Position numbers and translations under genes: made by a program. Shown one piece after another: positions 1 to 64,000 of a DNA stretch of 64,000 nt (position 1 is its first letter; the number at the start of each line of letters is the position of its first letter). The notes beneath the pieces are model-generated. The model was not told the origin of the DNA, did not search any database, and saw only the letters and a list, made by a program, of their open reading frames with translations. Source of the stretch: Alphaproteobacteria bacterium (lineage in GTDB: Bacteria; Pseudomonadota; Alphaproteobacteria; JANSWW01); contig JANSWW010000010.1 of assembly GCA_024743275.1 (NCBI GenBank), positions 145,728-209,727 of the forward strand. Reading direction: 5' to 3'.

Positions 1-485
1 ACAGCGAGGCCTATATCCAGGTGAACCCCGACCTTATTCGAGCCGGGCTCACCACCGCGAACGCGCTAGAGCATTTTCTCGCCTTCGGGCAGAACGAGAA
101 CCGACCGCTGGATGCGAATGACTACCTGAACGCGAACCCCGATCTCGTGGAGGCCGGGATCACGGTGACGACCGCCGGGGAGCATTTCGTCAATTATGGT
201 CGGACCGAAGGGCGAGTGATCGCCTTCGACGCCCCTGGTTACATTCTGGCGAATCCGGACCTGACCGACGCGGGCCTTACCGTTCCGCAGTTGATCGAGC
301 ATTTCCAACTTTTCTCGGAATCGGAAGGACGGGGCCTCTTCACGCCCGGCGGATACATCGCCGCGAATCCGGACGTGGCCTCGGCGGGTATCGACGTCTA
401 CCTACATTACCAGGAGTTAGGCCGGGACGAGGGTCGCCTGATTGTGCCGCCGACGATTTCGCCCGGCACCTTCGATGGGATCTAA
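1..485 (+). CDS. C-terminal fragment of an ANPD-repeat protein. The 5' end lies outside the window. Probably another secreted RTX-island protein.
   Basis: Frame 3 is open from base 3 (SEAYIQVNPDL...) to the stop at 483-485. Four repeat cores are visible: YIQVNPDLIRAG, YLNANPDLVEAG, YILANPDLTDAG, YIAANPDVASAG. Each is followed by H[FY]xxFGxxEGR-type tails. Confidence 0.7.
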   Translation, partial: SEAYIQVNPDLIRAGLTTANALEHFLAFGQNENRPLDANDYLNANPDLVEAGITVTTAGEHFVNYGRTEGRVIAFDAPGYILANPDLTDAGLTVPQLIEHFQLFSESEGRGLFTPGGYIAANPDVASAGIDVYLHYQELGRDEGRLIVPPTISPGTFDGI

Positions 486-514
486 GCCCGCCCCGCGACA
501 CCCGTAACCAGCGT

Positions 515-1801
515 TCAGGCCGGCACAATGTTGCCGGAGCGCGTCGATCCGGGGAAGACGTTGCGAGTGTCGACAATCAAAGGGCAGTGTCGACGAATAA
601 GCTCGTAGTCGACACCATCATGATCGGTGCAGATGATCGCGGCATCGATGCCTTCGAGAACCTCCTTTGTTAAAGCAATCGACCCCTGACCGGTGATATC
701 GGGATAACGCCGCAGGCCGGGGACGGAAGGGACCAGAGGGTCGTGATAGGCGACATCCGCGCCCCTGTTGGCGACCTTGTCGTAGATCGCCAAGGCCGGA
801 CTTTCCCGGGTGTCGCCGACATTCTTTTTGTAGGCGATGCCCACGATGAGGATCTTCGCCCCGTTCAGCCCCTTGCCGGCATGCAGATCGAGTGCCCGTG
901 ACAGCTTCTCCACAACATAGTCCGGCATGTAATTGTTGATCTCGCCGGCCAGCTCGATGAACTTCGTCGAAATACCGAATTCCCGGGCCTTCCAGGTCAG
1001 ATAGAAGGGGTCGATCGGGATGCAGTGACCGCCCAACCCCGGCCCCGGATAAAAGGGCATATAGCCGAAAGGTTTTGTCTTGGCCGCTTCGATGACCTCC
1101 CAAACGTCGATCCCCATCCGATCGAAGACGACCTTGAGCTCATTGACCAAAGCAACGTTGACCGATCGGAAGATGTTCTCGGTCAACTTGACGGCCTCGG
1201 CCGTCTTGGACGATGAAACCACAACGATTTCCGGAATAATCCTCTCGTACAACGCCTTCATTCTCGCCAAGGATCGGTCGTCATCGGCGCCAATGATCTT
1301 GGGCGTCGTCTTGATCGAGAAGCTCTTATTTCCGGGATCCTCCCGTTCCGGAGAGAATCCCAGAAACAGGTCCGATCCCACCTTCAGCCCGGACTTTTCC
1401 AAGAGCGGGCGGAGGACATCGGCGGTCGTCCCCGGATAGGTCGTCGATTCGAGTGAAATCAACTGCCCCGGCCGAAGATGGGGCAGAAAAGCCTCCGCCG
1501 TGTTCAAGACAAAGGAAAGATCCGGCGCCCGGTGACGATCCAGAGGGGTCGGCAGACAAAGGCATACCGCGTCCGCCCCGGCGATGACCGCATAGTCGGT
1601 CGTCGCCTGGAAACGGCCCTCTCGCACCAATCGCCGCAAGGTCTCCCCACCGAAACGCTCGATGTAGGACTCGCCCCGGCGGAGCTTTCGGATCTTTTCC
1701 GGGTCGATGTCGATCCCACTGACGTTCAACCCGCTTTCGGCGAAAGACAATGCCAAGGGCAGGCCGACATAACCGAGACCAATAACGGCAACCGATCGCA
1801 T
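515..1801 (-). CDS. NAD-dependent nucleotide-sugar dehydrogenase of the UDP-glucose/GDP-mannose dehydrogenase family. It resembles UDP-N-acetyl-hexosamine dehydrogenases.
   Basis: 428 aa. N-terminal Rossmann motif AVIGLGYVGLPLA and catalytic-region motif GGHCIPIDPFYL. Length and domain order are typical of the family. Confidence 0.9.
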   Translation of the reverse strand: MRSVAVIGLGYVGLPLALSFAESGLNVSGIDIDPEKIRKLRRGESYIERFGGETLRRLVREGRFQATTDYAVIAGADAVCLCLPTPLDRHRAPDLSFVLNTAEAFLPHLRPGQLISLESTTYPGTTADVLRPLLEKSGLKVGSDLFLGFSPEREDPGNKSFSIKTTPKIIGADDDRSLARMKALYERIIPEIVVVSSSKTAEAVKLTENIFRSVNVALVNELKVVFDRMGIDVWEVIEAAKTKPFGYMPFYPGPGLGGHCIPIDPFYLTWKAREFGISTKFIELAGEINNYMPDYVVEKLSRALDLHAGKGLNGAKILIVGIAYKKNVGDTRESPALAIYDKVANRGADVAYHDPLVPSVPGLRRYPDITGQGSIALTKEVLEGIDAAIICTDHDGVDYELIRRHCPLIVDTRNVFPGSTRSGNIVPA

Positions 1802-1967
1802 GGAGACAACCCTTGGATTTCGACGTCTGAGTTCCGCTTCTTATCGCGCGGCGGCGCGCAACGGTTTTGACGAACCGCCACGCGCCCTTCTAGACCATCC
1901 CTATCGGGAAGGCCATTCCCGCGCCAACAGCGAAAGAGAACCTCGGACACGAAGACCCGGGTGCCGG

Positions 1968-2696
1968 CTATTCCGCGGCGGTGGCCGCGAAACGCTGCTT
2001 CTCGTCCTCGAACGGGCCGTCGATGACCTGCTGTAAGCAAAAGTCCGTCAGAAGCTTTTCGCGATGCCATTCCTCTGCCATCGGCACATTGGCGCATTCG
2101 TGGAAACAAGGCGTTCCGAGCGTCCAATGCAGCAGTTTCGCCTCCTTGTTCGCCCCGAACTCGTCCGGAAGCCAATTCCAGACCTTCGGAATCTCGCCGA
2201 CTTTGGAATCGTCGAGCCAGGTGAAGCGGTGGAGCTGCGCCCCGGTCGCCCGCATGACGAAATCGGGCGTCAGGGTCTTGTTGTCCGGATGGCCACAATT
2301 CCACAGCACGACGCTCGACCAGTTCTTGCGGGGATAGTCCTGATTGGCCGCCCCGAGATATTTCTGGGTCTGCTTGGTCTTGTAGTCGTGATGCACGCAC
2401 ATGACGGCCTTGCTCTCGTCCCGCAACGCGAACAGTTCCGAGACATCGCCGCGCAGCAACATGTCGCCATCAACGAACAGCGCCCATCCTTGATAGCCCA
2501 TCAGATGGGGAACCAGAAAGCGGCTATAGATGAACTGGTTCGATCCGTCCGTATGGGTCTCCGAATACGCACCCAGGTTCCCGAGTGCCAGCGGCGAGAT
2601 CGCCAGGGGGCTCGTGGAGTGGCGGATCAGGCTGTTGCTGCAAACGTGGTAGGCAACGGCCTCACGGGGATCGAATCCGATGAATACGTTGAGCAT
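1968..2696 (-). CDS. GT-A fold glycosyltransferase, GT8-like. Paralog of 34021-34710.
   Basis: 242 aa with the DxD-type motif ALFVDGDM. Blocks FLxP..GWALFVDxD..ELFAL..MCVxHDY..YPRKNWSS..GHP..HRFxWL are shared with the second copy. Confidence 0.7.
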   Translation of the reverse strand: MLNVFIGFDPREAVAYHVCSNSLIRHSTSPLAISPLALGNLGAYSETHTDGSNQFIYSRFLVPHLMGYQGWALFVDGDMLLRGDVSELFALRDESKAVMCVHHDYKTKQTQKYLGAANQDYPRKNWSSVVLWNCGHPDNKTLTPDFVMRATGAQLHRFTWLDDSKVGEIPKVWNWLPDEFGANKEAKLLHWTLGTPCFHECANVPMAEEWHREKLLTDFCLQQVIDGPFEDEKQRFAATAAE

Positions 2697-3089
2697 GGGG
2701 CTCTCCGAGACTGAGGTTTGACGCCGCCGTCATACGGCGCCGGCTTCGCTCGGTCTTTGCGCCAGATCAAATGCCTCCACCTCTCCGCGCGTTGAGGGCC
2801 GGGCTCCGGGAAATCCAGGGTCAGGCCCCATAAAGCGAGGGTGGCATGCGGTCCGGGGGGCGACCCGGGACATGGTCGACACTGGCCAGGACCAAGACCG
2901 GCCAGGACCAAGACAGGTTCCGCTTCGTCATGCCCTATCCCGCTCCATAGCCAAGGTGCAACGACGGATTCAGGACCTTTCGAGCGCCCGTCGGTCCACC
3001 CGAAAGCCCAGTCAATCTTGCTTGCTGGAAAGGGCGCGGAGTGATACCCCTCTCCGCACGTTGCTTTCGAGAAGGCTAAGGACAGTTTC

Positions 3090-3413
3090 ATGGTCGAAGT
3101 CAAACCGTTCGATCCGCTTTGGGAAGAAGACAATATCCTGATTTGCGTGACGCTCCCCGCGCCGCTCGGCAAGCAGGGCTGCTACACCGTGATGAATTGG
3201 TGCCAGAAGGGGCCGGATAAGTTCGACGTCAAACGCATCGTCGACGAGTTGATGGAGAGCCGGGATTCCGCCATGGCGCGCGCCAAGGCGTTGTGTGAAG
3301 AACACGGCATTCCGATCCTCTACGATGCGGATTTCCACAAGGACGATTTCCTGGCCATCGGCAAGGAAATCGAAGAGGCCCAGAAAGCCCAACAAGCTCA
3401 GCAGGGCGGCTGA
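3090..3413 (+). CDS. Hypothetical protein, 107 aa.
   Basis: ATG is preceded by AAGGA at about 7 nt. Amino-acid composition is normal and D/E/K-rich, unlike the R/G/P-rich antisense ORF 3012-3992. I recognise no domain. Confidence 0.55.
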   Translation: MVEVKPFDPLWEEDNILICVTLPAPLGKQGCYTVMNWCQKGPDKFDVKRIVDELMESRDSAMARAKALCEEHGIPILYDADFHKDDFLAIGKEIEEAQKAQQAQQGG

Positions 3414-3434
3414 TATCCTCCCTCCACGCCCTGA

Positions 3435-4109
3435 ATGGACGGCGAAGCGATCATGAGCTCCGATTCGACGTCTCAGGCGACCGAGGAGACCCCTAGCGGA
3501 TCGGGCGGCGACGCCTCGCCGACCATCACCATCCGCTATATCCGCGCAGAGGACCGGCTGCGGATCCAGATCATCGAATCGAAGGGCAAAACCCTGCTCT
3601 TCGATCTGACACGGCGGATGACCGGACCGTTGATCGGCGGTCTGGCGAATATCCTTGAAACGTCCAACCCCACATTGGCCCGCACCCCGGCGGACTTCAA
3701 ACAGGACGCGATGGAGATGAGCCATCAGGCGGGCGTCTCTTCCGTCATGGCCAAGGAGCAGGCGCCCGAGGTGGCCTTGGAGGATCTGGTCGGCGAACAA
3801 CAATCCGCCACCGACGACGACTCCAAGGAGACCGTCGAAGGAGAGATCCCACCCCATAAAACGCGGATCGTCCCGCCGTTGATCGCCAAGGTGCACTTCA
3901 CGCCCTGGGAAAACGGCAAGGGACACACCACGATCCTCGAGGATCTGGATGGTGATAGAACGGGGCTGCAAACCCCCACCGCGGTGCTCCACGGCATTCT
4001 CGAGCTCCTCATCAAGAAATCGCGTGAAGCCGAATGGAGTCTTAACCCGCCGACGAAATGGGCGGCGGCCGACGCGGGAGAGGCGCAGTCCGAGAAAGGC
4101 CTGATGTAA
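3435..4109 (+). CDS. Hypothetical acidic protein, 224 aa. An alternative start lies at 3453.
   Basis: Long ORF with normal composition, 21 nt downstream of the previous ORF. No recognisable motif. Confidence 0.55.
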   Translation: MDGEAIMSSDSTSQATEETPSGSGGDASPTITIRYIRAEDRLRIQIIESKGKTLLFDLTRRMTGPLIGGLANILETSNPTLARTPADFKQDAMEMSHQAGVSSVMAKEQAPEVALEDLVGEQQSATDDDSKETVEGEIPPHKTRIVPPLIAKVHFTPWENGKGHTTILEDLDGDRTGLQTPTAVLHGILELLIKKSREAEWSLNPPTKWAAADAGEAQSEKGLM

Positions 4110-4116
4110 CGGCCTT

Positions 4117-6981
4117 TCAGACCAGACCGAGGGTCAACGCCTGAAACTCCGATTGGGTGACGCCGATCAGGATCAGAGAATCGCTCGCCCCGAAGACCAG
4201 AAGGCCCGACTGGCCGTCATCGGTTTGCACTGGCGTTGTGTTCGCCGTCCCGAAGGTCTCGGGGAGAAGCAGGCGGTCGCCTTCCGCCGCATCGGCATCA
4301 TGCAGGGTGAAGCTGCGCGGCGACGATTGCTCCGCTCCGGCCGCCAGGATCGAGAACTGGTCCGCGCCCTTTCCCCCCACCGCACGGACACCGTCCACGC
4401 TCAAGATGAGCAAGTCGTCGCCATTGCCGCCATTGAGGAGCGCCGTATCGCCCCTTGCGACAAGGCGGTCGTCGGTATCCGTGCCCGCCATCACAAAGCT
4501 GCCGCCGGTTTCGGCGAATACCGAAGAGGGGCTGACGCCGGTGCCCGCCGTTTCGGGATTGAGGGCGATATAGCCGTCGCTGTCGAAGAAACCCCGCCCT
4601 TCGATCTGCCCGAAGGCCCGGTAGTGGTCGTAGGCGGTCGCGGCCGTGAAGCCGGCCGCCGCCACATCCGGATTGGCCAGAAGATAGGCCTCTCCGTCGA
4701 AGGCGGGCAGACGGTCCTCGACCGCGCCGAAGATCCGATAGTGATCGAAGGCGTTCGCCGCCGTGAACCCCGCCGCCGCCACGTCCGGATTGGCCAGGAG
4801 ATAGGCGCTCCCGTCGAAGGAAAGAAGCCGCTGCTCGTCCTGGCCGAAGGCCATGTAGTGCTCCAAGGCATCTGCCCCCGACGCCGCCACATCCGGATTG
4901 GCCGCGAGATAGGCGGTGGCGTCGAAGGAGGTTAGGCGCCCCTCCACATAGCCCGAGGTGGAGAAATGATTCAACGCGTCGGTGTCGGCGGGAAGGTCCG
5001 GGTTGGCCGCGAGATAGGCCTCGGCGCTGAAGCCCTCCGGCGCGGACGTTCCCGTCTCGATGGCGTCGGCGGCGATGGTTCCATCGGCGAATTGGTAGAA
5101 TTCGATGGACTGGGCCCGGAGGGTCGCGGCGCCGCCGAACACAAGATCGTCGCCCTCCCGGGAAATACTATAGGCCGACCGGGCACCGCTCAGGATCAAC
5201 CTGTCTTCACCGGCACCGCCGGCGATGGTGTCGCTGCCGGCCGTCACCGTGAAAACGTCGTTTCCCCGGCCGCCGTCGAGTAGATTGTCGCCGCTGGACC
5301 CGGTGAGTGTGTCATTGCCATCCCCGCCATAGGCGTTTTCGATGGCGGAGCCCGTTGCGATTGTCAGCGACGTGCCGTCGATCACGGACGATGTCCCACC
5401 GGCGAGGGAGATTGTCGAGTTCGAGGTCACGGCCGCCGCATTCAGGGTGTCGGTCCCGCCGTCGGTATCCGCGAGGGCGGTACGCGCCGTCTCCCGCCCC
5501 GCCAGATCCGAATAGCTATCGGTGAAGACATAGGAATCGTTGGCCGTCTCCGACCTGCCATAGGCGGTCAATTGCCAACTGACCAAGCTACCGAAATCGA
5601 AACGGGCCGAGTCGGTCACCCGCAAGGTCCATTCGCCGGCCGCCTCCTCCCCCCAATGGAAGGTGGACGAGGTGATGAACGCGATATCGTTGCCGCTGTC
5701 CCCGAAGAGATTGGACGCGCTCTGGCCCGGACGGGCGACCAGGGTCGAAACCGTTCCGGATGGACTGATCAGGTCGACGGTCAGGTCGCCGACAAAAGTG
5801 TGTTGGATGTCGAGGGTAACCTCGACCTGCTCGACCAGGAAGTCGCCGACGAGGAGAATGCTGTCGGAAAGCCCCGCATCGTCATTGTCGGGGATGGCCG
5901 CATTCGGCGTCGAGGTGGCGGTGAGGCTCGCCAAATTGCTTGCGGTCCGTTGGTCGGTCCACGTCTCGGCCAACCGAACCGCCGCATGGGCGTCGACCAG
6001 TCCATGGGCCGTTTGATGGCTGACCGTGAACCCGCCCCCATTTATCATGTTGGCGCCGTTCGTGGCGAGATCCGTCTCGGTCCCGAGATCCCGGGCGCTC
6101 AACGCCAGGATCTCCTGCACGTCCCGATAGCCGAGGGCCGCGTTCGCCTCGAGCATCAGGGCGGCGACTCCCGCCACATTGGGGGCGGCGAAGGACGTGC
6201 CGTTGAAAGAGCCGTAATCGCTTGAGACGGCGCCGTCCGTCCCGACAGGATCGGTGGTCACAATCTCGACACCCGGGGCGGCGACCAGATTGCCGGCACC
6301 GGGCGTCGAAAAACCGGCGACGGTCCCGGTTCGGTCGATCGCGGCCACCGAGATCGTGTAAACCGAGTTCTGGAAATTGTGATAGTTGACGTTGTCGCCC
6401 TCCTCCGCCGCGTTGCCGGCCGCGAAGGTCACCACCGTCCCGAGCCCGCCCCGGCCCAGCGTCGCCGCATCTTTGACCGCCTGGGCGATCGTCGCGAAAG
6501 ACGGATTGGAGAAGTCGTCGGCGAAGCGGACGTTGACGCCCCAACTGTTGTTCACGACATCGAAGTTCTGCATCTGGTTGAGGGCGGCGGCGAGCTCGTT
6601 GGTGCTCAGCCCGCCATACTCGATGCGGATCCCTGCGAGAGCGGCATTGTAGGCGACCCCGGTCCCGCCCTCGCCATTGTCCCGCCCCTGGGAGACAACG
6701 CCCGCGACGGCGGTCCCGTGGAACTCGTCGGCACTCGTGATGTCGGCATCGCCGTCGTTCTCTTCGGCGTCGAAATCGATGGCCGGGTTATAGGCCCCCA
6801 CCAGATCCGGGTGGTCGATGTCGATGCCCTCATCCAGGACCCCGACGGTGACACCCGCCCCGGTGTAGTCGGACCACACCGGCAGGACATTCATGTCGAC
6901 CCCGGCGGTCCCACCGTCCTGCCCGGTGTTCTGAAGATGCCACTGACTGGAGAACAGTATATCAGAAGGGACCGTGCTCAT
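4117..6981 (-). CDS. Secreted subtilisin-like serine protease (peptidase S8) with a proprotein-convertase-type P-domain, RTX Ca-binding repeats and the 5x ANPD module. T1SS substrate candidate.
   Basis: Catalytic-triad contexts GVLDEGIDIDHPD, HGTAVAGV and GTSFAAPNVAGVAAL. P-domain-like segment HTFVGDLTVDLISPSGT. Nonapeptide repeats GGDGNDTLTGSSGDNLLDGGRGND. No N-terminal signal peptide. The ATG at 6981 is preceded by GGAG at 6 nt; the ORF track starts at TTG 7005. Confidence 0.9.
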   Translation of the reverse strand: MSTVPSDILFSSQWHLQNTGQDGGTAGVDMNVLPVWSDYTGAGVTVGVLDEGIDIDHPDLVGAYNPAIDFDAEENDGDADITSADEFHGTAVAGVVSQGRDNGEGGTGVAYNAALAGIRIEYGGLSTNELAAALNQMQNFDVVNNSWGVNVRFADDFSNPSFATIAQAVKDAATLGRGGLGTVVTFAAGNAAEEGDNVNYHNFQNSVYTISVAAIDRTGTVAGFSTPGAGNLVAAPGVEIVTTDPVGTDGAVSSDYGSFNGTSFAAPNVAGVAALMLEANAALGYRDVQEILALSARDLGTETDLATNGANMINGGGFTVSHQTAHGLVDAHAAVRLAETWTDQRTASNLASLTATSTPNAAIPDNDDAGLSDSILLVGDFLVEQVEVTLDIQHTFVGDLTVDLISPSGTVSTLVARPGQSASNLFGDSGNDIAFITSSTFHWGEEAAGEWTLRVTDSARFDFGSLVSWQLTAYGRSETANDSYVFTDSYSDLAGRETARTALADTDGGTDTLNAAAVTSNSTISLAGGTSSVIDGTSLTIATGSAIENAYGGDGNDTLTGSSGDNLLDGGRGNDVFTVTAGSDTIAGGAGEDRLILSGARSAYSISREGDDLVFGGAATLRAQSIEFYQFADGTIAADAIETGTSAPEGFSAEAYLAANPDLPADTDALNHFSTSGYVEGRLTSFDATAYLAANPDVAASGADALEHYMAFGQDEQRLLSFDGSAYLLANPDVAAAGFTAANAFDHYRIFGAVEDRLPAFDGEAYLLANPDVAAAGFTAATAYDHYRAFGQIEGRGFFDSDGYIALNPETAGTGVSPSSVFAETGGSFVMAGTDTDDRLVARGDTALLNGGNGDDLLILSVDGVRAVGGKGADQFSILAAGAEQSSPRSFTLHDADAAEGDRLLLPETFGTANTTPVQTDDGQSGLLVFGASDSLILIGVTQSEFQALTLGLV
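4510..5031 (-). repeat. Five tandem ANPD repeats (protein-level module) inside the S8 protease gene.
   Basis: Cores YLAANPDLPADT, YLAANPDVAASG, YLLANPDVAAAG, YLLANPDVAAAG and YIALNPETAGTG. The last copy is degenerate. Confidence 0.8.
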
Positions 6982-7031
6982 CGGCGACTCCTGCCCAAGC
7001 GTCAAAGCACCCCTTGCCTACCCGTCTACCT

Positions 7032-7060
7032 ATATAGAGCCGGGATCGCCCCGCTGTCGA
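7032..7060 (-). promoter_or_regulatory. Candidate sigma70-type promoter for the S8 protease gene.
   Basis: On the minus strand the sequence reads TCGACA-N17-CTATAT. It sits about 50 nt upstream of the ATG at 6981 and immediately downstream of the terminator hairpin of the preceding gene. Confidence 0.35.
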
Positions 7061-7112
7061 TTGGACATTCGGCTATTCACAAAAAGTTCAGCGCGCGTGG
7101 CCTCCAGGTCAC

Positions 7113-7140
7113 AAAAAGGCCCCCTCTGTTGGAGGGGGCC
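7113..7140 (-). terminator. Rho-independent terminator downstream of the 5'-nucleotidase/RTX gene.
   Basis: 9-bp GC stem GGCCCCCTC / GAGGGGGCC (7118-7126 and 7132-7140) with a 5-nt loop. On the minus strand it is followed by a T-run (plus-strand AAAAA at 7113-7117). It lies 47 nt after the stop codon at 7187. Confidence 0.75.
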
Positions 7141-7186
7141 TTCGATGATGTGCAGGTGTTTTTTTGTTGTGATTTTGCTGTCGGTC

Positions 7187-10100
7187 TTAGAAGCCGGTAA
7201 GGAACAGGGCTTCGGCGCTGAGGTCGCTGGTCGACACGCCGATCAACTCCAGGGTCTGGTCGCTGGACAGCGTGAACACCGCGTTGCCAGCGGCATTGTC
7301 GGAGGCCCCGGCGATGATCGCGTCCCGGTCCAGGGCGGCCCCGGTCCGGTTCTCGATCAGAAGACGGTCGCCCTCGGCGAAGTTGAAGTCACCGATCACG
7401 TCGGCCCCGCTCTCGCCGGTCACCAGCTTGAACAGGTCCGCCCCGGCGCCGCCGATATGGATATCGCTGCCGGCACCGCCTTCCAGCGTGTCGTCCCCAC
7501 CGAGGCCGCGGATGATGTCGTCACCCGCCCCGGCGAAGATCGTGTCGTCCGCCTGGCTGCCCTTGATCGCCGGCGACCGGCCCTCGGTCTGGCCGAACAG
7601 GTCGAAATGACTCGCCCCCGGCGTCGCCGACGCGGCCACGTCGGCGTTGGCGAAGGCATAGCCCGCCCCATCGAAGAAGCCCCGACCCTCATTCTTCCCG
7701 AAGGTCGAATAATGGGTGATCGCCGTGTCCGTCGTAAAGCCGGCGGCCGCAACGTCCGGGTTCGCCAGCAGATAGCCCCGGGCATCGAAGCTATCGATTC
7801 GGCCCTGGTCCCGGCCCGTCGTCAGGAAGTGGTCGAGCGCCGTCGCCTCGGTCACGCCCTGGGCCGCAAGATCCGGGTTCGCCGCAAGATATTGCGCGCC
7901 GCTGAACTGAACCAGGCGGTCTTCCGACTCGCCGTGGGCAAGATAGTGGGTGATCGCCGTGCTCGTCGTGAAGCCGGCGGCCGCCACATCCGGGTTGGCC
8001 TGGAGATATTCGGCGGCATTGAACTCGACAAGACGACCCTCGTAGAAGCCCCCACCCTGGAAATGCGCCACCAACGCGTCCCCGGTCAGGCCGGCGGCGG
8101 CCAGATCCGGGTTCGCCGCCAGATAGAAGCTTTCCACGAACTGGCCTTCGTACTTGTTGCCGAGAACATCGTCGGCCCGCTTGTCCAGGTTCTGGATCCG
8201 GCTGTCCCGGCCCGGATCGACCTCGGCCTCCGCGAACGGCGTCGAGGAGAAGTTGGCCGCCAGATATTCCGCCAGGGCATCCTGCTCCGTGCCCGGATTG
8301 GCGAAAGTCGCGGACCCGGTGTCTGTCAGCACGTCTGTCAGCTCGACCCGGTTCGCCCGCGCCGCGTTCTCCGTGATGAAGCCTTCGAACGGGTAATTGT
8401 CGCCGCCGTCGACCAGGAAGTTCAGGGTCACCACCCGGATCTCCCGGCTGCCGTCCCCGATCACCTCGCCGTCCCGCGCGATCACGTCGACGATCTGATT
8501 GTTGTTGTTTTGATCGACGATCGTCAGCGACGTCACCCGGTCGCCCGCCGGAAGATCGTCGTCGAAGGCGAACTGAATGCCGCCGAACTGGCCGAACTGG
8601 CCCGGGGTGGCGCCGTCCGCCGTCGCGGAGACCGCGTGCTCGACCGTCGCCAGAAGTTGGTCCGCCGTAAGGGTCAACAGGGTCAGCGAGTTGTTGAAGC
8701 GCAGGCTGTTGGAGATATCCAGCTGGCTGACCTGGCCCTCTTCCTTGCCGGCCAGCGCGTTCGCCTGCGGCGGCAGAAGCTGGGTTGTGGCGCCCTCATT
8801 CGACGTCTCGCCGATCACCGAGCGGATACCGCCGCCATTCTTGATCGACACCGTCACCGTGCTGTCGTGCTGCTGGGCCACGAACAGGTTCGCGTCCGCC
8901 GTCAGATTGCCGAGATTGGTCTCCTCGGTCCGGACCTGGCTGCGCTCCCCGTCGATATAGACCGAGGTCGACCCGAAGGTGTTGCCGTCCTGGGCCGTCA
9001 CCACCCCGGTCACCGAGTTCACCAGCGTCTGCACCGTGTTCCCGGCCGTACCAGACGCGAAGGCCGCCTCCGTCGAGCCCCACAGCGCTTCCACCTGGGC
9101 CGTCGTCGTCGCATAGGCGCCCGAGACGTTCGGATCGATCGAGGAGGTCTGCAGGATCCCGTCAGCGTTGAAGTCCACCACCAGGCGGCCGACATAGCTG
9201 TACTCGCCGTCCGTCGACACCACCGCGACCGGATTGCCGGACTTGTCCGTGGTCAGGAACGGATAGTCGCCCTGGCTCGTATCGCCCGGCTGAACGCTGC
9301 CGCGAGCCACATCCTCGCTGTCCAGAAGGCGCGTGTCCGAGCCGCCGGCGACGATCACGTCGACCCCGTCCAGCAGCGTCGCAAGCTCCTGCTCCAGCGC
9401 GAACTGCTGCAGGTGGGAGACCAGCACGATCTTGTTGATCCCGTCGGCCACCATCTGGTCGACGATCGGCTGCAGCACCGCGGCCAGCGCCGTCATGTCG
9501 TTGGTGGTCCCGGCCGTCGAGACGACATTGCCGGTGCTTGAGATCGATTCGATGACCTGGGTCGTCGCCCCGACGACACCGATCCGCTGCCCGTCCTCTT
9601 CGATCACCGTCGCCGGCGCGATCTGCGGCGTGGAGGCGTTCGAAAGATCGTTCGGCAGCGAGCGGAAGCTCTCATTGGAAATGATCGACGAAGTGTAGAG
9701 GTTGGACAGATCCCCGTTCGACGAGAAATCCAGATTGGCCGAGAGATAAGGGAACTGGGCCCCGAGATAGCGCACATCCCCGACGGTCGCCCCGCGGATA
9801 TCCGGCTCGATCAGGCCTTCGAAGGTGTCGGTCCCGAGATCGAACTCGTGATTGCCGACCGCCGACGCATCGAAGCCGATCGCGTTCATGATCGAGATAT
9901 CGATCCGGCCGCCGCCCTCGCGGAAGTTCGACAGTGTCTCGCCCTCGCCCAGGGAAGACGAGAAGATCTGCGTGTTCGCGGTCTGAAGATCGGTCCGGAT
10001 CGACCGGTCACTGCTCGCGTTGAAGAACGGACCCGGCAGATAGTTGTCGCCGGCCGAAAGCGTGATCGACGCCGAGATCTGATCGTCCAGATAGTCCTCG

Positions 10101-11584
10101 ATCGCCGCGAAGTTCGGCGCCAACTGGATCGCGTCGACACCCCCCTCAAGATCGGACGCATGCAGGATCTGGAGCGTGAAAGTATCTTGCTGCTGATGGA
10201 CCGTGGTGGTGTTCGACACCTCGTTGGCGACGATCAGCTCGTTCTTGCCGCTGGCGGATTCGCCGGACGCGACGAAGTCGAGGCCCTCCGGCGAGACGTC
10301 GCCGGTGCGGGCGACAAAGCCGGCGAATTCCGGCGCCGTCGGGGTGGAGACGTCGAACAGCATCACTTCGCTGGTCCGCTCGTTGCCGACAAAGAGGTAG
10401 GTCTTGTCGCCGATGGTGCCGACGGTAACGGCCTCGGGTTCCGGCCCCTTGTCGTCGGACCGGCTGTCGACGAAGCGGGACGGGAACTGCTCGCCGATCA
10501 GCGTTTCGATCCGGTCACCGCTTTCGAAGACGATGTTGCCGGTCGAATCGAAGATGGTGAAGGACCGGCCACCATAGCCGTAGATCTGATCGGTATCGCC
10601 GTCGCCGTCCGTGTCGCCGTTGGCGGTGGTCGTCTTCAGCCGGCCGAGATTGGCGTCGAGCTGAAGCGTGGCCGCATCCGGATAGACGGTCGGGTCGAGG
10701 GTCAGGTCGTCGACCCGGACTTCCTCGGAGAAGCCATCGTAGTCACGGGCATCGCCCTCGTTGGCGGTCACGAAATAGGTGGCGCCGTCGATCACGAAGG
10801 AGGTGATGGCGTCGGGCTGATTGAAGCTCAGGACGTTGGCGTTCACCTGGTTGAATCCGCCGTCCTCGTTCGACGGGTCGAACTTGGTGGTGTTGTAGTT
10901 GGTCACACCGGCGGTGATGATCCGCTCGACCGTCGCGGTCGCAATGTCGACGATGGCGATCGCGTTGTTTTCCTGCATGGTCACCCAGGCCTTACTGGCA
11001 TCGCCGTTGAGCGCGATGAACTCCGGCTCGGCGTCCTGGGCCACGGTGGCGTTGGGACCGAAGAAGCGGATGTCGTTATTGGCTTCCAGGGTCGCTTCCT
11101 GGCTGTTGAAGGCATCGAACGTCGCCGTTTGGACCGACTTGTCGGCGACGGTGATGATCGACACGCTGCCGACCGGGTCGACGGTGTAGGCGTCGTTCGG
11201 CTCGCCCTCATTGGCGACCAGGACCTTGGTCCCATCCGGCGTGAAAGTGACCATGTCCGGGTTGGCGCCGACCGTCACCGCGTCTGTGAAATTGCCGTCC
11301 GTGTCATAGAAACGGACCGTACCGTTATCCGTATTGGTCTGGGCGGCGACCGCGACCGCCAGGACGCCGTTCGAAACGTCCAGCGAATTCGGGCCGCCGA
11401 CCGACGTCAGGTCGATCCCGGTGACAAGCGTGCCGTCGACGGCGTTCAGGATATCGACGCCGTTCGGCCCGACCACGAAAATCCGCTGGGTCGCGGCGTC
11501 GTATTTGACGATCTCCGCGCCACCGGCGGCGGTCGACGAGTGATCGAACGTGAAACGCGGCGTGAAATTGGGCGTCGTAACCAT
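7187..11584 (-). CDS. Large secreted multidomain phosphoesterase. Domain order: N-terminal beta-propeller (choice-of-anchor-I-like), metallophosphatase/5'-nucleotidase with its C-terminal domain, the 5x ANPD module, then RTX repeats and a C-terminal secretion block.
   Basis: Metallophosphatase motifs ILHASDLEGG and GNHEFDLG. 5'-nucleotidase C-terminal-like motifs NGGGIR and NFLVDGGDNY. RTX repeats AGAGDDIIRGLGGDDTLEGGAGSD. The likely start is the ATG at 11584, preceded by GGGAG at 6 nt; the ORF track starts at 11680. No signal peptide. Confidence 0.88.
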   Translation of the reverse strand: MVTTPNFTPRFTFDHSSTAAGGAEIVKYDAATQRIFVVGPNGVDILNAVDGTLVTGIDLTSVGGPNSLDVSNGVLAVAVAAQTNTDNGTVRFYDTDGNFTDAVTVGANPDMVTFTPDGTKVLVANEGEPNDAYTVDPVGSVSIITVADKSVQTATFDAFNSQEATLEANNDIRFFGPNATVAQDAEPEFIALNGDASKAWVTMQENNAIAIVDIATATVERIITAGVTNYNTTKFDPSNEDGGFNQVNANVLSFNQPDAITSFVIDGATYFVTANEGDARDYDGFSEEVRVDDLTLDPTVYPDAATLQLDANLGRLKTTTANGDTDGDGDTDQIYGYGGRSFTIFDSTGNIVFESGDRIETLIGEQFPSRFVDSRSDDKGPEPEAVTVGTIGDKTYLFVGNERTSEVMLFDVSTPTAPEFAGFVARTGDVSPEGLDFVASGESASGKNELIVANEVSNTTTVHQQQDTFTLQILHASDLEGGVDAIQLAPNFAAIEDYLDDQISASITLSAGDNYLPGPFFNASSDRSIRTDLQTANTQIFSSSLGEGETLSNFREGGGRIDISIMNAIGFDASAVGNHEFDLGTDTFEGLIEPDIRGATVGDVRYLGAQFPYLSANLDFSSNGDLSNLYTSSIISNESFRSLPNDLSNASTPQIAPATVIEEDGQRIGVVGATTQVIESISSTGNVVSTAGTTNDMTALAAVLQPIVDQMVADGINKIVLVSHLQQFALEQELATLLDGVDVIVAGGSDTRLLDSEDVARGSVQPGDTSQGDYPFLTTDKSGNPVAVVSTDGEYSYVGRLVVDFNADGILQTSSIDPNVSGAYATTTAQVEALWGSTEAAFASGTAGNTVQTLVNSVTGVVTAQDGNTFGSTSVYIDGERSQVRTEETNLGNLTADANLFVAQQHDSTVTVSIKNGGGIRSVIGETSNEGATTQLLPPQANALAGKEEGQVSQLDISNSLRFNNSLTLLTLTADQLLATVEHAVSATADGATPGQFGQFGGIQFAFDDDLPAGDRVTSLTIVDQNNNNQIVDVIARDGEVIGDGSREIRVVTLNFLVDGGDNYPFEGFITENAARANRVELTDVLTDTGSATFANPGTEQDALAEYLAANFSSTPFAEAEVDPGRDSRIQNLDKRADDVLGNKYEGQFVESFYLAANPDLAAAGLTGDALVAHFQGGGFYEGRLVEFNAAEYLQANPDVAAAGFTTSTAITHYLAHGESEDRLVQFSGAQYLAANPDLAAQGVTEATALDHFLTTGRDQGRIDSFDARGYLLANPDVAAAGFTTDTAITHYSTFGKNEGRGFFDGAGYAFANADVAASATPGASHFDLFGQTEGRSPAIKGSQADDTIFAGAGDDIIRGLGGDDTLEGGAGSDIHIGGAGADLFKLVTGESGADVIGDFNFAEGDRLLIENRTGAALDRDAIIAGASDNAAGNAVFTLSSDQTLELIGVSTSDLSAEALFLTGF
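7577..8140 (-). repeat. Five tandem ANPD repeats inside the nucleotidase gene.
   Basis: Cores YLAANPDLAAAG, YLQANPDVAAAG, YLAANPDLAAQG, YLLANPDVAAAG and YAFANADVAASA. Confidence 0.8.
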
Positions 11585-11700
11585 GGAGTGCTCCCGAGGC
11601 TGGTGGGCGCCTCCGGTCGGGGCACCCTTTGTCATAGGCATGTGAGAATAGCCGTCTCCCCTACCCCGGACGGCCACCAAGCCCTTGGGAGGTAACCCCG

Positions 11701-11746
11701 TTTCGTTAATACAATTTTAAGATTTGGTTACCGAATTGTTATGCCC
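11701..11746. promoter_or_regulatory. AT-rich patch with an imperfect inverted repeat, in the divergent intergenic region between the nucleotidase gene and the BNR-protein gene.
   Basis: The sequence gtttcgttAATACAATTttaagatttggttaccgAATTGTTATgcc stands out against GC-rich flanks. The two half-sites are near reverse complements of each other. Confidence 0.25.
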
Positions 11747-11875
11747 CGCCCGAGGCGCAGCGGGCGGTCACGGCGCGCGCCCCTGGCGCGTCGTCGCCGA
11801 GCCAGGGGGATTCCCTTGGACATCGGCGCGAAGGTGCTTTGATATCGGTCGCAACAAAACCGAAGAGATCCAAGC

Positions 11876-12880
11876 ATGACCACCTCTCCGAGATATATTG
11901 CCAATCGCGAAACCGCCTGTGCGCCGGATGCCGTCACCAATCAGGTCCACGCCTCGTCGGTGACCGGACTTTCGAACGGCGACATGGCCTGCGTCTGGTT
12001 CGGCGGCAGCCGGGAAGGTAGGCCCGACGTGGCGATCTATGGCGCGCTGCGGCGGGACGGGGCCTGGGGTGCGCCGGTGCTGGTCGCGAAGCTGGCGGAC
12101 ATACCCCACTGGAACCCGGTTCTCTTTGTCGACGACGGCGCGCTCTACCTATTCTTCAAGATCGGCGGCTCGCCGCGGAACTGGGCGACCTTCTGGTGTG
12201 CGCTCGATCCGAACTCGCTGTCCCCCCTCACCGCCCCGCGCGCCCTGGTGCCCGGCGATGTCGGCGGGTGCGGACCGGTCCGCAGCCGCCCCCTGGCGCT
12301 TCCCGGTGGACGTTGGGTGGCGCCGAACTCGCTGGAGAGCAAGACCGAGTGGACGGCCTGTTTCGATATTTCGGACGACCGTGGCGCGACCTGGACGGCG
12401 GGCGCGCCAATCCGGGCCAGCCTGCCCGGCACGGTGCCCAAGCCGCCCGCCGGGATCATCCAACCGACCCTTTGGCGGCAGGCCGATGGGACACTGAAAG
12501 CCTATCTCCGGTCGACCTATGGCGTGGTGTTCGAAACCGTCTCCCAGGATGACGGGGCGACATGGTCCGAGGCGAAACCGCTCCCCATCCCCAACAACAA
12601 CAGCGCGCTGGAAGTGCTTTCGCTTCCCGGTGGGTCCCTCGTGATGGCGCTGAACCCGGTCAAGGGAAACTGGGTGCAACGCACGCCGCTGGTCCTGATG
12701 GGCAGCGGGGACGGAGGTCGGACATGGGCGGAGCTGGCGCGCCTGGAGACGGAGAAGGGCGAGTTCTCCTATCCTTCCCTGACGACGACGCAAGACGGTT
12801 TTGCCGTATCGTATACCTGGAACCGCAAAGCCATCGTCGTCTGGACCTTTCGCCGGGCCAGCTTGAGCCAGGCTGGTTAG
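11876..12880 (+). CDS. BNR/Asp-box repeat protein with a sialidase (GH33)-like beta-propeller.
   Basis: Asp-box motifs SDDRGATW, SQDDGATW and SGDGGRTW. 334 aa with no obvious signal peptide. Confidence 0.75.
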   Translation: MTTSPRYIANRETACAPDAVTNQVHASSVTGLSNGDMACVWFGGSREGRPDVAIYGALRRDGAWGAPVLVAKLADIPHWNPVLFVDDGALYLFFKIGGSPRNWATFWCALDPNSLSPLTAPRALVPGDVGGCGPVRSRPLALPGGRWVAPNSLESKTEWTACFDISDDRGATWTAGAPIRASLPGTVPKPPAGIIQPTLWRQADGTLKAYLRSTYGVVFETVSQDDGATWSEAKPLPIPNNNSALEVLSLPGGSLVMALNPVKGNWVQRTPLVLMGSGDGGRTWAELARLETEKGEFSYPSLTTTQDGFAVSYTWNRKAIVVWTFRRASLSQAG

Positions 12881-14715
12881 AGCCCCTCCACCCCGATACC
12901 GATGCTGTCCGCCCCGACGGGCGCAAGCGACCGTCCCTCGCTCGCGCCGAAGAACTCGTAGTGGGTATAGGCGTCCGCCCCGGCCCTCGCGACATCCGGA
13001 TTGGCGGCGAGATAGGCCGCCCCATCGAGGAATTGCCGGCCCTCGTTCTGGCCGAAAGTCAGAAAATGGTTGATCGCCGTCGCCTCGGTGATGCCGGCCT
13101 CTCGGAGATCGGTATTGCGGGCCATATAGGCGTTGGGGTCGAAGTCGGTCCGCCGCCCCTCGGTCCGTCCAAAGGTCTGATAATGACTGCCCGCATCGGT
13201 GACGGCGATTCCGGCGGCGACGAGGTCCGGATTGGCGATCAGATAGCCCTCGGCGTCGAGCAACCGCCCTTCGCTCCGGCCGAAGTTCAAATAGTGTTCG
13301 AGCGCCGTCGCGCCGGTGATCCCGGCCGCGACGATGTCGGGGTTCGCCGTCAGATAGTCATTCTCGTTGAACTCCATCATCCGGCCCTCGGAATATCCGA
13401 AGGCGAGGAAGTGATCGAGCGCGGTCTCCGTCGTGATACCCCCAGCCGCGAGATCGGCGTTTGTGTCTAGATATTCCTGCGCGTCGAACCGGAAACTATC
13501 GTCGTCGCTGATGGCCACATTGATGTTGACGCCGAGGGTCGCATTGCCGTTGGCCCGGAGGACGGCGTTGTAGACGTCGGAAATCGTGATCGTGAAGGTC
13601 TCATCCTCTTCGGCCGTGTAATCGGCGGTCAAAAGAACGTCGATCGATGCCCCGCTGCCCGACAAGACGGCATTGAGCGTCCCGCCCTGGAAGTCCTGCC
13701 CGGAAACGGCGGTGCCGTCGGTAGTGACGAAGGTCAGACGGGGCGCCACGGGGGCCGACGCTTCGGTATAGGTGAACGTCGTCCGGACGGTCCCGCCACT
13801 GAGCGTCCCCTCATCCGTGGTAGTCACCGCGAGTTCCAGGAAAGGCAGGCTGAAATCGGCGACGGTGATCGACTGATCGAAGAAGGAGAGGGTCTCGACG
13901 CCGGTCACGGAGAGTTTGCCTGCGTTGCCGTCGAAACCCTGGATCACCAATCCCCCTTGGAGATCAAACCCGATCCCGAAATCCGACCGGTTTCCGCTGA
14001 GCACAAGCGTATCGGTCCCGTCACCGCCGACGATTGTGTCGTCGCCACGGGTCGCCTCGATGACGTCATCGCCGGCCCCGCCCAGGATCGAATCGTCGCC
14101 GTCCCAACCGTCGATGGTATCGTCGCCCCCACCCCCGACAATGGTGTCATTGCCGTCATCGCCGAACAGGACCTCGGCGGCATCCGTCCCGGTGATCGTA
14201 TCCGGCTCGGACGTGCCATCGGCGAATTGCAGGGTCTGGGTCCGCACGGTCGTGATGGTCCCCGGATTGCTGATCGGCAGGAGCGAATCCGAGGCAACCG
14301 ACGGCAGTTGTTCCACATTGGCCATGCCGAAGACCGTCTCGGCCCAGACTGTGTAGAGATTGTCGAGGCCGGTCTGACGGGCAAAGGTGATGAAGAACTG
14401 GCTGTCGGCGCTGTTGATGTCGGTCGACCGCGCCATCCCGACAATGCCGCGCTCATAGACTTCGCCGGACAGTTCCGCGTTGATCGTCTGTCCCGATCCG
14501 CCGGTGCCGTTGCCGGCGGGATCCCCGCCCTGGGCGACGAAATCGTCGATCACGCGATGGAAAGTGAGGCCGTCATAAAATCCGCTGTCCGCGAGCTCGG
14601 AAATCCGGGCGACATGGGTCGGGGCAAGGTCGGAGCGCAATTGAAAGACCACGGGTCCGGTAGAGAGCTCGAACACCAACATGGATGCGCTGCTGGGCGT
14701 GATGTCGGCCATCAC
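12877..14715 (-). CDS. Cyclophilin-type peptidyl-prolyl cis-trans isomerase fused to RTX repeats, a Calx-beta-like domain and a C-terminal 5x ANPD module.
   Basis: The N-terminal 150 aa carry cyclophilin motifs FHRVIDDFVAQGGDP and MARSTDINSADSQFFI. RTX repeats follow (GDDGNDTIVGGGGDDTIDGWDGDDSILGGAGDD). A Calx-beta-like segment comes next (TTDGTAVSGQDFQ...DETFTITI), then five ANPD repeats running to the C-terminus. Confidence 0.88.
   Translation of the reverse strand: MMADITPSSASMLVFELSTGPVVFQLRSDLAPTHVARISELADSGFYDGLTFHRVIDDFVAQGGDPAGNGTGGSGQTINAELSGEVYERGIVGMARSTDINSADSQFFITFARQTGLDNLYTVWAETVFGMANVEQLPSVASDSLLPISNPGTITTVRTQTLQFADGTSEPDTITGTDAAEVLFGDDGNDTIVGGGGDDTIDGWDGDDSILGGAGDDVIEATRGDDTIVGGDGTDTLVLSGNRSDFGIGFDLQGGLVIQGFDGNAGKLSVTGVETLSFFDQSITVADFSLPFLELAVTTTDEGTLSGGTVRTTFTYTEASAPVAPRLTFVTTDGTAVSGQDFQGGTLNAVLSGSGASIDVLLTADYTAEEDETFTITISDVYNAVLRANGNATLGVNINVAISDDDSFRFDAQEYLDTNADLAAGGITTETALDHFLAFGYSEGRMMEFNENDYLTANPDIVAAGITGATALEHYLNFGRSEGRLLDAEGYLIANPDLVAAGIAVTDAGSHYQTFGRTEGRRTDFDPNAYMARNTDLREAGITEATAINHFLTFGQNEGRQFLDGAAYLAANPDVARAGADAYTHYEFFGASEGRSLAPVGADSIGIGVEGL
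12931..13494 (-). repeat. Five tandem ANPD repeats at the C-terminus of the PPIase fusion.
   Basis: Cores YLDTNADLAAGG, YLTANPDIVAAG, YLIANPDLVAAG, YMARNTDLREAG and YLAANPDVARAG. Confidence 0.8.
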
Positions 14716-14818
14716 TGGGTTCCTCTATGTTAGAAGGGATGCGAAATCGGTGGGAATATCAGGGAGAGGTCGCGGGTCCTGTCAAGAGCCGAAATGCGGG
14801 CTCGGCCGGGACCGGTCT

Positions 14819-16477
14819 TCAGGCACCGGCCACCGCGAGAGCCTCATCGGCCGATGCCGGCAAGACGCCCAGCAGGGTGACCGTGGCCCCATTGTCGAAA
14901 GTGATATCGAGGCCGGCGCTCGTCCGGTCTCCCACACTCCCATCCACCGGGACCAACGCCCCGTCGGGGCCAACCAGCACATCGCCGTCGGCGGCGTTGA
15001 AATCAACGACGGTGTCGACCCCTTCGCCGACCCTGAACCGGTCCGCGCCCGCCCCTCCGGTCAGCACGTTGGTTCCACTGCCGCCGGAAACCACATCGTT
15101 GCCGGCTCCGCCGTCGATCCTGTCGTCGCCGGCCCGGCCGAAGAGGATGTCGTCGCCATCGAGGCCGCGATAGCGCTCGTCGCCGTTGCCACCGAGGAAA
15201 AGGTCGGCCCGGTCGGACCCGCGCAGCGGCATCGCACGGCCGTCCGCCGCACCGGCCTGTTGATAATGATCCAACGCCTCGAGACCCGATGCGGCGACAT
15301 CCGGGTTGTCGACCAGATAAGCGTCCCGGTCGAAAAAGGCGCGTCCCTCAATGGCGCCGAAAGCGCGATAATGCTCGATGGCCTGGTCGTAGGTCGTAAG
15401 GCCGGCCGCGAGCAGTTCGGGGTTGGCCACAAGATAGGCCGCCGCGTCGAAACCCAGCCAACGGTCCTCGAACCGGCCGCTCGCGAGGTAATGCGCCGTC
15501 GCCGCCGCGGGATCGACGATGCCGGCCGCGACGAGATCCGGATTGGCGGCGAGATAGGCATCGGGATCGAAATCCGTCGGTCTCCCCTCGAGCCAGCCGA
15601 AGTTCAAATAATGGGCCTCGGCCTCCTCGGCGGTGAAGCCGGCCGCCGTCAGATCGGGATTGAGCGCCAGATAGCCGGATGCGTCGAACGCCAATTCCCG
15701 CTCCTCGGCGAAGCCCGAGGCGAGATAGTGGTCGAGCGCGTCCCCTTGATCCAGGCCGGCGGCGATCAGATCCGGATTGGCGGTGAGATAACCGGCGGGG
15801 TCGAAGGCAACCGAGAAATCGCCGCCATTGAGGATGGGGGCCTGCACCGAGTCGGGCCGGCCGACCACATCGTCGCCAAGATGCAGGACCCAGGCGGTGC
15901 CGAAGCCATACCCCTGGTCCCGACCGTCGACAAATCCAACCCCGACAGTGTCGAGCGACGGGTTGAGGAGCGTATCCCGGTGGCTCGGCGATGCCGTCCA
16001 CGCTTGCATGACCGCTTCGGCCGACAGCGCCCCGACCGCGAGATTCTCGGCCAGCAGGGAAAAGGAGCCGTCGGGATAGAGGGTGCGGAATCCGTCCGAC
16101 AGGCTTTCGCCCCCGCTCCAAATGTGGCTGAAAGCGTCATTTTCGACGATATCGAGCGCCTTGCGATTCGCCGAGAGCGAAAGATCCTGGGAAAGCGCGA
16201 CCGGCGCAAGGCCGTTCTCGGCCCGGTACGCGTTGAGCAACGCCGCGAAATCCGCCTCGATCGGATCGACACCGTCGCCGATCCTCACCGTATATAGCGA
16301 GAGAAGCGGCGGCACCGCCGTCCCGTTGTCCGCGCCAAGGTCCGGTGCGGTCGGATCTTCGTGAGGCGGCGCTCCGGTTTCATTCTCGGATTGCACCAGA
16401 ACGCCGGCGCCGTCGCCATCCGGCAAACGCACCAGGACGCTGGACGGGGCGAAATAGGGCTCGAAGGTCACGGACAT
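14819..16477 (-). CDS. CAP/SCP (PR-1, YkwD-like) domain protein fused to the 5x ANPD module and RTX repeats. T1SS substrate candidate.
   Basis: CAP-like region LLNAYRAENGLAPV...AFSHIW...AENLA...AVMQAWTASPSHRDTLLNP. RTX repeats GGNGDERYRGLDGDDILFGRAGDDRIDGGAGND. The ATG at 16477 avoids overlap with the upstream gene; the ORF track starts at 16525. Confidence 0.85.
   Translation of the reverse strand: MSVTFEPYFAPSSVLVRLPDGDGAGVLVQSENETGAPPHEDPTAPDLGADNGTAVPPLLSLYTVRIGDGVDPIEADFAALLNAYRAENGLAPVALSQDLSLSANRKALDIVENDAFSHIWSGGESLSDGFRTLYPDGSFSLLAENLAVGALSAEAVMQAWTASPSHRDTLLNPSLDTVGVGFVDGRDQGYGFGTAWVLHLGDDVVGRPDSVQAPILNGGDFSVAFDPAGYLTANPDLIAAGLDQGDALDHYLASGFAEERELAFDASGYLALNPDLTAAGFTAEEAEAHYLNFGWLEGRPTDFDPDAYLAANPDLVAAGIVDPAAATAHYLASGRFEDRWLGFDAAAYLVANPELLAAGLTTYDQAIEHYRAFGAIEGRAFFDRDAYLVDNPDVAASGLEALDHYQQAGAADGRAMPLRGSDRADLFLGGNGDERYRGLDGDDILFGRAGDDRIDGGAGNDVVSGGSGTNVLTGGAGADRFRVGEGVDTVVDFNAADGDVLVGPDGALVPVDGSVGDRTSAGLDITFDNGATVTLLGVLPASADEALAVAGA
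15236..15806 (-). repeat. Five tandem ANPD repeats inside the CAP-domain gene.
   Basis: Cores YLTANPDLIAAG, YLALNPDLTAAG, YLAANPDLVAAG, YLVANPELLAAG and YLVDNPDVAASG. Confidence 0.8.
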
Positions 16478-16490
16478 GATCGGTTCACCG

Positions 16491-17693
16491 TCAGACTGTC
16501 GTCGGGTCGGTCGGATCGACCCCAATCAACATGACCCCTCCCGAAATCAGGACGTCCGACCCCAGCTCGAAATCGGACACCTGAGGCGCCCCCGCCTCGA
16601 CCGCGGACAGATCGAAAACATCCGACCCCGCCCCACCGATGAGCAGATCGTCGCCGTCGACCACCACGAGAAGATCGTCGCCCGCGCCACCGAAAAGCGT
16701 GTCGGTGCCGGTGCCGCCATCAAGGCTGTCGTTGCCGGCCCCGCCGACCAGCACGTCATCGCCGCTTCCCCCAAGCAGCAGGTCGTCGCCCGCGCCCCCT
16801 AGGAGCAGGTCGTCCCCCGCCTCGCCAAACAGCACGTCGTCGCCGTCCAAGCCCTCCAACGTGTCGTCCCCGGCGCCGGCGAACATGCGGTCGTCGCCGC
16901 TGGTCCCGACCAGCTCGTCGGCTGCGTCCGTACCCCGTACACCATCCGGATCGGCGAGGATAGCGGCCCGCTCTTCCGGGCCGAGGTCCACCGCGGCCGG
17001 GCTTTGGGACAATTCCGCTTGAAGGTCGGCATCGCCTTCATCTTTGCCTGGGACCGACTTTTCCGGCGGCGCCGCGTCAACGGAGACCGATACCATCGAC
17101 GCATCCGAACCGGCAGGGTCCGCCCCGGGGAAGATTTCAATCCCCATGTCGTTGGCCTGCGTCAGGCCGAAAACGTCTTCGACCACATCGGCGGCCAACG
17201 GCAGATCGGCCTCGATCATGCGTTCGGCCAGCAGGTCGAGGTTCAGCGTCCCGTACTCTCCGACCAACTCCCAGGCCACAACAACCGTCGCGAGCCCGGT
17301 CGCGGTCGCGATGAAGTCGTCCATGGACAGGATGGTGGCCGTCTGGCGATTATCGGCCACCGGTGTCGCCATCTCGCTGCTCTGCATCAGGCCGCGGTCG
17401 GCCAGCACCGCGTCGACGATGCCCGCGATATCCCGCCCGTCGGTGAACCCATGGTCGTCGTCCCACGCGCCAAGCCTGCCGTCGATCCGGGAAATGTGGA
17501 TCATCGTCTCGCCGGTGGCGGGATGACTGACGGAGAACCAGGGATCGCCGTCCTCGGCGACGCCGAACCCGGCCTCGACTTCCGCGCCTTCTGACTGAAG
17601 ACTCGTGACGCAGCGAAGCAGATGCGCCTTCTCAATGACGTCCCAGCCGTCATCGTGAGCGTCGACCCGCGCAAAGGAACGAAGCTGGCCCAT
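16491..17693 (-). CDS. RTX-repeat protein with an uncharacterised N-terminal region and no ANPD module. T1SS substrate candidate.
   Basis: The C-terminal third consists of nonapeptides: GTSGDDRMFAGAGDDTLEGLDGDDVLFGEAGDDLLLGGAGDDLLLGGSGDDVLVGGAGNDSLDGG. It ends with the DFxxGSDVL...MLIGV block. The protein is acidic and has no signal peptide. Confidence 0.8.
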   Translation of the reverse strand: MGQLRSFARVDAHDDGWDVIEKAHLLRCVTSLQSEGAEVEAGFGVAEDGDPWFSVSHPATGETMIHISRIDGRLGAWDDDHGFTDGRDIAGIVDAVLADRGLMQSSEMATPVADNRQTATILSMDDFIATATGLATVVVAWELVGEYGTLNLDLLAERMIEADLPLAADVVEDVFGLTQANDMGIEIFPGADPAGSDASMVSVSVDAAPPEKSVPGKDEGDADLQAELSQSPAAVDLGPEERAAILADPDGVRGTDAADELVGTSGDDRMFAGAGDDTLEGLDGDDVLFGEAGDDLLLGGAGDDLLLGGSGDDVLVGGAGNDSLDGGTGTDTLFGGAGDDLLVVVDGDDLLIGGAGSDVFDLSAVEAGAPQVSDFELGSDVLISGGVMLIGVDPTDPTTV

Positions 17694-17745
17694 CGGTCGT
17701 TTTACCGCCCGTCACTCGGATCAAAATCGTTCATGACCGGCCCCA

Positions 17746-18075
17746 TCAACCGGCCCGCTCACCGCGGCCCGCGGCGATGCCGTCCTCGAACAAGACCTCA
17801 TAGGTCAAAGGATCGTAAAACGCCATCAGATGTTTGACGAAATCTCTCGGCTCGATCCCGATGGCGGCGGCCCACGCGCGATAGCTCTCCGGCGGGACAC
17901 GGCCCCGGCCGCTCTCGATCTGGGAGATGAAGGTGTAGTATTCGAAGCCGACCGCCTTGGCCAAATCCTTCTGGGTCAGCCCGGCGGCTTCCCGCTTGGC
18001 CTTCAGCCACGCGCCGGCCTCCCGCCGGAGCCGCTTGGCCCACTCGCCGCCATTGGATTGCGGATGCGTGTACAT
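17746..18075 (-). CDS. XRE-family helix-turn-helix transcriptional regulator.
   Basis: HTH segment AGLTQKDLAKAVGFEYYTFISQIESGRGRVP. The likely start is the ATG at 18075; the ORF track extends to 18144. Confidence 0.75.
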   Translation of the reverse strand: MYTHPQSNGGEWAKRLRREAGAWLKAKREAAGLTQKDLAKAVGFEYYTFISQIESGRGRVPPESYRAWAAAIGIEPRDFVKHLMAFYDPLTYEVLFEDGIAAGRGERAG

Positions 18076-18417
18076 GGCGACCAACCACCTATTCCAAAAA
18101 CCGTTACTGACCCGCCCATCCAAAAAGGATGAACATAGCCACAAGGGATCGTAAAGCCTCTAAAGGCAGGAAGGCGCGATCCGCCATCCCACTCCTCCAT
18201 GAGAATTTATGCGGTTTTCGGGCACCCTTGTCAACTTTGTCACGTGCAAAAATTCGTGTGCCTGTTACTGTACAGCCTGAAACCACCGACCATGGAGGGC
18301 TTGCGGCGCGATCTGGAATAGCCGTAACTCTGCACTGCAACATATGCTATCAGGGCACGGGAATTGCTTTGGGACTTGCTCAACGAATCTCTCGCTCGCC
18401 AGCCGAACAGGAAAGTC

Positions 18418-19443
18418 ATGCCGGATTGCCCCCTGCGGATCTTGGTCACGATCGCGCACTATTATCGACCGGACCGGAAAGGCCAGTATGGTTCCACCGG
18501 CAAGGCGATCCAGCCCCGTATCGACGGTCTGGAAGCGACGATCAGCGCCCTTCACCAGAATTTCGGCCCAAGCCAAGGCTGTCTTCATCACACCGGCCGC
18601 GATACCCATCCATCGAATGATGCCCGCTTCGCGAAACTCGACGTGGTTGTTTGTGTCTCCGGCAACGAGCATGTCCTAAGCAAAATAAAATTGCCGCATT
18701 GGTCCCTCAAAGCTTTCCAAACCGCAATGGATCCGCTCAAGATCGGATATGGCTGCCATCGATTTTTAAAAGAGAGTCTGGGACTCTACGACTTCTATTG
18801 TTTTCTCGAAGACGATATCGTTATCAACGACGTCGATTTTTTTGAAAAGATCCGGTGGTTCAATGAGGAATTCGGAAACGACGCCTTGCTGCAACCCAAC
18901 CGATACGAAGTGTCCATGACCAAAGAGCCCTGTAAAGTCTATGTCGATGGCGGCATGCGGCCGAGCCGCACCATGGACCAGCAGGACATCAACGATGCGC
19001 CGGTGCTCCGGGGACGCTGCTACAACCGGCCGATCGTTTTCAGGCGGGCCATCAATCCCCATTCCGGATGTTTCTTTTTGAACCAGACGCAGATGGAGAA
19101 ATTCGTCGCGGCACCGCATTTCATGGACCTCAGCGACGACTTCATCGGTCCGCTGGAAAGCGCGGCGACGCGCGGCATTATGAAGAGTTTCAAGGTCTAC
19201 AAACCGGCCCAGGAGAACGCGTCTTTCCTCGAGGTGAAACACCACCAATCACGGTATCAGCAAATGATCGGCAATGCGTTCGGGCACACGCCCGGCATGG
19301 CCGACCGCCTCGCCCTGACCCATGGGCCAATCGCGGCGCTCCAAGCCGGCGGAATCAAGCCGGACCCGCGTTCAACGCACAACCGCTCGACGCATCGCGG
19401 CAGATATCTGGTCGATGATTTGCCGTCGACGGATCAGCAATAG
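18418..19443 (+). CDS. Hypothetical protein at the edge of the glycan locus. Possibly a GT-A-like enzyme, but this is weak.
   Basis: The ATG at 18418 is preceded by AGGAAA; the ORF track starts at TTG 18364. The acidic motif FLEDDIV could be DxD-like. No confident family assignment. Confidence 0.55.
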   Translation: MPDCPLRILVTIAHYYRPDRKGQYGSTGKAIQPRIDGLEATISALHQNFGPSQGCLHHTGRDTHPSNDARFAKLDVVVCVSGNEHVLSKIKLPHWSLKAFQTAMDPLKIGYGCHRFLKESLGLYDFYCFLEDDIVINDVDFFEKIRWFNEEFGNDALLQPNRYEVSMTKEPCKVYVDGGMRPSRTMDQQDINDAPVLRGRCYNRPIVFRRAINPHSGCFFLNQTQMEKFVAAPHFMDLSDDFIGPLESAATRGIMKSFKVYKPAQENASFLEVKHHQSRYQQMIGNAFGHTPGMADRLALTHGPIAALQAGGIKPDPRSTHNRSTHRGRYLVDDLPSTDQQ

Positions 19444-19485
19444 GGCCGTGGAGAATCGAAACCGCATGACCGCTAGGAACAGATA

Positions 19486-21444
19486 ATGCGAAAGCCATTT
19501 ATGCTAGAATCGCTGAGCACCTTGCGGAAAAGGAATCTGCTGATTTTCGGCCACGACCTCCTGGTCGCGGCGGTGGCTCTCTTGCTATCCCTGGCCCTCA
19601 GGCTCGGAGTCGACGTTGTTGACTACGATTTAAGCCGGTTCGCTTATTGGACACTGATCTTCCTTCCGATTTGCGCCGCCGTTTTTTGGGCCCTGGGCAC
19701 ACATAAGGTCGTCTGGCGCTATACGTCGCTATCGGACGTCATCACGCTGGCGCAGGCGGTCGCGCTTACCAATCTATTGTTTCTCCTCGCGATATTCCTA
19801 CTCAACCGGTTGGATTTGTTTCCCCGCAGCACCCCCTTGATCAACGCCTTCGTCATGACCGCGCTCCTGATCGGCCCGCGAATCATGTATCGCACGATGA
19901 AGGATTGGCATGTTCAGAAGAAAGGCACCCGGTCGGAGGAACAGCTCGAACCTGTCCTTCTGGTCGGTGCCGGAAACGAGGCGGACGTCTTCCTGCGAGA
20001 GATCTCGCGGCTTAAATACCCGACCTATCGGGCGGTCGGCATCGTCGATATGCACGAAAGCCGAGTGGGCCGATCGATCCGCGGCGTTCGCGTCATGGGA
20101 ATCATCGACGCTCTACCGGACGTGATCGCCCGGTTAACCGAGAAAGGCGACCGGCCAAAGCTCATCATCCTCACCGGCCGATCGACCCACCCCGCGATCG
20201 TCCAGAAGCTTCTGGAGTTTTCCGGCGAACTCGGCATCGAGATCGCCCATCTTCCGAAGATCACCGAGGTCAAGGGCGAGGTGAGCGCCAAGGTCGCCGT
20301 GCGGCCAATCGACGTCGAAAGCCTGCTGGGGCGGCCGCGCTCCAATCTCGACCGCCGAGCGGTCGCGCAATTGATTTGCGGCCGCCGCATCCTGGTGACC
20401 GGCGCCGGCGGAACGATCGGATCCGAACTGTGCCGCAAGATCTGTGAACTGGGGCCGGCTCACATCACATTGCTCGACAGCTCCGAGTACCAACTCTATC
20501 GCATCGATCTCGAGCTGTTCGAGGAGTATCCGCAAGTGTCCCGACGGGTGGCGCTTGGCGATGTGCGCAGCAGGCCGACCCTGCTGCGCCTGTTCGAAGA
20601 GGAGCAGCCCCAAATCGTCTTTCACGCGGCGGCGATGAAACATGTTCCGATGGTCGAGGCCAATCCGAACGAGGCGATCACGATCAATGTGACAGGCACC
20701 AAGAATGTCGCCGATATCAGTCGTGAAATGGGCGTGGACACCATGATTTGCATTTCGACGGACAAGGCGATCAACCCGACCAGCGTGATGGGCGCCACGA
20801 AACGCCTTGCCGAGCAGTATTGCCAGTCCCTAGACGTTCTGCCGCCCGAGCGCTCCCAGACCCGCTTCATCACCGTCCGCTTCGGCAATGTGCTGGGGTC
20901 GACGGGATCGGTGGTACAATTGTTCCAACGCCAGCTCATGCGGGGCGGGCCGTTGACGGTGACCGACCCGGCGATGAAGCGCTACTTCCTCACCGTCGGC
21001 GAGGCCATCGATCTCGTGCTCCACGCCTGCACGCTGAAAGACCGGTCCCTGCAGCATACGGGCGCCATCGTGGTGTTGGACATGGGCGAGCCGATCAAGA
21101 TCCTGGATCTGGCGCAGCAGATGATCCGCCTCGCCGGCCTTCGACCGGACCAGGACATCCGGATCGTTTTCACCGGCCCCCGTCCCGGTGAAAAGCTGCA
21201 CGAAGAATTGTTCTATGCGAACGAGCAGCTCGACAACACGACCTTCGAGGGGATCATGGTGGCGCACCCCCACACCGCCGATCATCAGGTGCTGGCCCGC
21301 GCCCTGAACGAGCTGGACGAGCATGCCCGCGCCCACAACACGGAACGCAGCCTTGATCTGATCTGCCGTCTGGTGCCGGGCTATCGCGTGGGCGGCCAAC
21401 AAGAGGCGTCGCCGTCGCCGGAGCGTGTCAGCGGAGACGACTGA
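19486..21444 (+). CDS. Membrane-anchored polysaccharide biosynthesis protein of the CapD/PglF/WbpM type (UDP-N-acetylglucosamine 4,6-dehydratase family).
   Basis: 652 aa. The N-terminus is hydrophobic with several transmembrane-like segments. SDR motifs ILVTGAGGTIGSEL and STDKAINPTSVMGATKRLAE are present. Confidence 0.9.
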   Translation: MRKPFMLESLSTLRKRNLLIFGHDLLVAAVALLLSLALRLGVDVVDYDLSRFAYWTLIFLPICAAVFWALGTHKVVWRYTSLSDVITLAQAVALTNLLFLLAIFLLNRLDLFPRSTPLINAFVMTALLIGPRIMYRTMKDWHVQKKGTRSEEQLEPVLLVGAGNEADVFLREISRLKYPTYRAVGIVDMHESRVGRSIRGVRVMGIIDALPDVIARLTEKGDRPKLIILTGRSTHPAIVQKLLEFSGELGIEIAHLPKITEVKGEVSAKVAVRPIDVESLLGRPRSNLDRRAVAQLICGRRILVTGAGGTIGSELCRKICELGPAHITLLDSSEYQLYRIDLELFEEYPQVSRRVALGDVRSRPTLLRLFEEEQPQIVFHAAAMKHVPMVEANPNEAITINVTGTKNVADISREMGVDTMICISTDKAINPTSVMGATKRLAEQYCQSLDVLPPERSQTRFITVRFGNVLGSTGSVVQLFQRQLMRGGPLTVTDPAMKRYFLTVGEAIDLVLHACTLKDRSLQHTGAIVVLDMGEPIKILDLAQQMIRLAGLRPDQDIRIVFTGPRPGEKLHEELFYANEQLDNTTFEGIMVAHPHTADHQVLARALNELDEHARAHNTERSLDLICRLVPGYRVGGQQEASPSPERVSGDD

Positions 21445-21486
21445 CACCCGAAACACTCCGAGACTTGGTCGAAAAACAGTCCCGTC

Positions 21487-22311
21487 TCAGCTATTGCACC
21501 AAACGCTTTGAAGGGACGCCAATATCGTGAAGGGCATTTTACGGCCTCCGAAGTACTCGTCCCATGCATATCGCGCGCCCGGAAACATCTCACTTGAATA
21601 GTCGTCGCAAACGATAATGCCGCCGTCGACCATTCTCGGGACGAAATACTCAAGGGCGACCCGTGTCGGTTCATAGAGATCGAGGTCGATATGAACGAAG
21701 GAAAATCGCAGGTCGTCAGATTGCGCCGATAACGTCTCCTCGACCGGCCCCTTGATGATCTGGACTTCCGGAAAATCCGCTAGGTTCTCGCGCAGGGTCT
21801 CGACCGACGTTTCGGTGAAGATATTGCGGCCGATTTCTGAGCGGACCTGAAAATCCTCGACCAGGGAGACGACGTAGTCCATGGGCGTATAATCGCCGAA
21901 TCCCCCGAAGGTATCGAACAAATACATCCCGGACCCGTTCTCGTTGCGCCCGAGATGGTTGGCCATTTCGAGAATGATCCGCGCCGACGCCCCCCGCCAG
22001 ACGCCACATTCGGCCACGTTCCCAACCGGCGTCTGTCGGAGCAACAAAGCCAGATTCTCAAGGGCCTGATATCGAATTTGGACCTTGGATCCGGTGACAC
22101 CCGATCCAGTCCGAGCCAATGCTTGGGATATCCTCTTGCCAATCGGGAACCCCTCGATCTTCTTCGCGGTGAACATGCGCTCCGCGATGTCGTAGCTGTG
22201 TTCCCCCGCCGCAAATTCTTTGGCGGCGGCATTCGCGCGAACCCGCGCGGTATGCGCCTTTTTCAGATTCTCCTTCGCTGTCGACATTGACTTCCGATCA
22301 ATCCTTCCCAA
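21487..22311 (-). CDS. Class I SAM-dependent O-methyltransferase of the TylF/MycF (macrocin O-methyltransferase) family.
   Basis: Motifs ECGVWRGASARIIL and HIDLDLYEPTRVALEYFVPRMVDGGIIVCDDY. An alternative start lies at the ATG at 22287. Confidence 0.8.
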   Translation of the reverse strand: MGRIDRKSMSTAKENLKKAHTARVRANAAAKEFAAGEHSYDIAERMFTAKKIEGFPIGKRISQALARTGSGVTGSKVQIRYQALENLALLLRQTPVGNVAECGVWRGASARIILEMANHLGRNENGSGMYLFDTFGGFGDYTPMDYVVSLVEDFQVRSEIGRNIFTETSVETLRENLADFPEVQIIKGPVEETLSAQSDDLRFSFVHIDLDLYEPTRVALEYFVPRMVDGGIIVCDDYSSEMFPGARYAWDEYFGGRKMPFTILASLQSVWCNS

Positions 22312-22335
22312 ACGCCGCCACCACCCCGGAGGCGC

Positions 22336-23967
22336 CTACAAATAGGTGCAGCTGTTGCACGGGGCCGCCGCATTGGTTCGACTGCGGATCTTCTCCCGCA
22401 AGGCTCTGAGGCGCGGCTGATTATAGATATCGAGAACACTCTGCTCCTTCACGTCGCCGACGGGCCATTCCCCATGGCCGTCCATGCAGCAGAGCGCCAC
22501 CTCGCCGGTCGACGTTATCGAGACTTCGAACCATCGTTTGCAGGGCAAAGCGGGGACCGATTGCGCGGTGGTGTCCGTCGCGACCTGGGAAATCCAGTCA
22601 TTCCGGGGTGCCACCATGCGTGAAAGATCGGGGAAATTGTCTTTACAGAATGCGAGGAATTCGTCGTCCGCCGACGTCCCGTCCGAAATCCGCGAGACCG
22701 TGGCTGTAAAGCCGGTATCGTGTCCGCGCATAAAAGACTGAAGCGTTTTCAGGCGATCGATCGTCCGTCCGAATGGGATTTTCATCAGGTCTTCATATAC
22801 ATCGGGACGGTGGTCATTCAGCGATACCGTGATTTTTCGAACGTTCCTTAGCGCCGCCAGCTCGTGAAGCTTCTTTTCCGTCATCGCCGATCCGTTGGTA
22901 ATCAGGCTGACACTAGCATTTGGAACCTTTTCTTGGATCAGCCGGATGATCCAAATCAAGCGTTTCTCGAGAAACGGATCACTCACCTTGTAGGGGGCGA
23001 TTTGAATGGGGATGTCACTAGGAATCTGAGAGAGATCGTCGACGATCTTCTCGATCAGCGAATCGGGCATTCGAACCCCGATACGGTCGAGCTGTGAGTA
23101 TGGGCAGAAAGTGCAGTCGGCATTACAGGCGGTAATCGTTTCAAGATGAACAAAGTGTGGATACTCAAGATATTTCTTCCGCGTTCTCAGAATATGCTTC
23201 ACTGCCACACCGTGCCGGGTCAGGAATGACGAGAACCCGGGCCCGGGGTTACGGTCTAGCGGAATATTCTGGTGCTCCGCAAATTCAATCGGTGCTGTCA
23301 AACTATTCACAAGAAAATCATGGCCGTATACCGAGTCTGCGGGAACCTCAATATCCTTTAAGACTTTTGAGAAATACTCCATCCAATACAGATATTCCTT
23401 GAAATTGTATTTCGAGAATATTTCCCAGAAGGCGGAGAATGCTGCCGCCATGTTTTTCTGAAAATACTCACCCGATCTAAATATCTCTTCGAATATTTTA
23501 ATAGAACTATTAAACGGCACAAGATCAGATGTAAAAATAGTCTCCGTATTCAGCGCCAAACTGCGAATGAAGACGTTGTAAGCTAAAGGCTTATACTCTG
23601 AAGACAACTCATCGCTCAATATCGCCAAGGCGGAATATCCGAAAGCCTTCGAGGAGTTTTGCCGCACCAACTCCGCCCGCGCCGCGGCAAGGCATATCAC
23701 CGGATCCGAGATCGGGCCAAGCTTGCCCAGAAACTTCAGAAGTTTATCGGGTTCCTTTTTACTGATCGCCAAGAGCGCATTGAGGATTTGGGTGTCGGCC
23801 GCCTCTATCCCATGGACCTTGATACGTTTTTCCAATAGCTCGAAGAACGCGTCCATTCGGTCCGCCTGGAACAAAAGAGCGAGGCGGTTGCGGTCGTCCG
23901 ATGCGACATCGGCCGGGCGTCGCCGCGCGGTCGGTGACTCGGTCTCTTTGGCGCTGTCCTCGGTCAT
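22336..23967 (-). CDS. Radical SAM protein with a SPASM-like C-terminal Cys cluster and a roughly 260-aa N-terminal extension of unknown function.
   Basis: CxxxCxxC motif in ITACNADCTFCPY. C-terminal cysteines are in CKRW...ALCCMDGHGEW...CNSCTY. The 5' half of the gene is visibly AT-richer than the surrounding DNA. Confidence 0.85.
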   Translation of the reverse strand: MTEDSAKETESPTARRRPADVASDDRNRLALLFQADRMDAFFELLEKRIKVHGIEAADTQILNALLAISKKEPDKLLKFLGKLGPISDPVICLAAARAELVRQNSSKAFGYSALAILSDELSSEYKPLAYNVFIRSLALNTETIFTSDLVPFNSSIKIFEEIFRSGEYFQKNMAAAFSAFWEIFSKYNFKEYLYWMEYFSKVLKDIEVPADSVYGHDFLVNSLTAPIEFAEHQNIPLDRNPGPGFSSFLTRHGVAVKHILRTRKKYLEYPHFVHLETITACNADCTFCPYSQLDRIGVRMPDSLIEKIVDDLSQIPSDIPIQIAPYKVSDPFLEKRLIWIIRLIQEKVPNASVSLITNGSAMTEKKLHELAALRNVRKITVSLNDHRPDVYEDLMKIPFGRTIDRLKTLQSFMRGHDTGFTATVSRISDGTSADDEFLAFCKDNFPDLSRMVAPRNDWISQVATDTTAQSVPALPCKRWFEVSITSTGEVALCCMDGHGEWPVGDVKEQSVLDIYNQPRLRALREKIRSRTNAAAPCNSCTYL

Positions 23968-23994
23968 CGGCGGAGCTTCTTGACTGGTGTTTTC

Positions 23995-24981
23995 TCAATC
24001 CGGGCGGAAATAGGTTCGGTACCACTCTACGAAACGCGGCAGCCCTTCGGCAATTCCAGTACTTGGACTGAAACCGAAAGCCGATTGCGTCGCCCCGATG
24101 TCAGCCCAGGTCGCCTCGACGTCGCCGGGTTGCATAGGGGCATACTCGACGACCGCTTTTCGGCCGATCGATTCTTCCAGAACCGATAGGAAATCCATAA
24201 GACGCTCGGATCGGTTGTTGCCGAGATTGTAGATCGCATGCGGCACGCCGGCCTTGTCCGGCAGAGGCGGCTGACCGAGGCTCGCGCGCAGACCGGCGAC
24301 GATATCGTCGATATAGGTGAAATCCCGCCGCATCTCGCCCCGATTGAACAGTCTGACGGGGCGACCCTCGAAGATCGCCTTGGTGAACAGGAAATAGGCC
24401 ATGTCCGGCCGTCCCCAGGCGCCATAAACCGTGAAGAATCGAAAACCAGTCGTCGGAATCCCGTAGAGACCGGCATAGCTATGGGCCATCACCTCGTTGG
24501 ACTTCTTGGTGGCTCCATAAAACGACCGCGGCGCGTCCGTTCTCTGATCCACGGAGAACGGCATTTCGCGATTGTAGCCGTACACCGACGATGAACTGGC
24601 ATAGATCAGGTGCTCCAGTTCCGGGGCGTTGCGTGCGACCTCAAGCACCGCAAGCATGCCGGTAAGATTGGCGGCGACATAGTCGAACGGGGCATCGATC
24701 GAATGACGCACGCCGGCCTGGGCCGCGAGGTGGACGATCGTCGACACACCCCGCATCCGTCCCAGAAGAGACGAAACGGCGGTGGGACCGTCGCCCAGGT
24801 CGAGATGCAGGAACTCGAAGCTTGGATAGGACTGCAACAGGGCAAGCCGGTCGCGCTTCAATTGGACATCGTAATAACTGTTGAGGGAGTCGACCCCGAT
24901 CACCGGCTCTCCGTCGTCAAGCAGACTCCGGCTGAGATGGAATCCGATGAAACCCGCCGCTCCAGTAATCAGAATCGCCAT
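23995..24981 (-). CDS. NAD-dependent epimerase/dehydratase, resembling UDP-glucuronate 4-epimerase.
   Basis: N-terminal sequence MAILITGAAGFIGFHL...DSLNSYYDVQLK and a YxxxK motif in YGATKKSNE. 328 aa. Confidence 0.85.
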   Translation of the reverse strand: MAILITGAAGFIGFHLSRSLLDDGEPVIGVDSLNSYYDVQLKRDRLALLQSYPSFEFLHLDLGDGPTAVSSLLGRMRGVSTIVHLAAQAGVRHSIDAPFDYVAANLTGMLAVLEVARNAPELEHLIYASSSSVYGYNREMPFSVDQRTDAPRSFYGATKKSNEVMAHSYAGLYGIPTTGFRFFTVYGAWGRPDMAYFLFTKAIFEGRPVRLFNRGEMRRDFTYIDDIVAGLRASLGQPPLPDKAGVPHAIYNLGNNRSERLMDFLSVLEESIGRKAVVEYAPMQPGDVEATWADIGATQSAFGFSPSTGIAEGLPRFVEWYRTYFRPD

Positions 24982-25005
24982 CTGCGCCTCTTCACGTCCC
25001 CCTGG

Positions 25006-26214
25006 CTATGCCGGGCCACCGCCATCAGACTTTTCGATGAAAGCCGTTTGCCGGGGAATGACTACGCGATTTAGGTCGAGGGTGGTAGCGGCATTCTCAC
25101 GGGCGCACTGTTTCAACGCCTCCCTCTTCTGAGCATCCGACAGCAATTCCAAAGTCGCTTCGGCCATCGTCTCCGGGTCACGGGAGTCGAGCGGTTCGGC
25201 CGCCCCGACGCCCACAAAGTCGTCATATGGCCCGCTGGTGGACGCCAGGACCGCACATCCGGAGGCGAGGACCTCCTGAATGGTATCGGGCTGCGCGACC
25301 GGATCGCTCAGGCACAGCATGCATTGGCTGACGCCATAGACGGCCTGGCGCAAATCGCGCGCCGGCATACCGACGAAATGCACCCGTTCCCAATCGACGA
25401 CGGTCTCCAGTTCTTCGTAAAGGGCTTGGCGATAGGTTTGATCCCGGAGCCATCGACCGACCGTCACGTTGTCGCCCCCCGCAACGACAACATGGACCTC
25501 TGGACGGCGCTTCTGGAGTTCCGGGACCATACGCATGAAATCGGGAAACCGGCGACAGGGCTCCAAATGAGGCACGACATACCCAACCACCGCGTCCCCA
25601 GCTTTCAGTTGTCCGCCGTCCGGAAGCGGCAGAACCGCCGTCGGATTCGGCTTGAAGGCCTCGGTGTCGACACCGTGGGGAATGATGTCGATAAGATCGT
25701 GAAAAGGGCGCGGAAAGCACCGGCGTTCGAATTGGCTGCCGGCGAAAGCGCCGTCGCAAGCCTCCAAAGTCAATAGGGAAGGCGCACCGGTAACGATTGC
25801 CTCGATACGGTCGTCGATGGAGATGTCCGGCATGTCACTCGGAATACCGGGCAGAGGAAACAAGCCTACCAGTATCCGCGCGGCGGGGAAGACGTCGCGC
25901 ATCAGCATCAATTCGCCACGGTGATCCGATCCGAAGACCACGTCCGGTAGCCAGCCATCCTGACGGAGCCTCTTGGCCGCCCCGGCGGCCTCCATCGCGA
26001 ACCCGAAGGCCCGGACCATCCCTCGCATCAAGTGAAGAACGTCCCGCTTCGCCTCATCCGACAAGGGATAGGTTTCCACCCTGATGGTCGGGGGAAACCG
26101 AAGCGCCTGCTGCGCATGCGTGATGATCGCAACGTCGTGACCCCTCCGGTTCAGCGCTCGTGTCAACGGCAGGAAGCGCCCCAGAGCATCCTGGGCAACG
26201 ATCAGAATCCGCAT
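25006..26214 (-). CDS. Glycosyltransferase, GT-B fold, family 4-like.
   Basis: Starts MRILIVAQD at the ATG at 26214. The C-terminal half has a typical GT4 layout (VVAGGDN...FVGM...LSDP...EVLASGCAV). The ORF track start at 26253 would overlap the upstream gene. Confidence 0.75.
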   Translation of the reverse strand: MRILIVAQDALGRFLPLTRALNRRGHDVAIITHAQQALRFPPTIRVETYPLSDEAKRDVLHLMRGMVRAFGFAMEAAGAAKRLRQDGWLPDVVFGSDHRGELMLMRDVFPAARILVGLFPLPGIPSDMPDISIDDRIEAIVTGAPSLLTLEACDGAFAGSQFERRCFPRPFHDLIDIIPHGVDTEAFKPNPTAVLPLPDGGQLKAGDAVVGYVVPHLEPCRRFPDFMRMVPELQKRRPEVHVVVAGGDNVTVGRWLRDQTYRQALYEELETVVDWERVHFVGMPARDLRQAVYGVSQCMLCLSDPVAQPDTIQEVLASGCAVLASTSGPYDDFVGVGAAEPLDSRDPETMAEATLELLSDAQKREALKQCARENAATTLDLNRVVIPRQTAFIEKSDGGGPA

Positions 26215-26227
26215 GCCATGGGCTCGT

Positions 26228-27496
26228 TCATCGCCCCTTCGCCTTGGTCCCATTGACCACGTCGGAGATCAGGGCGACATGTTGATCGAGGCACACACTG
26301 TGGAGGTCGTAGCGCTTCACCACCAATTCCCGGGCGGCTTTCGCCCGGACCCGGGCGGCCTCCGGATCGGACAGCGTTCGGTCCACGGCCTCGGCCAATG
26401 CGGCGGGATCGAAGAAATCGACCAATAGGCCGGTCTCGCCGTCTTTCATGACTTCCGTCACCGGCTGTGTCGCGGAGGCGACGATCCGGCATTCCGCCGA
26501 CATCGCCTCCAGGAAAGACCAGGAAAGGACGAAGGGATAGGTCAGATATACGTGACAGCTCGACACCTGGAGCATCGTGATGAAGTCTTCATAGGCAAGC
26601 TTGCCTATGAAGTGGACCCGCGACAGATCGATCTTGTCGCCGACCTCGGCCATCATGATTTCGCGATAAGTCCCGTTTTCGGGGCGTTTGCCATAACTGA
26701 CATCGTCGCCGCCGACGATCAGCACACGGGCGTTGGGCCGGCGCCTTAGAATCTCGGGCAGCGCACGCATGAAGACGTGGAACCCACGATAAGGCTCCAG
26801 GTTCCGATTGACGAAGGTGATGATCTCGTCTTCTTGCCGGCTGACCGTCTTTTGTTGTCCGTCGCTCGAGAAGGTTAACGTGGCGTCCGGATTAGGGACA
26901 AGTCTCTGTGTCTCGATGCCATCATGGATCGTATCGATGAAAGGACGGAACGGCTTCGGAAACTGGGATCGTTGCCACTCCGTTGGACTGACCCCCCAAT
27001 CCATGGCGTCAAGACTGAGCAGGATGGGTGCGTTCTTCACCCGAATTCGAAATTGGTCGTCGAATTCGTTAGGGAACTCCGGGTCGAAATCCACATCCGC
27101 ACCTTTGGAATTATAATAAAACTCCAAAAAAGTGAGCTGCTTGGCGTCTGGGAAGACTTCTTTCAAAAACATCGTTTCCCCCCATCCGTGATGACCACAG
27201 ATGATATCGGGGGTGAACTTCTGCTTTAACTCGAGGAGAGCCCGGACCAATGTCTGGCCGCGCCGGATCTGACCCTCGAACGGTTTGATGTATTTGTGCG
27301 TGTTCGGGCCGGGACCGGGCGGTGTTTTATAGCCGAGGATGGGAAAGGGCGTGTTCTTTTGCTTTGGAATGTTCCGGGATTCGCCGATCCCAATGACCTG
27401 CGCGTTCATGGTTCGCGCTATTTTGGGCGCCATGTGACGGTATTGGCCCGGAAAGTTCTGATGAACGAAAAGGATTCGAACAGAAGGGCTGGTCAT
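26228..27496 (-). CDS. Glycosyltransferase, GT-B fold, family 4-like.
   Basis: Starts MTSPSVRILFVHQNFPGQY at the ATG at 27496. C-terminal layout LIVGGDDVSYG...HFIGKL...YLTYPFVLSWSFLEAMSAECRIVAS is typical. Confidence 0.75.
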   Translation of the reverse strand: MTSPSVRILFVHQNFPGQYRHMAPKIARTMNAQVIGIGESRNIPKQKNTPFPILGYKTPPGPGPNTHKYIKPFEGQIRRGQTLVRALLELKQKFTPDIICGHHGWGETMFLKEVFPDAKQLTFLEFYYNSKGADVDFDPEFPNEFDDQFRIRVKNAPILLSLDAMDWGVSPTEWQRSQFPKPFRPFIDTIHDGIETQRLVPNPDATLTFSSDGQQKTVSRQEDEIITFVNRNLEPYRGFHVFMRALPEILRRRPNARVLIVGGDDVSYGKRPENGTYREIMMAEVGDKIDLSRVHFIGKLAYEDFITMLQVSSCHVYLTYPFVLSWSFLEAMSAECRIVASATQPVTEVMKDGETGLLVDFFDPAALAEAVDRTLSDPEAARVRAKAARELVVKRYDLHSVCLDQHVALISDVVNGTKAKGR

Positions 27497-27600
27497 GAAG
27501 ACGCCTTGACGCAAACGGACGGACACGCAACAGAAAAACAGCACCGGCGGGTCGGTTTGACTACCCGACCCGCCGGATGCAAAAGCTGGCTGGGAATGCC

Positions 27601-28359
27601 TCAGGCAGCGCCTTTCATGCTCTCCGGAGTCATCCGAACATTGTAGATGATCAATCGCCGGTCGATACCTTCCTCGGTGATCGGCTCGACTCCATGGAAC
27701 GAGTCGCTGGTCTTGGGGAACATGAACAGACGGTTGGGGATGAAATCCGCCGTCGACACGCGGTCGAAAAGCTCCCGCTTGTGGTGCGGCCCGCCCTTAC
27801 ACTTGAAATTCGGATCCTTCGGCCGGTAGGTCGACGTGCCGTATTGGCGGTTCGAATCATCCTCCGGAGCATAGAACAACAAGGTAATGACGCGGTGAGG
27901 CGCATCGGTATGCGGCCCGATCGCATAGTTGGTGCGGTCGCTGATCAGAAGACCGTCACACTTCATCTGAATTCCCTTGCCCTTGTTCTTTTCGAGATAC
28001 CCGTCCTCCGCCAGCCTGCGCATGATCGGTTCCCGGAGTTTCCCAACGATGCCGTTCACGAAATCCTGCGAGGTTAGAATGCTCCAGAAATCGTTCCAGA
28101 AAGCCCGCCGCTTTTCATCCAGGCGCTTGAGATGTTCCTCTTCGAACAGCACGACATGGCGATCCTTGTATCCGGACCGTCCGGTGGACGCGAGAGACTG
28201 GTAGGTATCCGTCTCGGGGAAGTTCTCCAGGATCTGCTGGTAGTAGTCGGGATCGAACACGTTGTCGACGACCACATGCGGAAACGGATCGGTTTCCACC
28301 GTGGCGTCGCCAATCTTTTGCAGCATATGGGACTTAACGGCGTCGGAAGACATATTCAC
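27601..28359 (-). CDS. 2-oxoglutarate/Fe(II)-dependent oxygenase-like protein.
   Basis: HxD...H facial-triad candidates are GPHTDAPH and SFHGVEP. 252 aa. The family call is tentative. Confidence 0.55.
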   Translation of the reverse strand: MNMSSDAVKSHMLQKIGDATVETDPFPHVVVDNVFDPDYYQQILENFPETDTYQSLASTGRSGYKDRHVVLFEEEHLKRLDEKRRAFWNDFWSILTSQDFVNGIVGKLREPIMRRLAEDGYLEKNKGKGIQMKCDGLLISDRTNYAIGPHTDAPHRVITLLFYAPEDDSNRQYGTSTYRPKDPNFKCKGGPHHKRELFDRVSTADFIPNRLFMFPKTSDSFHGVEPITEEGIDRRLIIYNVRMTPESMKGAA

Positions 28360-29728
28360 CTACTCCTTCAAAAGATCCTTCTTTACGCGCGGACGCCGCC
28401 ACTTGGTCTTTGTCAAAATCGAACCCGGCGGCCTGAAGTTCCTTGATGACCCACTGATGCTCTTCAAGCTTTGGATTGAGTTCGATCAATACCTCCCGAA
28501 GCGTCTGGTCGCGAAGTGTTTTTTCGCAGCCCTTGATAACCTTGTGCTCAAGGCCGTCAACGTCGATCTTCAAATAGTGGGGCGCGGGAATGGTCTTGTC
28601 GGCGACCAACTCGTCGAGCGTGACACTGACCGAACCTTGAACGAATCTCTGCTTGCCGGAGCGCTGCTGGAGATTGTGGTCGGTGTTCTGCCCAAAGGTG
28701 TGCACCGACGACCCTTGCGAAAAGTTCGAAAGAAACAGGTTCGAAACCTTGGATTCGTCGGATAGCGCGAAGGGATACGCCGTCACCTGCTCGTTGACGT
28801 TATTCATGTGAATATTGCGATTGAGGATCGCGTAATTCTGCGATTCCGGCTCGAACGCATAGACGAACATCTTGCGGACCACGGCGGCAAACATCGTGTA
28901 CATGCCGACATTCGCCCCGATGTCGACCAAAACCGTCCCCGGTTCCATCGCCGCGAGCCAGTCTATCGTCACCGGCTCTTTGGTTGACAGCGTCTTGACC
29001 CGCCAGGCGCACATCGAATTCGGGGTGTAGTATTGGATTTTTTCGTGCCCGACCGCGACGGACATCGACGGAATTAGTTTCTCGTAGTCCTTCAGAGCCA
29101 TGCTCTTGATCGGGTCTTTCTTTTCCGTCTCGATCGACCCGATCTTGCTCGACACCGCGGTCGCCGACGCCTCGTCCTTATGCGCGACGATCACGAGCAG
29201 CGCATGGCCCTGGTCGTTGAAATGGAGCAACTGGAACCGTTCAAGGATCTTCGGCAACCACCAATCCGCCCGTTCCTGGATCAGATGCGCGTTGCGGCCA
29301 TCGGAAAGCACCTTCCGGGCCGGGCCAGTCGCGATCGTAAAAAATCCGAAGCGCTTGGTAACGCGATGGAGATCATCGAGAACATTCTCGATGAGATCCG
29401 GTTCGATGTGCTCCAAGACATCAAGACAGACCACCAGATCTTCCGGTTCCGGGGCCGTCGAGATCTCTTCGATGGCCGGGTCGAAAGGCTTATAGGTCAG
29501 TCCCGCCTTGGCATCGTCGAGGGCTTTGCCAAGACGCTGTTTCCCCGCGCCATAATCCAGGAGCGCGTTGACCCCGGCCAGTTTCGCGAAAGCGGCGACC
29601 CGCCCGGCCCAGTGTTGAGAAGCGACACCGTAATCCGCTCGATCGGCATGCAACTCCGATTGCAGCTTGCGATAGTCTTCGCTGATCAAGGACTTCGGCT
29701 GATCTTCCTTAAGATCCGTATCCGACAT
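28334..29728 (-). CDS. Two-domain methyltransferase: an N-terminal class I SAM methyltransferase plus a C-terminal FkbM-family methyltransferase.
   Basis: N-terminal domain: LLDYGAGKQRLG...VVCLDVLEHI. C-terminal domain: VLVDIGANVGMYTMFAA...FEPESQNYAILNRN. The ATG at 29728 is preceded by GGAG. The 3' end overlaps the next gene by 26 nt. Confidence 0.8.
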   Translation of the reverse strand: MSDTDLKEDQPKSLISEDYRKLQSELHADRADYGVASQHWAGRVAAFAKLAGVNALLDYGAGKQRLGKALDDAKAGLTYKPFDPAIEEISTAPEPEDLVVCLDVLEHIEPDLIENVLDDLHRVTKRFGFFTIATGPARKVLSDGRNAHLIQERADWWLPKILERFQLLHFNDQGHALLVIVAHKDEASATAVSSKIGSIETEKKDPIKSMALKDYEKLIPSMSVAVGHEKIQYYTPNSMCAWRVKTLSTKEPVTIDWLAAMEPGTVLVDIGANVGMYTMFAAVVRKMFVYAFEPESQNYAILNRNIHMNNVNEQVTAYPFALSDESKVSNLFLSNFSQGSSVHTFGQNTDHNLQQRSGKQRFVQGSVSVTLDELVADKTIPAPHYLKIDVDGLEHKVIKGCEKTLRDQTLREVLIELNPKLEEHQWVIKELQAAGFDFDKDQVAASARKEGSFEGVGEYVFRRR

Positions 29729-29756
29729 GACATTCTCCAGAATTCTAATAAGTGCC

Positions 29757-30809
29757 TCAGGCGACGCCACGCCGCAAGCAATCATGGATGTGGATGAGGC
29801 CGACGAGCTTTTGGTCGTCGATCACCAGAAGACTGGTGATCCGTTTGTCGTTCATAATACGAACGGCTTCGGCGGCCAACATGTTCGATGGGACTGCCTG
29901 CGGAGTCCGCGACATGATTTCCTGAACCGGTTTACCCATAACATCTGGCGCCATGTGACGCCGGAGATCGCCATCCGTAAAAATGCCCAGGAGATTGATG
30001 TTTCCCGACTTGTTGATCTGATTGACGACGATCGCACAGCCATAGCTTTTCGACGTCATGTGCAACAAGACATCTCCGACGACCGTCGTCGGGGAGACCA
30101 GGGGCAACTGCTTCGTGGGGAGCATCAGATCGGCGACCCGCAAGAGCTTCTGCCCCAATCGGCCACCGGGATGGAAATTGCTGAATCCATCGCTCGTAAA
30201 GCCCATCCGTTCGAGCAAGGCGATCGCCAAGGCGTCACCAAGCGCCATCATCATGGTCGTCGATGTGGTTGGGGCCAATCCCATGGGGCAGGCTTCGGGA
30301 ACGTCTGGAAGCTGGAGGCACACGTCCGCCTCCGATCCAATGAGCGAGGCGCGGTTGCTGGTAATCGAAATCATCGGAATGGCGAAACGCTTGCAGTATT
30401 GCGTGATGTCGGCCAGCTCCGATGTATTGCCCGAATTGGACAAAAGGACCACGGCATCTCCCTTGACGATCATGCCGAGGTCGCCATGCGATGCCTCGCC
30501 AGGATGGACGAACATCGCCGGCGTACCCGTCGATGCCAGCGTCGCCGCGATCTTGCGGGCGACATGACCGCTCTTGCCCATTCCGGACAACACAACACGG
30601 CCAGACAGTCCCGCGATCAAGTCGACAGCCTCGACGAAATCGGCGCCGATCGTATCCGCCAGCGTCTCTACCGCCCGCGCTTCCTGACGCAAGGTACGCG
30701 TCGCGGCAGCGATGGGATCGAACGCGTTATCGGATACCGCCTCGAGCCTGCCGTCATGTTCGGTGGACGTAATTGCCGTCGACATCGTACTTCTTCCCAC
30801 TTCCGGCAT
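29757..30809 (-). CDS. kpsF: Arabinose-5-phosphate isomerase (KpsF/GutQ family: one SIS domain plus two CBS domains).
   Basis: SIS motif VVLSGMGKSGHVARKIAATLASTGTPAMFVHPGEASHGDLG and C-terminal CBS pair. The start codon shares one base with the HlyD stop codon (TGATG). Confidence 0.9.
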   Translation of the reverse strand: MPEVGRSTMSTAITSTEHDGRLEAVSDNAFDPIAAATRTLRQEARAVETLADTIGADFVEAVDLIAGLSGRVVLSGMGKSGHVARKIAATLASTGTPAMFVHPGEASHGDLGMIVKGDAVVLLSNSGNTSELADITQYCKRFAIPMISITSNRASLIGSEADVCLQLPDVPEACPMGLAPTTSTTMMMALGDALAIALLERMGFTSDGFSNFHPGGRLGQKLLRVADLMLPTKQLPLVSPTTVVGDVLLHMTSKSYGCAIVVNQINKSGNINLLGIFTDGDLRRHMAPDVMGKPVQEIMSRTPQAVPSNMLAAEAVRIMNDKRITSLLVIDDQKLVGLIHIHDCLRRGVA

Positions 30810-32185
30810 CAGGGCGCCTGGAACCCGTCCTCGAAGGTGTCGATCACCGGATCGACGAAAAACCGTAACGCCGTCCGTTCACCGACCTTAAACAGCACCT
30901 CGGCATTCATGCCAGGCACGACGCGGTGGTTTTCGACGAGCTTCATCTGGTCCTCGTCGACCCGGACCTGGGCCAAATAGTATCGCCTGCCCCGTCGTTC
31001 GTCCTCGATGATATCCGCCGACACCGATATGACCGACCCATGGAGGATGGGCGTCCGCTTCTGGGCCTTGAGACCGCCCGCGAAGATGAACTTCACCTCC
31101 GCCGGCATCCCGGGGCGAACGGTTTCGATATCTTTCGGCGAAATCTGAACCTCGACAAGCATCTCCTCGTCGTTCGGGACGATCCACATCAGTTCCTGCG
31201 CCGGTCTGACGACACTTCCTTCGGTATGCACCGCGAGGTCGATGATTCTACCCGAATGGGGGGCCCGAACATCCGTCCGCCCGAGCCGCTGATGGGCCAC
31301 CACCAACTGCTGTCTGATTTCCTCAATGCTCTCGCGGGAAGACTGAAGTCGCGAAAGCTGTTCGCTCCGGCGTCTCTGCTTCAGTTGCATCGCCTGCATG
31401 CGGGCCTCGCCGATCTGGACCTGCGAGTTCGAGATATCGGCCTCGTTCGCGCCGGCCTGGCCTTCCAGAGCCGCGGCCTGTCGTTCCAACGCGAACACGC
31501 GGGTCCGCGACACATGCCCCTTATCCAGAAGCTGACGCAGACCGTTCAGTTCCTCGGTAATCAACCGGTACTGCTCTTTTTGGGCATCGTTCTGGGCAAC
31601 GATCCCTTCGATCCGTTTCTCAAGCTGAACGACCCGTTGAGCGAGGATTTCGAGCTCCCCCTCCAATTCGGCCTCTCGGGACTCGAACAAGTCCTGCTGA
31701 TCGGCCATAAGCCCCGCGACCTTTGGGTCGTCGGCCCGCTCCAGCAATGCGTCGGGAAAGGAAATCGCCGACGCGCCCGCCAATTCCGCCACGAGTCGGG
31801 CTTCCTGCCCCAGTGCGAGATCAAGCCGATTGCGCAGGGTGCTGATGTTTGCTTCGATCTCGGTGCGATCCAACTGGATGAGAAGATCGCCTTTTTCGAC
31901 CGCCTGATCCTCCTCGATATACACTTTGGAGACGATGCCGCCGTCGAGATGGTCCACCACCTGCCGCTCGGTCTCGATCTTCAGCGTACCGGCGGCCGTG
32001 ACCCCGCGCGCCAGGTCCGCGATGGCGGCCCAGGCTCCGAAGCCGAAGAACATTGTCAAGATCACCGCGACACCGATCCAAACCGGCCTTCTTGGATCCA
32101 CGCGGGATTTACGGCGTTCCGACGCCGCCGATTCCAGTGACTTCAGGATGTCCCGCCGGGACGTCGTATCGAGCGCTACCGCCAT
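30809..32185 (-). CDS. Type I secretion system membrane fusion protein (HlyD family periplasmic adaptor), system 1.
   Basis: One N-terminal transmembrane segment, a long coiled-coil region and the C-terminal motif GMPAEVLFKVGERTAL..F..P typical of HlyD/PrtE. The start overlaps the ABC stop codon (TAATG). Confidence 0.9.
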   Translation of the reverse strand: MAVALDTTSRRDILKSLESAASERRKSRVDPRRPVWIGVAVILTMFFGFGAWAAIADLARGVTAAGTLKIETERQVVDHLDGGIVSKVYIEEDQAVEKGDLLIQLDRTEIEANISTLRNRLDLALGQEARLVAELAGASAISFPDALLERADDPKVAGLMADQQDLFESREAELEGELEILAQRVVQLEKRIEGIVAQNDAQKEQYRLITEELNGLRQLLDKGHVSRTRVFALERQAAALEGQAGANEADISNSQVQIGEARMQAMQLKQRRRSEQLSRLQSSRESIEEIRQQLVVAHQRLGRTDVRAPHSGRIIDLAVHTEGSVVRPAQELMWIVPNDEEMLVEVQISPKDIETVRPGMPAEVKFIFAGGLKAQKRTPILHGSVISVSADIIEDERRGRRYYLAQVRVDEDQMKLVENHRVVPGMNAEVLFKVGERTALRFFVDPVIDTFEDGFQAP

Positions 32186-33957
32186 TACTGCCCGCCCCCC
32201 TCATTGGTTAGCCGGTTGTCGTCGCCTTCTTCCGGGAGCTTTGCGTCGCCGTTATCGGCGGTGATTTGAGGCCGTTTAACCGCCCCTAACAGACCCGGCA
32301 TGACTTCACCCGCGGGCCCGAAGCGCTCGACATATCCACCTCTAATGAACATCAGCTTGTCCATTGTTCGCAGCATCTGCGGCGTATGTGTGGCGATGAT
32401 CACCGTCACACCCTCTTTCTTGAGATCGTTGAGCGCACTCAGGAGCGCGCTGGTTCCTTCTCCGTCCAAATGGGCGTTGGGTTCGTCGAGGACAACAATC
32501 TGCGGATTGTCATAGAGTGCCCGGGCTAGACCGATGCGCTGCCGCTGGCCGCCGGACAGAAGGTGGCCGAACTCCCCGACATCGGTCTGATAGCCGTTGG
32601 GAAGCGCGGTGATGAGATCGTGGGCCTTGGCGCGCCCCGCCGCCTCGATGATCTTCGCGTCGTCCGCCTCGCCCAATCGAGCGATGTTCTCGGCGACGCT
32701 ACCGACAAAGAGTTCGACATCCTGCGGCAGATAGCCGATGGCGGAGCCGATCTGATCCTGATCCCAGGTCTTGATGTCGGCCCCGTCTATTCGAATGACG
32801 CCGCTGGCGGGCGCCAGGCCGCCGATCAGTAGTTTCAGCAAAGTGGATTTGCCTGCGCCGCTCGGTCCGACAACGCCCAGTTGCTCGCCGGGCTCCAGCT
32901 TGAAACTGACACGGCGGATTATCGACGGGCCGCCTTTTGGCCCGTAGACCACCTTTGAGAAATCGATCGCCCCCTTAACCTCCGGCAGCCTAACGGCTTC
33001 GCGATCCTCCGTGAAGTTGTCGAGCAAGTAACGAATCCGGCGGTACGAGTCCTTCGCCACAAGAACCTGCGGCCAGGAGGCGATTCCCATCTCCAAAGGT
33101 CCAATGGCGCGTGACAGCAGGATATTCGCGGCGATCATGGCCCCGGGAGAAATCTCCTGCATGACAGCGTAGTAGGCGCCGATCCCAAGCACACCGATCT
33201 GCATCAGAAAGCGCAAGGTCGTCGTGGCGGCCCCCGCCATCCCCTGGCGAATCGCCCCGTCGTCCTGCAATTCAACCGCGTCATCATGTTGGCGCAGCCA
33301 GCGATGCCGCAAATGCCCCAGCATGCCCATCGAGCCCAGGGCGTCGAGGTTGACGAGGCTGCGCTCGACCAAGCGGGACGCATTGCGTTGCTGCTTCAAC
33401 CCCATTTCCGTGGGTCCACGCACCAGCCGATCGGAGAAAATGCCGATCGCGGCAATGATCAGAGACCCGATCAGCACGAACAAGCCGATCACCGGATGGA
33501 TCATGAAGATGATCAAAAGGAAGAAGGGGGACCAGGGCAGGTCCAGGATTGCGGTCACCGACCGCCCGGAAATGAAATTGCGCAGGAAATAGACGTCCTG
33601 GATAGCCTGAGACGGATAAATCTCAGGGGCCGTCTTCTGTGCCTTGAAGATCGACTCGAAGACCCGGCCGGCAAGCAGATAGTCGATCCGGCCGGCAATC
33701 GAAACCAGGACCCGGGACCGGACCGCTTCCAAAATGCCCAGAACCACCAGAATACCAACCGTCACAATCGTTATGACAATCAGGGTGTCGACACTGCGGG
33801 TAGACAGAACTCGGTCGAAGATCTGGAGCATGTACACGGGTACAGCCAGCATCGCCAAGCTGATGAAGAAACTGAAGACGAAGACGTAGGCCAACGAACC
33901 GCGTATGGATTTTATAACGGCCGAGGCTTCACTGACCGCATTCTTTGCTTTCGCCAT
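32185..33957 (-). CDS. Type I secretion system ABC transporter (fused permease and ATPase, PrtD/AprD-like, no C39 peptidase domain), system 1.
   Basis: The N-terminal motif VPVYMLQIFDRVL is typical of the PrtD subgroup. Walker A GPSGAGKST, signature LSGGQRQR and Walker B IVVLDEP are present. Confidence 0.92.
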   Translation of the reverse strand: MAKAKNAVSEASAVIKSIRGSLAYVFVFSFFISLAMLAVPVYMLQIFDRVLSTRSVDTLIVITIVTVGILVVLGILEAVRSRVLVSIAGRIDYLLAGRVFESIFKAQKTAPEIYPSQAIQDVYFLRNFISGRSVTAILDLPWSPFFLLIIFMIHPVIGLFVLIGSLIIAAIGIFSDRLVRGPTEMGLKQQRNASRLVERSLVNLDALGSMGMLGHLRHRWLRQHDDAVELQDDGAIRQGMAGAATTTLRFLMQIGVLGIGAYYAVMQEISPGAMIAANILLSRAIGPLEMGIASWPQVLVAKDSYRRIRYLLDNFTEDREAVRLPEVKGAIDFSKVVYGPKGGPSIIRRVSFKLEPGEQLGVVGPSGAGKSTLLKLLIGGLAPASGVIRIDGADIKTWDQDQIGSAIGYLPQDVELFVGSVAENIARLGEADDAKIIEAAGRAKAHDLITALPNGYQTDVGEFGHLLSGGQRQRIGLARALYDNPQIVVLDEPNAHLDGEGTSALLSALNDLKKEGVTVIIATHTPQMLRTMDKLMFIRGGYVERFGPAGEVMPGLLGAVKRPQITADNGDAKLPEEGDDNRLTNEGGGQ

Positions 33958-34020
33958 TCAATTACCTAGCTTGGTCACCAATTCGGATAGCGGCGAGCGC
34001 CGCTCGATCCCTATGCCGGT

Positions 34021-34710
34021 TCAGGCCGCCTGCAATCGGCATTTTTCCGCCTGCCAGAGGTCCGCGTAGTCTACACTCTGCCAGTCCTTAAACCAAGGGC
34101 CGCCGCGGGTATAGTGGATCGCCTTCGGATAGCCCTCCTCCGGCCGTGGATAAAAGCCTTCCAACCAGTTCCAGGTGTAGGGCAAGTCGCCGATCAGGTC
34201 GTCCTCCAGCCACATGAAACGGTGGAGGAACATGCCGGACTCCGAGTTGACCACGTCGGGGGTCAGAATCCGGTTCTTCGGATGACCGGCATTATACAAG
34301 ACCATGCTCGACCAATTCTTCCGGGGATAGACCGTCTGGACCTGGCCATCCATCTTGGTCGTCTCCTTCGGGGTATAGTCGTGCTGGACGCACATCAGCG
34401 CCTTGGTCTCGTCGGCGAGCGCGAAAAGCTCCGCGACATCGGCGGTGTATAGAAAATCGCAATCGACGAAAAGGGCCCAGCCCTCGAAATTGGCCATATA
34501 GGGGGTTAGGAACCGGGTGAAGGAGAATTCCGTAGAGGAGAGCTTGTCCTCCGGGCGGGTATAGAGCCCTTGCTCACGCAGGTCTTGCTGCTTCAAAGGC
34601 ACGATGTCCAAAGGCACGGAGGCATGGCGACGAAGCGAACTGACGCAGACGTCGTAAGCCTCTTCCTCACGGCTGTCCCAGCCGATGAAAACCCGCAATC
34701 GGTCGGTCAT
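34021..34710 (-). CDS. GT-A fold glycosyltransferase, GT8-like. Paralog of 1968-2696.
   Basis: Starts MTDRLRVFIGWD at the ATG at 34710, preceded by GGAG. DxD-type motif ALFVDCDF. Clear block-wise similarity to the 1968-2696 product. Confidence 0.7.
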   Translation of the reverse strand: MTDRLRVFIGWDSREEEAYDVCVSSLRRHASVPLDIVPLKQQDLREQGLYTRPEDKLSSTEFSFTRFLTPYMANFEGWALFVDCDFLYTADVAELFALADETKALMCVQHDYTPKETTKMDGQVQTVYPRKNWSSMVLYNAGHPKNRILTPDVVNSESGMFLHRFMWLEDDLIGDLPYTWNWLEGFYPRPEEGYPKAIHYTRGGPWFKDWQSVDYADLWQAEKCRLQAA

Positions 34711-34833
34711 AATCCAATCTCCATCGCTTCCCTCTCGCCGCGGCGGCCAACCGCCGAACCGAGGTTTTCCAGTAACATCTTCGGATGTACGAGGCCGGTA
34801 GTGATATCCGTCCCATCCCGGCAATTCAAGCCG

Positions 34834-37800
34834 TCAGTACAGTATCTTTCTAACTTTGGACATCATACCTGACCAGTCCCCCATTCGGGACTGTCGGATC
34901 AGGGTCATATTGGGATACCACGGGGTGTCGACGCGATCCGTGAACCACCGCCAGTCGACCGCCGGCTGGATCATATTGACGACCTTTTGGCCCAGGGCCC
35001 CCGCCAAATGCGCCGTTACATTGCTGACGGTCACCACCTGATCGACAGCGCAACACAAGGCGGCCAGTCCATCGATGTCCATGGTTGGATCCAAATCGTC
35101 GAAGACCATGGGCCGGTGCCCGGTCTCGGCCTCGAAACGATCCAGGTCCGCTTGCGCCTCGCCATACTGAAACGAGACCAGGACGACGTCTTTCGCGGCG
35201 AGAAGGGGGGCGAATTCAAGGATATCCAAAGACTTGCCAGGTCCTTGTTTCAGATTCCCACTGCGCCAGGAAATCCCGACAAACCGCTTCCCGGCACCGT
35301 GGGCCTCCTCGAGCCTGCGCCTGTAACCGTCGACCTTTTCGCGGTCCGGCACAAGAAAGGCGCGCCTTGGAAAATCGCTCTCCGCCCGCCGGAACATGGC
35401 GAGCAAGCTCCCCATCGGCATTTCAACATCAGCCTCGCCGATATCCCTGGACGGACCGTTCGGATCGGACAAGGGCACAACGGTCGCCGAGGGGAAGGAG
35501 CGGTCAAACAAGGGGACCAGCCGGACATCGCAATCGATCACCGCCCTCTCGGCGACCTTCAACGCATCGGGCAGGCAGGAGGCGTACATGATGTGATCGC
35601 CCACCCCCTGCTCCGACCAGAAATAGACCGATCTTCCCTCCTCGCCGTGCCAACGCGGCAACCCGGCTCCGCGGTTGCCGATCCTCTGCTGCGGCGCGGT
35701 CAGACGGTGGTCGAAATAACGCCAGCCCTCTTCCAGCTTGCCGGCGGCGAGGAGACAGATGGCGAGGTTATGGGCCGCGTCCCGATCCTCGGGCCGCAAC
35801 GCCAAGACACGCCGGATCAGCGCTTCGGCGGCCGCATGGTGACCGCCATACCGCAAGAACGTGGACAGGTTCAGAAGGATCTCGGCCGTCGCGGGCGCCT
35901 GCCTAACCAGCGTGATCGCCCGCGCGAAGGCTTCGTAGGAACCTGGATGGCGCGGCGCATTGGTGATGACGGTGCCGCGAACGGCCGTATCGCCTGGGAT
36001 TAAGGCCGACGCCATGGCAAGCCCTAGGTTCCATCGTTTCTCGGGAATCAAGACGCGAAGCGACTCACCCAAATTCTGAAAAACCTGTCCATCGCCGGCC
36101 GCGACACCCAGACGCATTACATGGTGCGCCTGTTGGGCCGCCGTCATAAACGCGCCACGCGCCAGACTAAGGGCCAGGCCCCATTTCCGCGGCAAGGGGT
36201 CGCCCGGTGCCAGAGCCGTCGCCAACCTGTAACACGCCGCGGCACGCCGGAGCGGCGCTTCCCCCCGGAAACCTGCGCTGCGCGCCATGCGCTCAAGAGC
36301 GCCGCCGACCTGGCACACCGCTCGGGGGTTTCCGGGCTCGATGGCGGCACCGAACGCGGCCCGGCTCACGGCCAGAACGGGCGATGCGCCGACAAGGGGA
36401 GCGGCCGCCTCCTCAAGAGTTCGCAACGCATTGGCGGGGGTGAATTCGGGAACCAGACCGACATCCCGGGTTAAGGCGTCGGCAACGGCGGCTTCCTGCG
36501 GGCGGCGTGTGCCGGGCAGGGCACCGGAAGCCCGCACCGCCATGGCGACCGACTGAGCATTTCCGGCGACGGCGACGACCAGCCGATACAACGGTTTGCG
36601 GGCCGTGGCCTCGCGCCCCGCAAGGCGCTCCACCTGGGCAACCAGCCGCTTCGCGACCCCCAACAGGCCGCTCCGATACGCCATCCCGACAAGCTCGCTC
36701 CAATTCTGCTCCAAGGCGGGGTCGAGCGCCGTGCCGAGTTCGAAGAGCCGCCGGCCGGCTCCGGGATAACTGCGGTCGGCAAAACGGGCGCAATTGTAAA
36801 GTAGCCGGGAATGGTTGGGCGCTGCCCGGACCGCCACCGACGCCCAGATATGCGCGTGTCCGAATTTCTTCAGGCCTTCATAGGCGACGGCGAGGTTGGC
36901 GTAGGCGAAGGGATCAAATCGCGAGGCCTCGACGACCTCGAATAACCGGTCGACGGCCTCCTCGGTGCGGCCTTCCGCAAGCGCCGCCAGTCCTCGATCG
37001 CGCAACCGGTCCCGCTCCTCCGGCGCTCGGAAGAGCGGTTGGCGCCCCGCCATTGAGTCGGCCGCGGCACGCGCCGCACGCCGGAACGCGCCCGACCAGT
37101 CCCCCGGGACCGCCTGGCGGACGACGGTGACGGAGGAATACCAGGGACAACTGGTGCCGGTGAGCTGCCATCGCCAGTCGGGAACGCTGTGCAATACCAA
37201 GGTGGTCGGCACCCCGAGCGAACCAGCCACATGGACCGTGGTGTTGGATGTCGTCACCACATGGTCGAGCGCCGCGATCTGTCCTGCGAAGTCCTTGATG
37301 GATTGGAACTGGTTGATCCTGGGGTCGTTGAAGATCCGATGCCCGGTACGGGTCTCGAACCGCTCCAGATCAAGCTTCACGTCGCCGTATTGCAGATTGA
37401 TCAGCTGAACGTCGGGCAGGGCCGCGACCGCTTCCAGCCCGTCGATGGGCGCGGTCTTGAACGCGCCGGTCACCAGCCCCTTGCTGCGCCAGGAAACGCC
37501 GACCAGCCGCTTGCCCGGAAAGAGTTTTCGGTATTCCCGGCCCAACTGCTCCGGCAATTTCTGGGGCGCGACGATCAAGGATGGTCTCGGACGCACGTCG
37601 CCGACCAGCGTAAGCCCGAAAATGAAGATCAGATCGGCAAGGGCGATATCGCACACGATATCCGACTTCAACAGCCTCGGATTGCGGGGCTTGGAGCGCG
37701 CGACGATTTCGAGCTGCGGGAAGCGATGGCGCAGAAAGGGCACCAACCGTTCCGAGATCTCGATGATCGGGTCCGGACAGATGTCGAGGACCTCGGGCAA

Positions 37801-38802
37801 CAGGCTTGCGAACATCAACTCGTCGCCGACCCCTTGTTCGCCCCAAATCAGCAACCGCCCGCCGGTAACAGGTTCGCCCTGCCACCGGGGGAGCCCAAGG
37901 TCCTGATGCCCCAGATCGACGACCCCGGTCACGCCGCGTTTGGAGTAACCGGCCCTCCCGTCCTCCAACCGCCCCAGCGTCAACTGCATGATCCCCCAAT
38001 TGTTCTCATTGGCGGCGATGGGATTGAGCTTGTAGGAACGGCGGTAACAGATTGAGGCCGCGATGAATTCTCCGCGCTCCTTGTACCAGTTACCGACATT
38101 GGTCCAAGCGTTCCCGAAGCCCGGATCGATGGCGATCAGCGCCTTGTAGAAATACATCGAGGGTTCGAGATATCCCGCCCGCTGATAGGCATTGGCCGTA
38201 TTCACCCAACAGGAGGTGTTCGACGGGGCCATGGCAATGGCGCGGAGGAGCAAACCGACCTTGTCGACGGAGCCGCCGTAATTGGTCAACGTTGTCCCGA
38301 GATTGTAATGCGACCGATAATCTTGAGGGGCGAGAGCCACCAGACTTTTGTATAGGGATAACTTGAGATCTTCGCTGAGCTCGCCGACGAGATTACCGAG
38401 GTTCATCCGCGCGCCTTCCCGCCGGGGCGCAAGCGCAAGCGATTTGCAGTAGGCCGGAAGACCGCGTCGGTCGCCAATCACGGCCAAGACATTGGCGATG
38501 TCGGCGTAGATACCCCCATTGGCCGGCCGCAACGCGCAGTCGAGCAGCAGACACCGCAACGCGGGTTTTTGGGCGCCTAGAGTATTCAAGACCAATGCGG
38601 CCTCGAAAAGTGCAAGATGGTTTCCCGGCAAACGGGCAAGGGCCGCCGCGTGGAGCCGAAGTCCGAGGGTGAGCGCGTCCGAATACGACGCGCACAACGC
38701 CGCCAGGAAGGTCGGACCGAAGGCCCCGGGATGTTCCGCGCAATAGCGCCACGCAAGTCGGGTGAGCTGCGGGCCACGACCCGTCCGGATGAGCCGTTGC
38801 AC
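34834..38802 (-). CDS. Large TPR-repeat protein carrying two TPR plus GT9-like (heptosyltransferase-fold) glycosyltransferase modules in tandem.
   Basis: Two copies of the catalytic-module signatures are present. Copy 1: LPRWQGEP..LLIWGEQGVGDELMF with SNTTVHVAGSLGVP...DWRW. Copy 2: LPRWHGEE..YFWSEQGVGDHIMY with SNVTAHLAGALG...DWRW. Each module is preceded by TPR-like helical repeats. The GTG start is uncertain. Confidence 0.8.
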   Translation of the reverse strand: MQRLIRTGRGPQLTRLAWRYCAEHPGAFGPTFLAALCASYSDALTLGLRLHAAALARLPGNHLALFEAALVLNTLGAQKPALRCLLLDCALRPANGGIYADIANVLAVIGDRRGLPAYCKSLALAPRREGARMNLGNLVGELSEDLKLSLYKSLVALAPQDYRSHYNLGTTLTNYGGSVDKVGLLLRAIAMAPSNTSCWVNTANAYQRAGYLEPSMYFYKALIAIDPGFGNAWTNVGNWYKERGEFIAASICYRRSYKLNPIAANENNWGIMQLTLGRLEDGRAGYSKRGVTGVVDLGHQDLGLPRWQGEPVTGGRLLIWGEQGVGDELMFASLLPEVLDICPDPIIEISERLVPFLRHRFPQLEIVARSKPRNPRLLKSDIVCDIALADLIFIFGLTLVGDVRPRPSLIVAPQKLPEQLGREYRKLFPGKRLVGVSWRSKGLVTGAFKTAPIDGLEAVAALPDVQLINLQYGDVKLDLERFETRTGHRIFNDPRINQFQSIKDFAGQIAALDHVVTTSNTTVHVAGSLGVPTTLVLHSVPDWRWQLTGTSCPWYSSVTVVRQAVPGDWSGAFRRAARAAADSMAGRQPLFRAPEERDRLRDRGLAALAEGRTEEAVDRLFEVVEASRFDPFAYANLAVAYEGLKKFGHAHIWASVAVRAAPNHSRLLYNCARFADRSYPGAGRRLFELGTALDPALEQNWSELVGMAYRSGLLGVAKRLVAQVERLAGREATARKPLYRLVVAVAGNAQSVAMAVRASGALPGTRRPQEAAVADALTRDVGLVPEFTPANALRTLEEAAAPLVGASPVLAVSRAAFGAAIEPGNPRAVCQVGGALERMARSAGFRGEAPLRRAAACYRLATALAPGDPLPRKWGLALSLARGAFMTAAQQAHHVMRLGVAAGDGQVFQNLGESLRVLIPEKRWNLGLAMASALIPGDTAVRGTVITNAPRHPGSYEAFARAITLVRQAPATAEILLNLSTFLRYGGHHAAAEALIRRVLALRPEDRDAAHNLAICLLAAGKLEEGWRYFDHRLTAPQQRIGNRGAGLPRWHGEEGRSVYFWSEQGVGDHIMYASCLPDALKVAERAVIDCDVRLVPLFDRSFPSATVVPLSDPNGPSRDIGEADVEMPMGSLLAMFRRAESDFPRRAFLVPDREKVDGYRRRLEEAHGAGKRFVGISWRSGNLKQGPGKSLDILEFAPLLAAKDVVLVSFQYGEAQADLDRFEAETGHRPMVFDDLDPTMDIDGLAALCCAVDQVVTVSNVTAHLAGALGQKVVNMIQPAVDWRWFTDRVDTPWYPNMTLIRQSRMGDWSGMMSKVRKILY

Positions 38803-38879
38803 GACCGGTTTGCTGATTTCGCCTTGTATGGAGACCTCCGTCGGCGCACGCGCGGATGTTTGCGTTTACCGGCCCCGTA

Positions 38880-41708
38880 CTACTCGGCGGTGATCAAATC
38901 CGCAAGGTCGCTTTCCTCGACACCCTCCTCCATAACCACGCCCTGTTCCTTCAGATCGTGATCATAGTTCGGATGGCGCAGGACGCTAAGATCGCCGGCC
39001 ACCAGCTTGCCCAGTTCGCCGCCCACCGTCTCGACGACGTCCGTCCAGGTCCTCGGATTGCTTTTTCGGAAAATCCGCATGCCGGGATACCAAAGGGCGT
39101 CGTCGCGGCCGACCGTCCACCGCCAATCCGAGACGAACGGAATCATCGTCCAACAGGGCACACCCAGCCCGCCGGCGGTATGCACCCCGGCATTGGTCGC
39201 CGAAATGATCAGATCGCAGGCGGCGATTTGGGCGGCGCTGGCGTCGAGATCGGTCATCGGATCGATTTCCGGATCGTAGATGATGTCGATGCCGTGCTGC
39301 TTGTTGGCGTCCTGGATCACCGGCTCGACCGGTCCGTATTGGATGGAGACGAATTGGATATCGTCGCCATGGCGGAAGATCGGCTCCCAATACCGGAGCG
39401 GAACAGACCGAAGCTCCTGGCGCTTCGCGAGCTTGCCGCCGTTCCAACCGATTCCGACGATCCACTTCTTCTTCGGGTTTCGATAGCGTTCGCGAAGTTG
39501 CGCGACCCGGTCGGGGTCGGCGGTGAGGAAAGACTTCTTCTGATTCGAGAAATCCTTCACCTTGCGTCTGAGAAACCGCGCGATACTGGCGCAGGGCAAC
39601 TGAAGGTCAGCAGACTGCATGACTTGGGGCGGCACCTTACGCATGCAATGAACTTCCGCATCGGGGAAGCTTCTTTCGATCAAGGGTAACATGCGGTACT
39701 CGGCTTCGATGAAGACATGCTTGGCTCGGCCGATGATCTCATGCGCCATGCTGAAAAACATGAGATGGTCGCCGACCCCCTGTTCCGGCCACAGAACAAC
39801 CGACTTGTCGGACAGATCCTCCTCACCGTCCCACCACGGCATCGTGAACGGACGTTTTTCGCCGCGCGCCATCCGGAGGACCTCGAAGCCCATTTCGTAA
39901 AGATCAAACCCTTCGCCGAATTCGCCGATGCCCAGGTGGAACAGCGCACAGTTGAACGCCCGTCTCTTGGTGTATTTCAGGTCCTTTGCCCGGCGGAAAA
40001 ACGCCAATGCAAGGGCTTGATATTGCTGTCCCTTCAATGCCGCACCGATGAAGTCCAGCAGACTCGCGCTCGTCGGCGCCTTACGATAGGCGTGCTCGAA
40101 ACAATGGAGCGCGTCGGCAATGTTCCCCATGCCGAGGTTGACTTCGCCGCGGGCGACCAGGGCCATTGGCGCGTCCGGTTGCAGTTCGACAAGACGGCTG
40201 GTAACCGCATCGGCCTCTTCCCATTCGGCGAACTCAATGAGGACCTTGGCGAGGGATTGAACCGCGAAGGCGCTATCCGGGTCCTCCTCCACCGCCCTGC
40301 GATACCATTTAATGGCTTCCTTTTTATTGGCCTGTTCGGCATAGGCCTTCCCGATGCGGACGATGAGATCCTTGTTGTCCGGCTTTAGGTCGTAGGCGAT
40401 TTCGTAATGCTTGATCGCCTCGTCCTGACGCTCCGACTGGACATACACGGTCGCCAACCGGGAATGGGCCAAGTAGTAGGTCGGGTCCGCCTCGATCGCT
40501 TCCAACAGAAGCGGCTCGGCCTCTTTGATTCGTTCCTGTTGAATAAGCAACGCGGCCCTTTGCGCCAAGACCGCGACGCCGCGCGATTCGGAAGGGACCC
40601 TTTCCATCAATTCCTGTGCCCGATCCGCCTCGCCGAGGCGAGATGCGACATCACTGGCCAGGATGAAGGTCCTGGGACTTTCCGGCTCGATTAAAACGAG
40701 GCGGTCCGCGATGGCACCGGCGGACTCGTTCCGTCCCCGCATCGTAAAATAAACACCGAGATTATAGGTATAGGTGCCATGGCCTGGATTGAGGGCTGTC
40801 GAGATCGACATACAGTTCTCAGACAGCGCCTTGAGGTCCCCGCCGGCCAAAAACTGTCCCAAGACATCCCACGACCCTTCGGCGTTCGGGCGGTATTGCA
40901 GAAACCGGAACATATCCTGGGCGCCGTCCAAATAAAGGCCCAGCTTCATTTTCGAGATCGCACGCACTTCGGCGACGGTTTCGGCCGGTAGGGTCCGTTC
41001 CTTTTCCGCGGTGTCGACCAAGGCCAGGGCGGTCTCGTAGTCCTTGAGCTGCATATGAAGATCGACTTTTCGTCGGACGGCGCCCTGGCTCCACGGGTGA
41101 CAGGTATAATAATGGTCGGTCAGCCCCCTAACCGTATCGATGTCCCGCTTCGCCTTGGCGATTTCGATGAGGACCTCAAGATTGCCGGGAAGGAAGTCCT
41201 TCCGCGCATGTGCCTTTCTTGCGGTCGCTTCCGCCTTGTCGATCTGACCTGTCTGGAATTGGATCGCCGCTAGGTTGGCGAGCGCTTCGGCGTTGGAGTT
41301 GAGCTTCGCGAGATGGGTTTCGGCATAATCTAAACCGGTTTTAGGATCCTGCTGGAAGAGTGCGACCGCGAGCAGAACCGATCCGTCCTCGTAATCCGGA
41401 TGCTCCGTGAGGACCTTCCGGAGCATTTCGATCGCCGTCGTAACGTCGCCTTTCCTAAGACGCTCCATGGCGCGTTCCCGAATGATCTCCGGATGGGCGC
41501 TATCGAGCCTCGCCCCGAATTCGCAGAATTCTCGCGCTTTGGAAAGCGCTCCGATGGCGCTCAGGACCCGGGCGGAACGTGCCGCCCGTTCGGCGGTTAG
41601 AGCGTCGATGTCGGCGGGATTGACGCCGTTGAACATGTTGAGGGCGGCTCGCCAATTCCCCTTTTCGAATTGGGCATAGGCGTCATCGATAACGGAACCC
41701 GGAACCAC
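38880..41708 (-). CDS. TPR-repeat protein with one C-terminal GT9-like glycosyltransferase module.
   Basis: About 560 aa of TPR repeats are followed by MPWWDGEE..VVLWPEQGVGDHLMF and ATNAGVHTAGGLGVP...DWRW. The GTG start is uncertain. Confidence 0.8.
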   Translation of the reverse strand: MVPGSVIDDAYAQFEKGNWRAALNMFNGVNPADIDALTAERAARSARVLSAIGALSKAREFCEFGARLDSAHPEIIRERAMERLRKGDVTTAIEMLRKVLTEHPDYEDGSVLLAVALFQQDPKTGLDYAETHLAKLNSNAEALANLAAIQFQTGQIDKAEATARKAHARKDFLPGNLEVLIEIAKAKRDIDTVRGLTDHYYTCHPWSQGAVRRKVDLHMQLKDYETALALVDTAEKERTLPAETVAEVRAISKMKLGLYLDGAQDMFRFLQYRPNAEGSWDVLGQFLAGGDLKALSENCMSISTALNPGHGTYTYNLGVYFTMRGRNESAGAIADRLVLIEPESPRTFILASDVASRLGEADRAQELMERVPSESRGVAVLAQRAALLIQQERIKEAEPLLLEAIEADPTYYLAHSRLATVYVQSERQDEAIKHYEIAYDLKPDNKDLIVRIGKAYAEQANKKEAIKWYRRAVEEDPDSAFAVQSLAKVLIEFAEWEEADAVTSRLVELQPDAPMALVARGEVNLGMGNIADALHCFEHAYRKAPTSASLLDFIGAALKGQQYQALALAFFRRAKDLKYTKRRAFNCALFHLGIGEFGEGFDLYEMGFEVLRMARGEKRPFTMPWWDGEEDLSDKSVVLWPEQGVGDHLMFFSMAHEIIGRAKHVFIEAEYRMLPLIERSFPDAEVHCMRKVPPQVMQSADLQLPCASIARFLRRKVKDFSNQKKSFLTADPDRVAQLRERYRNPKKKWIVGIGWNGGKLAKRQELRSVPLRYWEPIFRHGDDIQFVSIQYGPVEPVIQDANKQHGIDIIYDPEIDPMTDLDASAAQIAACDLIISATNAGVHTAGGLGVPCWTMIPFVSDWRWTVGRDDALWYPGMRIFRKSNPRTWTDVVETVGGELGKLVAGDLSVLRHPNYDHDLKEQGVVMEEGVEESDLADLITAE

Positions 41709-41738
41709 AGGGCGACTCCCTTACTTCGGAACGATCCA

Positions 41739-41774
41739 CAAAAAATTGGGGAGGGATGCAAGGCATCCCTCCCC
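41739..41774 (-). terminator. Rho-independent terminator downstream of the giant RTX gene.
   Basis: 12-bp stem GGGGAGGGATGC / GCATCCCTCCCC (41748-41759 and 41763-41774) with a 3-nt loop. On the minus strand it is followed by AATTTTTT. Confidence 0.8.
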
Positions 41775-41798
41775 GTAAAAGTTCTTATGGTGCTGTCG

Positions 41799-44700
41799 TT
41801 AGCTGAGGGTGAAGAAGCCGTTACCGTTATTGGTAACCGTTCCGTCGAAGCCACTCAACTGGACGACATAGGTGTTGCTGATACCGCCGCCGAGAACCAG
41901 AAGGTCGTTGGCGCTATCGAAGATGAAGATACCACCCGCCGTGGCGTTCGCCGTCTGGGTCAAGCCAGCCGAGAAGGCCGACGCGACGTTCGTCTGAGCG
42001 ACTTCGGCCGAAGCCGCGCCACTGAAGGCGGTGACCACACCGGCCACACCGGAGAAGTCAAGGACATCGCCGGCGGTCGCCCCGGAGATCACCTGAGCAC
42101 TCAGCGCCGTGAAGGCGGAGAGGACGCTCTGCAGCGAGCCACCGGAGGTAACGGCGATGGCGGTGCTGCCCGACAGACCGACCCGATACTGGACGTCCGA
42201 CCGGTTGAAGCCCGTGAACCCAGATACGCTGATCTGGAGATCCTGAGCCTGCACCAGGCCGTTACCGTCGACATCGATCGCCACCCGGTTGCTGCCCGTG
42301 AGGAACAGCATTTCACCCTGCGCCCCGGACAGGAGCGAGATACCGTTGGCGGCGTCCGTGGCATCACCGACATCCGTCAGGTTGAAGTTGACGCCGGCGA
42401 CATCCGGGAGGGTGATGATCAACTCGTCGGCGCTGGCCGAGAAGTCGGTGATCACGTCCGTGTTGGTGCCGTTGGACGGGCTGGCCGTGGTGTTCCCCGT
42501 GAAGGAGAAGCTGTCGTTGCCGTCACCACCGGTCAGGGTATCCGCACCGGCTTCACCGACGAGGCTGTCGGTACCGGACCCGCCGAGGATGCTGTCCGAG
42601 TTGGAACCGCCGAGCAAGGTGTCGTTGCCGAGACCACCGATCAGGGTTTCAACACCGGCACCACCGACGAGGCTATCGGCCCCGGCACCGCCGGTGACGA
42701 GAACGGTGGTTGCCGTCGTCGCTTCGTTGGAGCCCGTGAAGGTGAAGGCCGCCGACTGAGCGCTGGCGTCGACAGTGAGGGAGGCCCCGCTGACCACGTT
42801 CGCATCGTTGGTCACCAGGGTAAGGGCGCCGCCAGAACCGGTGATCACGATGTTCTCGATGGCCACCACGCTGGCACCCAGCGTCAGCGTACCGGTGCTG
42901 AAGCTGGAGGTGTTGAAGACCAGCGTATCGGTGCCGCCATTCCCGTCGACATCGTCGGTCGTGGAGAACACGGCCGTGTAGCCCGTCAACGTGCCGCCGA
43001 CATTCGCGAAGGTGAAGGTGTCGTTGCCGGCACCACCATCGAGGCTGTCCGCGGTAAGGTTACCCGTCGTGATGTTGAGCGAGTTGGCCGTGGAGAGGTC
43101 CACCCCATTCACAACCAGCCCACCCGACGTGGCACCCGACACATCGCCGCGATCCTCGATATCGGCGATCGTCAAGGACGTCACACCGAGGGTCGTCATC
43201 ATCCCGTCCGTGACCGTGATCTGCGACGCGGAGGCCTGGCCGAACTGCAGGGTTTCAATCCCGCTGATCGTCCCGAGCATGCCGGCCGAGATCGAGAAGT
43301 TGGACGCGGAAGCACCAGAGAACCGAAGGACGTCGCCCGCCGTGGCGCTGTTCGCCCCACCGACGATGGTTGTCGCCGTGGTGAGAGCCGCCGCGGTCAC
43401 GACCTGGAAGATGTCGTCACCGTCGCCACCAATCAGGCTATCGGCCGAATTGACGTTGAACAGGTCGTTTCCGGCTCCGCCGATCAAGGTGTCGGCACTC
43501 GCACCACCCGTGAAGGTGTCGTCACCGGACCCGCCGACGACGCTGTAGATGCCGTTCGCGGTTTCAGCCGCACCGTTGAAGGTGAAGGCGGCGGACTGAG
43601 TAGACGCGTCGACCGAAACGGTCGCGCCCGTGGCGGCGTTCGCGTCGTTGGTAACGAGGGTCATCGCACCACCGGAACCGGTGATCACAATGTTCTCGAT
43701 GGCAACCACGCTAGCACCCAACGTCAGCGTACCGGTGCTGAAGCTGGTGGTGTTGAAGATCAGCGTGTCGGTGCCGCCATTGCCGTCGACGTCGTCGTTG
43801 GTCGAGAACACGGCCGTGTAGCCGGTCAACGTTCCGCCGACATTGGCGAAGGTGAAGGTGTCGTTACCGGCACCACCGTCCAGGCTATCCGCGGTCAGGT
43901 TCCCGGTGGTCACGTTGACAGCATTGGCCGTCGTCAAGGCGGACGCCGCAACCGTCAAGCCGCCCGAGGTGGCGGTCGACAAATCACCACGATCTTCGGT
44001 GTCGTTGATCGTCAGGGTAGTAAGGCCAAGGGTGGTCATCATGGTGTCGGTGACCGTGATCGACGCCGCGGACCCTTGACCAAACTGAAGCGTCTCGATG
44101 CCGCTGACCGAACCGAGCATCCCAGCCGTGATCGCGAAGTTGGACGCTGAGGCACCGGAGAACAGCAGGACGTCACCCGCCGTGGAGCTGTTCGCCCCAC
44201 CGACGATCGTGGTCGCGGTCGTAAGAGCGACGCCGGTCACGACCTGGAAGACGTCGTCGCCGTCGCCACCAACAAGGCTGTCGGCGGAATTGACGTTGAA
44301 CAGATCGTTTCCGGCCCCACCGATCAAGGTATCCGCACTGGAACCACCCGTGAAGGTGTCGTTCCCGGAACCGCCGGTCACGCTGTAGACACCCAGAGCG
44401 GTTTCAGCGGCACCGTTGAAGGTGAAGGCGGTTGCCAGGTTGGAGGCGTCGACGTTCAAGACACCGCCGGTGGTGGCGATATTGGCATTGTTGGTGACCA
44501 GGGTCATCGACCCGCCGGTGCCGGTGATTACGATATTCTCAATGGCGACCACGCTGGCCCCCAGCGTCAGCGTACCGGTGCTGAAGCTGTTGGTGTTGAA
44601 GATCAGCGTATCGGTACCGCCGTTACCGTCGACATCGTCGTCGGTTGAGAACACGCCCGTATAACCGGTCAACGTGCCGCCAACATTCGCGAAGGTGAAG

Positions 44701-47489
44701 GTGTCGTTGCCAGCACCGCCATCGAGGCTGTCGGCGGACAAGTTGCCCGAGGTGATCGAAAGGCTGTTGGCCGTTGTGACGGAGGCACCGGCGACCACGA
44801 GACCACCGGTAGCGTTCGCTGTGTCGCTAATGTTGATGGTCGTGACGCCAAGCGCGGTGAACGTCGAATCGTTGACGGTCACCGTGTTGAGCGTCGAAAC
44901 ACCGCCGAACTGGAGCGTTTCAACTTCGCTGATGTTCGAGAAGGCACCTGCGGTGAAGGTGTAGACGGACGCGCCCGAGAAATCCAACACGTCGGTCCCA
45001 CTGCCGCCGACAACGGTATCGGACGTCAGTTCGTCCGTGGAGAGCACGAACACATCGTTCCCGTCGCCACCGACGAGGCTGTCGGACCCCGTCTGGCCGG
45101 CGATTGTGTCGGCACCGGCACCACCAAGGATGGTGTCGTTGCCGGCCGCACCGGTCAGGTTGTCGTCCCCGTCACCGCCGACGATCGAGTCGGCGCTGGT
45201 GCCGCCCTGAACCTGGTCGTTGCCGCCGCCGGACGAAATGGTGTTGCCGCCGGAACCACCGAGGATCGAGTCCGCGCCGTCGCCGGTCGTGATCGACTGG
45301 GTCGTGCTGGCACCCCGAACGATGAAGGAGTTGGAGCTGCCGGTGGAATCGAGGTTTTCGAACGCCTGCAGGATCGGACCATCGCTACCGGTCAGCTCGC
45401 CACGGGTCGTGTCCCCGTCGAGATCGGACTGGTTGATGTTGCCGTTGTTGACAGCGGCAGCACCGGCGGAAACCGCCGTGACGGTGCCGTTGACGGTGAC
45501 GGTCGTCCCGCCCGAACCGCCGGTGAAGTCGACCACCTGGACGGTGGACGTGGTCGGAAGCAGGATCAGGGTGTCGGTCCCGGTCCCGCCCGAAGCGTTG
45601 GACTCGGCGCCGCGGATCGTGATGGTGTCGTCCCCGGCACCACCGTCGATCTGGTCGGCACCGCCGCCGCCGTCGATCAAGTCGTTGCCGCCGGCACCGC
45701 TCAGCGTTTCCGCGGCCGTGGAGCCGATCAGCGTGTCGTTGCCCGACGTACCGCCGGTTTGGATGATCGCGGTTACCGTGACCGAAGCGGTCGAGGTGGC
45801 GCCGAAGCCGTCCGTCACCGTGTACGTGAACGTGGCATCGCCGGCCTGGGACGGCGTGAAGGTAATGGAGAGACCGTCGGAGGCAATCTCGGCGACACCA
45901 GTGGACGGCTGGCTAACCGAAGAAACCGTCAAGGTCTGGTTGGCACCCCCGGTGATGTCCGCATCCGTGTCGTTGGACAGAACGTTGATGGTGGTCGCCT
46001 GACCGACCAGGATGCTGCCCTGGGAATCGGCGGTGGCGACCGGCGCCGTGTTGGTCACGTCGATGCTGGCGGTCGCTTCGACAGAATCCGTGCCGTCGGA
46101 GACGGTGAAGGTGAAGCTATCATCGGCTGCCTGACCGGCGTTGACCGTGTAAGACGCGGTCCCGTCGCCGTTGTTGACGACCGTCCCGCTCGAGGCCGCG
46201 CCGGTGGTGAACGTCAGCGTGTCGCCGTCCGGATCGGTCGCGAAGGTATTGAGATCGATGGTCAGCGTGTTACCGGCGACCACGGTCGCGGCACTGCCGG
46301 CCACCGTCGCCGGCGCGTCATTGACGGCCGCGAGGGTGATGGTGGCGGTCTGAGCGGCGGAATTCTGATTGCCGTCGTTCGCCGTGAACTGGAACGACGC
46401 CGTGCCGTTGAAATCGGCGGTCGGCGTGAACGTGAAGGTACCGTCGCTGTTGACCACGGCGGCGCCGCCGGTGGCGGAACCGTCGACCAGCGCGAAGGTC
46501 AGGGTATCGCCCTCGGTGTCGGTCGCGGTCAGCGTGCCGGTCGCGGTCACGTCTTCCGTTCCGGAGACGGAGAACGCGGCGGCGGTCGGGGCGGCGTTGA
46601 TGACCACGGAGACGGAACCGGTGTCCGTGCCACCGTTGCCGTCGCTGACGACATAGGTGTAGGAGCCGGAGGTCGAGCCGTCGGCCGGCGCGAAGACGAC
46701 GCTGGAGCCGACCAGACCGACCTCACCGCCCGTGGCGTTGCCGACGGAGGAGATGGTCAGGGTATCGCCATTGGCGTCGGTGTCGTTCGACAGAAGAGCG
46801 CCGGAGGAGGTGACGATCGTGGCCGAACCGGGCACGCCGACAACCGTATCGGCGCCGGCGACCGGAGCAGAATTGAAATCGCCGGCGTCGGCGACCGCGA
46901 CCGGGTTCACGAAGGCCCGACCTTCGGACTGACCGAACGCCTGGAAGTGGGCCAGCGCGGTGGCGGTGGTGATCCCGGCGGTGACCAGGTCGGGGTTGAA
47001 GGTCAGGTAGTCGTCGACGTCGAAGGAGAGCAAACGACCTTCGGAACTGCCGAACGTGTTGTAATGCTCAAGCGCGTTCGCCGTCGTGATCCCCGCGGAA
47101 ACGAGATCCGGGTTGGCGTCGAGGTAGAGCTGTGCGTTGAACTCGACCAGACGATTCTCGGACGCACCGAACGCAACGAAGTGCGCCAGGGCGTCGGCAT
47201 CGGACAGGCTCGCCAAATCGGCGTTGGCGGCCTTGTACTCCGTGGCGTCGAAGTTGAACTTACGCCCTTCGGACCGGCCGAAGGCGTTGAAGTGCGTGAG
47301 CGCGTCGGCGTCGGACAGGCTGGCCAGGTCCGCATTCAGCGACTTGTAGACGGTAGCGTCGAACGCGAGAGCGCGCCCTTCGCTAAAACCAAACTGGGCA
47401 TAGTGAGTCGCAGCAGTCGCCTCCGTTACGCCGGCCGTCACCAAATCAGGATTGGCGGCCAGGTAGGAGGCAGCGTTGAACGTTGTCAT
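41799..47489 (-). CDS. Giant (about 1.9k aa) RTX adhesin or S-layer-like protein. Domain order: N-terminal 5x ANPD module, cadherin-like/VCBS-type Ig repeats, RTX blocks, then three roughly 280-aa tandem units.
   Basis: Composition is rich in T/G/A/S/D/N/V. Repeats of the type NDAP...D.DGD.LT resemble cadherin-like or tandem-95 repeats. There are many GGxGxD nonapeptides and no signal peptide. The ATG at 47489 is preceded by GGAG; the ORF track starts at 47504. Confidence 0.9.
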   Translation of the reverse strand: MTTFNAASYLAANPDLVTAGVTEATAATHYAQFGFSEGRALAFDATVYKSLNADLASLSDADALTHFNAFGRSEGRKFNFDATEYKAANADLASLSDADALAHFVAFGASENRLVEFNAQLYLDANPDLVSAGITTANALEHYNTFGSSEGRLLSFDVDDYLTFNPDLVTAGITTATALAHFQAFGQSEGRAFVNPVAVADAGDFNSAPVAGADTVVGVPGSATIVTSSGALLSNDTDANGDTLTISSVGNATGGEVGLVGSSVVFAPADGSTSGSYTYVVSDGNGGTDTGSVSVVINAAPTAAAFSVSGTEDVTATGTLTATDTEGDTLTFALVDGSATGGAAVVNSDGTFTFTPTADFNGTASFQFTANDGNQNSAAQTATITLAAVNDAPATVAGSAATVVAGNTLTIDLNTFATDPDGDTLTFTTGAASSGTVVNNGDGTASYTVNAGQAADDSFTFTVSDGTDSVEATASIDVTNTAPVATADSQGSILVGQATTINVLSNDTDADITGGANQTLTVSSVSQPSTGVAEIASDGLSITFTPSQAGDATFTYTVTDGFGATSTASVTVTAIIQTGGTSGNDTLIGSTAAETLSGAGGNDLIDGGGGADQIDGGAGDDTITIRGAESNASGGTGTDTLILLPTTSTVQVVDFTGGSGGTTVTVNGTVTAVSAGAAAVNNGNINQSDLDGDTTRGELTGSDGPILQAFENLDSTGSSNSFIVRGASTTQSITTGDGADSILGGSGGNTISSGGGNDQVQGGTSADSIVGGDGDDNLTGAAGNDTILGGAGADTIAGQTGSDSLVGGDGNDVFVLSTDELTSDTVVGGSGTDVLDFSGASVYTFTAGAFSNISEVETLQFGGVSTLNTVTVNDSTFTALGVTTINISDTANATGGLVVAGASVTTANSLSITSGNLSADSLDGGAGNDTFTFANVGGTLTGYTGVFSTDDDVDGNGGTDTLIFNTNSFSTGTLTLGASVVAIENIVITGTGGSMTLVTNNANIATTGGVLNVDASNLATAFTFNGAAETALGVYSVTGGSGNDTFTGGSSADTLIGGAGNDLFNVNSADSLVGGDGDDVFQVVTGVALTTATTIVGGANSSTAGDVLLFSGASASNFAITAGMLGSVSGIETLQFGQGSAASITVTDTMMTTLGLTTLTINDTEDRGDLSTATSGGLTVAASALTTANAVNVTTGNLTADSLDGGAGNDTFTFANVGGTLTGYTAVFSTNDDVDGNGGTDTLIFNTTSFSTGTLTLGASVVAIENIVITGSGGAMTLVTNDANAATGATVSVDASTQSAAFTFNGAAETANGIYSVVGGSGDDTFTGGASADTLIGGAGNDLFNVNSADSLIGGDGDDIFQVVTAAALTTATTIVGGANSATAGDVLRFSGASASNFSISAGMLGTISGIETLQFGQASASQITVTDGMMTTLGVTSLTIADIEDRGDVSGATSGGLVVNGVDLSTANSLNITTGNLTADSLDGGAGNDTFTFANVGGTLTGYTAVFSTTDDVDGNGGTDTLVFNTSSFSTGTLTLGASVVAIENIVITGSGGALTLVTNDANVVSGASLTVDASAQSAAFTFTGSNEATTATTVLVTGGAGADSLVGGAGVETLIGGLGNDTLLGGSNSDSILGGSGTDSLVGEAGADTLTGGDGNDSFSFTGNTTASPSNGTNTDVITDFSASADELIITLPDVAGVNFNLTDVGDATDAANGISLLSGAQGEMLFLTGSNRVAIDVDGNGLVQAQDLQISVSGFTGFNRSDVQYRVGLSGSTAIAVTSGGSLQSVLSAFTALSAQVISGATAGDVLDFSGVAGVVTAFSGAASAEVAQTNVASAFSAGLTQTANATAGGIFIFDSANDLLVLGGGISNTYVVQLSGFDGTVTNNGNGFFTLS
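42650..45090 (-). repeat. Three tandem 840-843 bp coding repeats (about 280 aa each) inside the giant RTX gene.
   Basis: The segments starting at 42841, 43681 and about 44524 (gtgatcac[g/a]atgttctcgatgg...cagcgtaccggtgctgaagctg...) align with high nucleotide identity by eye. The protein unit runs GGAGNDLFNVNSADSL.GGDGDD.FQVV...GNLTADSLDGGAGNDTFTFANVGGTLTGYT...ENIVITG. Confidence 0.85.
46917..47480 (-). repeat. Five tandem ANPD repeats at the extreme N-terminus of the giant RTX protein.
   Basis: Cores YLAANPDLVTAG, YKSLNADLASLS, YKAANADLASLS, YLDANPDLVSAG and YLTFNPDLVTAG. Confidence 0.8.
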
Positions 47490-47787
47490 GTCAATTCGCT
47501 CCAAGTTTCTTTTTCAGTGTTAGCGAGAAGCCTGCCATGCCCTAGGCACACTGCGACTTCAGGGGTCCCCTAAACGTACCTTTGGCCGTAACCTACGTGT
47601 TCTGCGACCGCGAAACAAGGGACTTTTTAAAGGATTGCGAAGGCTTCACCTTCATAAATGTGGCGGAAATGCATCACATTGACTCGGCCACATGTCGTGT
47701 TGGCGGACGATGCCTCGCCAACCGGGGGAGTGTCGGTGTTAACCTTTCCCCAATTCTCCGATGCGCCGGTGCCGAAGACGGAACCCA

Positions 47788-48537
47788 ATGACCATATCCC
47801 AAATCCCGCGACCGAGACACTGGTTCGTTCTGGGCGCCCGCACCTCGCTTGGCCAGGCGTTCCTTGCGGAAATCATGGCGCGGGGCGACATCGCGACCCC
47901 TGTCTACCGCACCCTGCGGCCAAAGGATACCCCCGACGAGCGGTCTCCCGAGACGATTCGTGCGGATATCCTCAAGGCCGGGGACCGCTCGGCGCTCCTG
48001 GGCGCCTTGAAGCAGGGCCCGTCCGGGATCGTCTTCGCCCACGGCCTATATATAAGGACTCCGTCGGACAGCGACGCGGCCACGATGCATGAGACGGTTT
48101 TCGCGGCGCCGATGACGTTGATCCGGGAGATTGCGGAGATCAACCAGGCGGGCGGCCACGACATCAAGACCATCGTCATCGGATCGGCGGCGGCGCATCG
48201 ACCCGCCCCCCGAAATCCGCCCTACGCGGCGGCCAAGGCGGCGCTCGAACACGCGGTCCGGACGCTCCAGCAGGAAGGCACGCCCGGTATCACCATCGGG
48301 ATTCCCGGTTTTCTTCGGGGCGGCGGCGACCGGAGGGGCCTGGCCGCCCTCTTGCCGCCGGAAGAGCCCACGGCGATCGCACGGCGCCTGCTCGCATGGT
48401 CGCGCCAAGGGTCGCCCGGGGGCGCCACCCATCCGCTCTGGGGTGCTCTGATGCGGGCCGCCGCCCTCTCCGGGCATCTGATGGGGTCGCCAACCGCCTA
48501 TCAACACGAAAAGAATCGAAATCGGGCGGCCGATTGA
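47788..48537 (+). CDS. Short-chain dehydrogenase/reductase (SDR)-like protein.
   Basis: Degenerate glycine-rich N-terminus VLGARTSLG and a YxxxK motif in PYAAAKAAL. The ATG at 47788 lies within ORF 47761-48537. Confidence 0.5.
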   Translation: MTISQIPRPRHWFVLGARTSLGQAFLAEIMARGDIATPVYRTLRPKDTPDERSPETIRADILKAGDRSALLGALKQGPSGIVFAHGLYIRTPSDSDAATMHETVFAAPMTLIREIAEINQAGGHDIKTIVIGSAAAHRPAPRNPPYAAAKAALEHAVRTLQQEGTPGITIGIPGFLRGGGDRRGLAALLPPEEPTAIARRLLAWSRQGSPGGATHPLWGALMRAAALSGHLMGSPTAYQHEKNRNRAAD

Positions 48538-48701
48538 TGAAAGTCTTGTGTCGATATAGGGTCCAGGTTGGACGGGATGTTGACGAGCCGTGTAGAAATC
48601 GCACAAAACGCCTTTGCAAGACGGGTCTGTGCGGTCCTTCCTCCGACCGCTGCCCTCCAACCGCTGCCAGGCAGTCGGTTCCTAGATCGAAATGAGTCGC
48701 C

Positions 48702-50621
48702 GTGGCCAAGATTTCCCGCACTAACGAGTTAGCGAAAGCGCTGGCGACAACACGCGGCGCGTTCGGAACAGTCGGATTGTTCAGTCTGTTCTCGAACCTT
48801 CTGATGCTCGCATCTCCGCTCTACATGATGCAGCTTTATGACCGCGTGCTGTCGAGCCGCAGCGAGGCCACGCTGATCGGGCTCACCGTGATCGTGGTGT
48901 TCCTCCTCGTCATCATGACGCTGATCGATACCTTCCGGTCGCGCATCCTGGTGCGGATCAGCGGCAAGCTCGACAAGCAGATCAATCGCCGGGTCTTCGA
49001 GGCCGTCTTCAAGATGGGGCTCCGCGGCGGCGAGGCCGGGTCCCAGCCGCTGCGCGATCTCGACACCGTACGCCAATTCCTCGGGTCAAACGCGCCTTTC
49101 GCCTTTTTCGAGACGCCCTGGATCCCGATCTTCATCGCGATCAACTTCCTGTTCCATCCGCTGCTCGGCCTGGTCTCCCTCGCCGGCGCCTTCATTCTCT
49201 TCTCGCTCGCGATCCTGACGGAAACCTCGACCCGCAAACCGCTGACCGACGCCTCGAAGGCCCATATGGGCTCGATGCAGGTGACGGACGCATCCCTGCG
49301 CAACGCGGAGGTCATCGAGGCCATGGGGATGATGCCCGGCATCATGCGGCGCTACGAACAGACCCATTTCGCGGCTCTGTCCCATCAGGCCAACGCCAGC
49401 GATCGCGCCGGCGCCCTTCAGGCGGCGACCAAGGCGACCCGTCTGATCCTTCAGGCGGCGATCCTCGGCACCGGCTGTTTTCTCGCCATCGAACAGATCG
49501 TCTCGCCAGGGGTGATGATCGCCGCCTCGATCATCATGGCCCGCGCACTGGCACCGGTCGAGCAGGCCCTCGGCAGCTGGAAGGGGTTCGTCGCGGCCCG
49601 GGAATCCTATGGCAGACTGAAAAACCTTCTGGGTAACATCCCGCCCGACCCGGACCGCATGCAGCTGCCGCCTCCGCAAGGCCGGATCAGCGTGGAGAAC
49701 GCGACGATCGTGCCGCCGGGCAGCCAGAGCCCGGCCGTCCGCCAGGTCTCCTTCGAACTGGAACCCGGCGAGATGCTCGGAATCATCGGCCCGTCCGCCT
49801 CTGGGAAATCGACCCTGGCCCGCGCGCTGATCGGTGTCTGGCCCTGTTACGGCGGCCGTGTGCGGATCGACGGCGCCGACATCTTCCAATGGGACCGGGA
49901 GGAACTCGGCCCCCATATCGGCTATCTGCCCCAGGACATCGAACTCTTCACCGGAACGGTGAAAGAAAACATCGCCCGCATGAACGACCCGGACCCGGAG
50001 GCGGTGGTCACCGCCGCGAAGATCGCCGGCGTCCACGACATGATCCTCCATCTTTCCGATGGCTACGACACCCAGATCGGACCGGGCGGCAACGTTCTCT
50101 CGGGCGGCCAGCGCCAACGGATCGGCTTCGCCCGCGCGGTTTACGGCAATCCGAGCATCATCGTACTCGACGAACCGAACTCGAACCTCGACACCGAAGG
50201 CGAACAGGCGCTCGTCAAGGCCCTGGTCGAGCTCAAGAAGCTCAAAAAGACGGCGATCATCATCGCCCACCGGCCGAGCGTGCTGTCCGTGGTCGACAAG
50301 GTCATGATCCTGCGGGGCGGCGTCATCCAGGCCCTCGGCCCGCGTCAGGAAGTCCTGCGCCAGCTCGCCCAGGCGGCCCAGGTCAGCGGACCCGGCGGAC
50401 CCGGCAACGGGCCGCCGCGCGGCGGGACGCTGCCGCCGCGACCGGGGCCTGCCGGACCGACACCGCAGACACCGCCCCGGCCACCCCAAGCGCCGACCGG
50501 CCCGGAGGGCGGTCCCGCCGGCGCCACGGCCATCCCCCCAACCCGGCCTGCACCACCTCAGGCGGCCCCGACCGAAGCCGCACCGCGCCCGGGCGGCAAG
50601 GACGAGAAAGCGGGGGAATGA
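48702..50621 (+). CDS. Type I secretion system ABC transporter (PrtD-like), system 2, with a roughly 80-aa Pro/Gly-rich C-terminal tail.
   Basis: Motifs SPLYMMQLYDRVL, Walker A GPSASGKST, signature LSGGQRQR and Walker B IIVLDEP. The tail reads GPGGPGNGPPRGGTLPPRPGPAGPTPQTPPRPPQAPTGPEGG... The start codon is GTG. Confidence 0.9.
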   Translation: MAKISRTNELAKALATTRGAFGTVGLFSLFSNLLMLASPLYMMQLYDRVLSSRSEATLIGLTVIVVFLLVIMTLIDTFRSRILVRISGKLDKQINRRVFEAVFKMGLRGGEAGSQPLRDLDTVRQFLGSNAPFAFFETPWIPIFIAINFLFHPLLGLVSLAGAFILFSLAILTETSTRKPLTDASKAHMGSMQVTDASLRNAEVIEAMGMMPGIMRRYEQTHFAALSHQANASDRAGALQAATKATRLILQAAILGTGCFLAIEQIVSPGVMIAASIIMARALAPVEQALGSWKGFVAARESYGRLKNLLGNIPPDPDRMQLPPPQGRISVENATIVPPGSQSPAVRQVSFELEPGEMLGIIGPSASGKSTLARALIGVWPCYGGRVRIDGADIFQWDREELGPHIGYLPQDIELFTGTVKENIARMNDPDPEAVVTAAKIAGVHDMILHLSDGYDTQIGPGGNVLSGGQRQRIGFARAVYGNPSIIVLDEPNSNLDTEGEQALVKALVELKKLKKTAIIIAHRPSVLSVVDKVMILRGGVIQALGPRQEVLRQLAQAAQVSGPGGPGNGPPRGGTLPPRPGPAGPTPQTPPRPPQAPTGPEGGPAGATAIPPTRPAPPQAAPTEAAPRPGGKDEKAGE

Positions 50622-50700
50622 TCATGATGGCCAAAGCCCAAACGCCGAGAGACCGGAAACCTAGGGACCGGAAACCTAAAGAAACGAAACGGGGCCGCTC

Positions 50701-52074
50701 ATGAACCAAGTCGTCGCTTCGGGCGCCGGCGGCGCCCTCGCACCGTCGAAGCCGGGTCCCGCGCCCACGCAGCCCCCGCTGGCTCCGGTTCCGATTAATC
50801 CGCGGGGTCCGGTGATCGGCGGCTTCGTCGTCCTGCTCCTTGCCCTGGGTGGGTTCGGCATCTGGGCGGCGTTGACCGATCTTTCCTCAGCCGCGATCGC
50901 CATCGGCAATGTCGCCGTCGAAGGGAATCGAAAGACCGTTCAACATCTCGAAGGCGGGATTATCGACGAAATCCTGGCCCAGGAGGGCGCCCGGGTCGAG
51001 GCCGGCGATATCCTGATCCGGTTGGACGCCACCCGGGCTCGCGCCGATCTCGGCGTGGTCGAGAGCCGATACATCGCCGCCCTCGTCCGCCTCGCCCGGC
51101 TCGAGGCGGAAAGCGTCGCCGCCGAGCAGGTGGACCTCCCCGCCCAGATTCTCGACCTCACGGACCGGCCCCAGGTCATCGATCTGATCGACCGGGAGTT
51201 GGACCTCTTCGAGGCCCGCCGGTCGGCGCTCGCGGGGCAGATCGAGATCCTGGAGCAGCGCTTGGGGCAGTTGTCCGAACAGCGGCAGGGTCTCCTCGCC
51301 GAACGGGCCGCCAGGGTCGAGCAGATCCGGTTGATTCAGGAGGAATTGGTCGGTCTCAGAGAGCTGAACGAAAAGGGCTTCGCCCCCAAGACCCGGGTCC
51401 TCGCCTTGGAACGGGCCGCCGCGGAATTGCAGGGCGAACTGGGCTCCTTCGAATCCCAGATCGCCACCATCGACGAACGCCGGGGCGAAACCCGGCTCCA
51501 GGTCATCCAGCTTCGCAACGACGTTCAGGAACAGGTCGCGACCAATCTGCGAGAGGTTCAGGACCAGGTCTTCGATCTGGAAGAAAGGCTCGTTGCCCTG
51601 CGGGATATCGTGCGCCGTACCGAGGTGGTGGCCCCGCAGACGGGTACGGTCCTTGGTCTCAAGGTCTTCACGCAAGGCGCCGTGATCCGACCGGGCGACC
51701 CGCTGCTTGACATCGTGCCGGACGACCAGCCCCTGGTCATTCAGGCCCAGATCGAGCCCCAGGACGCCGACGTGGTCTTCCCGGGACTGCAGGCCGAAGT
51801 GCGTTTCTCGGCCCTCAATCAGCGCACGACCCCCATCGTCTTCGGCGAGGTCAAACGGATCTCCGCCGACGCCTTCACGGATCAAAACACCGGACGAAGC
51901 TTCTATCGTGCAAAAGTGGAAGTGCGGGAAAGCGAAATGGCGAAACTCGCCGAGTTCACCCTGACACCCGGCATGCCCGCCGAAGTGATCATCAAGACCG
52001 GGAATCGCACGGCATTGGATTATTTTGTGAAGCCGCTAACGGACCGGCTCGTAAGAGCGTTTCGGGAGGAATGA
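50701..52074 (+). CDS. Type I secretion system membrane fusion protein (HlyD family), system 2.
   Basis: A Pro-rich N-terminal leader is followed by a transmembrane segment, a coiled-coil region and the C-terminal motif GMPAEVIIKTGNRTALDYFVKPL. Confidence 0.9.
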   Translation: MNQVVASGAGGALAPSKPGPAPTQPPLAPVPINPRGPVIGGFVVLLLALGGFGIWAALTDLSSAAIAIGNVAVEGNRKTVQHLEGGIIDEILAQEGARVEAGDILIRLDATRARADLGVVESRYIAALVRLARLEAESVAAEQVDLPAQILDLTDRPQVIDLIDRELDLFEARRSALAGQIEILEQRLGQLSEQRQGLLAERAARVEQIRLIQEELVGLRELNEKGFAPKTRVLALERAAAELQGELGSFESQIATIDERRGETRLQVIQLRNDVQEQVATNLREVQDQVFDLEERLVALRDIVRRTEVVAPQTGTVLGLKVFTQGAVIRPGDPLLDIVPDDQPLVIQAQIEPQDADVVFPGLQAEVRFSALNQRTTPIVFGEVKRISADAFTDQNTGRSFYRAKVEVRESEMAKLAEFTLTPGMPAEVIIKTGNRTALDYFVKPLTDRLVRAFREE

Positions 52075-52209
52075 TCTCGCCGCATGGCCGGGTATCGAGC
52101 TTGCGCGATTGCCTTACGCCAAGCCCGGTGCTATATGTAAGATAACAGTGTTAGCACCTGAGGAAACGATATCCGTTTCCGACGGAGCTCTGTCGCAGGT
52201 GGTTACTTC

Positions 52210-52237
52210 GGGGCGCTCAATCGGGCGCCCCTTTTTT
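52210..52237 (+). terminator. Rho-independent terminator. It terminates either the T1SS-2 operon or a short independent transcript.
   Basis: Stem GGGGCGC / GCGCCCC (52210-52216 and 52225-52231) followed by TTTTTT at 52232-52237. Confidence 0.7.
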
Positions 52238-52403
52238 ATACTGTGAAGTAAGCATAATGCATTTGATGTGTCAAGGTTACTGTACCTACCTGTTTTCCAT
52301 GGATTTCCGCCATGGAATTGCCCCTCGCCAAACAGTGCTTTCCCGAAATAAGGTGAGTCTTCCTTCACCTGATCCTGTCGAAAGGACACAGCACGCATGA
52401 GCA

Positions 52404-53030
52404 GTGATGAGCAGTGATCCGGGGGCGACAACCCGTTGGTGGTGGGTCCGCCACGCGCCGGTCAAGGGGGCGGCGGGCCGCTACACGGGGCAACGCGATG
52501 TCGAGGCGGATTTGTCCGATCAGGCGGCGCTGGAGCGGATTCGGGGTTTTTTGCCACGCGACGCGGTTCTCGTTACCAGCCCGCTGATCCGGGCGCGGAC
52601 GACGCTTCTCAGCCTGACGGCCGACCGTGAGGTGGCGGACGGCCAGCCCCATGTCGAGCCGGCCTTCATGGAACAGAATTTCGGCGCCTGGGAGGGCCAG
52701 ACCTATGCCGAGGTCTGGGACGACCTACCGGCCGATTCCTGGTCCTCACCCGGCACGATCCAACCGCCGGGCGGCGAGAGCTTCACCGACATGGTCGAGC
52801 GGGTCACCAAAGCCATCGACCGGATCACCGGCAAGGTTCCCGGCCGCCATGTGGTGTCCGTCGCCCATGCCGGCGTCATCCGGGCCGCCCTGATGCATGC
52901 CCTCAAGCTGCAGCCCAACAGCGCCCTGCTCTTCCAATTGGATACGCTGTCGATCACCTGCATCGACGCCTACCGGCCGGACCCCCAGTCGGACACCTTC
53001 TGGACCGTGCAGTTCGTCAACCGGCTCTGA
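52404..53030 (+). CDS. cobC: Histidine phosphatase family protein, resembling adenosylcobalamin/alpha-ribazole phosphatase.
   Basis: RHA/RHG-type N-terminal motif WWVRHAPV and a distal histidine in VAHAGVIRA. The gene sits next to cobS and cobT. Confidence 0.75.
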   Translation: MMSSDPGATTRWWWVRHAPVKGAAGRYTGQRDVEADLSDQAALERIRGFLPRDAVLVTSPLIRARTTLLSLTADREVADGQPHVEPAFMEQNFGAWEGQTYAEVWDDLPADSWSSPGTIQPPGGESFTDMVERVTKAIDRITGKVPGRHVVSVAHAGVIRAALMHALKLQPNSALLFQLDTLSITCIDAYRPDPQSDTFWTVQFVNRL

Positions 53031-53823
53031 TCGCGATCACCGTCCCGTAGAGAAAGGCGATCTCGCCGACCACCTGGGCGGCGCCGAGGATGTCCCCGGT
53101 ATGGCCGCCGATCTGCCGCCGGGCGATCCAGGCGGTAAGAGCCGTCGCCGCCGTCGCCAGGGTCAGCGGGAGGACGAGCGGCAACGGCCCGATCTGCCAG
53201 CCGAGCGGCAGAAAGGCGCCACAGCCCAAAGCGATGGCGACCGCGACCGTGGGGAGACCGGGTTTCATCGCCGCCGTGAGACTGGCCCCGCCCGCCGGGA
53301 CCGACAGCCCCATCACGGTGACCGTCAAGGCGCGGCTGAACGCGGCCGCGGCCACGATCGCAAAGACAAAGAGCATCCCGTTCTCGGTCAGAGCGATCAT
53401 CGCCGCGCCCTTTCCCAGAACCGCCAACAGCAGCGCCACCGCGCCATAGGTGCCGAGACGGCTATCCTTCATGATGCGGCGCTTGCTTTCCCGGTCGCGC
53501 CCCCCGCCGAGACCGTCGGCGCTGTCGGCCAGGCCGTCCTCATGGAACACCCCGGTCAGCAGCACCGAGAAGGCAAGGGCGCCGATCACAGCCATCGGGG
53601 CCGTGGCCCCGGCCGCCAGAATGCCGAGCCCCACCGCCGCGACGCCGCCCCCGATCGCCGCCCCGATCAGCGGGATGGCCCAGACGCTCCGGACGAACGG
53701 TCGGGCGCTTTCATGGTTCACCGGAACCGGAAGCCGTGTCAGCATCGCGGTCATCAGCAGGACGTCATGCGCCAGCGCCGCGATGCCGGACGGCGGTTGT
53801 TCTTCCTCTTGCTCTCGAGCCAC
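53017..53823 (-). CDS. cobS: Adenosylcobinamide-GDP ribazoletransferase (cobalamin synthase).
   Basis: Polytopic membrane protein with the N-terminal LTRLPVP motif and the motifs GHTGD and DGLADS. The start is uncertain: GTG at 53823 is chosen, and the ORF track extends to 53949. Confidence 0.8.
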   Translation of the reverse strand: MAREQEEEQPPSGIAALAHDVLLMTAMLTRLPVPVNHESARPFVRSVWAIPLIGAAIGGGVAAVGLGILAAGATAPMAVIGALAFSVLLTGVFHEDGLADSADGLGGGRDRESKRRIMKDSRLGTYGAVALLLAVLGKGAAMIALTENGMLFVFAIVAAAAFSRALTVTVMGLSVPAGGASLTAAMKPGLPTVAVAIALGCGAFLPLGWQIGPLPLVLPLTLATAATALTAWIARRQIGGHTGDILGAAQVVGEIAFLYGTVIAIRAG

Positions 53824-53881
53824 GTCCGCGCTCCCCTCGCCGATCGGAATAGATGCCTCGCCACAGATCTCGGACTTCCAG

Positions 53882-54907
53882 ATGGACATAGAAGCGCCCC
53901 CCGCCGCAATCCTCGATCGCTTTCGGGCCGACGCGGCCGACCTTCCCACCCCGGATCGCGACGCCGAGGCGGCGGCCCGGGGTCGTCAGACCCATCTGAC
54001 GAAGCCGCCGGGCTCGCTGGGTCGGCTGGAGGATATCGCGGTGCATATGGCCGCGTGGCAGGGCCGGGCCATCCCCCGGATGGACAAGGGCGCGGTGCTG
54101 ATCTTCGCGGGATCGCACGGCATCGCGGCGGACGGGGTATCGGCCTATCCGCCGGAAGTGACCGCCCAGATGGTCGCCAATTTCGAGGCCGGCGGGGCCG
54201 CCATCAATCAGTTGAGCGCCTGTGCCGACCTATCCCTGTCGGTCCACCCCTTGGACGTCGATCGGCCGACCCGGTCGTTCAGACGGGAGCCCGCCATGAC
54301 GAAGACGGAACTGGCGGAGGCCCTGGAGATTGGCCGCCGGGCCGTCGCCCCGGACCTCGATCTGCTGATCCCCGGCGAGATGGGCATCGCCAACACGACA
54401 AGCGCCGCCGCCCTCTGTGCGGCCGTCTTCGGGGGAACGGGGGCGGACTGGGCCGGCCCCGGCACCGGCCTCACTGGCGACCGGCTCGACCACAAGGCGG
54501 CCGTGATCGACATGGCGCTCGCCCTGCACCGCGAAAGCCTCGACGATCCGGTGGAGAGTCTGCGCCGCCTGGGCGGCCGCGAATTGGCGGCGATCGCCGG
54601 CGCCCTGTTGGCGGCCCGCCGGCATCGCATCCCCGTCGTCCTGGACGGCTTCGGCGCCACCGCGGCGGCGGCCATCCTGTGGAAGCTGAACGGCGCCGCC
54701 CTGGAGAATTGCCTCGCCGGCCATGTCTCGGCCGAACCGGCCCACCGCAAGGCGCTCGCGGCAATGGGCCTCAGCCCGCTGCTCGATCTCGGCATGCGGC
54801 TCGGCGAAGGCTCCGGCGCGGCGACCGCGGCCCTTCTGGTCCGCGCCGCGCTGTCCGTCCACCAAGGGATGGCGACCTTCGCGGAAGCGGGTGTGTCCGA
54901 GAGTTAG
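53882..54907 (+). CDS. cobT: Nicotinate-nucleotide--dimethylbenzimidazole phosphoribosyltransferase.
   Basis: Motifs LTKPPGSLGRLEDIA, GEMGIANTTSAAAL and MRLGEGSGAA. The real start is the ATG at 53882, inside the longer track ORF 53450-54907 whose 5' part is antisense to cobS. Confidence 0.9.
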   Translation: MDIEAPPAAILDRFRADAADLPTPDRDAEAAARGRQTHLTKPPGSLGRLEDIAVHMAAWQGRAIPRMDKGAVLIFAGSHGIAADGVSAYPPEVTAQMVANFEAGGAAINQLSACADLSLSVHPLDVDRPTRSFRREPAMTKTELAEALEIGRRAVAPDLDLLIPGEMGIANTTSAAALCAAVFGGTGADWAGPGTGLTGDRLDHKAAVIDMALALHRESLDDPVESLRRLGGRELAAIAGALLAARRHRIPVVLDGFGATAAAAILWKLNGAALENCLAGHVSAEPAHRKALAAMGLSPLLDLGMRLGEGSGAATAALLVRAALSVHQGMATFAEAGVSES

Positions 54908-54922
54908 CGATGAGGTCGGGGC

Positions 54923-55222
54923 CTAGCCCTCATAACCCTCGAACAGCCAGACCTTGCCCTCGGAGTTCTCCAGACGGATCGGGAGGATCTCCTGATAGTC
55001 CGCCGAGTTGTAGAACTCGTCGAAGCGCTCCTTGCTGGGGAACTCCAACAACACGAAACGCACGCCCTCGACCGGGGCGTCCCCCTCGATCACGCCGACA
55101 TCGCCGCCCCGTACGAGGAACTTGCCGCCGAAGGCCGCGACCACACCCGGCGTCTTCGCGGTATAGGCCGTGTAGGCTTCGGCATCGGTGATCTTGACTT
55201 GAGCCAGGGCATAAACGGTCAT
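54923..55222 (-). CDS. DUF1330 domain protein.
   Basis: 99-aa product MTVYALAQVKITDAEAY...FKERFDEFYNSADYQEI, characteristic of DUF1330. The ATG at 55222 is preceded by GGAGG. Confidence 0.75.
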   Translation of the reverse strand: MTVYALAQVKITDAEAYTAYTAKTPGVVAAFGGKFLVRGGDVGVIEGDAPVEGVRFVLLEFPSKERFDEFYNSADYQEILPIRLENSEGKVWLFEGYEG

Positions 55223-55543
55223 CGGTCTCTTCCTCCCATGGGATATCGGTGCGGGGGAACGGATATCCCCTCCCGCAGGACGGCGCCAGCCCCTATCGTC
55301 GCAGCACCGCGGGTATGGTCGCGGGCGTTTTTTTCGACCGGTCGCCACAGGCTGCCTACAAGTCCAGTTTCGGGTGAAAATCATACCGTTAGGGTGCATT
55401 CCGCCCATGGAATCTCAACAGGTGGAGGGTACCGAATCCTCCGCCGTCTTTGCATCATGGACTTGTCTGCAAGCGGAATTATTCCTACATTTCAGGGTGA
55501 TACATCGACAGCATAAAGTAAGACGTAAACAGTAGGATCGGAC

Positions 55544-55912
55544 ATGGCGTTTTCTCTGTCGGGGCTGATGGGGGGCATCTCGGAACGGCGGCGGGTTCCC
55601 CGCCTTCGGGGCCGTGGCAACGCATATCTTCGGGTCGACGGGCGCGACGTGCCGTTGCGCGACTGGAGTCGGATCGGCTTCAAATCCGACCCCTTCGAAG
55701 GCCTCGCCAGAGGCCAAGTCGCGTCCTTGACCATTCACATCAAGGATATCCAGGACCCGGACGGGCCGCTGGCGATCAAGGTGCGAGCCCGCATCCTGCG
55801 CTCGGACGCCCAGGGCATGGCCGGCCTGTGGCAGGCGGCGAGCCCCGCCGAGAAGGCACAGCTCGACCGCTATGCCGGCCGGAAGATCACGAAGGCCCGC
55901 TGGCGCGCCTGA
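55544..55912 (+). CDS. PilZ domain protein (candidate c-di-GMP receptor).
   Basis: RxxxR-type motif in ERRRVPR and a DxSxxG motif in RDWSRIGF. 122 aa. Confidence 0.65.
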   Translation: MAFSLSGLMGGISERRRVPRLRGRGNAYLRVDGRDVPLRDWSRIGFKSDPFEGLARGQVASLTIHIKDIQDPDGPLAIKVRARILRSDAQGMAGLWQAASPAEKAQLDRYAGRKITKARWRA

Positions 55913-56035
55913 TTTATCTTTCCGCATTTCCGGAACAGGCACATTCCGTGCATGGGCGTCGGGGGCGGGGATTGTCTTCCTCGATTTCCGAATTCTGTTC
56001 TATGCTGACCCCCTATCGGGCAGGGATGGTGTTCC

Positions 56036-57211
56036 GTGACATCTGCAAATCCAAAAGTCGAAGCCGCCGCCCCCGAGGACGAGGAGGACGAAGACGGCCT
56101 CTCCAGTTCCGCGACCCGGTTCTGGCCACGCAGTTTCGTCGAACGCGGGGTCTCCATCCCGTTCACGACCCCGGTCCTGGCGCAATCCCGGATCCGTAAA
56201 CGCAGCGCCGAAGAGGAGGCCGAGCTTCTGATCACCGGACTCAGCGGCGCCAAGGGGATCTATGTCATCGGCTGGCGGTCGATTCGGGAGATCTTCACCC
56301 GGATGACCACGCACGATCAGCGTCTCTTCATCAAACTGGCCCGGCGCAAGAACATCGCCCCTGAGCCGATTCGCCGGACCTCGCTCAAGATCGCCGAGAG
56401 CGGTCTTGCCGGCCCCCAGGCCGCCGCCGCGGCGAAACAGACGCTGATGGAGATGGAGAACGAGAAGCTGCTCTGCAACTTCCACCTCGTCTCAAATGTT
56501 CTGAAGCGCCATTCAGACGACAAGAAGGGCGTGACCCTGCAGGAGATTTCCTCCGCCAAGGGCCGGCAACGGGTCAAGGACCGCCTCTCCAATATCGGGG
56601 CGCGCTTCGGGCTCTCGGCGGACGAGTTCTACGCCAATCTCGAACAATGGTCTGACGCGATCGCCCCGGTCGGCCTCCCGGACGTCCCGATGAAGAGCCG
56701 CTACCGCCGGACCCGCGACATGATGCAGGCGTTCTCTACCGATATCCGCGCCTGGTCGCAGCAGGACCGATCGGATTCCGGCCCGATGGCGAAACTGGTG
56801 GCGAATGTCGCCGACGCCACCCTGGACGCCATCGACATGGAGTTCGAGGTGACGGACAAGATGGCCCAGGATCTCGAGGCCACCATGTCCCATTGGAAGA
56901 CCAATCTCGTGGCCCTGCAGCTTTCCGTCGAGCGGGTGAGCTGGCTGTTGGACGGCTGGGATCAGCTCATCCACATGTGGACCGATCACGATAAGCTGCC
57001 GCGTCACAAACAGCAGGATCTCGCCGCCGAGGTCTGCAGGGTGCTGCCGATCATCCCGGAGGAGGAGATCAAGAAGACCCAGCGAGCCAAATGGCGCGAC
57101 ATGACAGGCGATCTCAAGAGCACGGTGAGAGCGCTTGAGGACTGGATGAGCGGCGAGCTCGACGTCGAGATGGTTCTCAGGATGGAGAAGATGAAGGCGA
57201 AGTCCCTATGA
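56036..57211 (+). CDS. Hypothetical protein, 391 aa, predicted largely helical with an acidic N-terminus.
   Basis: Long ORF with normal composition. Its stop overlaps the next start (ATGA at 57208-57211). No recognisable motif. Confidence 0.65.
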   Translation: MTSANPKVEAAAPEDEEDEDGLSSSATRFWPRSFVERGVSIPFTTPVLAQSRIRKRSAEEEAELLITGLSGAKGIYVIGWRSIREIFTRMTTHDQRLFIKLARRKNIAPEPIRRTSLKIAESGLAGPQAAAAAKQTLMEMENEKLLCNFHLVSNVLKRHSDDKKGVTLQEISSAKGRQRVKDRLSNIGARFGLSADEFYANLEQWSDAIAPVGLPDVPMKSRYRRTRDMMQAFSTDIRAWSQQDRSDSGPMAKLVANVADATLDAIDMEFEVTDKMAQDLEATMSHWKTNLVALQLSVERVSWLLDGWDQLIHMWTDHDKLPRHKQQDLAAEVCRVLPIIPEEEIKKTQRAKWRDMTGDLKSTVRALEDWMSGELDVEMVLRMEKMKAKSL

Positions 57212-58647
57212 GCGGCGGGATGGACGATATCGACCATATGCTGCACGCGCTGAACGACGAGAAGTTCGCGCAGGTGGTCATGGTGCTCGAGGAAAGCCGC
57301 ACCAAGGCGGCCAACCCCGCCAGCGTCAACGCGCTGCTCAAGAACCTCCGCCCGCGGCTGGTGAAGCAAACCCCCGACCGCTGGTACACGGCCCAGCGGC
57401 TTTTTTGCGTTCCCTTCGAGGAGTTGCTGGCCGACAACCGGCGCGGCGAGAAGAGCTATGGCAAGGTGCCGCGCAAGGCGATCGATTCCGTCTGGACGCT
57501 CTATGCGGACAACGCGGATTCGGTGATCATGGAAAAGCTAGAGGCGGAGCGGCGCGGGGGTCCGATCAGCTTCGTCAAGGCCTCGAAGATCGCCGAGCCG
57601 CTGTGGCGGGACGCGGCCGAGGTGCTGAACGCCCAGATCAAGCAGGCCAAGTCGTCCGCCGACGCGATCAAGAAAATGACAGAGCGCCTGGGCGGGCAGG
57701 ACGCCTTCCTGTCGATGGAGGACATCGCGCTGTTCATGGAGGCGGCCCCGCAGCTCATGGCCCTGCGCAACGGCCTTTCCCCGCGCCCGATCCGCAGCCT
57801 GGACGAAACCGACGCGAAGCTGGTCGCGGACACCATCGCCGAGATCGGAGAGCGCTGCCGGACGGAAGCGGCGACGACGCCGCTGATGATCATCCTCGCC
57901 CGCCTGGAAAGCCCGACCACGATCAAGAGCCTGATCGGGAAAGTCCGGGAGATAAGCGCCGACAGTGAGCAGGCCCCGATGGTCCACAAGGCCCTGGACG
58001 CGTTCAAGGCCCAGGTCTCCGACGCGGTGGTCGGAGAGATGGAGAACCGTCTGGAAACCCTGTCCGAGACAGAGACCGGCGTGATCCCGCGCGAGGAGAT
58101 CGCCAAGCGGATCGAGGACTGTATCGCCGGCCTCGACGACGCCGCCGCGGACGCCAAGGAACAGGGCCAGGAAGGCCAGTTCCGGCGCCGCTTCGAGCGG
58201 ATGAAAATGTCGATGAAGGCGGTCGTCGCCGAAAAGGTGATCGACGGCACCTCCGGAGCGGTCGGCGATACCCTGAAAGCCCTGGACGCCATGGGCCTGG
58301 AACGGCCGTCGACCGAAAGTCTGGCCGCTCTCGAAGATCATCTGATCGGCCTGCGGCTCGCCCGGCGCTATGGCGACGCCCTCGACTTGAAGGCCGACGT
58401 CAGCAAGGAGGTCGACAGCGCCGTCAAGGCGATGAAGGAGTCGATCCAGCTCGCCAACAACAAGGCGAAAGACACGCCGAAAAGCACCGATCCCGCGAAA
58501 CGGACGGAGATCGAGGCCAACCTCATGTCCCGGGTCCGCATGCTGGAACTGATCGGCGACGCCAACGCCGCCAACGAGGAAATGGCAAAGGCCTTCGACA
58601 TCCTCGACGAGCGCTTTCCCGAACCGGACGATCCAGACGACTATTGA
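57208..58647 (+). CDS. Hypothetical protein, 479 aa, acidic and helical.
   Basis: Translationally coupled to the preceding ORF. Ends ...ERFPEPDDPDDY. No recognisable motif. Confidence 0.65.
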   Translation: MSGGMDDIDHMLHALNDEKFAQVVMVLEESRTKAANPASVNALLKNLRPRLVKQTPDRWYTAQRLFCVPFEELLADNRRGEKSYGKVPRKAIDSVWTLYADNADSVIMEKLEAERRGGPISFVKASKIAEPLWRDAAEVLNAQIKQAKSSADAIKKMTERLGGQDAFLSMEDIALFMEAAPQLMALRNGLSPRPIRSLDETDAKLVADTIAEIGERCRTEAATTPLMIILARLESPTTIKSLIGKVREISADSEQAPMVHKALDAFKAQVSDAVVGEMENRLETLSETETGVIPREEIAKRIEDCIAGLDDAAADAKEQGQEGQFRRRFERMKMSMKAVVAEKVIDGTSGAVGDTLKALDAMGLERPSTESLAALEDHLIGLRLARRYGDALDLKADVSKEVDSAVKAMKESIQLANNKAKDTPKSTDPAKRTEIEANLMSRVRMLELIGDANAANEEMAKAFDILDERFPEPDDPDDY

Positions 58648-58765
58648 CTGGCCGGACGACTATTGACCCGATCAAGACGGGTTTAGTCGCTGGGCAAAAA
58701 ATGCTAGGCCCGGCGTTCGTTAAGAATTCGCCGATAAAAGGCATCATTGGGGGAGGCTTCAAGCC

Positions 58766-59875
58766 ATGGACGTACGCGCCGCCGTCGCCTATCAGGCAGG
58801 CAAACCATTGGAAATCGAAACGGTTCAACTGGAAGGCCCGAAGGCCGGCGAGGTTCTGGTCGAGGTCAAGGCGACCGGGATCTGCCACACCGACGCCTTC
58901 ACGCTTTCCGGCGACGATCCCGAGGGCATCTTCCCGGCGATTCTCGGCCACGAGGGTGCCGGAGTCGTGGTCGAGGTCGGCCCGGGCGTGACCTCGCTGG
59001 ACGTCGGCGACCATGTCATCCCGCTCTACACCCCGGAATGCCGGGAGTGCGAGTACTGCCTCAATCCGAAAACCAATCTCTGCCAGAAGATCCGCTCGAC
59101 CCAGGGTCAGGGCCTCATGCCCGACGGGACCAGCCGATTCTCGGTCGGCGGCAAGCCGATCATGCACTATATGGGCACCTCGACCTTCGCCAACTACACG
59201 GTGGCGCCGGAGATCGCGCTGGCCAAGGTCCGCAAGGACGCGCCCTTCGAGAAGATCTGCTATATCGGCTGCGGCGTGACCACCGGCATCGGCGCGGTCG
59301 TCAACACGGCCAAGGTCGAGCCGGGCTCGAATGTCGTGGTTTTCGGCCTCGGCGGCATCGGGCTCAACGTGATCCAGGGCGCCCGTCTGGTCGGCGCCAA
59401 CATGATCGTCGGGGTGGACCTCAACCCGGCCCGCAAGGAAATGGGGGAACGCTTCGGCATGACCCATTTCGTCAACCCCAAGGAGATCGAGGGCGACCTC
59501 GTCCCCTATCTCGTCGACCTGACCGGCGGCGGGGCCGACTACTCCTTCGAATGCATCGGCAATGTCACGACCATGCGCCAGGCGTTGGAGTGCGCCCACA
59601 AGGGCTGGGGCGAATCGGTCATCATCGGCGTCGCCCCGGCGGGCGCCGAGATCTCGACCCGCCCGTTCCAGCTCGTCACCGGGCGGAGCTGGCGCGGCAC
59701 GGCCTTCGGCGGCGCGCGCGGCCGGACGGACGTTCCGAAAATCGTCGACTGGTATATGGACGGCAAGATCGAGATCGACCCGATGATTACCCACACCATG
59801 CCGCTCGAGGACATCAACAAGGGCTTCGACCTGATGCACGAGGGCAAATCGATCCGCAGCGTCGTGGTTTACTGA
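58766..59875 (+). CDS. adhC: S-(hydroxymethyl)glutathione dehydrogenase / class III alcohol dehydrogenase.
   Basis: Motifs [35 protein letters not shown] and CRECEYC, and Rossmann motif [11 protein letters not shown]. 369 aa. Confidence 0.95.
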
Positions 59876-59901
59876 TCGGCAGCCGAACGGGAGAGGTCGG
59901 G

Positions 59902-60741
59902 ATGGAGCAGGTATCGCGCTCGAAATGCTTTGGCGGCAGCCAGGCCGTGTTCAGCCATCACAGCAAGGAGACCGGCACCGCCATGCGGTTCTCGGTGTTC
60001 CTGCCGGCGGCGGCCATGGAGGGTGCGCCCCGCCCCGCCCTGATCTATCTTTCCGGCCTCACCTGTACCGAGGAGAACGTCACGACCAAGGCCGGCGCCC
60101 AGCGCTATTGCGCGGAGCACGGCCTGATCCTCGTCTGCCCGGACACCAGCCCCCGGGGCACGGACTTTCCGGGCGAGCACGACGCCTATGATTTCGGCTC
60201 CGGTGCCGGCTTCTATGTCGACGCGACGCAAGAGCCCTGGTCGACGGCCTACCGGATGGAGAGCTATGTCACCAAGGAGTTGATCGACCTGGTGACGGCG
60301 GAGTTTCCGATCCGGGCCGACCGGATCGGGATCACCGGCCATTCCATGGGCGGCCACGGCGCCCTGACGCTCGCCCTCAAGAACCCGGACCTGTTCAAGT
60401 CGGTGTCGGCCTTCGCGCCGATCGCCTCGCCGCTCAACTGCCCCTGGGGCGAAAAGGCGCTCACGGGCTATCTCGGCGACGACCGGGCGGCGTGGCGGGC
60501 CTATGACAGCGCGGCGCTGATCGAGGACGGCCACAGGGTGACGGATATTCTGGTCGATCAGGGGGACGCCGATCCCTTCCTCGGCGACCAGCTCAAGCCC
60601 GAATTGCTGATGGCGGCCTGCGAGAAGGCGGGAATTCCGCTGACCTTGCGCATGCAACCGGGTTATGATCACAGCTACTACTTCATCGCCAGCGTGATCG
60701 GCGACCACATCGCCTGGCATGCGGAGCGCCTCAAGGACTGA
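59902..60741 (+). CDS. fghA: S-formylglutathione hydrolase (esterase D family).
   Basis: N-terminal sequence SKCFGGSQAVFSHHS, nucleophile elbow GHSMGGHGAL and C-terminal motif GYDHSYYFI. The ATG at 59902 is preceded by GGGAGAGG. This gene is the 3' part of the composite track ORF 58747-60741. Confidence 0.92.
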   Translation: MEQVSRSKCFGGSQAVFSHHSKETGTAMRFSVFLPAAAMEGAPRPALIYLSGLTCTEENVTTKAGAQRYCAEHGLILVCPDTSPRGTDFPGEHDAYDFGSGAGFYVDATQEPWSTAYRMESYVTKELIDLVTAEFPIRADRIGITGHSMGGHGALTLALKNPDLFKSVSAFAPIASPLNCPWGEKALTGYLGDDRAAWRAYDSAALIEDGHRVTDILVDQGDADPFLGDQLKPELLMAACEKAGIPLTLRMQPGYDHSYYFIASVIGDHIAWHAERLKD

Positions 60742-62053
60742 ACCGTTGCGGCATCTTTTGACCGGCTTTCTTTGTGTGCTCGCGGTCCTGGCCCCGGCCA
60801 TGACGGCGAAGGCCCAGCAATTGGAGCCGATCCGTATCGGGGTCGTCTACGACTATACCGGCCGCTATGCCAACCAGGGCGCGCTGGCCGCGGCCATCGG
60901 CACCCAGATCGCCATCACCATGGTCAATCAGCGAGGCGGCGTCGCCGGGCGCCTGGTCGAGGCCGTGTTCGCCGACTCGAAGTCCAACGTCGGGACCGCC
61001 ATCGAAGAGGCGCAACGGCTCTCGGCGGACGAGAATGTCGCCCTGGTGACCGGCTTCTTCTCGTCGGCTCATTGCTACCCGCTCGCGGAGGCCTTCTCGG
61101 CCAGCGACGCCTTCCTCTGGCTCGGCGCCTGCAAGGACTCCCTGGTCCTGAAGCAGCGCAATCTGGAGGGTGTCTTCCGGGTTCGGACCCACACGGATCA
61201 GTTCGCGGAGGCCGCCTGCGTCTTCCTCAACGAACAGGCGCGGACGGCCCTCGGGGTCGATTCCGACAAGCTGCGGGTCGCCATCGTCTTCGAGAACGGG
61301 GCGTTCGGAACCCGGATGGCGAACCGCAACAAGCTCGCCTGCACCCAGCTCGGCCTCAACATCGTGGTGGCCACCGCCTACGACCCCCAACGGCCGGACA
61401 CCGAGTCGCTGATGCAAACGCTGATCAGGGGCAAGCCGGACGCGATCATCCACACCGGCTGGCTGCCGGATATCCGTTCCTTCCTGTCCAATGCGAAAGA
61501 GAGCGGTCTCACCTTCCAGATGCTGGTGGGCCAGGGCGAGCATTGGAACCAATTGCCCAGCCTTCGCGCGGATTTCGAAAGCGACCTCGATCACCTCTTC
61601 ATGGTCGGCGAAATCCCGGCCCAAAACTTGAACCCCCAGGCCGTCGCGCCGGGCCTCAAGCTGGTGATCGACGACTTCATCCAGCGCTATCAGGAAGACA
61701 CCGGGTCGACCAGCGTGCCGGTCGAGGCCACCGTCGGCTTCAATCAGGCCTATATCCTGCTGACCGATGTCATGCCCCGGGCGATCCGGAATCATGGCGG
61801 GCTCAGCCAGGAAGCCCTCATCAAGGCGGCCCAGGAGACCGATCTTCCGGCCGGGACCACGATCCAGGGCTTCGGCGTCCGCTTCCACCCGGCGGACCAT
61901 CCGCTCGCCGGGCAGAACATGCGGGCGATCCCGAGCATCCGGCAGATGTTCCCGGAAGGTCCCGCCCTGGTCTGGCCGGCGACCGTCCGCGTCAAGGACC
62001 CGGTTTCGCCGATGCCGAACAGCTCGCCCTTTTTCAAGCCGCCCAGCCGGTAA
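60719..62053 (+). CDS. ABC transporter periplasmic substrate-binding protein, resembling branched-chain amino acid binding proteins (LivJ type, type I PBP fold).
   Basis: Signal-peptide-like sequence LLTGFLCVLAVLAPAMTAKA, followed by IRIGVVYDYTGRYANQG...INQRGGVAGR. The start codon is uncertain. Confidence 0.8.
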   Translation: MRSASRTEPLRHLLTGFLCVLAVLAPAMTAKAQQLEPIRIGVVYDYTGRYANQGALAAAIGTQIAITMVNQRGGVAGRLVEAVFADSKSNVGTAIEEAQRLSADENVALVTGFFSSAHCYPLAEAFSASDAFLWLGACKDSLVLKQRNLEGVFRVRTHTDQFAEAACVFLNEQARTALGVDSDKLRVAIVFENGAFGTRMANRNKLACTQLGLNIVVATAYDPQRPDTESLMQTLIRGKPDAIIHTGWLPDIRSFLSNAKESGLTFQMLVGQGEHWNQLPSLRADFESDLDHLFMVGEIPAQNLNPQAVAPGLKLVIDDFIQRYQEDTGSTSVPVEATVGFNQAYILLTDVMPRAIRNHGGLSQEALIKAAQETDLPAGTTIQGFGVRFHPADHPLAGQNMRAIPSIRQMFPEGPALVWPATVRVKDPVSPMPNSSPFFKPPSR

Positions 62054-62320
62054 AACCAGGCCCCTCAAGGGCTTGGGGAACATTGCCTCGGTTCGGAAAA
62101 ACCCTTGACCTCAAATGGTCTTGGACAGGCCCCATTTCGGCCATGATCGACACCAAGATAGAAAGCATACCCCCAGTAGGCGGGGTTCCGGCGCACCGGC
62201 CCGGTCTCGTCCCATTTCGCCCCCCGCGGACGTGACATCCCTCCAAGGGTCGGTACACCCCCCTCCGGAACCCCGCCACTTTTTTTCGGGGGGACCCCAT
62301 CGAACCCTTAGTCGAACCCC

Positions 62321-63724
62321 TTAATCAATCCCCGGAAACGCCAGGGTCACCTTGAGGCCGCGCCCTTCGGGTCCGCTCTCGAGCGACAGCCGGGCGCCGT
62401 GCATGCCGGCGACCGCCCGCACGAGCGACAGGCCAAGGCCGCTCCCGGGCGTCCGGCGCGCCGCGTCCAGTCGAACGAACCGGTCGAAGACCCGCTCCCT
62501 CGCCTCCACCGGAATCCCCGGACCTTCGTCGGTGATCGACAGGACCACCTGTCCCTCGGCGGAGTCGAGCGCCACCGTGAGGGTACTGCCCTCCGGCGCG
62601 AATTTGACGGCATTGTCGAGAAGATTGGAGACCGCCTGCATCAGGCTGCCGCGATGCCCCCGCACGATCCCATCGTCGGCGATCGCCCGGTCGAGCGATA
62701 TGCTCTTGTCCTCCAGGACGACGCCATAAAGGTCCAGGGCGTCTTCCACCACGGTCCGCAGGCTGACGCCCGACTTCTCCAGCCCGTCGCCGCCGGCCTC
62801 GGCCCGCGCGATGGCGAGCAGCGCCTCGAAGGTCCCGACAAGGCCGGACACCTCCTCCACCGTACGTTCGAGCACCGCCTGATCCTCTTGCGGGTCGCGG
62901 CCCCGCATCAGGCTGAGGTCGAGATCGGACCGCATCCGGTTGAGCGGGCTGCGCAGATCATGGGCGATGTTCTCGCTGACCTCCCGCAGGCTCCGCAGCA
63001 ACGCCTCGATCCGGTCGAGCATGGCGTTGAGCGAGACCGCGAGACGGGTGAGCTCGTCCTTGCCCCGGCCGACATCGATCCGCCGCGTGAGGTCGCCCGC
63101 CATGATATCGTCCAAGGCCTCGTTGATCGCCTCGATCTGGCGGGCCGACCGGCGGGCGAGGAAGATCCCGCCCGCGAGCCCGAGGACGATCACCAGAACG
63201 ATGGAGATCAGCACCGTCCGGGTGAGCTGGCGCTGGATCACCCGCCGGTCGTCGACATCGCGGCCGACCAGCATCCGGATTCCCGGCGGCAGGGTTACGA
63301 CCATGGCGTAGGCGAGCCGGTCCCGGACCCGGTCGTCGGGTCCCTCCCGTTCATAGAGGAACTCGATCCACCCATCCTCGCGGGACCGGACCGTCTCGCT
63401 GGCCGCGTCGGGCCAGGCGCTGAGATTGCCGGCGAGGACCCGTCCACCGGGCGTCATCAGAAGATAGAGATTGAAGCGGTCACGGGCGGCCCGTCGGGCG
63501 ACCCCGCGCTGTAGGCCGGCGAGACCCCGTCTCTCATAGAGCGCGGTCAGCCCCCGGACATCGGCCGCCACGGTCGACCGGATCTGCCGATCGAGCACAC
63601 CGAAGCTCACCAGACCGACGAAAAGCAGCAGGATCGCGGCCGATACCGAGAACAGCACGACATAGAGCAAAGTGATCCGAAAGACGGAGGTGCGGGCCAG
63701 CCGCCGGAGCGACATCGGGATCAC
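62321..63724 (-). CDS. Two-component sensor histidine kinase (two transmembrane segments, HAMP, HisKA and HATPase_c domains).
   Basis: H-box SENIAHDLRSPLN, N-box SNLLDNAVKF, and G-boxes DEGPGIP and GSGLGLSLV. Confidence 0.9.
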   Translation of the reverse strand: MIPMSLRRLARTSVFRITLLYVVLFSVSAAILLLFVGLVSFGVLDRQIRSTVAADVRGLTALYERRGLAGLQRGVARRAARDRFNLYLLMTPGGRVLAGNLSAWPDAASETVRSREDGWIEFLYEREGPDDRVRDRLAYAMVVTLPPGIRMLVGRDVDDRRVIQRQLTRTVLISIVLVIVLGLAGGIFLARRSARQIEAINEALDDIMAGDLTRRIDVGRGKDELTRLAVSLNAMLDRIEALLRSLREVSENIAHDLRSPLNRMRSDLDLSLMRGRDPQEDQAVLERTVEEVSGLVGTFEALLAIARAEAGGDGLEKSGVSLRTVVEDALDLYGVVLEDKSISLDRAIADDGIVRGHRGSLMQAVSNLLDNAVKFAPEGSTLTVALDSAEGQVVLSITDEGPGIPVEARERVFDRFVRLDAARRTPGSGLGLSLVRAVAGMHGARLSLESGPEGRGLKVTLAFPGID

Positions 63725-64000
63725 GGTCCGCCGTCCCCATCCGCCTGCAGACGGTATCCCGCCCCGCGCACGGTGTGCAGCAGCGGGGTCTCGAAATCCC
63801 GGTCGATCTTGCCGCGCAGCCGGCTGACATGAACGTCGATGACGTTGGTCTGCGGGTCGAAGTGATAGCCCCAGACCTCCTCCAGCAGCATGGTCCGGGT
63901 CACCACCTGCCCGGCATGGCGGATCAATACCTCCAACAGCTTGAATTCCCTTGGCTGCAGATCGATTCGCCGTCCGTCCCGGGTGACTTCACGGGTCAGC
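63721..64000 (-). CDS. OmpR/PhoB-family response regulator. Only the C-terminal winged-helix part is in the window; the 5' end lies beyond it.
   Basis: The frame is open to the window edge: ...LTREVTRDGRRIDLQPREFKLLEVLIRHAGQVVTRTMLLEEVWGYHFDPQTNVIDVHVSRLRGKI...TVRGAGYRL. Its stop overlaps the kinase start. Confidence 0.85.
   Translation of the reverse strand, partial: LTREVTRDGRRIDLQPREFKLLEVLIRHAGQVVTRTMLLEEVWGYHFDPQTNVIDVHVSRLRGKIDRDFETPLLHTVRGAGYRLQADGDGGP

What the first reader, a model, noticed from the sequence alone, without database searches (positions are those of the whole stretch)
1..47504. A discrete five-repeat 'ANPD' module shared by six otherwise unrelated secreted proteins
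**What the sequence shows**
- Six ORFs contain the same tandem 35-39 aa repeat. They are 1-485 (truncated), 4117-6981, 7187-11584, 12877-14715, 14819-16477 and 41799-47489.
- The consensus is roughly F[DN]xxxY[LI]xANPD[LV]xxAG[ILF]Txxx[AG]xxH[YF]xxFGxxEGR.
- In every complete protein I count exactly five copies. The truncated ORF shows four before the window edge. The block therefore behaves as a fixed module of about 185 aa, not a length-variable array.
- The module is attached to unrelated heads: an S8 protease, a beta-propeller plus 5'-nucleotidase, a cyclophilin, a CAP/SCP domain and a giant adhesin.
- Its position moves between proteins. It is at the extreme N-terminus of the giant, between the catalytic part and the RTX block in two proteins, after the first RTX block in the protease, and at the extreme C-terminus of the PPIase.
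- A Thr two residues after the AG is semi-conserved (AGLT, AGIT, AGFT, AGVT).

**What I cannot say**
I cannot assign the repeat to a named domain family from memory.

**Hypotheses (inference only)**
- (a) It is a cell-surface retention module that binds the glycan made by the interleaved glycan genes. This would be analogous to the N-terminal O-antigen-binding region of Caulobacter RsaA, or to SLH domains binding secondary cell wall polymer.
- (b) It is the acceptor module for the TPR-GT9 enzymes encoded next to the giant gene.
Basis: partly seen in the sequence, partly recalled or inferred. Interest (0 to 1): 0.88.

Follow-up and report, generated by a model that had tools for sequence, protein, structure and literature searches.

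The report
Unannotated five-repeat helical module on exoproteins
Six neighbouring secreted-type proteins share a real, discrete domain of about 190 residues, made of five helical repeats, that belongs to a very large repeat family absent from the Pfam and NCBIfam copies searched here; it is most likely a surface-attachment module, but its ligand is unknown.

Summary
An HMM built from the repeats finds exactly five copies in each of five complete ORFs and four in the edge-cut ORF, and no other ORF in six frames scores significantly. The source contig shows that the cut protein also has five. Pfam and NCBIfam have no model for the repeat, and no solved structure resembles it. AlphaFold predicts a helical repeat with three short helices per unit.

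The repeat is not local. At least 20,029 protein clusters match it. Nearly all members examined lack a signal peptide. Many are RTX-type proteins with assorted extracellular enzyme heads. Others are large multi-domain polysaccharide synthases.

Array length across the family runs from 1 to 16, so a fixed count of five is not general. However, a capped five-repeat subtype with position-specific signatures does recur in other organisms.

Hypothesis (a), glycan or surface retention, remains the best reading but is only circumstantial:
- the genes sit between a Wzm/Wzt polysaccharide cluster and type I secretion genes;
- related repeats are fused to homologues of the adjacent GT2 enzyme.

Hypothesis (b), an acceptor for the TPR-GT9 enzymes, is disfavoured:
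- the semi-conserved Thr lies at a helix N-cap and is Asn or Asp in the commonest repeat subtype;
- 0 of 87 other loci carry TPR-GT9 genes;
- TPR-GT9 homologues elsewhere sit beside flagellins or a polysaccharide cluster, without the repeat.

The parts
6..443 (+). ANPD repeats 2-5 of protein A. The gene is cut by the window edge. The full protein is 445 aa: a Calx-beta head, then five repeats, then a 12-aa tail.
   Evidence: HMM domains; full-length gene on the source contig
4459..5019 (-). Five-repeat ANPD module of protein B (gene 4117-6981). Order: S8 protease, P-domain, RTX, ANPD, then an RTX-like C-terminus.
7571..8140 (-). Five-repeat ANPD module of protein C (gene 7187-11584). Order: choice-of-anchor I, 5'-nucleotidase, ANPD, RTX.
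12925..13488 (-). Five-repeat ANPD module at the extreme C-terminus of protein D (gene 12877-14712). Order: cyclophilin, RTX, a weak sub-threshold Calx-beta match (16.6 bits vs cut-off 27), ANPD.
15230..15805 (-). Five-repeat ANPD module of protein E (gene 14819-16477). Order: CAP/SCP, ANPD, RTX.
   Evidence: AlphaFold model of this module
46911..47480 (-). Five-repeat ANPD module at the extreme N-terminus of the giant protein F (gene 41799-47489). It is followed by Big_9/cadherin-like domains and many RTX blocks. Repeats 2 and 3 are the short ones here.
30809..33957 (-). Type I secretion pair 1: HlyD-type membrane-fusion protein (30809-32185) and ABC exporter (32185-33957).
   Evidence: Pfam
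48702..52074 (+). Type I secretion pair 2: ABC exporter (48702-50621) and HlyD-type protein (50701-52074).
   Evidence: Pfam
34834..41708 (-). Two TPR proteins carrying three GT9-like GT-B domains. TPR1 (34834-38802) has two, at about aa 290-560 and 1030-1320. TPR2 (38880-41708) has one, at about aa 600-895.
19486..30809 (.). Sugar synthesis and modification genes: Polysacc_synt_2 dehydratase, TylF and FkbM methyltransferases, radical SAM/SPASM, epimerase, two GT4, 2OG-Fe oxygenase, and KpsF (SIS+CBS).
   Evidence: Pfam
515..2696 (-). UDP-glucose dehydrogenase (515-1801) and a GT8-like ORF (1968-2696). Wzm, Wzt and a 1275-aa GT2 gene lie just upstream of the window.

Best explanation
The ANPD block is a non-catalytic helical-repeat domain. 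It has four 39-residue units and one shorter capping unit, and each unit is predicted as helix, kink at Asn-Pro, short helix, longer helix.

It is one subtype of a very large repeat family with the consensus FDxxxYLxxNPD[VL]...H[YF]xxxGxxEGR. Neither Pfam nor NCBIfam matches the window's modules. Members of that family examined here are carried by leaderless proteins of two kinds:
- exoproteins of the type I secretion (RTX) kind;
- cytoplasmic multi-domain polysaccharide synthases, some encoded beside Wzm/Wzt-type export genes.

The most likely role is a binding module that ties its host protein to the cell's own Wzm/Wzt-exported surface polysaccharide. Outside the cell it would keep the protease, nucleotidase, PPIase, CAP protein and giant adhesin on the O-antigen or capsule layer. 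In function, not ancestry, that would resemble the RsaA N-terminal domain. On the synthases, the related repeats would hold the enzyme to the growing chain or to the assembly complex.

**Shown:** the domain and its boundaries, the predicted helical repeat, the size of the family, the lack of signal peptides and the link with RTX, and the genomic and fusion links to polysaccharide genes.

**Inferred:** that the module binds anything, that the ligand is a glycan, and that the proteins stay on the surface.
For: **The module**
- There are exactly five copies in all six proteins.
- The AlphaFold model has mean pLDDT 83.6 with three helices per unit.
- The capped five-repeat subtype recurs with position-specific signatures in many proteins from other organisms. 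It usually lies 10-22 residues from a C-terminus that ends in an acidic residue followed by hydrophobic residues.

**The family**
- It contains 20,029 clusters at E <= 1e-3.
- Of the 150 best representatives, 139 start with Met, only 3 look like signal peptides, and 55 have at least two GGxGxD motifs.
- Of 63 representatives scanned, 24 have RTX repeats. The other heads are extracellular-type enzymes and adhesin domains.

**Context**
- The window has two ABC/HlyD pairs and a sugar-modification cluster.
- Wzm, Wzt with Wzt_C, and a 1275-aa GT2 lie just upstream of the window.
- Polysaccharide genes occur in 11 of 86 repeat loci against 2 of 80 control loci (Fisher p = 0.019).
- That excess comes mostly from repeats fused to or adjacent to GT2 domains that are 33-39% identical to the window's neighbouring GT2, inside multi-domain synthases.
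- Protein C belongs to the choice-of-anchor I family. From my own knowledge, that family is named for its interchangeable C-terminal anchoring signals.

**Position**
- Three of the six modules are at a protein terminus (A, D, F). That suits a binding domain and not a spacer.

**Precedent**
- The RsaA N-terminal domain is an alpha-helical, Ca2+-dependent O-antigen binder on a type I secreted protein (PMC6978808).
Against: - There is no direct evidence of binding.
- There is no sequence or fold similarity to RsaA-NTD, SLH or any carbohydrate-binding module.
- The conserved polar residues can mostly be read as helix caps and inter-repeat contacts. On that reading no conserved ligand site stands out.
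- Pooled over the six modules, variable positions are not conserved by repeat position.
- The modules are very acidic, with pI 4.0-4.5 and net charge -14 to -24. The locus glycan is probably acidic too, given the UDP-glucose dehydrogenase and KpsF genes. Binding would then need bridging cations.
- Of the 7 loci looked up one by one, most showed no polysaccharide or type I secretion genes within 10 kb.
- The control loci differ in taxonomy, and the polysaccharide queries were chosen from this locus.
Confidence: 0.35

Rival explanations
1. The module is a protein-protein docking or oligomerisation domain, similar in logic to a dockerin. A shared tag would let diverse enzymes assemble on a common scaffold. 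The scaffold could be the giant adhesin, an outer-membrane or secretion component, or, for the synthases, the cytoplasmic assembly complex.
For: - The same tag sits on unrelated heads that are encoded side by side. Paralogues carrying the repeat also cluster in other genomes: 18 of 87 loci have at least two such ORFs.
- From general knowledge, helical-repeat folds usually bind proteins.
- The conserved residues look structural, which would leave variable surfaces free for specific partners.
- The repeat works in both cytoplasmic and secreted proteins.
Against: - No candidate partner is conserved near the repeat genes.
- Pfam finds no dockerin, cohesin or other docking family in the six proteins.
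- The giant protein carries the same module, not a complementary one.
Confidence: 0.2
2. The module is a passive structural element. It would act as a rigid spacer or ruler, or as a segment that aids folding and secretion, and it would have no ligand.
For: - Array length across the family varies from 1 to 16.
- In the multi-domain synthases the repeats lie between a modifying domain (pyruvyl- or methyl-transferase) and the GT domains.
- From my own knowledge, the coiled-coil rulers of WbdD and WbbB occupy that same position. The GT2 next to the window has a long central stretch with no Pfam match that looks helical and Ala/Glu/Arg-rich by eye.
- The conserved residues look structural.
- The acidic composition is typical of type I secretion substrates.
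Against: - In three of the six window proteins the module is at the very N- or C-terminus, where it can space nothing.
- A strict copy number of five, with a capping repeat and position-specific signatures kept across organisms, points to a defined domain and not an adjustable spacer.
Confidence: 0.2
3. The module is the acceptor substrate of the adjacent TPR-GT9 enzymes. It would be O-glycosylated on the Thr after AG, in the cytoplasm, before export.
For: - The TPR proteins have a GT9-like GT-B fold. The best structural matches include TibC, which heptosylates an adhesin.
- They share the TPR-plus-GT-B layout of FlmG, a TPR-guided flagellin glycosyltransferase (PMC7591256). No direct sequence comparison with FlmG was made.
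- They lie next to the giant adhesin gene.
- Thr or Ser is present in 20 of 23 long repeats.
Against: - The Thr is at the predicted N-cap of helix 3. At the same position the commonest subtype in the family has Asn 51% and Asp 40%, followed by Pro 89%.
- None of 87 other repeat loci has a GT9-like domain.
- Homologues of the TPR-GT9 domain sit next to four flagellin genes, or next to a Wzm/Wzt cluster, with no repeat nearby.
- The enzymes could equally act on the Ser/Thr-rich body of the giant protein or on the polysaccharide.
Confidence: 0.07

Closest known systems
RsaA N-terminal O-antigen-binding domain (Caulobacter S-layer protein)
   Same: Both are alpha-helical, non-catalytic regions of about 200-250 aa on leaderless proteins exported by type I secretion. 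In RsaA the domain is at the N-terminus, as it is in the giant protein here (PMC6978808). From my own knowledge, the Caulobacter genes also lie next to type I secretion and O-antigen genes.
   Different: There is no detectable sequence or fold similarity. RsaA-NTD is not a tandem repeat. Binding and Ca2+ dependence are unproven here. This module also occurs internally, at C-termini, and on cytoplasmic synthases.
Pfam DUF5338 (PF17273)
   Same: A repeat subtype with a longer linker (NPDVAAAVxxG...) in relatives P0003 and P0012 passes the DUF5338 gathering score (30.8 bits against 25.9). The match is to a core of about 19 residues. DUF5338 is also uncharacterised; no paper in the library mentions it.
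   Different: The window modules do not match DUF5338 even at E <= 10. The match covers only positions 21-39 of a 69-position model. It is not a model of the repeat or of the five-repeat domain.
PPR/TPR-type helical hairpin repeats and mTERF repeats
   Same: The period is 35-41 residues and the units are all-helical and stacked. There is a weak profile hit to a designed PPR protein (E = 1.9e-4 summed). mTERF, a three-helix repeat, is the top Foldseek hit.
   Different: Each individual PPR match has E > 20. The mTERF match has E = 2.4 and TM about 0.2. Pfam gives no TPR, PPR or Sel1 match on the modules. The signature motifs differ.
Cell-surface binding repeats such as SLH domains and choline-binding (CW_binding_1) repeats
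   Same: Both are promiscuous non-catalytic tags. Both are found on many different secreted enzymes and adhesins, at varying positions and in varying copy numbers.
   Different: These are Gram-positive wall-binding modules with different folds. Pfam gives no match. The ligand here is unknown.
FlmG and TibC/Aah protein glycosyltransferases (relevant to the neighbouring TPR-GT9 genes, not to the repeat)
   Same: The neighbouring genes have a TPR array plus a GT-B catalytic domain. Their fold is closest to the GT9 enzymes, including TibC. A homologue lies in a block of four such genes beside flagellin genes. FlmG uses its TPR domain to bind its protein substrate (PMC7591256).
   Different: The Pfam GT9 score is below threshold (14 bits against 22). 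No flagellin gene was seen among the window ORFs scanned. The substrate is unknown. A homologue in Azospirillum sits in a polysaccharide cluster instead.

Membership tests
RsaA N-terminal domain | Sequence or fold homology to the solved RsaA-NTD structure | tested here: not met
   The profile search of PDB sequences at E <= 10 returned only designed repeat proteins. Foldseek against PDB gave no match at E <= 0.001, and RsaA was not among the 16 matches listed.
RsaA N-terminal domain | Ca2+-dependent binding of the cell's O-antigen | not testable with these tools
   This needs biochemistry. The only support is context: Wzm/Wzt and type I secretion genes nearby.
SLH, choline-binding, dockerin or other named anchoring repeats (Pfam) | A match to the family's profile HMM | tested here: not met
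   Pfam and NCBIfam scans of the six proteins gave no family over the repeat region. The isolated modules scanned at E <= 10 gave only chance-level hits.
DUF5338 (PF17273) | A score at or above the gathering threshold of 25.9 bits | tested here: not met
   The window modules gave no hit at E <= 10. The distant relatives P0003 and P0012 score 30.8 and 29.5 bits through short matches of about 19 residues.
TPR/PPR/Sel1 helical-hairpin repeats | A profile match to the repeat and a two-helix hairpin unit | tested here: inconclusive
   The summed E-value against a designed PPR is 1.9e-4, but every individual stretch has E > 20. Pfam gives no match. The model has three helices per unit, two of them separated by an Asn-Pro kink.
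RTX nonapeptide repeats (PF00353) | GGxGxDxUx nonapeptides that form a beta-roll | tested here: not met
   Pfam places the RTX matches outside the module in B, C, D, E and F. The module itself is predicted to be all-helical.
Type I secretion substrates (the six host proteins) | No N-terminal signal peptide, RTX repeats and/or an acidic-hydrophobic C-terminal tail, and ABC/HlyD genes nearby | tested here: met
   The N-termini lack signal-peptide features (by eye). RTX repeats are present in five of the six. Two ABC/HlyD pairs lie in the window. Secretion itself was not tested.
GT9 glycosyltransferases (the neighbouring TPR proteins) | A Pfam PF01075 match at or above 22 bits | tested here: not met
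   The score is 14 bits, E = 0.031, on the C-terminal domain of TPR1. One homologue (P0271) carries a precomputed PF01075 hit.
GT9 glycosyltransferases (the neighbouring TPR proteins) | A GT-B fold closest to the heptosyltransferases | tested here: met
   The model has pLDDT 88.8 and pTM 0.87. The top Foldseek hits are 3tov, 1psw (WaaF), WaaC and TibC, at E from 9e-7 to 5e-6, probability 1.00.

The most novel reading that the evidence does not exclude
The FDxxxYLxxNPD...HYxxxGxxEGR repeat is a previously unrecognised, widespread polysaccharide-binding fold of Gram-negative bacteria. It would be used twice in one pathway. On the cytoplasmic synthases it would hold the growing O-antigen or capsule chain. 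On exoproteins released by type I secretion it would hold them to the finished polymer. That would make it a general cell-surface display tag, comparable in role to SLH or choline-binding repeats in Gram-positive bacteria.
Probability: 0.25. Interest if true: 0.8.

Novelty: new variant of a known kind. Interest (0 to 1): 0.55.

Why it matters
A repeat present in more than 20,000 protein clusters has no usable model in the Pfam and NCBIfam copies searched here, no solved structure, and no mention found in the paper library. Defining it would annotate large parts of many proteins now labelled hypothetical, and of RTX exoproteins and O-antigen synthases.

If it proves to be a surface-polysaccharide anchor, it would explain how Gram-negative bacteria keep enzymes exported by type I secretion on the cell. 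It would also provide a portable display tag.

The capped five-repeat subtype is small and self-contained. That makes it a practical target for structure determination and binding assays.

Tried and rejected
- **Named families.** Pfam and NCBIfam scans of the whole proteins and of the isolated modules gave no family.
- **Solved structures.** The PDB profile search gave only a weak summed hit to a designed PPR protein. Foldseek of the module model against PDB gave nothing at E <= 0.001. Homology to RsaA-NTD, SLH, dockerin and mTERF was therefore rejected.
- **Literature.** Searches with sequence motifs and with DUF5338 found nothing relevant.
- **Genome scan.** It returned 80 loci with no repeat in any of them. 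I reused these loci as a control set.
- **Positional orthology.** Pooled over all six modules it was not significant (p = 0.37). It became visible only within subtypes.
- **Plug model for the giant protein.** I considered whether the N-terminal module acts as a LapA-style retention plug. I set this aside because the same module is internal or C-terminal in the other five proteins, and no LapG/LapD genes were seen.
- **Ca2+ dependence.** I considered Ca2+-dependent folding as the unifying property. Related repeats also occur on cytoplasmic synthases, and this could not be tested.
- **Source organism.** The names are withheld. Relatives of individual proteins are alphaproteobacterial.
Full report
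**1. The observation**

Translating the six ORFs shows the repeat at the stated places. I built an HMM from the 29 copies and searched the six-frame translation of the window.
- It finds five domains in each of 4117-7005(-), 7187-11680(-), 12877-14715(-), 14819-16525(-) and 41799-47504(-).
- It finds four in the edge-cut ORF 3-485(+).
- Per-copy E-values run from 1e-10 to 1e-20, and no other ORF scores significantly.

The window's proteins are also encoded on a 73.9-kb Logan assembly contig that extends upstream of the window start. There the cut protein is 445 aa, with a Calx-beta head and exactly five copies at aa 245-433, followed by a 12-residue tail. So all six proteins have five copies.

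Pfam and NCBIfam confirm the heads: S8 plus P-domain, choice-of-anchor I plus 5'-nucleotidase, cyclophilin, CAP, and Big_9/cadherin-like. They also show RTX blocks in five of the six proteins, so the proteins share two module types, not one.

Within the window:
- Tyr6 and Asn10 are invariant.
- Phe1, Asp12, Gly17, His27, Gly32, Glu35 and Arg37 are nearly invariant.
- The Thr after AG is present in 17 of 23 long repeats.

**2. What the module looks like**

No Pfam or NCBIfam model covers it. A profile search of PDB sequences gives only a weak summed hit to a designed PPR protein, and every individual stretch has E > 20.

AlphaFold2 on the alignment of the six modules gives mean pLDDT 83.6 and pTM 0.55. 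It predicts three helices per unit, of about 7, 5 and 12 residues:
- Helix 1 follows the FD.
- Helix 2 starts at the Pro of NPD.
- Helix 3 starts just after the semi-conserved Thr and carries the His-Tyr/Phe.

Foldseek against PDB finds nothing at E <= 0.001. The best match is mTERF at E = 2.4. The module is therefore a helical repeat with no solved relative.

In A-E the last unit is shorter and joins directly to unit 4 (...EGRGFFD...). F instead has two short internal units.

**3. How large the family is**

A full HMMER search of 1.84 billion cluster representatives with the module profile finds 20,029 proteins at E <= 1e-3, 8,516 at E <= 1e-10 and 1,832 at E <= 1e-30.

Among the best 150:
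- Contiguous arrays contain from 1 to 16 copies, so five is not a family rule.
- 139 start with Met, only 3 look like signal peptides, and 55 carry at least two GGxGxD motifs.

A Pfam scan of 63 of them shows RTX in 24, serralysin C-terminal domain in 8, Calx-beta in 6, Big_9 in 5, matrixin in 5, PPC in 4 and cyclophilin in 3. It also shows trypsin, cellulase, M30 and lectin domains, and, in a few, GT2, RgpF, GT61 and methyltransferase domains. Individual scans confirm N-terminal repeat arrays fused to GT2, RgpF and PAP2 domains.

The commonest form of the repeat is ...NPDVAAAG[VIL][ND]P[L]xH[YF]...EGRxP. The window's form has one extra helical turn and Thr in place of Asn/Asp-Pro. The short capping unit in A-E has the common spacing.

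One further subtype passes the threshold of Pfam DUF5338 through a core of about 19 residues. The window modules do not. I found no paper on DUF5338 or on the motif.

**4. A discrete five-repeat domain does exist beyond this genome**

Pooled over the six modules, same-position repeats are not more alike than other pairs (p = 0.37). Inspecting the five-copy arrays among the representatives tells a different story. A module with position-specific signatures recurs in many proteins at 50% identity or less. The signatures are:
- unit 1: W..QAYLDANPDL;
- unit 3: LDA.DYLNANPDL..AG.H;
- unit 4: FDAAGY.LLNPDL;
- unit 5: F.PG.YIAAN.DVA.AG..YLHYQ.

In most of these proteins the module lies 10-22 residues from a C-terminus that ends in an acidic residue followed by hydrophobic residues. 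Proteins A and D are of this type. A second type, represented by E, C and B, runs straight into an RTX block.

**5. Genomic context**

The window holds the following:
- two ABC/HlyD pairs;
- KpsF;
- two GT4 genes;
- TylF and FkbM methyltransferases;
- a radical SAM/SPASM enzyme;
- an epimerase and a Polysacc_synt_2 dehydratase;
- a UDP-glucose dehydrogenase.

Just upstream of the window are a 1275-aa GT2 protein, Wzt with a Wzt_C domain, Wzm and a GT4. The repeat genes are thus flanked on one side by an ABC-transporter-type polysaccharide cluster and on the other by type I secretion genes.

I looked up seven homologues on long contigs.
- Repeat-bearing genes cluster together.
- The CAP-plus-repeat design recurs in Microvirga.
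- The choice-of-anchor I, 5'-nucleotidase, RTX, repeat design recurs in Teichococcus.
- Most of these loci showed no polysaccharide or type I secretion genes within 10 kb.

I then compared 87 repeat loci (0.79 Mb) with 80 repeat-free control loci (1.42 Mb).
- GT9-like domains: 0 against 0.
- Type I ABC exporter with HlyD: 3 against 0, with one control locus having HlyD alone. This is not significant.
- Loci with at least two repeat ORFs: 18 of 87.

With a wider set of polysaccharide queries, 11 of 86 repeat loci scored against 2 of 80 controls (Fisher p = 0.019). Most of this excess comes from repeats fused to, or next to, GT2 domains that are 33-39% identical to the GT2 beside the window. These sit inside multi-domain synthases with pyruvyl- or methyl-transferase, GT1, WbsX or RgpF domains. 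Two caveats apply: the controls differ in taxonomy, and the queries came from this locus.

**6. The neighbouring TPR proteins**

TPR1 contains two copies, and TPR2 one copy, of a domain of about 300 aa. Pfam GT9 scores only 14 bits on it. NCBI names some homologues TPR-containing glycosyltransferase, and one homologue carries a precomputed PF01075 hit.

A model built with 37 sequences has pLDDT 88.8 and pTM 0.87. Its best Foldseek matches are GT9 enzymes: 3tov, WaaF, WaaC and the adhesin heptosyltransferase TibC, at E about 1e-6.

One homologue lies in a block of four such genes beside four flagellin genes with FlaF and FlbT. That layout recalls FlmG, whose TPR domain binds flagellin and whose GT-B domain glycosylates it (PMC7591256). 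I made no direct sequence comparison with FlmG. Another homologue, in Azospirillum, lies beside UDP-glucose dehydrogenase, a sulfotransferase, Wzm/Wzt and a large GT2. Neither locus has the repeat.

**7. Weighing the explanations**

*Acceptor hypothesis (b).* It is weak.
- The Thr is at a helix N-cap.
- It is replaced by Asn or Asp, which also favour that position, in the commonest subtype of the family.
- The enzymes and the repeat do not travel together.

*Pure spacer.* It fits the synthase fusions, where the repeats lie between domains. It does not fit three window proteins whose module is terminal, nor the strict capped five-copy design.

*Binding module.* It fits the terminal positions, the promiscuous attachment to many heads, the clustering of tagged genes and the choice-of-anchor host. 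Whether the ligand is the cell's own polysaccharide or a protein cannot be decided here.

I favour the polysaccharide at 0.35 for three reasons:
- the double link to Wzm/Wzt-type synthesis, by neighbourhood and by fusion;
- the type I secretion context;
- the RsaA precedent of a helical, Ca2+-dependent O-antigen binder (PMC6978808).

Against this, the modules are very acidic (pI 4.0-4.5) and the conserved residues all look structural.

**8. Novelty and score**

The kind of thing, a non-catalytic repeat tag on secreted proteins, is familiar. This particular family has no model in Pfam or NCBIfam, no solved structural relative, very many members, and a presence on both exoproteins and synthases. 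I rate it a new variant of a known kind, with interest 0.55.

Noticed in passing
window 34834-41708 (-): Two large TPR proteins carry three copies of a GT9-like GT-B domain, whose fold is closest to WaaC, WaaF and TibC. Homologues elsewhere form a four-gene block beside flagellin genes, in a FlmG-like layout. Here they sit beside a giant RTX adhesin gene, which suggests cytoplasmic glycosylation of a type I secretion substrate.
   Followed up: partly
L169 12893-18838 (source contig, just upstream of window position 1): There is a 1275-aa GT2 protein with an unassigned N-terminal region and a long, helical-looking central stretch. It is followed by Wzt with a Wzt_C domain and by Wzm. This layout is that of an ABC-transporter-dependent O-polysaccharide pathway. 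The central stretch may be a coiled-coil ruler; I judged this by eye only.
   Followed up: partly
L150 8525-12370; L154 2467-6333; L146 1097-5587; L164 9470-12136: In other organisms the common form of the repeat sits inside very large multi-domain polysaccharide synthases. Examples are pyruvyl transferase or methyltransferase, then repeats, then GT2-GT2-GT1; and repeats, then WbsX-RgpF. The repeats lie between the modifying and polymerising domains.
   Followed up: partly
window 30809-33957 (-) and 48702-52074 (+): Two separate ABC-exporter/HlyD pairs flank the giant adhesin region. No TolC-type outer-membrane gene was seen among the ORFs scanned.
   Followed up: no
window 11876-12880 (+): A BNR_2 (sialidase-like) gene lies on the opposite strand between proteins C and D. 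Its 3' end overlaps the end of D by 4 bases.
   Followed up: no
window 16491-17693 (-): A 400-aa protein made mostly of RTX repeats lies directly upstream of protein E and has no ANPD module. It shows that the tag is not obligatory for RTX proteins of this locus.
   Followed up: no
window 22336-23967 (-): A radical SAM/SPASM enzyme sits inside the sugar-modification cluster, next to a TylF-type methyltransferase and an epimerase. This hints at an unusual sugar modification.
   Followed up: no
L082, L083, L084: Repeat-bearing genes cluster with other repeat-bearing genes in unrelated genomes. In Microvirga a CAP protein, a 1319-aa protein and a 307-aa protein, all carrying repeats, lie within 8 kb. 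They are next to ManC, GT2, PGM and UDP-glucose dehydrogenase genes.
   Followed up: partly
L086 5935-10438 (Teichococcus aestuarii): The architecture of protein C appears as three consecutive called genes: choice-of-anchor I; 5'-nucleotidase plus RTX; and a 145-aa repeat protein. This may be a frameshifted or mis-called single gene.
   Followed up: no
window 52897-55191 (+), 56036-58647 (+), 60731-62083 (-): Several long ORFs (764, 391, 479 and 450 aa) have no Pfam match at E <= 0.001. I did not check whether they are real genes.
   Followed up: no

What the first reader, a model, noticed from the sequence alone, without database searches (positions are those of the whole stretch)
21487..47504. 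26-kb co-directional array linking a giant RTX protein, TPR-glycosyltransferases, a T1SS pair and glycan biosynthesis genes, with translational coupling of the T1SS to kpsF
**Gene order.** All genes from 47489 down to 21487 lie on the minus strand with short gaps. In order they are:
1. giant RTX protein
2. TPR-GT9 protein
3. double TPR-GT9 protein
4. GT8-like glycosyltransferase
5. T1SS ABC transporter
6. T1SS membrane fusion protein
7. kpsF
8. dual methyltransferase
9. oxygenase-like protein
10. GT4
11. GT4
12. epimerase
13. radical SAM protein
14. TylF-type methyltransferase

**Coupling.** ABC/MFP and MFP/kpsF share one-base stop/start overlaps (TAATG at 32185, TGATG at 30809). The secretion genes are therefore embedded in the glycan operon rather than merely adjacent to it. 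The dual methyltransferase and the oxygenase-like gene overlap by 26 nt.

**Known parallel.** In Caulobacter crescentus, the S-layer gene rsaA is followed by its T1SS genes rsaD and rsaE, and then by the O-antigen genes needed to anchor RsaA.

**Inference.** This locus may be a larger variant of that logic. One glycan would anchor or modify not only a giant surface protein but also a set of exoenzymes that share the ANPD module.
Basis: partly seen in the sequence, partly recalled or inferred. Interest (0 to 1): 0.8.

Follow-up and report, generated by a model that had tools for sequence, protein, structure and literature searches.

The report
RTX protein glycosylation-and-secretion gene cluster
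A secretion pump for large calcium-binding surface proteins sits inside a block of sugar-making and sugar-attaching genes, most likely so that the exported protein is sugar-decorated or held on a sugar layer; this extends known systems and is untested.

Summary
Fourteen minus-strand genes (21487-47504) have the stated order. The TAATG and TGATG junctions exist. The MFP/kpsF TGATG junction is conserved in the only closer relative found (46-59% identity).

Structure prediction confirms three GT9-like GT-B domains fused to TPRs.

Comparative data refine the interpretation:
- Two Thalassobaculum genomes and one metagenome contig keep the core order: RsaA-like RTX protein, two TPR-GT9 proteins, then T1SS or sugar genes.
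- More distant members of this TPR-GT family lie in flagellin loci beside nonulosonate genes, the setting of FlmG. Others lie in a phage structural module and beside kdsA/kpsF.
- The array holds no lipid-carrier glycan machinery.

My best reading (0.45) is cytoplasmic O-glycosylation of the giant RTX protein, possibly with a Kdo-type sugar, before T1SS export.

- a second T1SS pair at 48702-52074;
- two distinct classes of C-terminal secretion domain;
- that the "ANPD" repeat belongs to a very large family without a Pfam model (about 36,000 clusters), not linked to TPR-GTs in the relatives examined.

I rate it a new variant of known kinds, of moderate-to-good interest, with no experimental support.

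The parts
41799..47489 (-). Giant RTX protein (1896 aa). It has three N-terminal ANPD repeats, four Big_9/cadherin-like domains, about 25 RTX nonapeptides and a class-A C-terminal secretion domain.
   Evidence: Pfam. ATG and upstream region. Repeat positions. C-terminal similarity to L088 and L087 RTX proteins, z = 8-11.
38880..41708 (-). TPR942: N-terminal TPR array plus a C-terminal GT9-like GT-B domain (residues ~586-907).
   Evidence: Pfam TPR. AlphaFold pLDDT 91.5. Foldseek best matches WaaF, WaaC and TibC. No TM segment.
34834..38802 (-). TPR1322: two TPR + GT9-like units in one protein. The independent gene call starts at 38595 (1253 aa).
   Evidence: Both units align to the TPR942 C-terminal region at 30% and 26% identity. 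Pfam GT9 E 0.028 on the last unit. Gene call.
34021..34824 (-). GT8-like (GT-A, DxD) glycosyltransferase. The likely start is 34710 (229 aa). A paralogue lies at 1968-2696.
   Evidence: Weak Pfam GT8. 48% identity to the paralogue. Homologues next to TPR-GT9 genes in 10 of 80 metagenome loci, and in L087 and L173.
32185..33957 (-). T1SS-1 ABC transporter (PrtD type, no C39 domain).
   Evidence: TIGR01842 616 bits against a cut-off of 510. 42% identity to ABC2.
30809..32185 (-). T1SS-1 membrane fusion protein. Its start overlaps the ABC stop (TAATG).
   Evidence: TIGR01843 361 bits. Junction. Best homologue only 46% identical.
29757..30809 (-). KpsF/GutQ-family arabinose-5-phosphate isomerase (SIS + 2 CBS). 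TGATG overlap with the MFP, or a start 24 nt downstream.
   Evidence: The same junction occurs in L002.
28334..29785 (-). Dual methyltransferase (Methyltransf_23 + FkbM).
   Evidence: Pfam. Homologues beside TPR-GT9 genes in 12 of 80 loci.
27601..28359 (-). 2OG-Fe(II) oxygenase-like protein. It overlaps the methyltransferase gene by 20-26 nt.
   Evidence: Pfam 24.3 bits, below the cut-off. The methyltransferase/oxygenase pair is conserved in L124, L144, L149 and L168.
26228..27544 (-). GT4b (PF12000 + Glycos_transf_1), soluble.
   Evidence: Pfam E 2e-58. Homologues at 43-52% identity lie beside T1SS genes in 5 of 80 genomes.
25006..26253 (-). GT4a (PF12000 + Glycos_transf_1), soluble.
   Evidence: Pfam. 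No TM segment.
23995..24981 (-). NAD-dependent sugar epimerase/dehydratase.
   Evidence: Pfam E 6e-47.
22336..23967 (-). Radical SAM/SPASM protein with an unassigned N-terminal region of about 260 aa.
   Evidence: Pfam. NCBIfam gives only sub-threshold hits.
21487..22311 (-). TylF-type (sugar) O-methyltransferase.
   Evidence: Pfam E 1e-16.
18364..21444 (+). Convergent pair flanking the array: an unassigned 359-aa protein and a membrane-bound PglF/WbpM-type dehydratase.
   Evidence: Pfam Polysacc_synt_2 E 3e-106. Three TM segments.
48702..52074 (+). Second T1SS pair: ABC2 48702-50621 and MFP2 50701-52074. It is divergent from the giant RTX gene.
   Evidence: TIGR01842 756 bits and TIGR01843 400 bits. 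GC3 0.80-0.84, like the RTX genes.
4117..17693 (-). Five further RTX proteins: subtilase, choice-of-anchor-I/5'-nucleotidase, cyclophilin, CAP and a 400-aa RTX protein. Four of them carry 4-5 ANPD repeats. Four (all but cyclophilin) share a class-B C-terminal secretion domain.
   Evidence: Pfam. Repeats. C-terminal classes.

Best explanation
The array is a decorate-and-export locus for a T1SS-secreted surface protein.

**Proposed mechanism.**
1. The giant RTX protein is recognised in the cytoplasm by the TPR arrays of two FlmG-like glycosyltransferases, which carry three GT9-like GT-B catalytic domains in all.
2. These enzymes O-glycosylate it from soluble nucleotide sugars.
3. The soluble GT8-like and GT4 enzymes extend the glycan. 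The methyltransferases, the oxygenase-like protein, the radical-SAM enzyme and the epimerase tailor the sugars.
4. KpsF feeds the Kdo (octulosonate) pathway, so a Kdo-type sugar is a candidate donor.
5. The embedded PrtD/AprE-type ABC-MFP pair (T1SS-1) then exports the modified protein. The second pair (T1SS-2) probably serves the exoenzymes, which have a different C-terminal signal.

**Shown.** Gene content and order, the junctions, the GT9-like fold, conserved synteny and the contexts of relatives.

**Inferred.** The acceptor (the RTX protein), the donor sugar, the timing before export and the assignment of substrates to the two pumps.
For: 1. **Architecture.** The proteins combine an N-terminal TPR array with a C-terminal GT-B domain. 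This is the architecture of FlmG, a cytoplasmic flagellin O-glycosyltransferase whose TPR binds the acceptor (PMC7591256; bioRxiv 10.1101/2023.12.03.569772). Structural neighbours include TibC, a GT9-like protein O-heptosyltransferase.

2. **Contexts of relatives of the GT domain.**
- P0189 (33% identity) lies between the fliF and flgE operons, beside NeuB/nonulosonate genes.
- P0195 lies in flagellin-flaG-fliD-[TPR-GT]-fliS.
- L093 and L122 also have flagellar neighbours.
- P0190 lies beside the major capsid gene of an SU10-like phage, with sugar genes.
- P0196 lies beside kdsA + kpsF.

3. **Conserved synteny.**
- Two Thalassobaculum genomes share the order RTX protein (class-A C-terminus), TPR-GT, small ORF, TPR-GT, ABC, MFP, sugar genes.
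- L087 has a GT8-like gene, an RTX protein and two TPR-GT genes.

4. **No lipid-carrier route.** No phosphoglycosyltransferase, flippase, polymerase, ligase or Wzm/Wzt was found in the array. All GTs lack TM segments.

5. **Composition.** GC3 groups T1SS-1 with the glycan and TPR-GT genes (0.63-0.76). T1SS-2 groups with the RTX genes (0.78-0.86).

6. **Precedents.**
- Ser/Thr-O-Kdo on flagellin (bioRxiv 10.1101/2020.06.03.131540).
- Glycosylated RTX proteins SwmA and oscillin (PMC3034196).
- Glycosylated T1SS-type S-layers suspected in methanotrophs (PMC11784148).

7. **Other T1SS-GT links.** GT4b homologues sit beside T1SS genes in five unrelated genomes.
Against: - There are no biochemical data.
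- Sequence homology to Caulobacter FlmG itself could not be tested.
- None of 80 more distant TPR-GT9 loci (30 of them at least 8 kb) has a T1SS or RTX gene. The association is therefore confined to a few lineages.
- The closest T1SS-1 relative (L002) carries ABC-MFP-kpsF next to GT2/GT4/GT61 and Wzm/Wzt genes. No RTX or TPR-GT gene lies within its 15 kb. That pattern fits a polysaccharide partner.
- Only kpsF of the Kdo pathway is present.
- A membrane-bound PglF/WbpM-type dehydratase next door also fits lipid-linked glycans.
- It is not known whether a T1SS can pass a glycosylated polypeptide.
Confidence: 0.45

Rival explanations
1. Anchor-glycan model, which is the reader's. The sugar genes build a cell-surface polysaccharide (O-antigen or a Kdo-containing capsule). 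The secreted RTX proteins bind it non-covalently, as RsaA binds smooth LPS in Caulobacter. The ANPD repeats would be the glycan-binding module.
For: - RsaA is anchored by smooth LPS.
- L002 couples ABC-MFP-kpsF with Wzm/Wzt and O-antigen-type GTs.
- ANPD repeats sit at the N-terminus of the giant protein. In the exoenzymes they lie between the catalytic domain and the secretion signal, where anchoring modules usually sit.
- The repeat also occurs fused to GT4 domains, which fits a glycan-related role.
- ANPD-RTX genes lie directly after T1SS MFP genes in L040 and L054.
Against: - The window holds no lipid-carrier assembly or export genes.
- TPR-fused GTs of this family occur in flagellin and phage-virion contexts, where no polysaccharide is involved.
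- The Thalassobaculum and L087 RTX proteins next to TPR-GTs lack ANPD repeats.
- The ANPD fold has no known glycan-binding relative.
Confidence: 0.3
2. Co-located surface island without a direct molecular link. Variable cell-surface genes (glycan, adhesin, exoenzymes, pumps) cluster and are co-regulated. The glycan and the RTX proteins do not touch.
For: - Lower GC3 in the block 18-42 kb suggests a separately acquired cassette.
- The TPR-GT9/GT8/FkbM/2OG cassette is modular and is found with many unrelated neighbours.
- kpsF lies next to a T1SS in 0 of 80 other T1SS loci.
Against: - The order RTX, TPR-GT, TPR-GT, ABC, MFP is conserved in Thalassobaculum at only 30-40% protein identity to the window.
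- The TGATG coupling of MFP and kpsF is conserved at 46-59% identity.
- GT4b-T1SS adjacency recurs.
Confidence: 0.12
3. T1SS-1 is not a protein exporter. It moves a Kdo-containing glycolipid or polysaccharide made by the neighbouring genes. T1SS-2 handles all the RTX proteins.
For: - There are two paralogous pumps.
- The array has no other glycan exporter.
- An MFP1 relative (37% identity) lies in KpsS/KpsC-like (Capsule_synth)-ABC-MFP-OEP with no RTX gene nearby.
- L002 has no RTX gene within 15 kb.
Against: - Both proteins score well above the curated T1SS cut-offs.
- L002 already has Wzm/Wzt for glycan export.
- Thalassobaculum has a single pump directly after an RTX substrate and TPR-GTs.
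- I know of no PrtD/HlyD-type polysaccharide exporter.
Confidence: 0.06

Closest known systems
Caulobacter crescentus rsaA-rsaD-rsaE plus adjacent O-antigen genes (S-layer secretion and LPS anchoring)
   Same: An RTX-type surface protein is followed co-directionally by a PrtD-type ABC and an MFP, then by sugar-biosynthesis genes. No TolC-like gene lies in the locus.
   Different: - Three GT genes carrying TPR-GT9-like domains lie between substrate and pump.
- kpsF is translationally coupled to the MFP.
- No O-antigen assembly or export genes are present.
- The substrate is a cadherin/Big_9 adhesin-like protein rather than a known S-layer protein.
- A second T1SS and five more RTX proteins lie in the same island.
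FlmG-class flagellin O-glycosyltransferases (Caulobacter, Brevundimonas)
   Same: Both have an N-terminal TPR and a C-terminal GT-B domain, are cytoplasmic, and are encoded beside a secreted substrate and ulosonic-acid genes. Relatives of the window's GT domain occupy flagellin loci.
   Different: The neighbouring substrate is an RTX protein exported by a T1SS, not flagellin exported by the flagellar T3SS. One protein carries two TPR-GT units. The associated sugar gene is kpsF rather than neuB. Homology to FlmG itself was not tested.
TibC/AAH (BAHT) autotransporter heptosyltransferases and LPS heptosyltransferases WaaC/WaaF (GT9)
   Same: These are the best structural matches to the GT domain. 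TibC is a cytoplasmic GT9-like enzyme that modifies a secreted adhesin.
   Different: Sequence identity is only 10-12%, and Pfam GT9 is sub-threshold. The known enzymes lack TPR arrays. The window has no ADP-heptose genes. The iron-finger and dodecamer features of TibC were not examined.
T1SS genes inside rhizobial exopolysaccharide clusters (R. leguminosarum prsDE/plyA; S. meliloti expD1D2/ExpE1). This comparison rests on my own knowledge plus PMC3034196.
   Same: A PrtD/HlyD pair is embedded among polysaccharide genes and secretes Ca-binding proteins connected to that glycan.
   Different: In the rhizobial systems the substrates are glycanases or EPS-associated proteins. No TPR-GT or kpsF coupling is described there.
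Glycosylated RTX surface proteins SwmA (Synechococcus) and oscillin (Phormidium)
   Same: They are RTX-type surface proteins reported to be glycosylated (PMC3034196).
   Different: The enzymes responsible and the gene arrangement are not defined in what I read. They are cyanobacterial.

Membership tests
Type I secretion system (PrtD/AprD-type ABC + HlyD/AprE-type MFP) | ABC half-transporter of the PrtD subfamily above the curated score | tested here: met
   TIGR01842 gives 616 bits (ABC1) and 756 bits (ABC2) against a cut-off of 510.
Type I secretion system (PrtD/AprD-type ABC + HlyD/AprE-type MFP) | HlyD-family T1SS adaptor above the curated score | tested here: met
   TIGR01843 gives 361 bits (MFP1) and 400 bits (MFP2) against a cut-off of 209.
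Type I secretion system (PrtD/AprD-type ABC + HlyD/AprE-type MFP) | TolC-like outer-membrane component | tested here: not met
   No OEP/TolC hit among the window ORFs scanned. It may be encoded elsewhere, as RsaF is in Caulobacter.
Type I secretion system (PrtD/AprD-type ABC + HlyD/AprE-type MFP) | Neighbouring substrates with RTX repeats and a C-terminal signal | tested here: met
   Six RTX proteins are present. Two classes of C-terminal domain exist.
Caulobacter-type S-layer/O-antigen locus | Substrate gene followed co-directionally by ABC and MFP | tested here: met
   Three GT genes intervene.
Caulobacter-type S-layer/O-antigen locus | Adjacent genes encode lipid-linked O-antigen assembly or export | tested here: not met
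   No PGT, Wzx/Wzy, Wzm/Wzt or ligase in the array or window. All GTs are soluble.
Caulobacter-type S-layer/O-antigen locus | Secreted protein is held on the cell by that glycan | not testable with these tools
   Needs fractionation of mutants.
FlmG-class cytoplasmic protein O-glycosyltransferase | N-terminal TPR plus C-terminal GT-B domain, no TM segment or signal peptide | tested here: met
FlmG-class cytoplasmic protein O-glycosyltransferase | Family members encoded in flagellin loci with nonulosonate genes | tested here: met
   This holds for relatives at 27-33% identity, not for the window's own genes: L090, L175/L176, L093 and L122.
FlmG-class cytoplasmic protein O-glycosyltransferase | Sequence homology to C. 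crescentus FlmG | not tested
FlmG-class cytoplasmic protein O-glycosyltransferase | Transfers a CMP-ulosonic acid to Ser/Thr of a bound protein | not testable with these tools
   Only context is available: kpsF here, and kdsA + kpsF in L173.
CAZy GT9 | Match to the GT9 profile (PF01075) | tested here: inconclusive
   The window domains give E 0.028 or no hit. Relatives pass: L144 scores 24.3 bits against 22, and P0193 has a precomputed hit.
CAZy GT9 | GT-B fold closest to heptosyltransferases | tested here: met
   Best Foldseek matches are 1psw, 3tov, 2h1h and 6dfe, with E 8e-9 to 6e-7 and TM 0.53-0.59.
KpsF/GutQ arabinose-5-phosphate isomerase | SIS + two CBS domains and the curated family score | tested here: met
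   Pfam. TIGR00393 gives 290 bits against 204. The KdsD equivalog model is below its cut-off (313 against 505).

The most novel reading that the evidence does not exclude
A dedicated protein-glycosylation pathway coupled to type I secretion. FlmG-like TPR-GT9 enzymes put a Kdo-type, methylated glycan on an RTX adhesin in the cytoplasm before a dedicated ABC/MFP pump exports it. The widespread ANPD repeat, which has no Pfam model, is a glycan-binding module that retains co-secreted exoenzymes on that glycoprotein or glycan coat.
Probability: 0.25. Interest if true: 0.8.

Novelty: new variant of a known kind. Interest (0 to 1): 0.6.

Why it matters
T1SS substrates are generally treated as unmodified (or acylated) polypeptides that fold outside the cell. 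A conserved cassette of acceptor-binding glycosyltransferases between an RTX substrate and its pump would add glycosylation to type I secretion. It would extend the FlmG principle (TPR-guided cytoplasmic O-glycosylation) beyond flagellin. It would also give a genetic handle on the poorly understood glycosylation of RTX S-layers and adhesins such as SwmA, oscillin and the methanotroph layers. Thalassobaculum sp. OXR-137 has a complete genome sequence with the same core arrangement, so the idea may be directly testable there. Separately, the ANPD repeat is a very large family with no Pfam model and no assigned function.

Tried and rejected
- **Genome scan with MFP1 alone** found no relative. The profile scan gave only generic T1SS loci at 41% identity or less, no closer than the paralogue in the window.
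- **Sequence searches for the GT domain.** PDB sequence searches of the TPR proteins and of the isolated GT domain gave only TPR hits or noise. Pfam and NCBIfam did not name the GT domain, the GT8-like protein or the ANPD repeat.
- **Promoter and terminator scan** gave counts equal to shuffled controls, so it says nothing about operons.
- **ANPD fold.** The AlphaFold model is helical but has no PDB neighbour.
- **ANPD as the TPR-GT acceptor site** is rejected as unsupported. The RTX proteins beside TPR-GTs in relatives lack the repeat.
- **Phage origin of L144, L148 and L112.** I suspected this from ORF sizes. It was wrong for L144, whose neighbours are a GAF-MshE ATPase and a GAF-HD protein.
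- **Same genome for L002 and L087?** They come from the same sample, but tetranucleotide correlation of 0.93 does not settle it.
- **Literature.** Searches found no paper that links TPR glycosyltransferases with T1SS or RTX proteins.
- **Organism.** It was not identified. Best hits and composition point to an alphaproteobacterium near Rhodospirillales/Thalassobaculaceae.
Full report
**Observation**

The window is a 64-kb piece of a 74-kb Logan contig (SRR18498044). From 21487 to 47504 there are 14 consecutive minus-strand ORFs.

These are the TylF methyltransferase, radical SAM/SPASM, NAD epimerase, two PF12000-type GT4s, a Methyltransf_23 + FkbM dual methyltransferase and KpsF (SIS + 2 CBS, TIGR00393 290 bits). 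They also include an AprE/HlyD-type MFP (TIGR01843 361 bits), a PrtD-type ABC (TIGR01842 616 bits), two TPR proteins and a 1896-aa Big_9/cadherin/RTX protein.

Three labels were weak at sequence level:
- The "oxygenase" scores 24.3 bits, below the Pfam cut-off.
- The "GT8-like" protein has E 0.09. It is 48% identical to a second copy at 1968-2696 that scores E 5e-5.
- "GT9" has a best E of 0.028.

I tested the last one structurally. An AlphaFold model of the C-terminal 322 residues of the 942-aa TPR protein, built on 16 sequences, has pLDDT 91.5 and pTM 0.91. Its best PDB neighbours are the GT9 heptosyltransferases WaaF, a Veillonella GT9 and WaaC, followed by the protein O-heptosyltransferase TibC. 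The 1322-aa protein carries two copies of this domain.

**Junctions**

TAATG at 32185 and TGATG at 30809 are in the sequence. An independent gene call on the contig starts kpsF 24 nt further down and trims several other starts. On this window alone, the one-base MFP/kpsF overlap is therefore a matter of start-codon choice.

The closest relative, L002, has the same CCCTGATG junction, and there the gene caller chose the overlapping start. I take the coupling as real.

Promoter and terminator scans were at chance level. Whether the 26 kb is one transcript is unknown.

1. A second PrtD/AprE pair lies at 48702-52074 on the + strand, divergent from the giant RTX gene. It is 42% (ABC) and 39% (MFP) identical to the embedded pair.
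2. The island runs from about 0.5 kb to 52 kb. Upstream lie five more RTX proteins: subtilase, choice-of-anchor-I/5'-nucleotidase, cyclophilin, CAP and a 400-aa protein. Cobalamin genes mark the right edge.
3. The last 130 residues of the RTX proteins fall into two unrelated classes.
   - Class A holds the giant protein and the RTX proteins of L087 and L088 (z = 8-11).
   - Class B holds the subtilase, nucleotidase, CAP and 400-aa proteins (z = 5-15).
   - Similarity across classes is z of 1.8 or less.
4. GC3 separates the RTX genes and T1SS-2 (0.78-0.86) from the glycan genes, TPR-GTs and T1SS-1 (0.63-0.76).

**Synteny of the pump**

MFP1 has no close relative. The best of 5.8 billion proteins is 46% identical. 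GTDB representative genomes give 41% or less.

The 46% hit lies in L002, with the order GT4, ABC, MFP, kpsF (59% identical), methyltransferases. Wzm/Wzt and GT2/GT61 genes lie upstream.

Among 80 generic T1SS loci, none has kpsF within 10 kb. Five have a GT4b homologue (43-52% identity) next to the pump. Examples are Sedimenticola (RTX, ABC, MFP, GT4b) and Niveispirillum (RTX ... GT4b, ABC, MFP).

**Synteny of the TPR-GT genes**

Thirteen homologues of the GT domain were found. Their contexts are the most informative result.

- In Thalassobaculum sp. OXR-137 and a second Thalassobaculum genome the order is RTX protein (681 or 728 aa), TPR-GT, small ORF, TPR-GT, ABC, MFP, then epimerases and a C-methyltransferase. 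The two genomes are 77-87% identical over these proteins.
- A metagenome contig, L087, has a GT8-like gene, an RTX protein (751 aa) and two TPR-GT genes.
- These RTX proteins are beta-roll proteins with the class-A C-terminus. They have no ANPD repeats.
- More distant members sit in flagellar loci. One lies between fliF and flgE beside NeuB genes. One lies in flagellin-flaG-fliD-[TPR-GT]-fliS. Two more have FliF/FliG or FlgE as neighbours.
- One sits next to the major capsid gene of an SU10-like phage with sugar genes.
- One, without TPR, sits beside kdsA + kpsF together with a GT8-like gene and methyltransferases.
- A profile scan of metagenomes gave 80 further loci. None has T1SS or RTX genes. 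Ten have the GT8-like gene, twelve an FkbM methyltransferase and four the oxygenase-like gene next door. L144 has three TPR-GT9 genes beside a GAF-MshE ATPase.

The TPR-GT9/GT8-like/FkbM/oxygenase set therefore behaves as a portable cassette that attaches to different export or assembly systems.

**Interpretation**

FlmG of Caulobacter is a 596-aa protein with an N-terminal TPR domain that binds flagellin and a C-terminal GT-B domain. It transfers pseudaminic or legionaminic acid from a soluble donor in the cytoplasm (PMC7591256; bioRxiv 10.1101/2023.12.03.569772).

The family found here has the same architecture and occupies the same kind of locus. I could not align it with FlmG itself.

Four lines of evidence favour direct O-glycosylation of the giant RTX protein before export:
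- the conserved position of these genes between an RTX substrate and its pump;
- the structural kinship to TibC;
- the absence of any lipid-carrier glycan machinery in the array;
- the fact that all the GTs are soluble.

kpsF here, and kdsA + kpsF in L173, suggest a Kdo-type donor. Ser/Thr-O-Kdo has been reported for Maf enzymes (bioRxiv 10.1101/2020.06.03.131540). Glycosylated RTX proteins are known (SwmA and oscillin, PMC3034196). They are suspected for T1SS-type S-layers of methanotrophs (PMC11784148). I put this reading at 0.45.

**Rivals**

- **Anchor glycan (0.3).** L002 links the pump and kpsF to Wzm/Wzt-type genes. The ANPD repeats sit where anchoring modules usually sit. A PglF/WbpM-type membrane dehydratase lies next to the array. 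The two models can both be partly true.
- **Co-location only (0.12).** Conserved gene order and the conserved TGATG junction argue against it.
- **T1SS-1 exports a glycan (0.06).** A KpsS/C-like gene lies beside a related pump in L004. The curated T1SS scores, the Thalassobaculum arrangement and Wzm/Wzt in L002 argue against it.

**ANPD repeat**

Twenty units of about 38 residues occur in five RTX proteins. The consensus is F-D-x3-Y-L-x-A-N-P-D-V-A-A-A-G-x-T-x3-A-x2-H-Y-x2-F-G-x2-E-G-R.

- Pfam has no model for it.
- A profile search finds 36,031 representative clusters at E of 1e-3 or less, and 24,067 at 1e-10 or less. Some proteins exceed 2000 aa.
- It occurs with RTX, beta-helix and GT4 domains.
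- The predicted fold is a string of small helical units with no PDB neighbour.
- Its function is open.

**Verdict**

The finding is a new variant of known kinds: a Caulobacter-type RTX/T1SS/glycan locus combined with a FlmG/TibC-type protein glycosyltransferase. It may be testable in Thalassobaculum sp. OXR-137, which has a complete genome with the same core arrangement. Interest 0.6.

Noticed in passing
window 48702-52074 (+): A second complete PrtD/AprE-type T1SS pair lies divergent from the giant RTX gene. It is 42% (ABC) and 39% (MFP) identical to the embedded pair, and its GC3 matches the RTX genes.
   Followed up: partly
window 4117-17693 and 41799-47489: The ANPD repeat (about 38 aa, 20 units in five RTX proteins) belongs to a family of about 36,000 representative clusters. 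It has no Pfam model and no PDB fold match. It also occurs fused to GT4 glycosyltransferase domains.
   Followed up: partly
last 130 aa of the RTX ORFs (window 4117-17693 and 41799-47489): There are two unrelated classes of C-terminal secretion domain. The giant RTX protein resembles the Thalassobaculum and L087 RTX proteins. The four exoenzyme-type proteins form a second class. This hints that each T1SS pair has its own clients.
   Followed up: partly
window 12877-14715 (-): The cyclophilin-RTX protein ends in ANPD repeats and fits neither C-terminal class. How it is recognised for secretion is unclear.
   Followed up: no
window 18000-42000: The glycan, TPR-GT and T1SS-1 block has lower GC (0.52-0.62) and lower GC3 (0.63-0.79) than the flanking RTX genes (GC3 0.78-0.86). 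This suggests separate acquisition or faster turnover.
   Followed up: partly
L019, L044, L059, L081, L082: Homologues of GT4b (PF12000 type, 43-52% identity) lie next to T1SS ABC/MFP genes in five unrelated proteobacterial genomes. In Sedimenticola the gene follows the MFP gene after a 9-nt gap.
   Followed up: partly
L091 (GCA_040383985.1 contig): A TPR-GT9 homologue is encoded one small ORF downstream of the major capsid gene of an SU10-like phage. Formyltransferase, aminotransferase, epimerase and GT8-like genes lie nearby. Virion glycosylation is possible.
   Followed up: no
L144, also L148 and L112: In L144 three tandem TPR-GT9 genes with GT8-like, FkbM, TylF-like and oxygenase-like genes lie beside a GAF-MshEN-T2SSE ATPase and a GAF-HD protein. 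L148 and L112 have upstream ORFs of similar size that I did not annotate. The acceptor is unknown.
   Followed up: partly
L004/L005/L006: A KpsS/KpsC-like (Capsule_synth) gene lies directly upstream of ABC-MFP-OEP genes related to T1SS-1 (37% identity). No RTX gene lies within 10 kb.
   Followed up: no
window 11876-12880 (+): A BNR_2 (sialidase-like) gene lies on the opposite strand among the RTX exoenzyme genes. This is notable given the ulosonic-acid (kpsF) theme.
   Followed up: no
window 22336-23967 (-): The radical SAM/SPASM protein has an unassigned N-terminal region of about 260 aa and the lowest GC of the array (0.52). Whether it acts on a sugar or a peptide is not known.
   Followed up: no
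window 17746-18144 (-): A small HTH_3 (XRE-type) regulator gene sits between the RTX exoenzyme genes and the glycan block.
   Followed up: no
window 52897-55191 (+): The 764-aa ORF is probably not a gene (GC3 0.59 against GC2 0.69). The real genes there are cobC-like (52404-53030) and cobT (53450-54907).
   Followed up: yes

Follow-up and report, generated by a model that had tools for sequence, protein, structure and literature searches.

Two adjacent genes for large TPR-containing proteins lie on the minus strand of the 64-kb window, the whole stretch of DNA analysed here. We refer to their products as B (38880..41708, 942 aa) and A (34834..38802, 1322 aa from a GTG start). Both are taken from the ORF list, and the gene call on the public contig gives A as 1253 aa. 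The surrounding genes run in the order RTX, terminator, B, A, p267, ABC, HlyD and KpsF, with overlaps or gaps of no more than 100 bp. The RTX gene (41799..47504, minus strand) encodes a 1901-aa RTX/cadherin/Big_9 protein by Pfam, with 19 RTX nonapeptides and a combined Ser and Thr content of 25.1%. Between its stop codon and the start of B is an intrinsic-terminator-like hairpin (41748..41774, minus strand; 12-bp stem with 9 G-C pairs, followed by a T-run), and no strong terminator is found downstream of this 41774-41748 hairpin in the array from B to KpsF. The arrangement resembles hlyCABD, in which the operon carries the gene for the modifying enzyme and has a terminator behind the substrate gene. 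HlyC-type acyltransferases, cytoplasmic enzymes that act on a T1SS substrate ahead of export, are functional analogues only; they acylate Lys and have an unrelated fold.

Downstream of A, p267 (34021..34824, minus strand; called as 229 aa from 34710) is a GT8-like glycosyltransferase of the GT-A type. It is followed after 63 bp by a T1SS ABC transporter of 590 aa (32185..33957, minus strand; Pfam) and a T1SS membrane-fusion protein of the HlyD/AprE type (30809..32185, minus strand; Pfam), the gene of which overlaps the ABC gene stop. Co-directional sugar-pathway genes, assigned with Pfam and NCBIfam, extend from there (21487..30809, minus strand) and encode a KpsF/GutQ isomerase, an FkbM methyltransferase, a 2OG oxygenase, two GT4 enzymes, an NDP-sugar epimerase/dehydratase, a radical SAM/SPASM enzyme and a TylF O-methyltransferase. 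In NCBIfam, the isomerase scores 289.6 bits against TIGR00393 kpsF (cutoff 203.7), and the fkbM family is also matched. The island further encodes a UDP-glucose dehydrogenase and a PseB-related (PglF/PseB-like) membrane dehydratase, which falls short of its cutoff (167.6 versus 407.75 bits). We recognise no heptose-pathway genes and no NeuB-type synthase (PseI/LegI) or CMP-sugar synthetase among the window ORFs that were scanned. The 64-kb window has no autotransporter and no match anywhere to flagellin, FlaF, FlbT, FlaG or FlaEY.

Exactly three catalytic modules are detected in A and B with an HMM of the module family. B consists of a TPR array (aa 1 to ~599), a GT-B module (aa 600-905; 38994..39911, minus strand), which is recognised by the family HMM (389 bits), its motifs and an AF2 model, and an acidic 37-aa tail. 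From N- to C-terminus, A comprises a TPR-like array, module 1 (aa 284-587; 37042..37953, minus strand; 361 bits, plus motifs), a second TPR-like array, and module 2 (aa 1026-1321; 34840..35727, minus strand; 372 bits). The ORF sizes, and the count of one module in B and two in A that a first-pass annotation had read from the sequence, are borne out. Pairwise identity among the modules is 26-34%, with 49 invariant columns in common. EQGVGD lies at A322, A1064 and B642, the [ST]N...H.AG.LG block at A519, A1260 and B838 (where it reads TNAGVHTAGGLG), and DWRW at A542, A1283 and B861. The spacing is nearly constant: the SN..H block comes 196-197 aa after EQGVGD, and DWRW a further 23 aa on. Either EQGVGD or DWRW arises even once in just 85 of 20,000 shuffles of the A and B sequences. 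The N-terminal block is more variable than the fixed-length string first proposed for it: its spacer is 4-7 residues, and that string matches A module 2 only.

The same annotation had raised the prospect of non-catalytic modules with missing donor-binding residues. We find instead that all 14 columns invariant over 61 family sequences are kept in each of the three modules, as are the nearly invariant D48, N240 and H244 and the GALG block; the Asp of EQGVGD is among the residues retained. With nothing in their sequences to mark them as non-catalytic, the three modules show no sign of loss of catalysis and are predicted to be active. As for localisation, the highest mean Kyte-Doolittle hydropathy over 19 residues reaches 1.14 for B and 1.26 for p267, and the peak of A (2.38) falls within module 1, which has an unusually hydrophobic helix at aa 382-400. 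Kyte-Doolittle profiles give no convincing transmembrane segment in A, B or p267, and we rejected the possibility that these enzymes are membrane-bound.

The TPR arrays that had been described ahead of each module differ in strength. B has a strong array, with matches to many Pfam TPR families over residues ~80-580. In A, the repeats are degenerate by sequence, with Pfam matches confined to ~150-261, 579-628 and 955-1025. The last two lie at the ends of the TPR-like helical array between the modules (aa 588-1025; 35728..37041, minus strand), for which an AF2 model of A residues 588-1322 gives 23 helices of 13-16 aa before module 2 (pLDDT 40-89). TPR or TPR-like helices precede every module, as first noted, but the arrays of A are weak by sequence.

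In Pfam and NCBIfam searches, full-length A and B match TPR families only, and sequence-only searches of the PDB with the modules return no significant match. When TPR columns were kept in the profile, TPR proteins crowded out all else in the PDB results, with matches over TPR residues only. The predicted structures are more informative. The AF2 models are confident (pLDDT 88.2 and pTM 0.86 for the B module; pLDDT above 90 for A module 2), and the best Foldseek matches are GT9 enzymes: 3tov (E=2.7e-7), RfaF (1psw, E=4.1e-7) and WaaC (~1e-5). Query-normalised TM-scores are 0.43-0.55 over ranks 1-7, and the target-normalised TM-score of A module 2 against 1psw is 0.55. On these models, the modules have a GT-B fold with GT9 heptosyltransferases as their nearest structural relatives, in agreement with the GT-B/GT9 assignment initially suggested from motifs. 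At the sequence level, A module 2 reaches 14.3 bits (E=0.025) against PF01075, below the gathering score of 22 bits, and A module 1 and the B module have no PF01075 match at E<=10. Some relatives carry precomputed PF01075 matches, and the family profile finds 1psw among PDB sequences at E=0.22 only. In that comparison, the EQGVGD Asp aligns with the catalytic Asp of RfaF SWVGD (D13) in a weak profile segment (1.7 bits), and the C-terminal motif aligns at 10.1 bits (SNTTVHxAGALG versus NDSGLMHVAAALN). Here, the D-S-G-x-x-H of GT9 is replaced by S-N-T-T-V-H (S/T-N-x) in the window modules, while the Asp of the GT9 motif is kept in members of a sister subfamily, which we call D-type. The window modules also differ from GT9 enzymes in being fused to TPR arrays and found in the context of exported proteins rather than LPS core genes. 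GT9 heptosyltransferases take ADP-heptose as donor and work on the inner core of LPS.

When the full unit of TPR array and module is used as the query, the top structural matches are SPINDLY (8dtf, E=2.8e-10) and OGT, in which a TPR superhelix feeds protein substrates to a GT-B domain. This similarity follows from the shared TPR plus GT-B architecture. We rejected membership in GT41, since there is no PF13844 match and GT9 enzymes give the best superposition for the catalytic part. The protein heptosyltransferase TibC (4rap, E=1.5e-4) is also among the fold matches. TibC and Aah (BAHT) are GT9-like GT-B cytoplasmic glycosyltransferases that are encoded beside their exported substrate and lack TPR arrays. 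Their likeness to the modules is at the level of the fold only, with no detectable sequence similarity, and a BAHT assignment was rejected on the grounds that there is no PDB sequence match and no autotransporter in the window. HMW1C and EtpC, which are bacterial GT41 enzymes, are further operon-encoded cytoplasmic glycosyltransferases, acting on TpsA adhesins.

[quoted passage not shown] In FlmG, the TPR domain binds the acceptor and the GT-B domain sets donor specificity (PMC7591256; bioRxiv 10.1101/2022.03.25.485807), and the enzyme is cytoplasmic, modifying its protein before export (PMC7591256). Residues 301-314 of FlmG, rebuilt from published primers, read FQIPGVRWSGQDLR; this peptide, a primer-derived fragment only, fits the WxGxxL signature of the family at the published boundary of the GT domain. 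The module family probably takes in FlmG. The only hit to a published 22-mer flmG primer, on a contig assigned to Arthrobacter cavernae, runs straight into a stop codon and was set aside as chance. The window departs from FlmG in several ways: it has three units in two polypeptides, within a T1SS/RTX operon and with no flagellar genes, and it shows no Pse/Leg genes (NeuB, PseI) for the CMP-pseudaminic or CMP-legionaminic acid on which FlmG-class enzymes depend. Adjacency to flagellar genes is absent from the window but present in relatives.

At E<=1e-10, the family to which the modules belong takes in ~34,600 clusters of the representative library. Relatives carrying 2-4 modules prevail among the closest matches, and the best 150 of the representative-library search are taken up by proteins with 2-8 modules. 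A tandem TPR-GT-TPR-GT fusion, which had been considered unusual in the first-pass annotation, is therefore common in this family. To our knowledge, the literature confines FlmG-type enzymes to Caulobacterales; our searches suggest a very large, often multi-modular family of catalytic modules that spans several phyla. Close orthologues of A or B were not found (best identity of 27%).

We surveyed the neighborhoods of 45 other family loci, each of at least 8 kb. Flagellin, FlaF, FlbT, FliS and FliF recur as neighbors, which makes FlmG an apt precedent, as had been proposed. A GT8-like partner recurs as well. Flagellar genes are present in 9 of the 45 loci (including the FlaF of L010), and a T1SS pair or RTX protein accompanies family members in none of them (0/45). 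Homologues of p267 occur beside family members in 8 of the 45, and the one in L056 passes the PF01501 cutoff (25.1 versus 24.3 bits). P0143 adjoins flbT-flaF, FlaEY and three flagellin genes in a Caulobacter-type flagellin locus, and P0122 adjoins flaF. P0161, the top-ranked relative across the representative library, has flagellin on one side and FliD/FliS on the other, and is accompanied by a p267 homologue (GT8; 45% identity to p267, E=3e-61) and a GT4. This island combines N-type TPR modules, GT8 and GT4 as the window does, with flagellin, FliD and FliS in place of the RTX and T1SS genes. The presence of the same enzyme set in a flagellar cluster identifies the window set as an FlmG-type toolkit.

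The window modules themselves fall in the N-type subfamily (about 17,000 representatives at E<=1e-30), where their nearest relatives are 35-41% identical and either flagellin-linked or orphan. N-type members with informative context are flagellar, and the non-flagellar precedents come from the D-type sister subfamily. In Ralstonia, a stand-alone sister-subfamily module directly follows an autotransporter gene; Burkholderia members lie upstream of an EtpA-like TpsA exoprotein; and an Azospirillum member adjoins a 6622-aa RTX-like protein. The Ralstonia and Burkholderia plasmid records are unannotated, and we made and scanned the ORF calls for them manually. Some family members are near O-antigen-type genes (Azospirillum). 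Isolated genes with uninformative context were also encountered: P0012 and those of Azospirillum oryzae, A. lipoferum, Granulicella and A. humicireducens. Overall, these neighborhoods suggest that the module family adjoins flagellins, autotransporters, TpsA adhesins and RTX proteins, and point to a general class of substrate-adjacent glycosyltransferases that act on proteins before export.

From the fold, the domain architecture, the conserved invariant residues, the gene order and the linkage of the family to exported proteins, we infer a function for A and B in which their catalytic activity, the O-linkage to Ser/Thr, and the acceptor and donor would be as follows. A and B would be FlmG-type protein O-glycosyltransferases, soluble and located in the cytoplasm. 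The TPR array of each unit would capture an export substrate while it is unfolded, and the attached GT9-like GT-B module would move a nucleotide-activated sugar onto Ser/Thr. The GT8-like p267 would join the three TPR-module units in the island toolkit, the two GT4 enzymes could lengthen the glycan, and the sugar genes would make or tailor the sugars. The likeliest acceptor would be the 1901-aa RTX protein, given that B, A and p267 are apparently co-transcribed with the ABC and HlyD genes downstream of this Ser/Thr-rich RTX gene; other RTX proteins of the island may also be acceptors. Type I secretion skips the periplasm, so any glycosylation of its substrates has to happen in the cytoplasm, which is also where flagellin is modified. 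We regard glycosylation of T1SS substrates in the cytoplasm before export as the best reading, at about an even chance of being right. RTX proteins had already been proposed as acceptors, and the operon position and lack of flagellar genes in 64 kb agree with this, but the 0/45 count and the flagellar context of N-type members do not. Nothing we found singles out the 'ANPD' repeat modules, suggested at first as acceptors, and nothing speaks against them; they are candidate sites at most. Re-targeting of an FlmG-type toolkit (TPR-GT9-like units, GT8 and GT4) from flagellin to T1SS substrates is put forward tentatively, at somewhat under an even chance. In that case, the three units might differ in the RTX protein that they recognise or in the sugar that they add, and the donor might be a KpsF-dependent, Kdo-type ulosonic acid, by analogy to FlmG, which uses CMP-ulosonic donors.

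That flagellar context is also the basis of the main rival explanation, that A, B and p267 glycosylate flagellin like any other FlmG-type enzymes, with their flagellin elsewhere in the genome and an incidental T1SS position, for example through rearrangement or shared sugar-supply genes. In the family as a whole, flagellar neighbors (flagellin, FliS, FliF, FlaF, FlbT) predominate by far, P0143, P0122 and P0161 lie in flagellar loci, the window modules are of the same N-type, and FlmG is the sole member-like enzyme with demonstrated function (PMC7591256). The known genome sequence here amounts to 64-74 kb, so flagellin genes may lie elsewhere. We nevertheless consider this explanation rather unlikely, as B, A and p267 form one co-directional array with a T1SS substrate gene on one side and its ABC/MFP genes on the other, with no strong terminator after the hairpin behind the RTX gene, in a 64-kb window that has no flagellar gene, whereas in the flagellar examples the genes are within a few kb of flagellin.

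It is less probable still that A and B act on a glycolipid or polysaccharide, such as LPS core, O-antigen or a capsule that anchors or accompanies the secreted RTX or S-layer-like protein; the TPR arrays might then be scaffolds. In Caulobacter, the S-layer T1SS genes adjoin O-antigen genes that are required for S-layer anchoring. RsaA binds the O-antigen (PMC6978808). The nearest solved folds are LPS heptosyltransferases, some Azospirillum family members are near O-antigen-type genes, and the sugar genes downstream could belong to a polysaccharide pathway, with KpsF/GutQ (Kdo pathway), two GT4 enzymes, the PglF/PseB-like dehydratase and the UDP-glucose dehydrogenase all in the island. Set against this, long TPR arrays are devices for binding acceptor proteins in FlmG, OGT and SPINDLY, the family is neighbored by exported proteins and not by LPS-core genes, and the modules stay below the GT9 cutoff of Pfam, with S-N-T-T-V-H replacing D-S-G-x-x-H. 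Degenerate copies are frequent in multi-module enzymes, and one or more of the three modules could be a pseudo-enzyme with a purely binding or scaffolding role. A module 1 would be the natural candidate, being the most divergent (~25% identical to the B module) and containing the hydrophobic helix at aa 382-400. The retention of 14/14 family-invariant columns, along with D48, N240, H244 and GALG, in all three makes this very improbable.

Glycosylated RTX/S-layer proteins have been reported for decades, with SwmA and oscillin as known RTX examples, and a review of RTX proteins names no enzyme for them (PMC3034196). In the literature that could be searched, no glycosyltransferase acting on T1SS or RTX substrates is named either. 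If the re-targeting proposed above is true, the locus would encode a glycosyltransferase system dedicated to RTX proteins, the first that we are aware of. The locus offers concrete candidate enzymes, and with substrate, enzymes, sugar genes and exporter encoded within ~26 kb, it constitutes a clonable candidate system.

In a family-profile search, two large TPR and glycosyltransferase proteins, B (38880-41708, minus strand; a 942-aa ORF) and A (34834-38802, minus strand; 1322 aa when read from a GTG start, but 1253 aa in the gene call of the public contig), yield exactly three catalytic modules, one in B (residues 600-905) and two in A (residues 284-587 and 1026-1321), with scores of 361-389 bits, in agreement with the first-pass annotation. 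The modules share 26-34% pairwise identity, and 49 columns are invariant in all three. Each also contains the three motif blocks described earlier, with 196-197 aa from EQGVGD to [ST]N..H.AG.LG and a further 23 aa to DWRW. Because at least one EQGVGD or DWRW appeared in only 85 of 20,000 shuffles, this recurrence is not due to chance. The N-terminal motif had been written as a string of fixed length; the motif is present, but its spacer varies from 4 to 7 residues. Similarly, the long TPR array thought to precede each module is strong in B, whereas the sequence signal for the arrays of A is weak; in a structural model of residues 588-1322 of A, 23 short helices nonetheless precede a GT-B domain predicted at high confidence. 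No close orthologue of A or B was found, the best matches being 27% identical.

Searches of full-length A and B against Pfam and NCBIfam recover TPR repeats only. Of the isolated modules, one scores 14.3 bits against PF01075 (GT9), under the 22-bit cutoff, while the other two have no match to this profile, and sequence searches of the PDB return nothing significant. The predicted structures, proposed earlier as a check, settle the question in favor of a GT9-like GT-B fold. The B module model (pLDDT 88.2, pTM 0.86) has its best structural matches in GT9 (3tov, 2.7e-7; RfaF 1psw, 4.1e-7; then WaaC), with the protein heptosyltransferase TibC at rank 10, and a TPR-plus-module unit of A is matched as a whole by SPINDLY and OGT and in its catalytic part by GT9 enzymes. 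In a weak profile alignment with RfaF, the EQGVGD Asp falls on Asp13 and SNTTVHxAGALG on the GT9 NDSGLMHVAAALN motif. That at least one of the three modules is a pseudo-enzyme seems highly improbable, as all 14 columns that are invariant over 61 family sequences are retained in every module, together with a nearly invariant Asp, Asn, and His. Judged by these residues, no module appears inactive. No convincing membrane segment was found in A, B, or p267, the GT8-like protein encoded beyond A, and we predict with considerable confidence that A and B are cytoplasmic protein glycosyltransferases resembling FlmG, the flagellin O-glycosyltransferase of Caulobacter, with a GT9-like GT-B domain.

A and B are members of a known, mostly uncharacterised kind of enzyme. 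Representative clusters of the module family number 40,366 at an E-value cutoff of 1e-3, 34,607 at 1e-10, and 17,197 at 1e-30; members occur in Rhodospirillales, Burkholderiales, and Acidobacteriota, and are named in some sources [quoted passage not shown] or "ADP-heptose:LPS heptosyltransferase". The commonest form is a protein of about 500 aa in which a single TPR array is joined to a single module. The top ranks of the search are occupied by proteins that have 2-8 modules, so the tandem fusion, initially considered unusual, is common. Some multi-module relatives (among P0131, P0135, P0141, P0142, P0147, and P0155) are fused to extra domains, namely FkbM or class I methyltransferase, GT4, sulfotransferase, and, once, Ser/Thr kinase.

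The neighborhoods of family members were surveyed in 45 loci, each 8 kb or longer, that came from a metagenome scan, from contig look-ups, and from plasmid records. Flagellin, FlaF, or FlbT adjoins the module in 8 of these loci, and a ninth has FlaF by Pfam; linkage to flagellin is seen in one genome assembly and in several distinct loci from metagenomes. When neighbors are clustered without bias, the TPR-module family itself ranks first, followed by p267 homologues (adjoining TPR-module genes in 8 loci), flagellins, FliF, and FliS (5 each), and FkbM methyltransferase, FlaF, and FlbT (4 each). The two-module relative P0143 adjoins flbT, flaF, three flagellin genes, flaG, and a FlaEY-type gene, while the four-module P0161, which scores best of all relatives in the entire representative library, has a flagellin gene on one side and FliD/FliS on the other, after which come a GT8 protein (45% identical to p267, E=3e-61), a GT4, and a further TPR protein. 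From these neighbors, we read the family's enzyme set as a probable toolkit of the FlmG type for glycosylating flagellin. FlmG combines a flagellin-binding TPR domain with a GT-B domain that determines Pse or Leg specificity (PMC7591256; bioRxiv 10.1101/2022.03.25.485807), and its residues 301-314, rebuilt from published primers (FQIPGVRWSGQDLR), carry the family WxGxxL signature where the GT domain is published to begin, a comparison that covers these 14 primer-derived residues. The literature describes FlmG-type enzymes as narrowly distributed and confined to Caulobacterales, in contrast to the roughly 34,600 clusters of the module family. A contig labelled Arthrobacter cavernae PO-11 was rejected as an flmG locus, its exact 22-nt primer match being a chance one with a stop codon directly after.

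None of the 45 loci has a T1SS pair or RTX protein near a family member, and the T1SS/RTX setting of A and B is atypical for the family. Here, 21487-47504 forms one co-directional, minus-strand array with intergenic gaps of at most 100 bp or overlaps. It opens with a 1901-aa RTX/cadherin protein (41799-47504; 25.1% Ser+Thr, 19 RTX repeats), directly followed by a strong intrinsic-terminator-like hairpin (41774-41748; 12-bp stem with 9 G-C pairs, T-run), which is reminiscent of the attenuator that separates the substrate gene from the transporter genes in operons of the hly type and is the only strong terminator in the array. B, A, and p267 (34021-34824) come next, followed by a T1SS ABC transporter (32185-33957), an HlyD-type membrane-fusion protein (30809-32185), a KpsF/GutQ isomerase (29757-30809), and sugar-pathway genes (21487-29785) for an FkbM methyltransferase, a 2OG oxygenase, two GT4 enzymes, an epimerase/dehydratase, a radical SAM/SPASM enzyme, and a TylF methyltransferase. 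The unannotated p267 (229-267 aa) has no Pfam match itself and is a GT8-like GT-A enzyme with a DxD-type motif, FVDCDF. Two other stretches, 4117-17693 and 48702-52074, together encode another T1SS ABC/HlyD pair and five additional RTX proteins; four of these RTX proteins carry enzyme or binding domains (subtilase with P-domain; choice-of-anchor-I and 5'-nucleotidase; cyclophilin; CAP), and the fifth (400 aa) has RTX repeats alone.

A sister subfamily, with a C-terminal motif (D-[ST]-x-x-x-H) nearer to GT9, is found beside other exported proteins. On the Ralstonia solanacearum T12 megaplasmid (NZ_CP022775.1, 6582-12828), an autotransporter gene comes first, then a TPR-sulfotransferase, then a stand-alone GT9-like module of the family; each listed megaplasmid record has one module match at a similar position (15 Ralstonia records in all), the gene order being that of NZ_CP022775.1 alone. 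In Burkholderia arboris (NZ_CP101525.1, 6047-24829), a TpsA exoprotein of more than 3900 aa, which has a TPS secretion domain and is related to EtpA and HMW1, is encoded immediately downstream of three TPR-module genes in tandem; the arrangement is like hmw1ABC and etpBAC, although the glycosyltransferase family differs. Plasmid p1 of Azospirillum sp. TSH100 (NZ_CP039640.1) encodes a 6622-aa Ig-like, RTX-like protein (28.8% Ser+Thr) flanked by four family members, GT2, GT4, an FkbM methyltransferase, and two class I SAM methyltransferases, an adjacency that could be due to chance because Azospirillum replicons hold many family copies.

In hlyCABD, hlyC sits with the substrate and transporter genes. 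The operon position of A and B is analogous to that of hlyC and of the substrate-adjacent relatives in Ralstonia, Burkholderia, and Azospirillum, and on this basis we give an even chance that their acceptors are RTX/T1SS substrates. Glycosylation has been documented for RTX proteins, SwmA and oscillin among them (PMC3034196); no enzyme that glycosylates them was found in the literature searched. A flagellin encoded elsewhere in the genome is a distinctly less probable acceptor, suggested by the family's base rate of flagellar neighbors and by the membership of the window modules in the N-type subfamily; the 64-kb window itself contains no flagellar gene. It is unlikely that A and B act instead on a polysaccharide or glycolipid, a role to which the KpsF and GT4 genes of the array point, as do the O-antigen genes that neighbor the S-layer T1SS in Caulobacter. 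The S-layer there binds O-antigen (PMC6978808).

As for the donor, a KpsF-dependent ulosonic acid would be an attractive but speculative guess by analogy, since FlmG uses CMP-ulosonic acids and a Maf enzyme is able to put Kdo on flagellin (PMC11339370).

Four long ORFs (52897-55191 and 56036-58647, plus strand; 3012-3992, minus strand; 18364-19443, plus strand) have no Pfam or NCBIfam match; the first (764 aa) ends in a stretch rich in Arg and Pro and is possibly a spurious ORF of high GC content. Amid the RTX genes, the opposite strand codes for a BNR_2 (sialidase-like) protein (11876-12880, plus strand), a curious presence in view of the ulosonic acids with which FlmG-type enzymes are linked. 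Finally, repeats of about 37 aa (F-[DN]-x3-Y-L-x-A-N-P-D-L...H-[YF]-x2-F-G-x2-E-G-R) open the 1901-aa RTX protein, occupying its N-terminal ~200 aa, and one copy ends the cyclophilin-RTX protein (12877-14715, minus strand).
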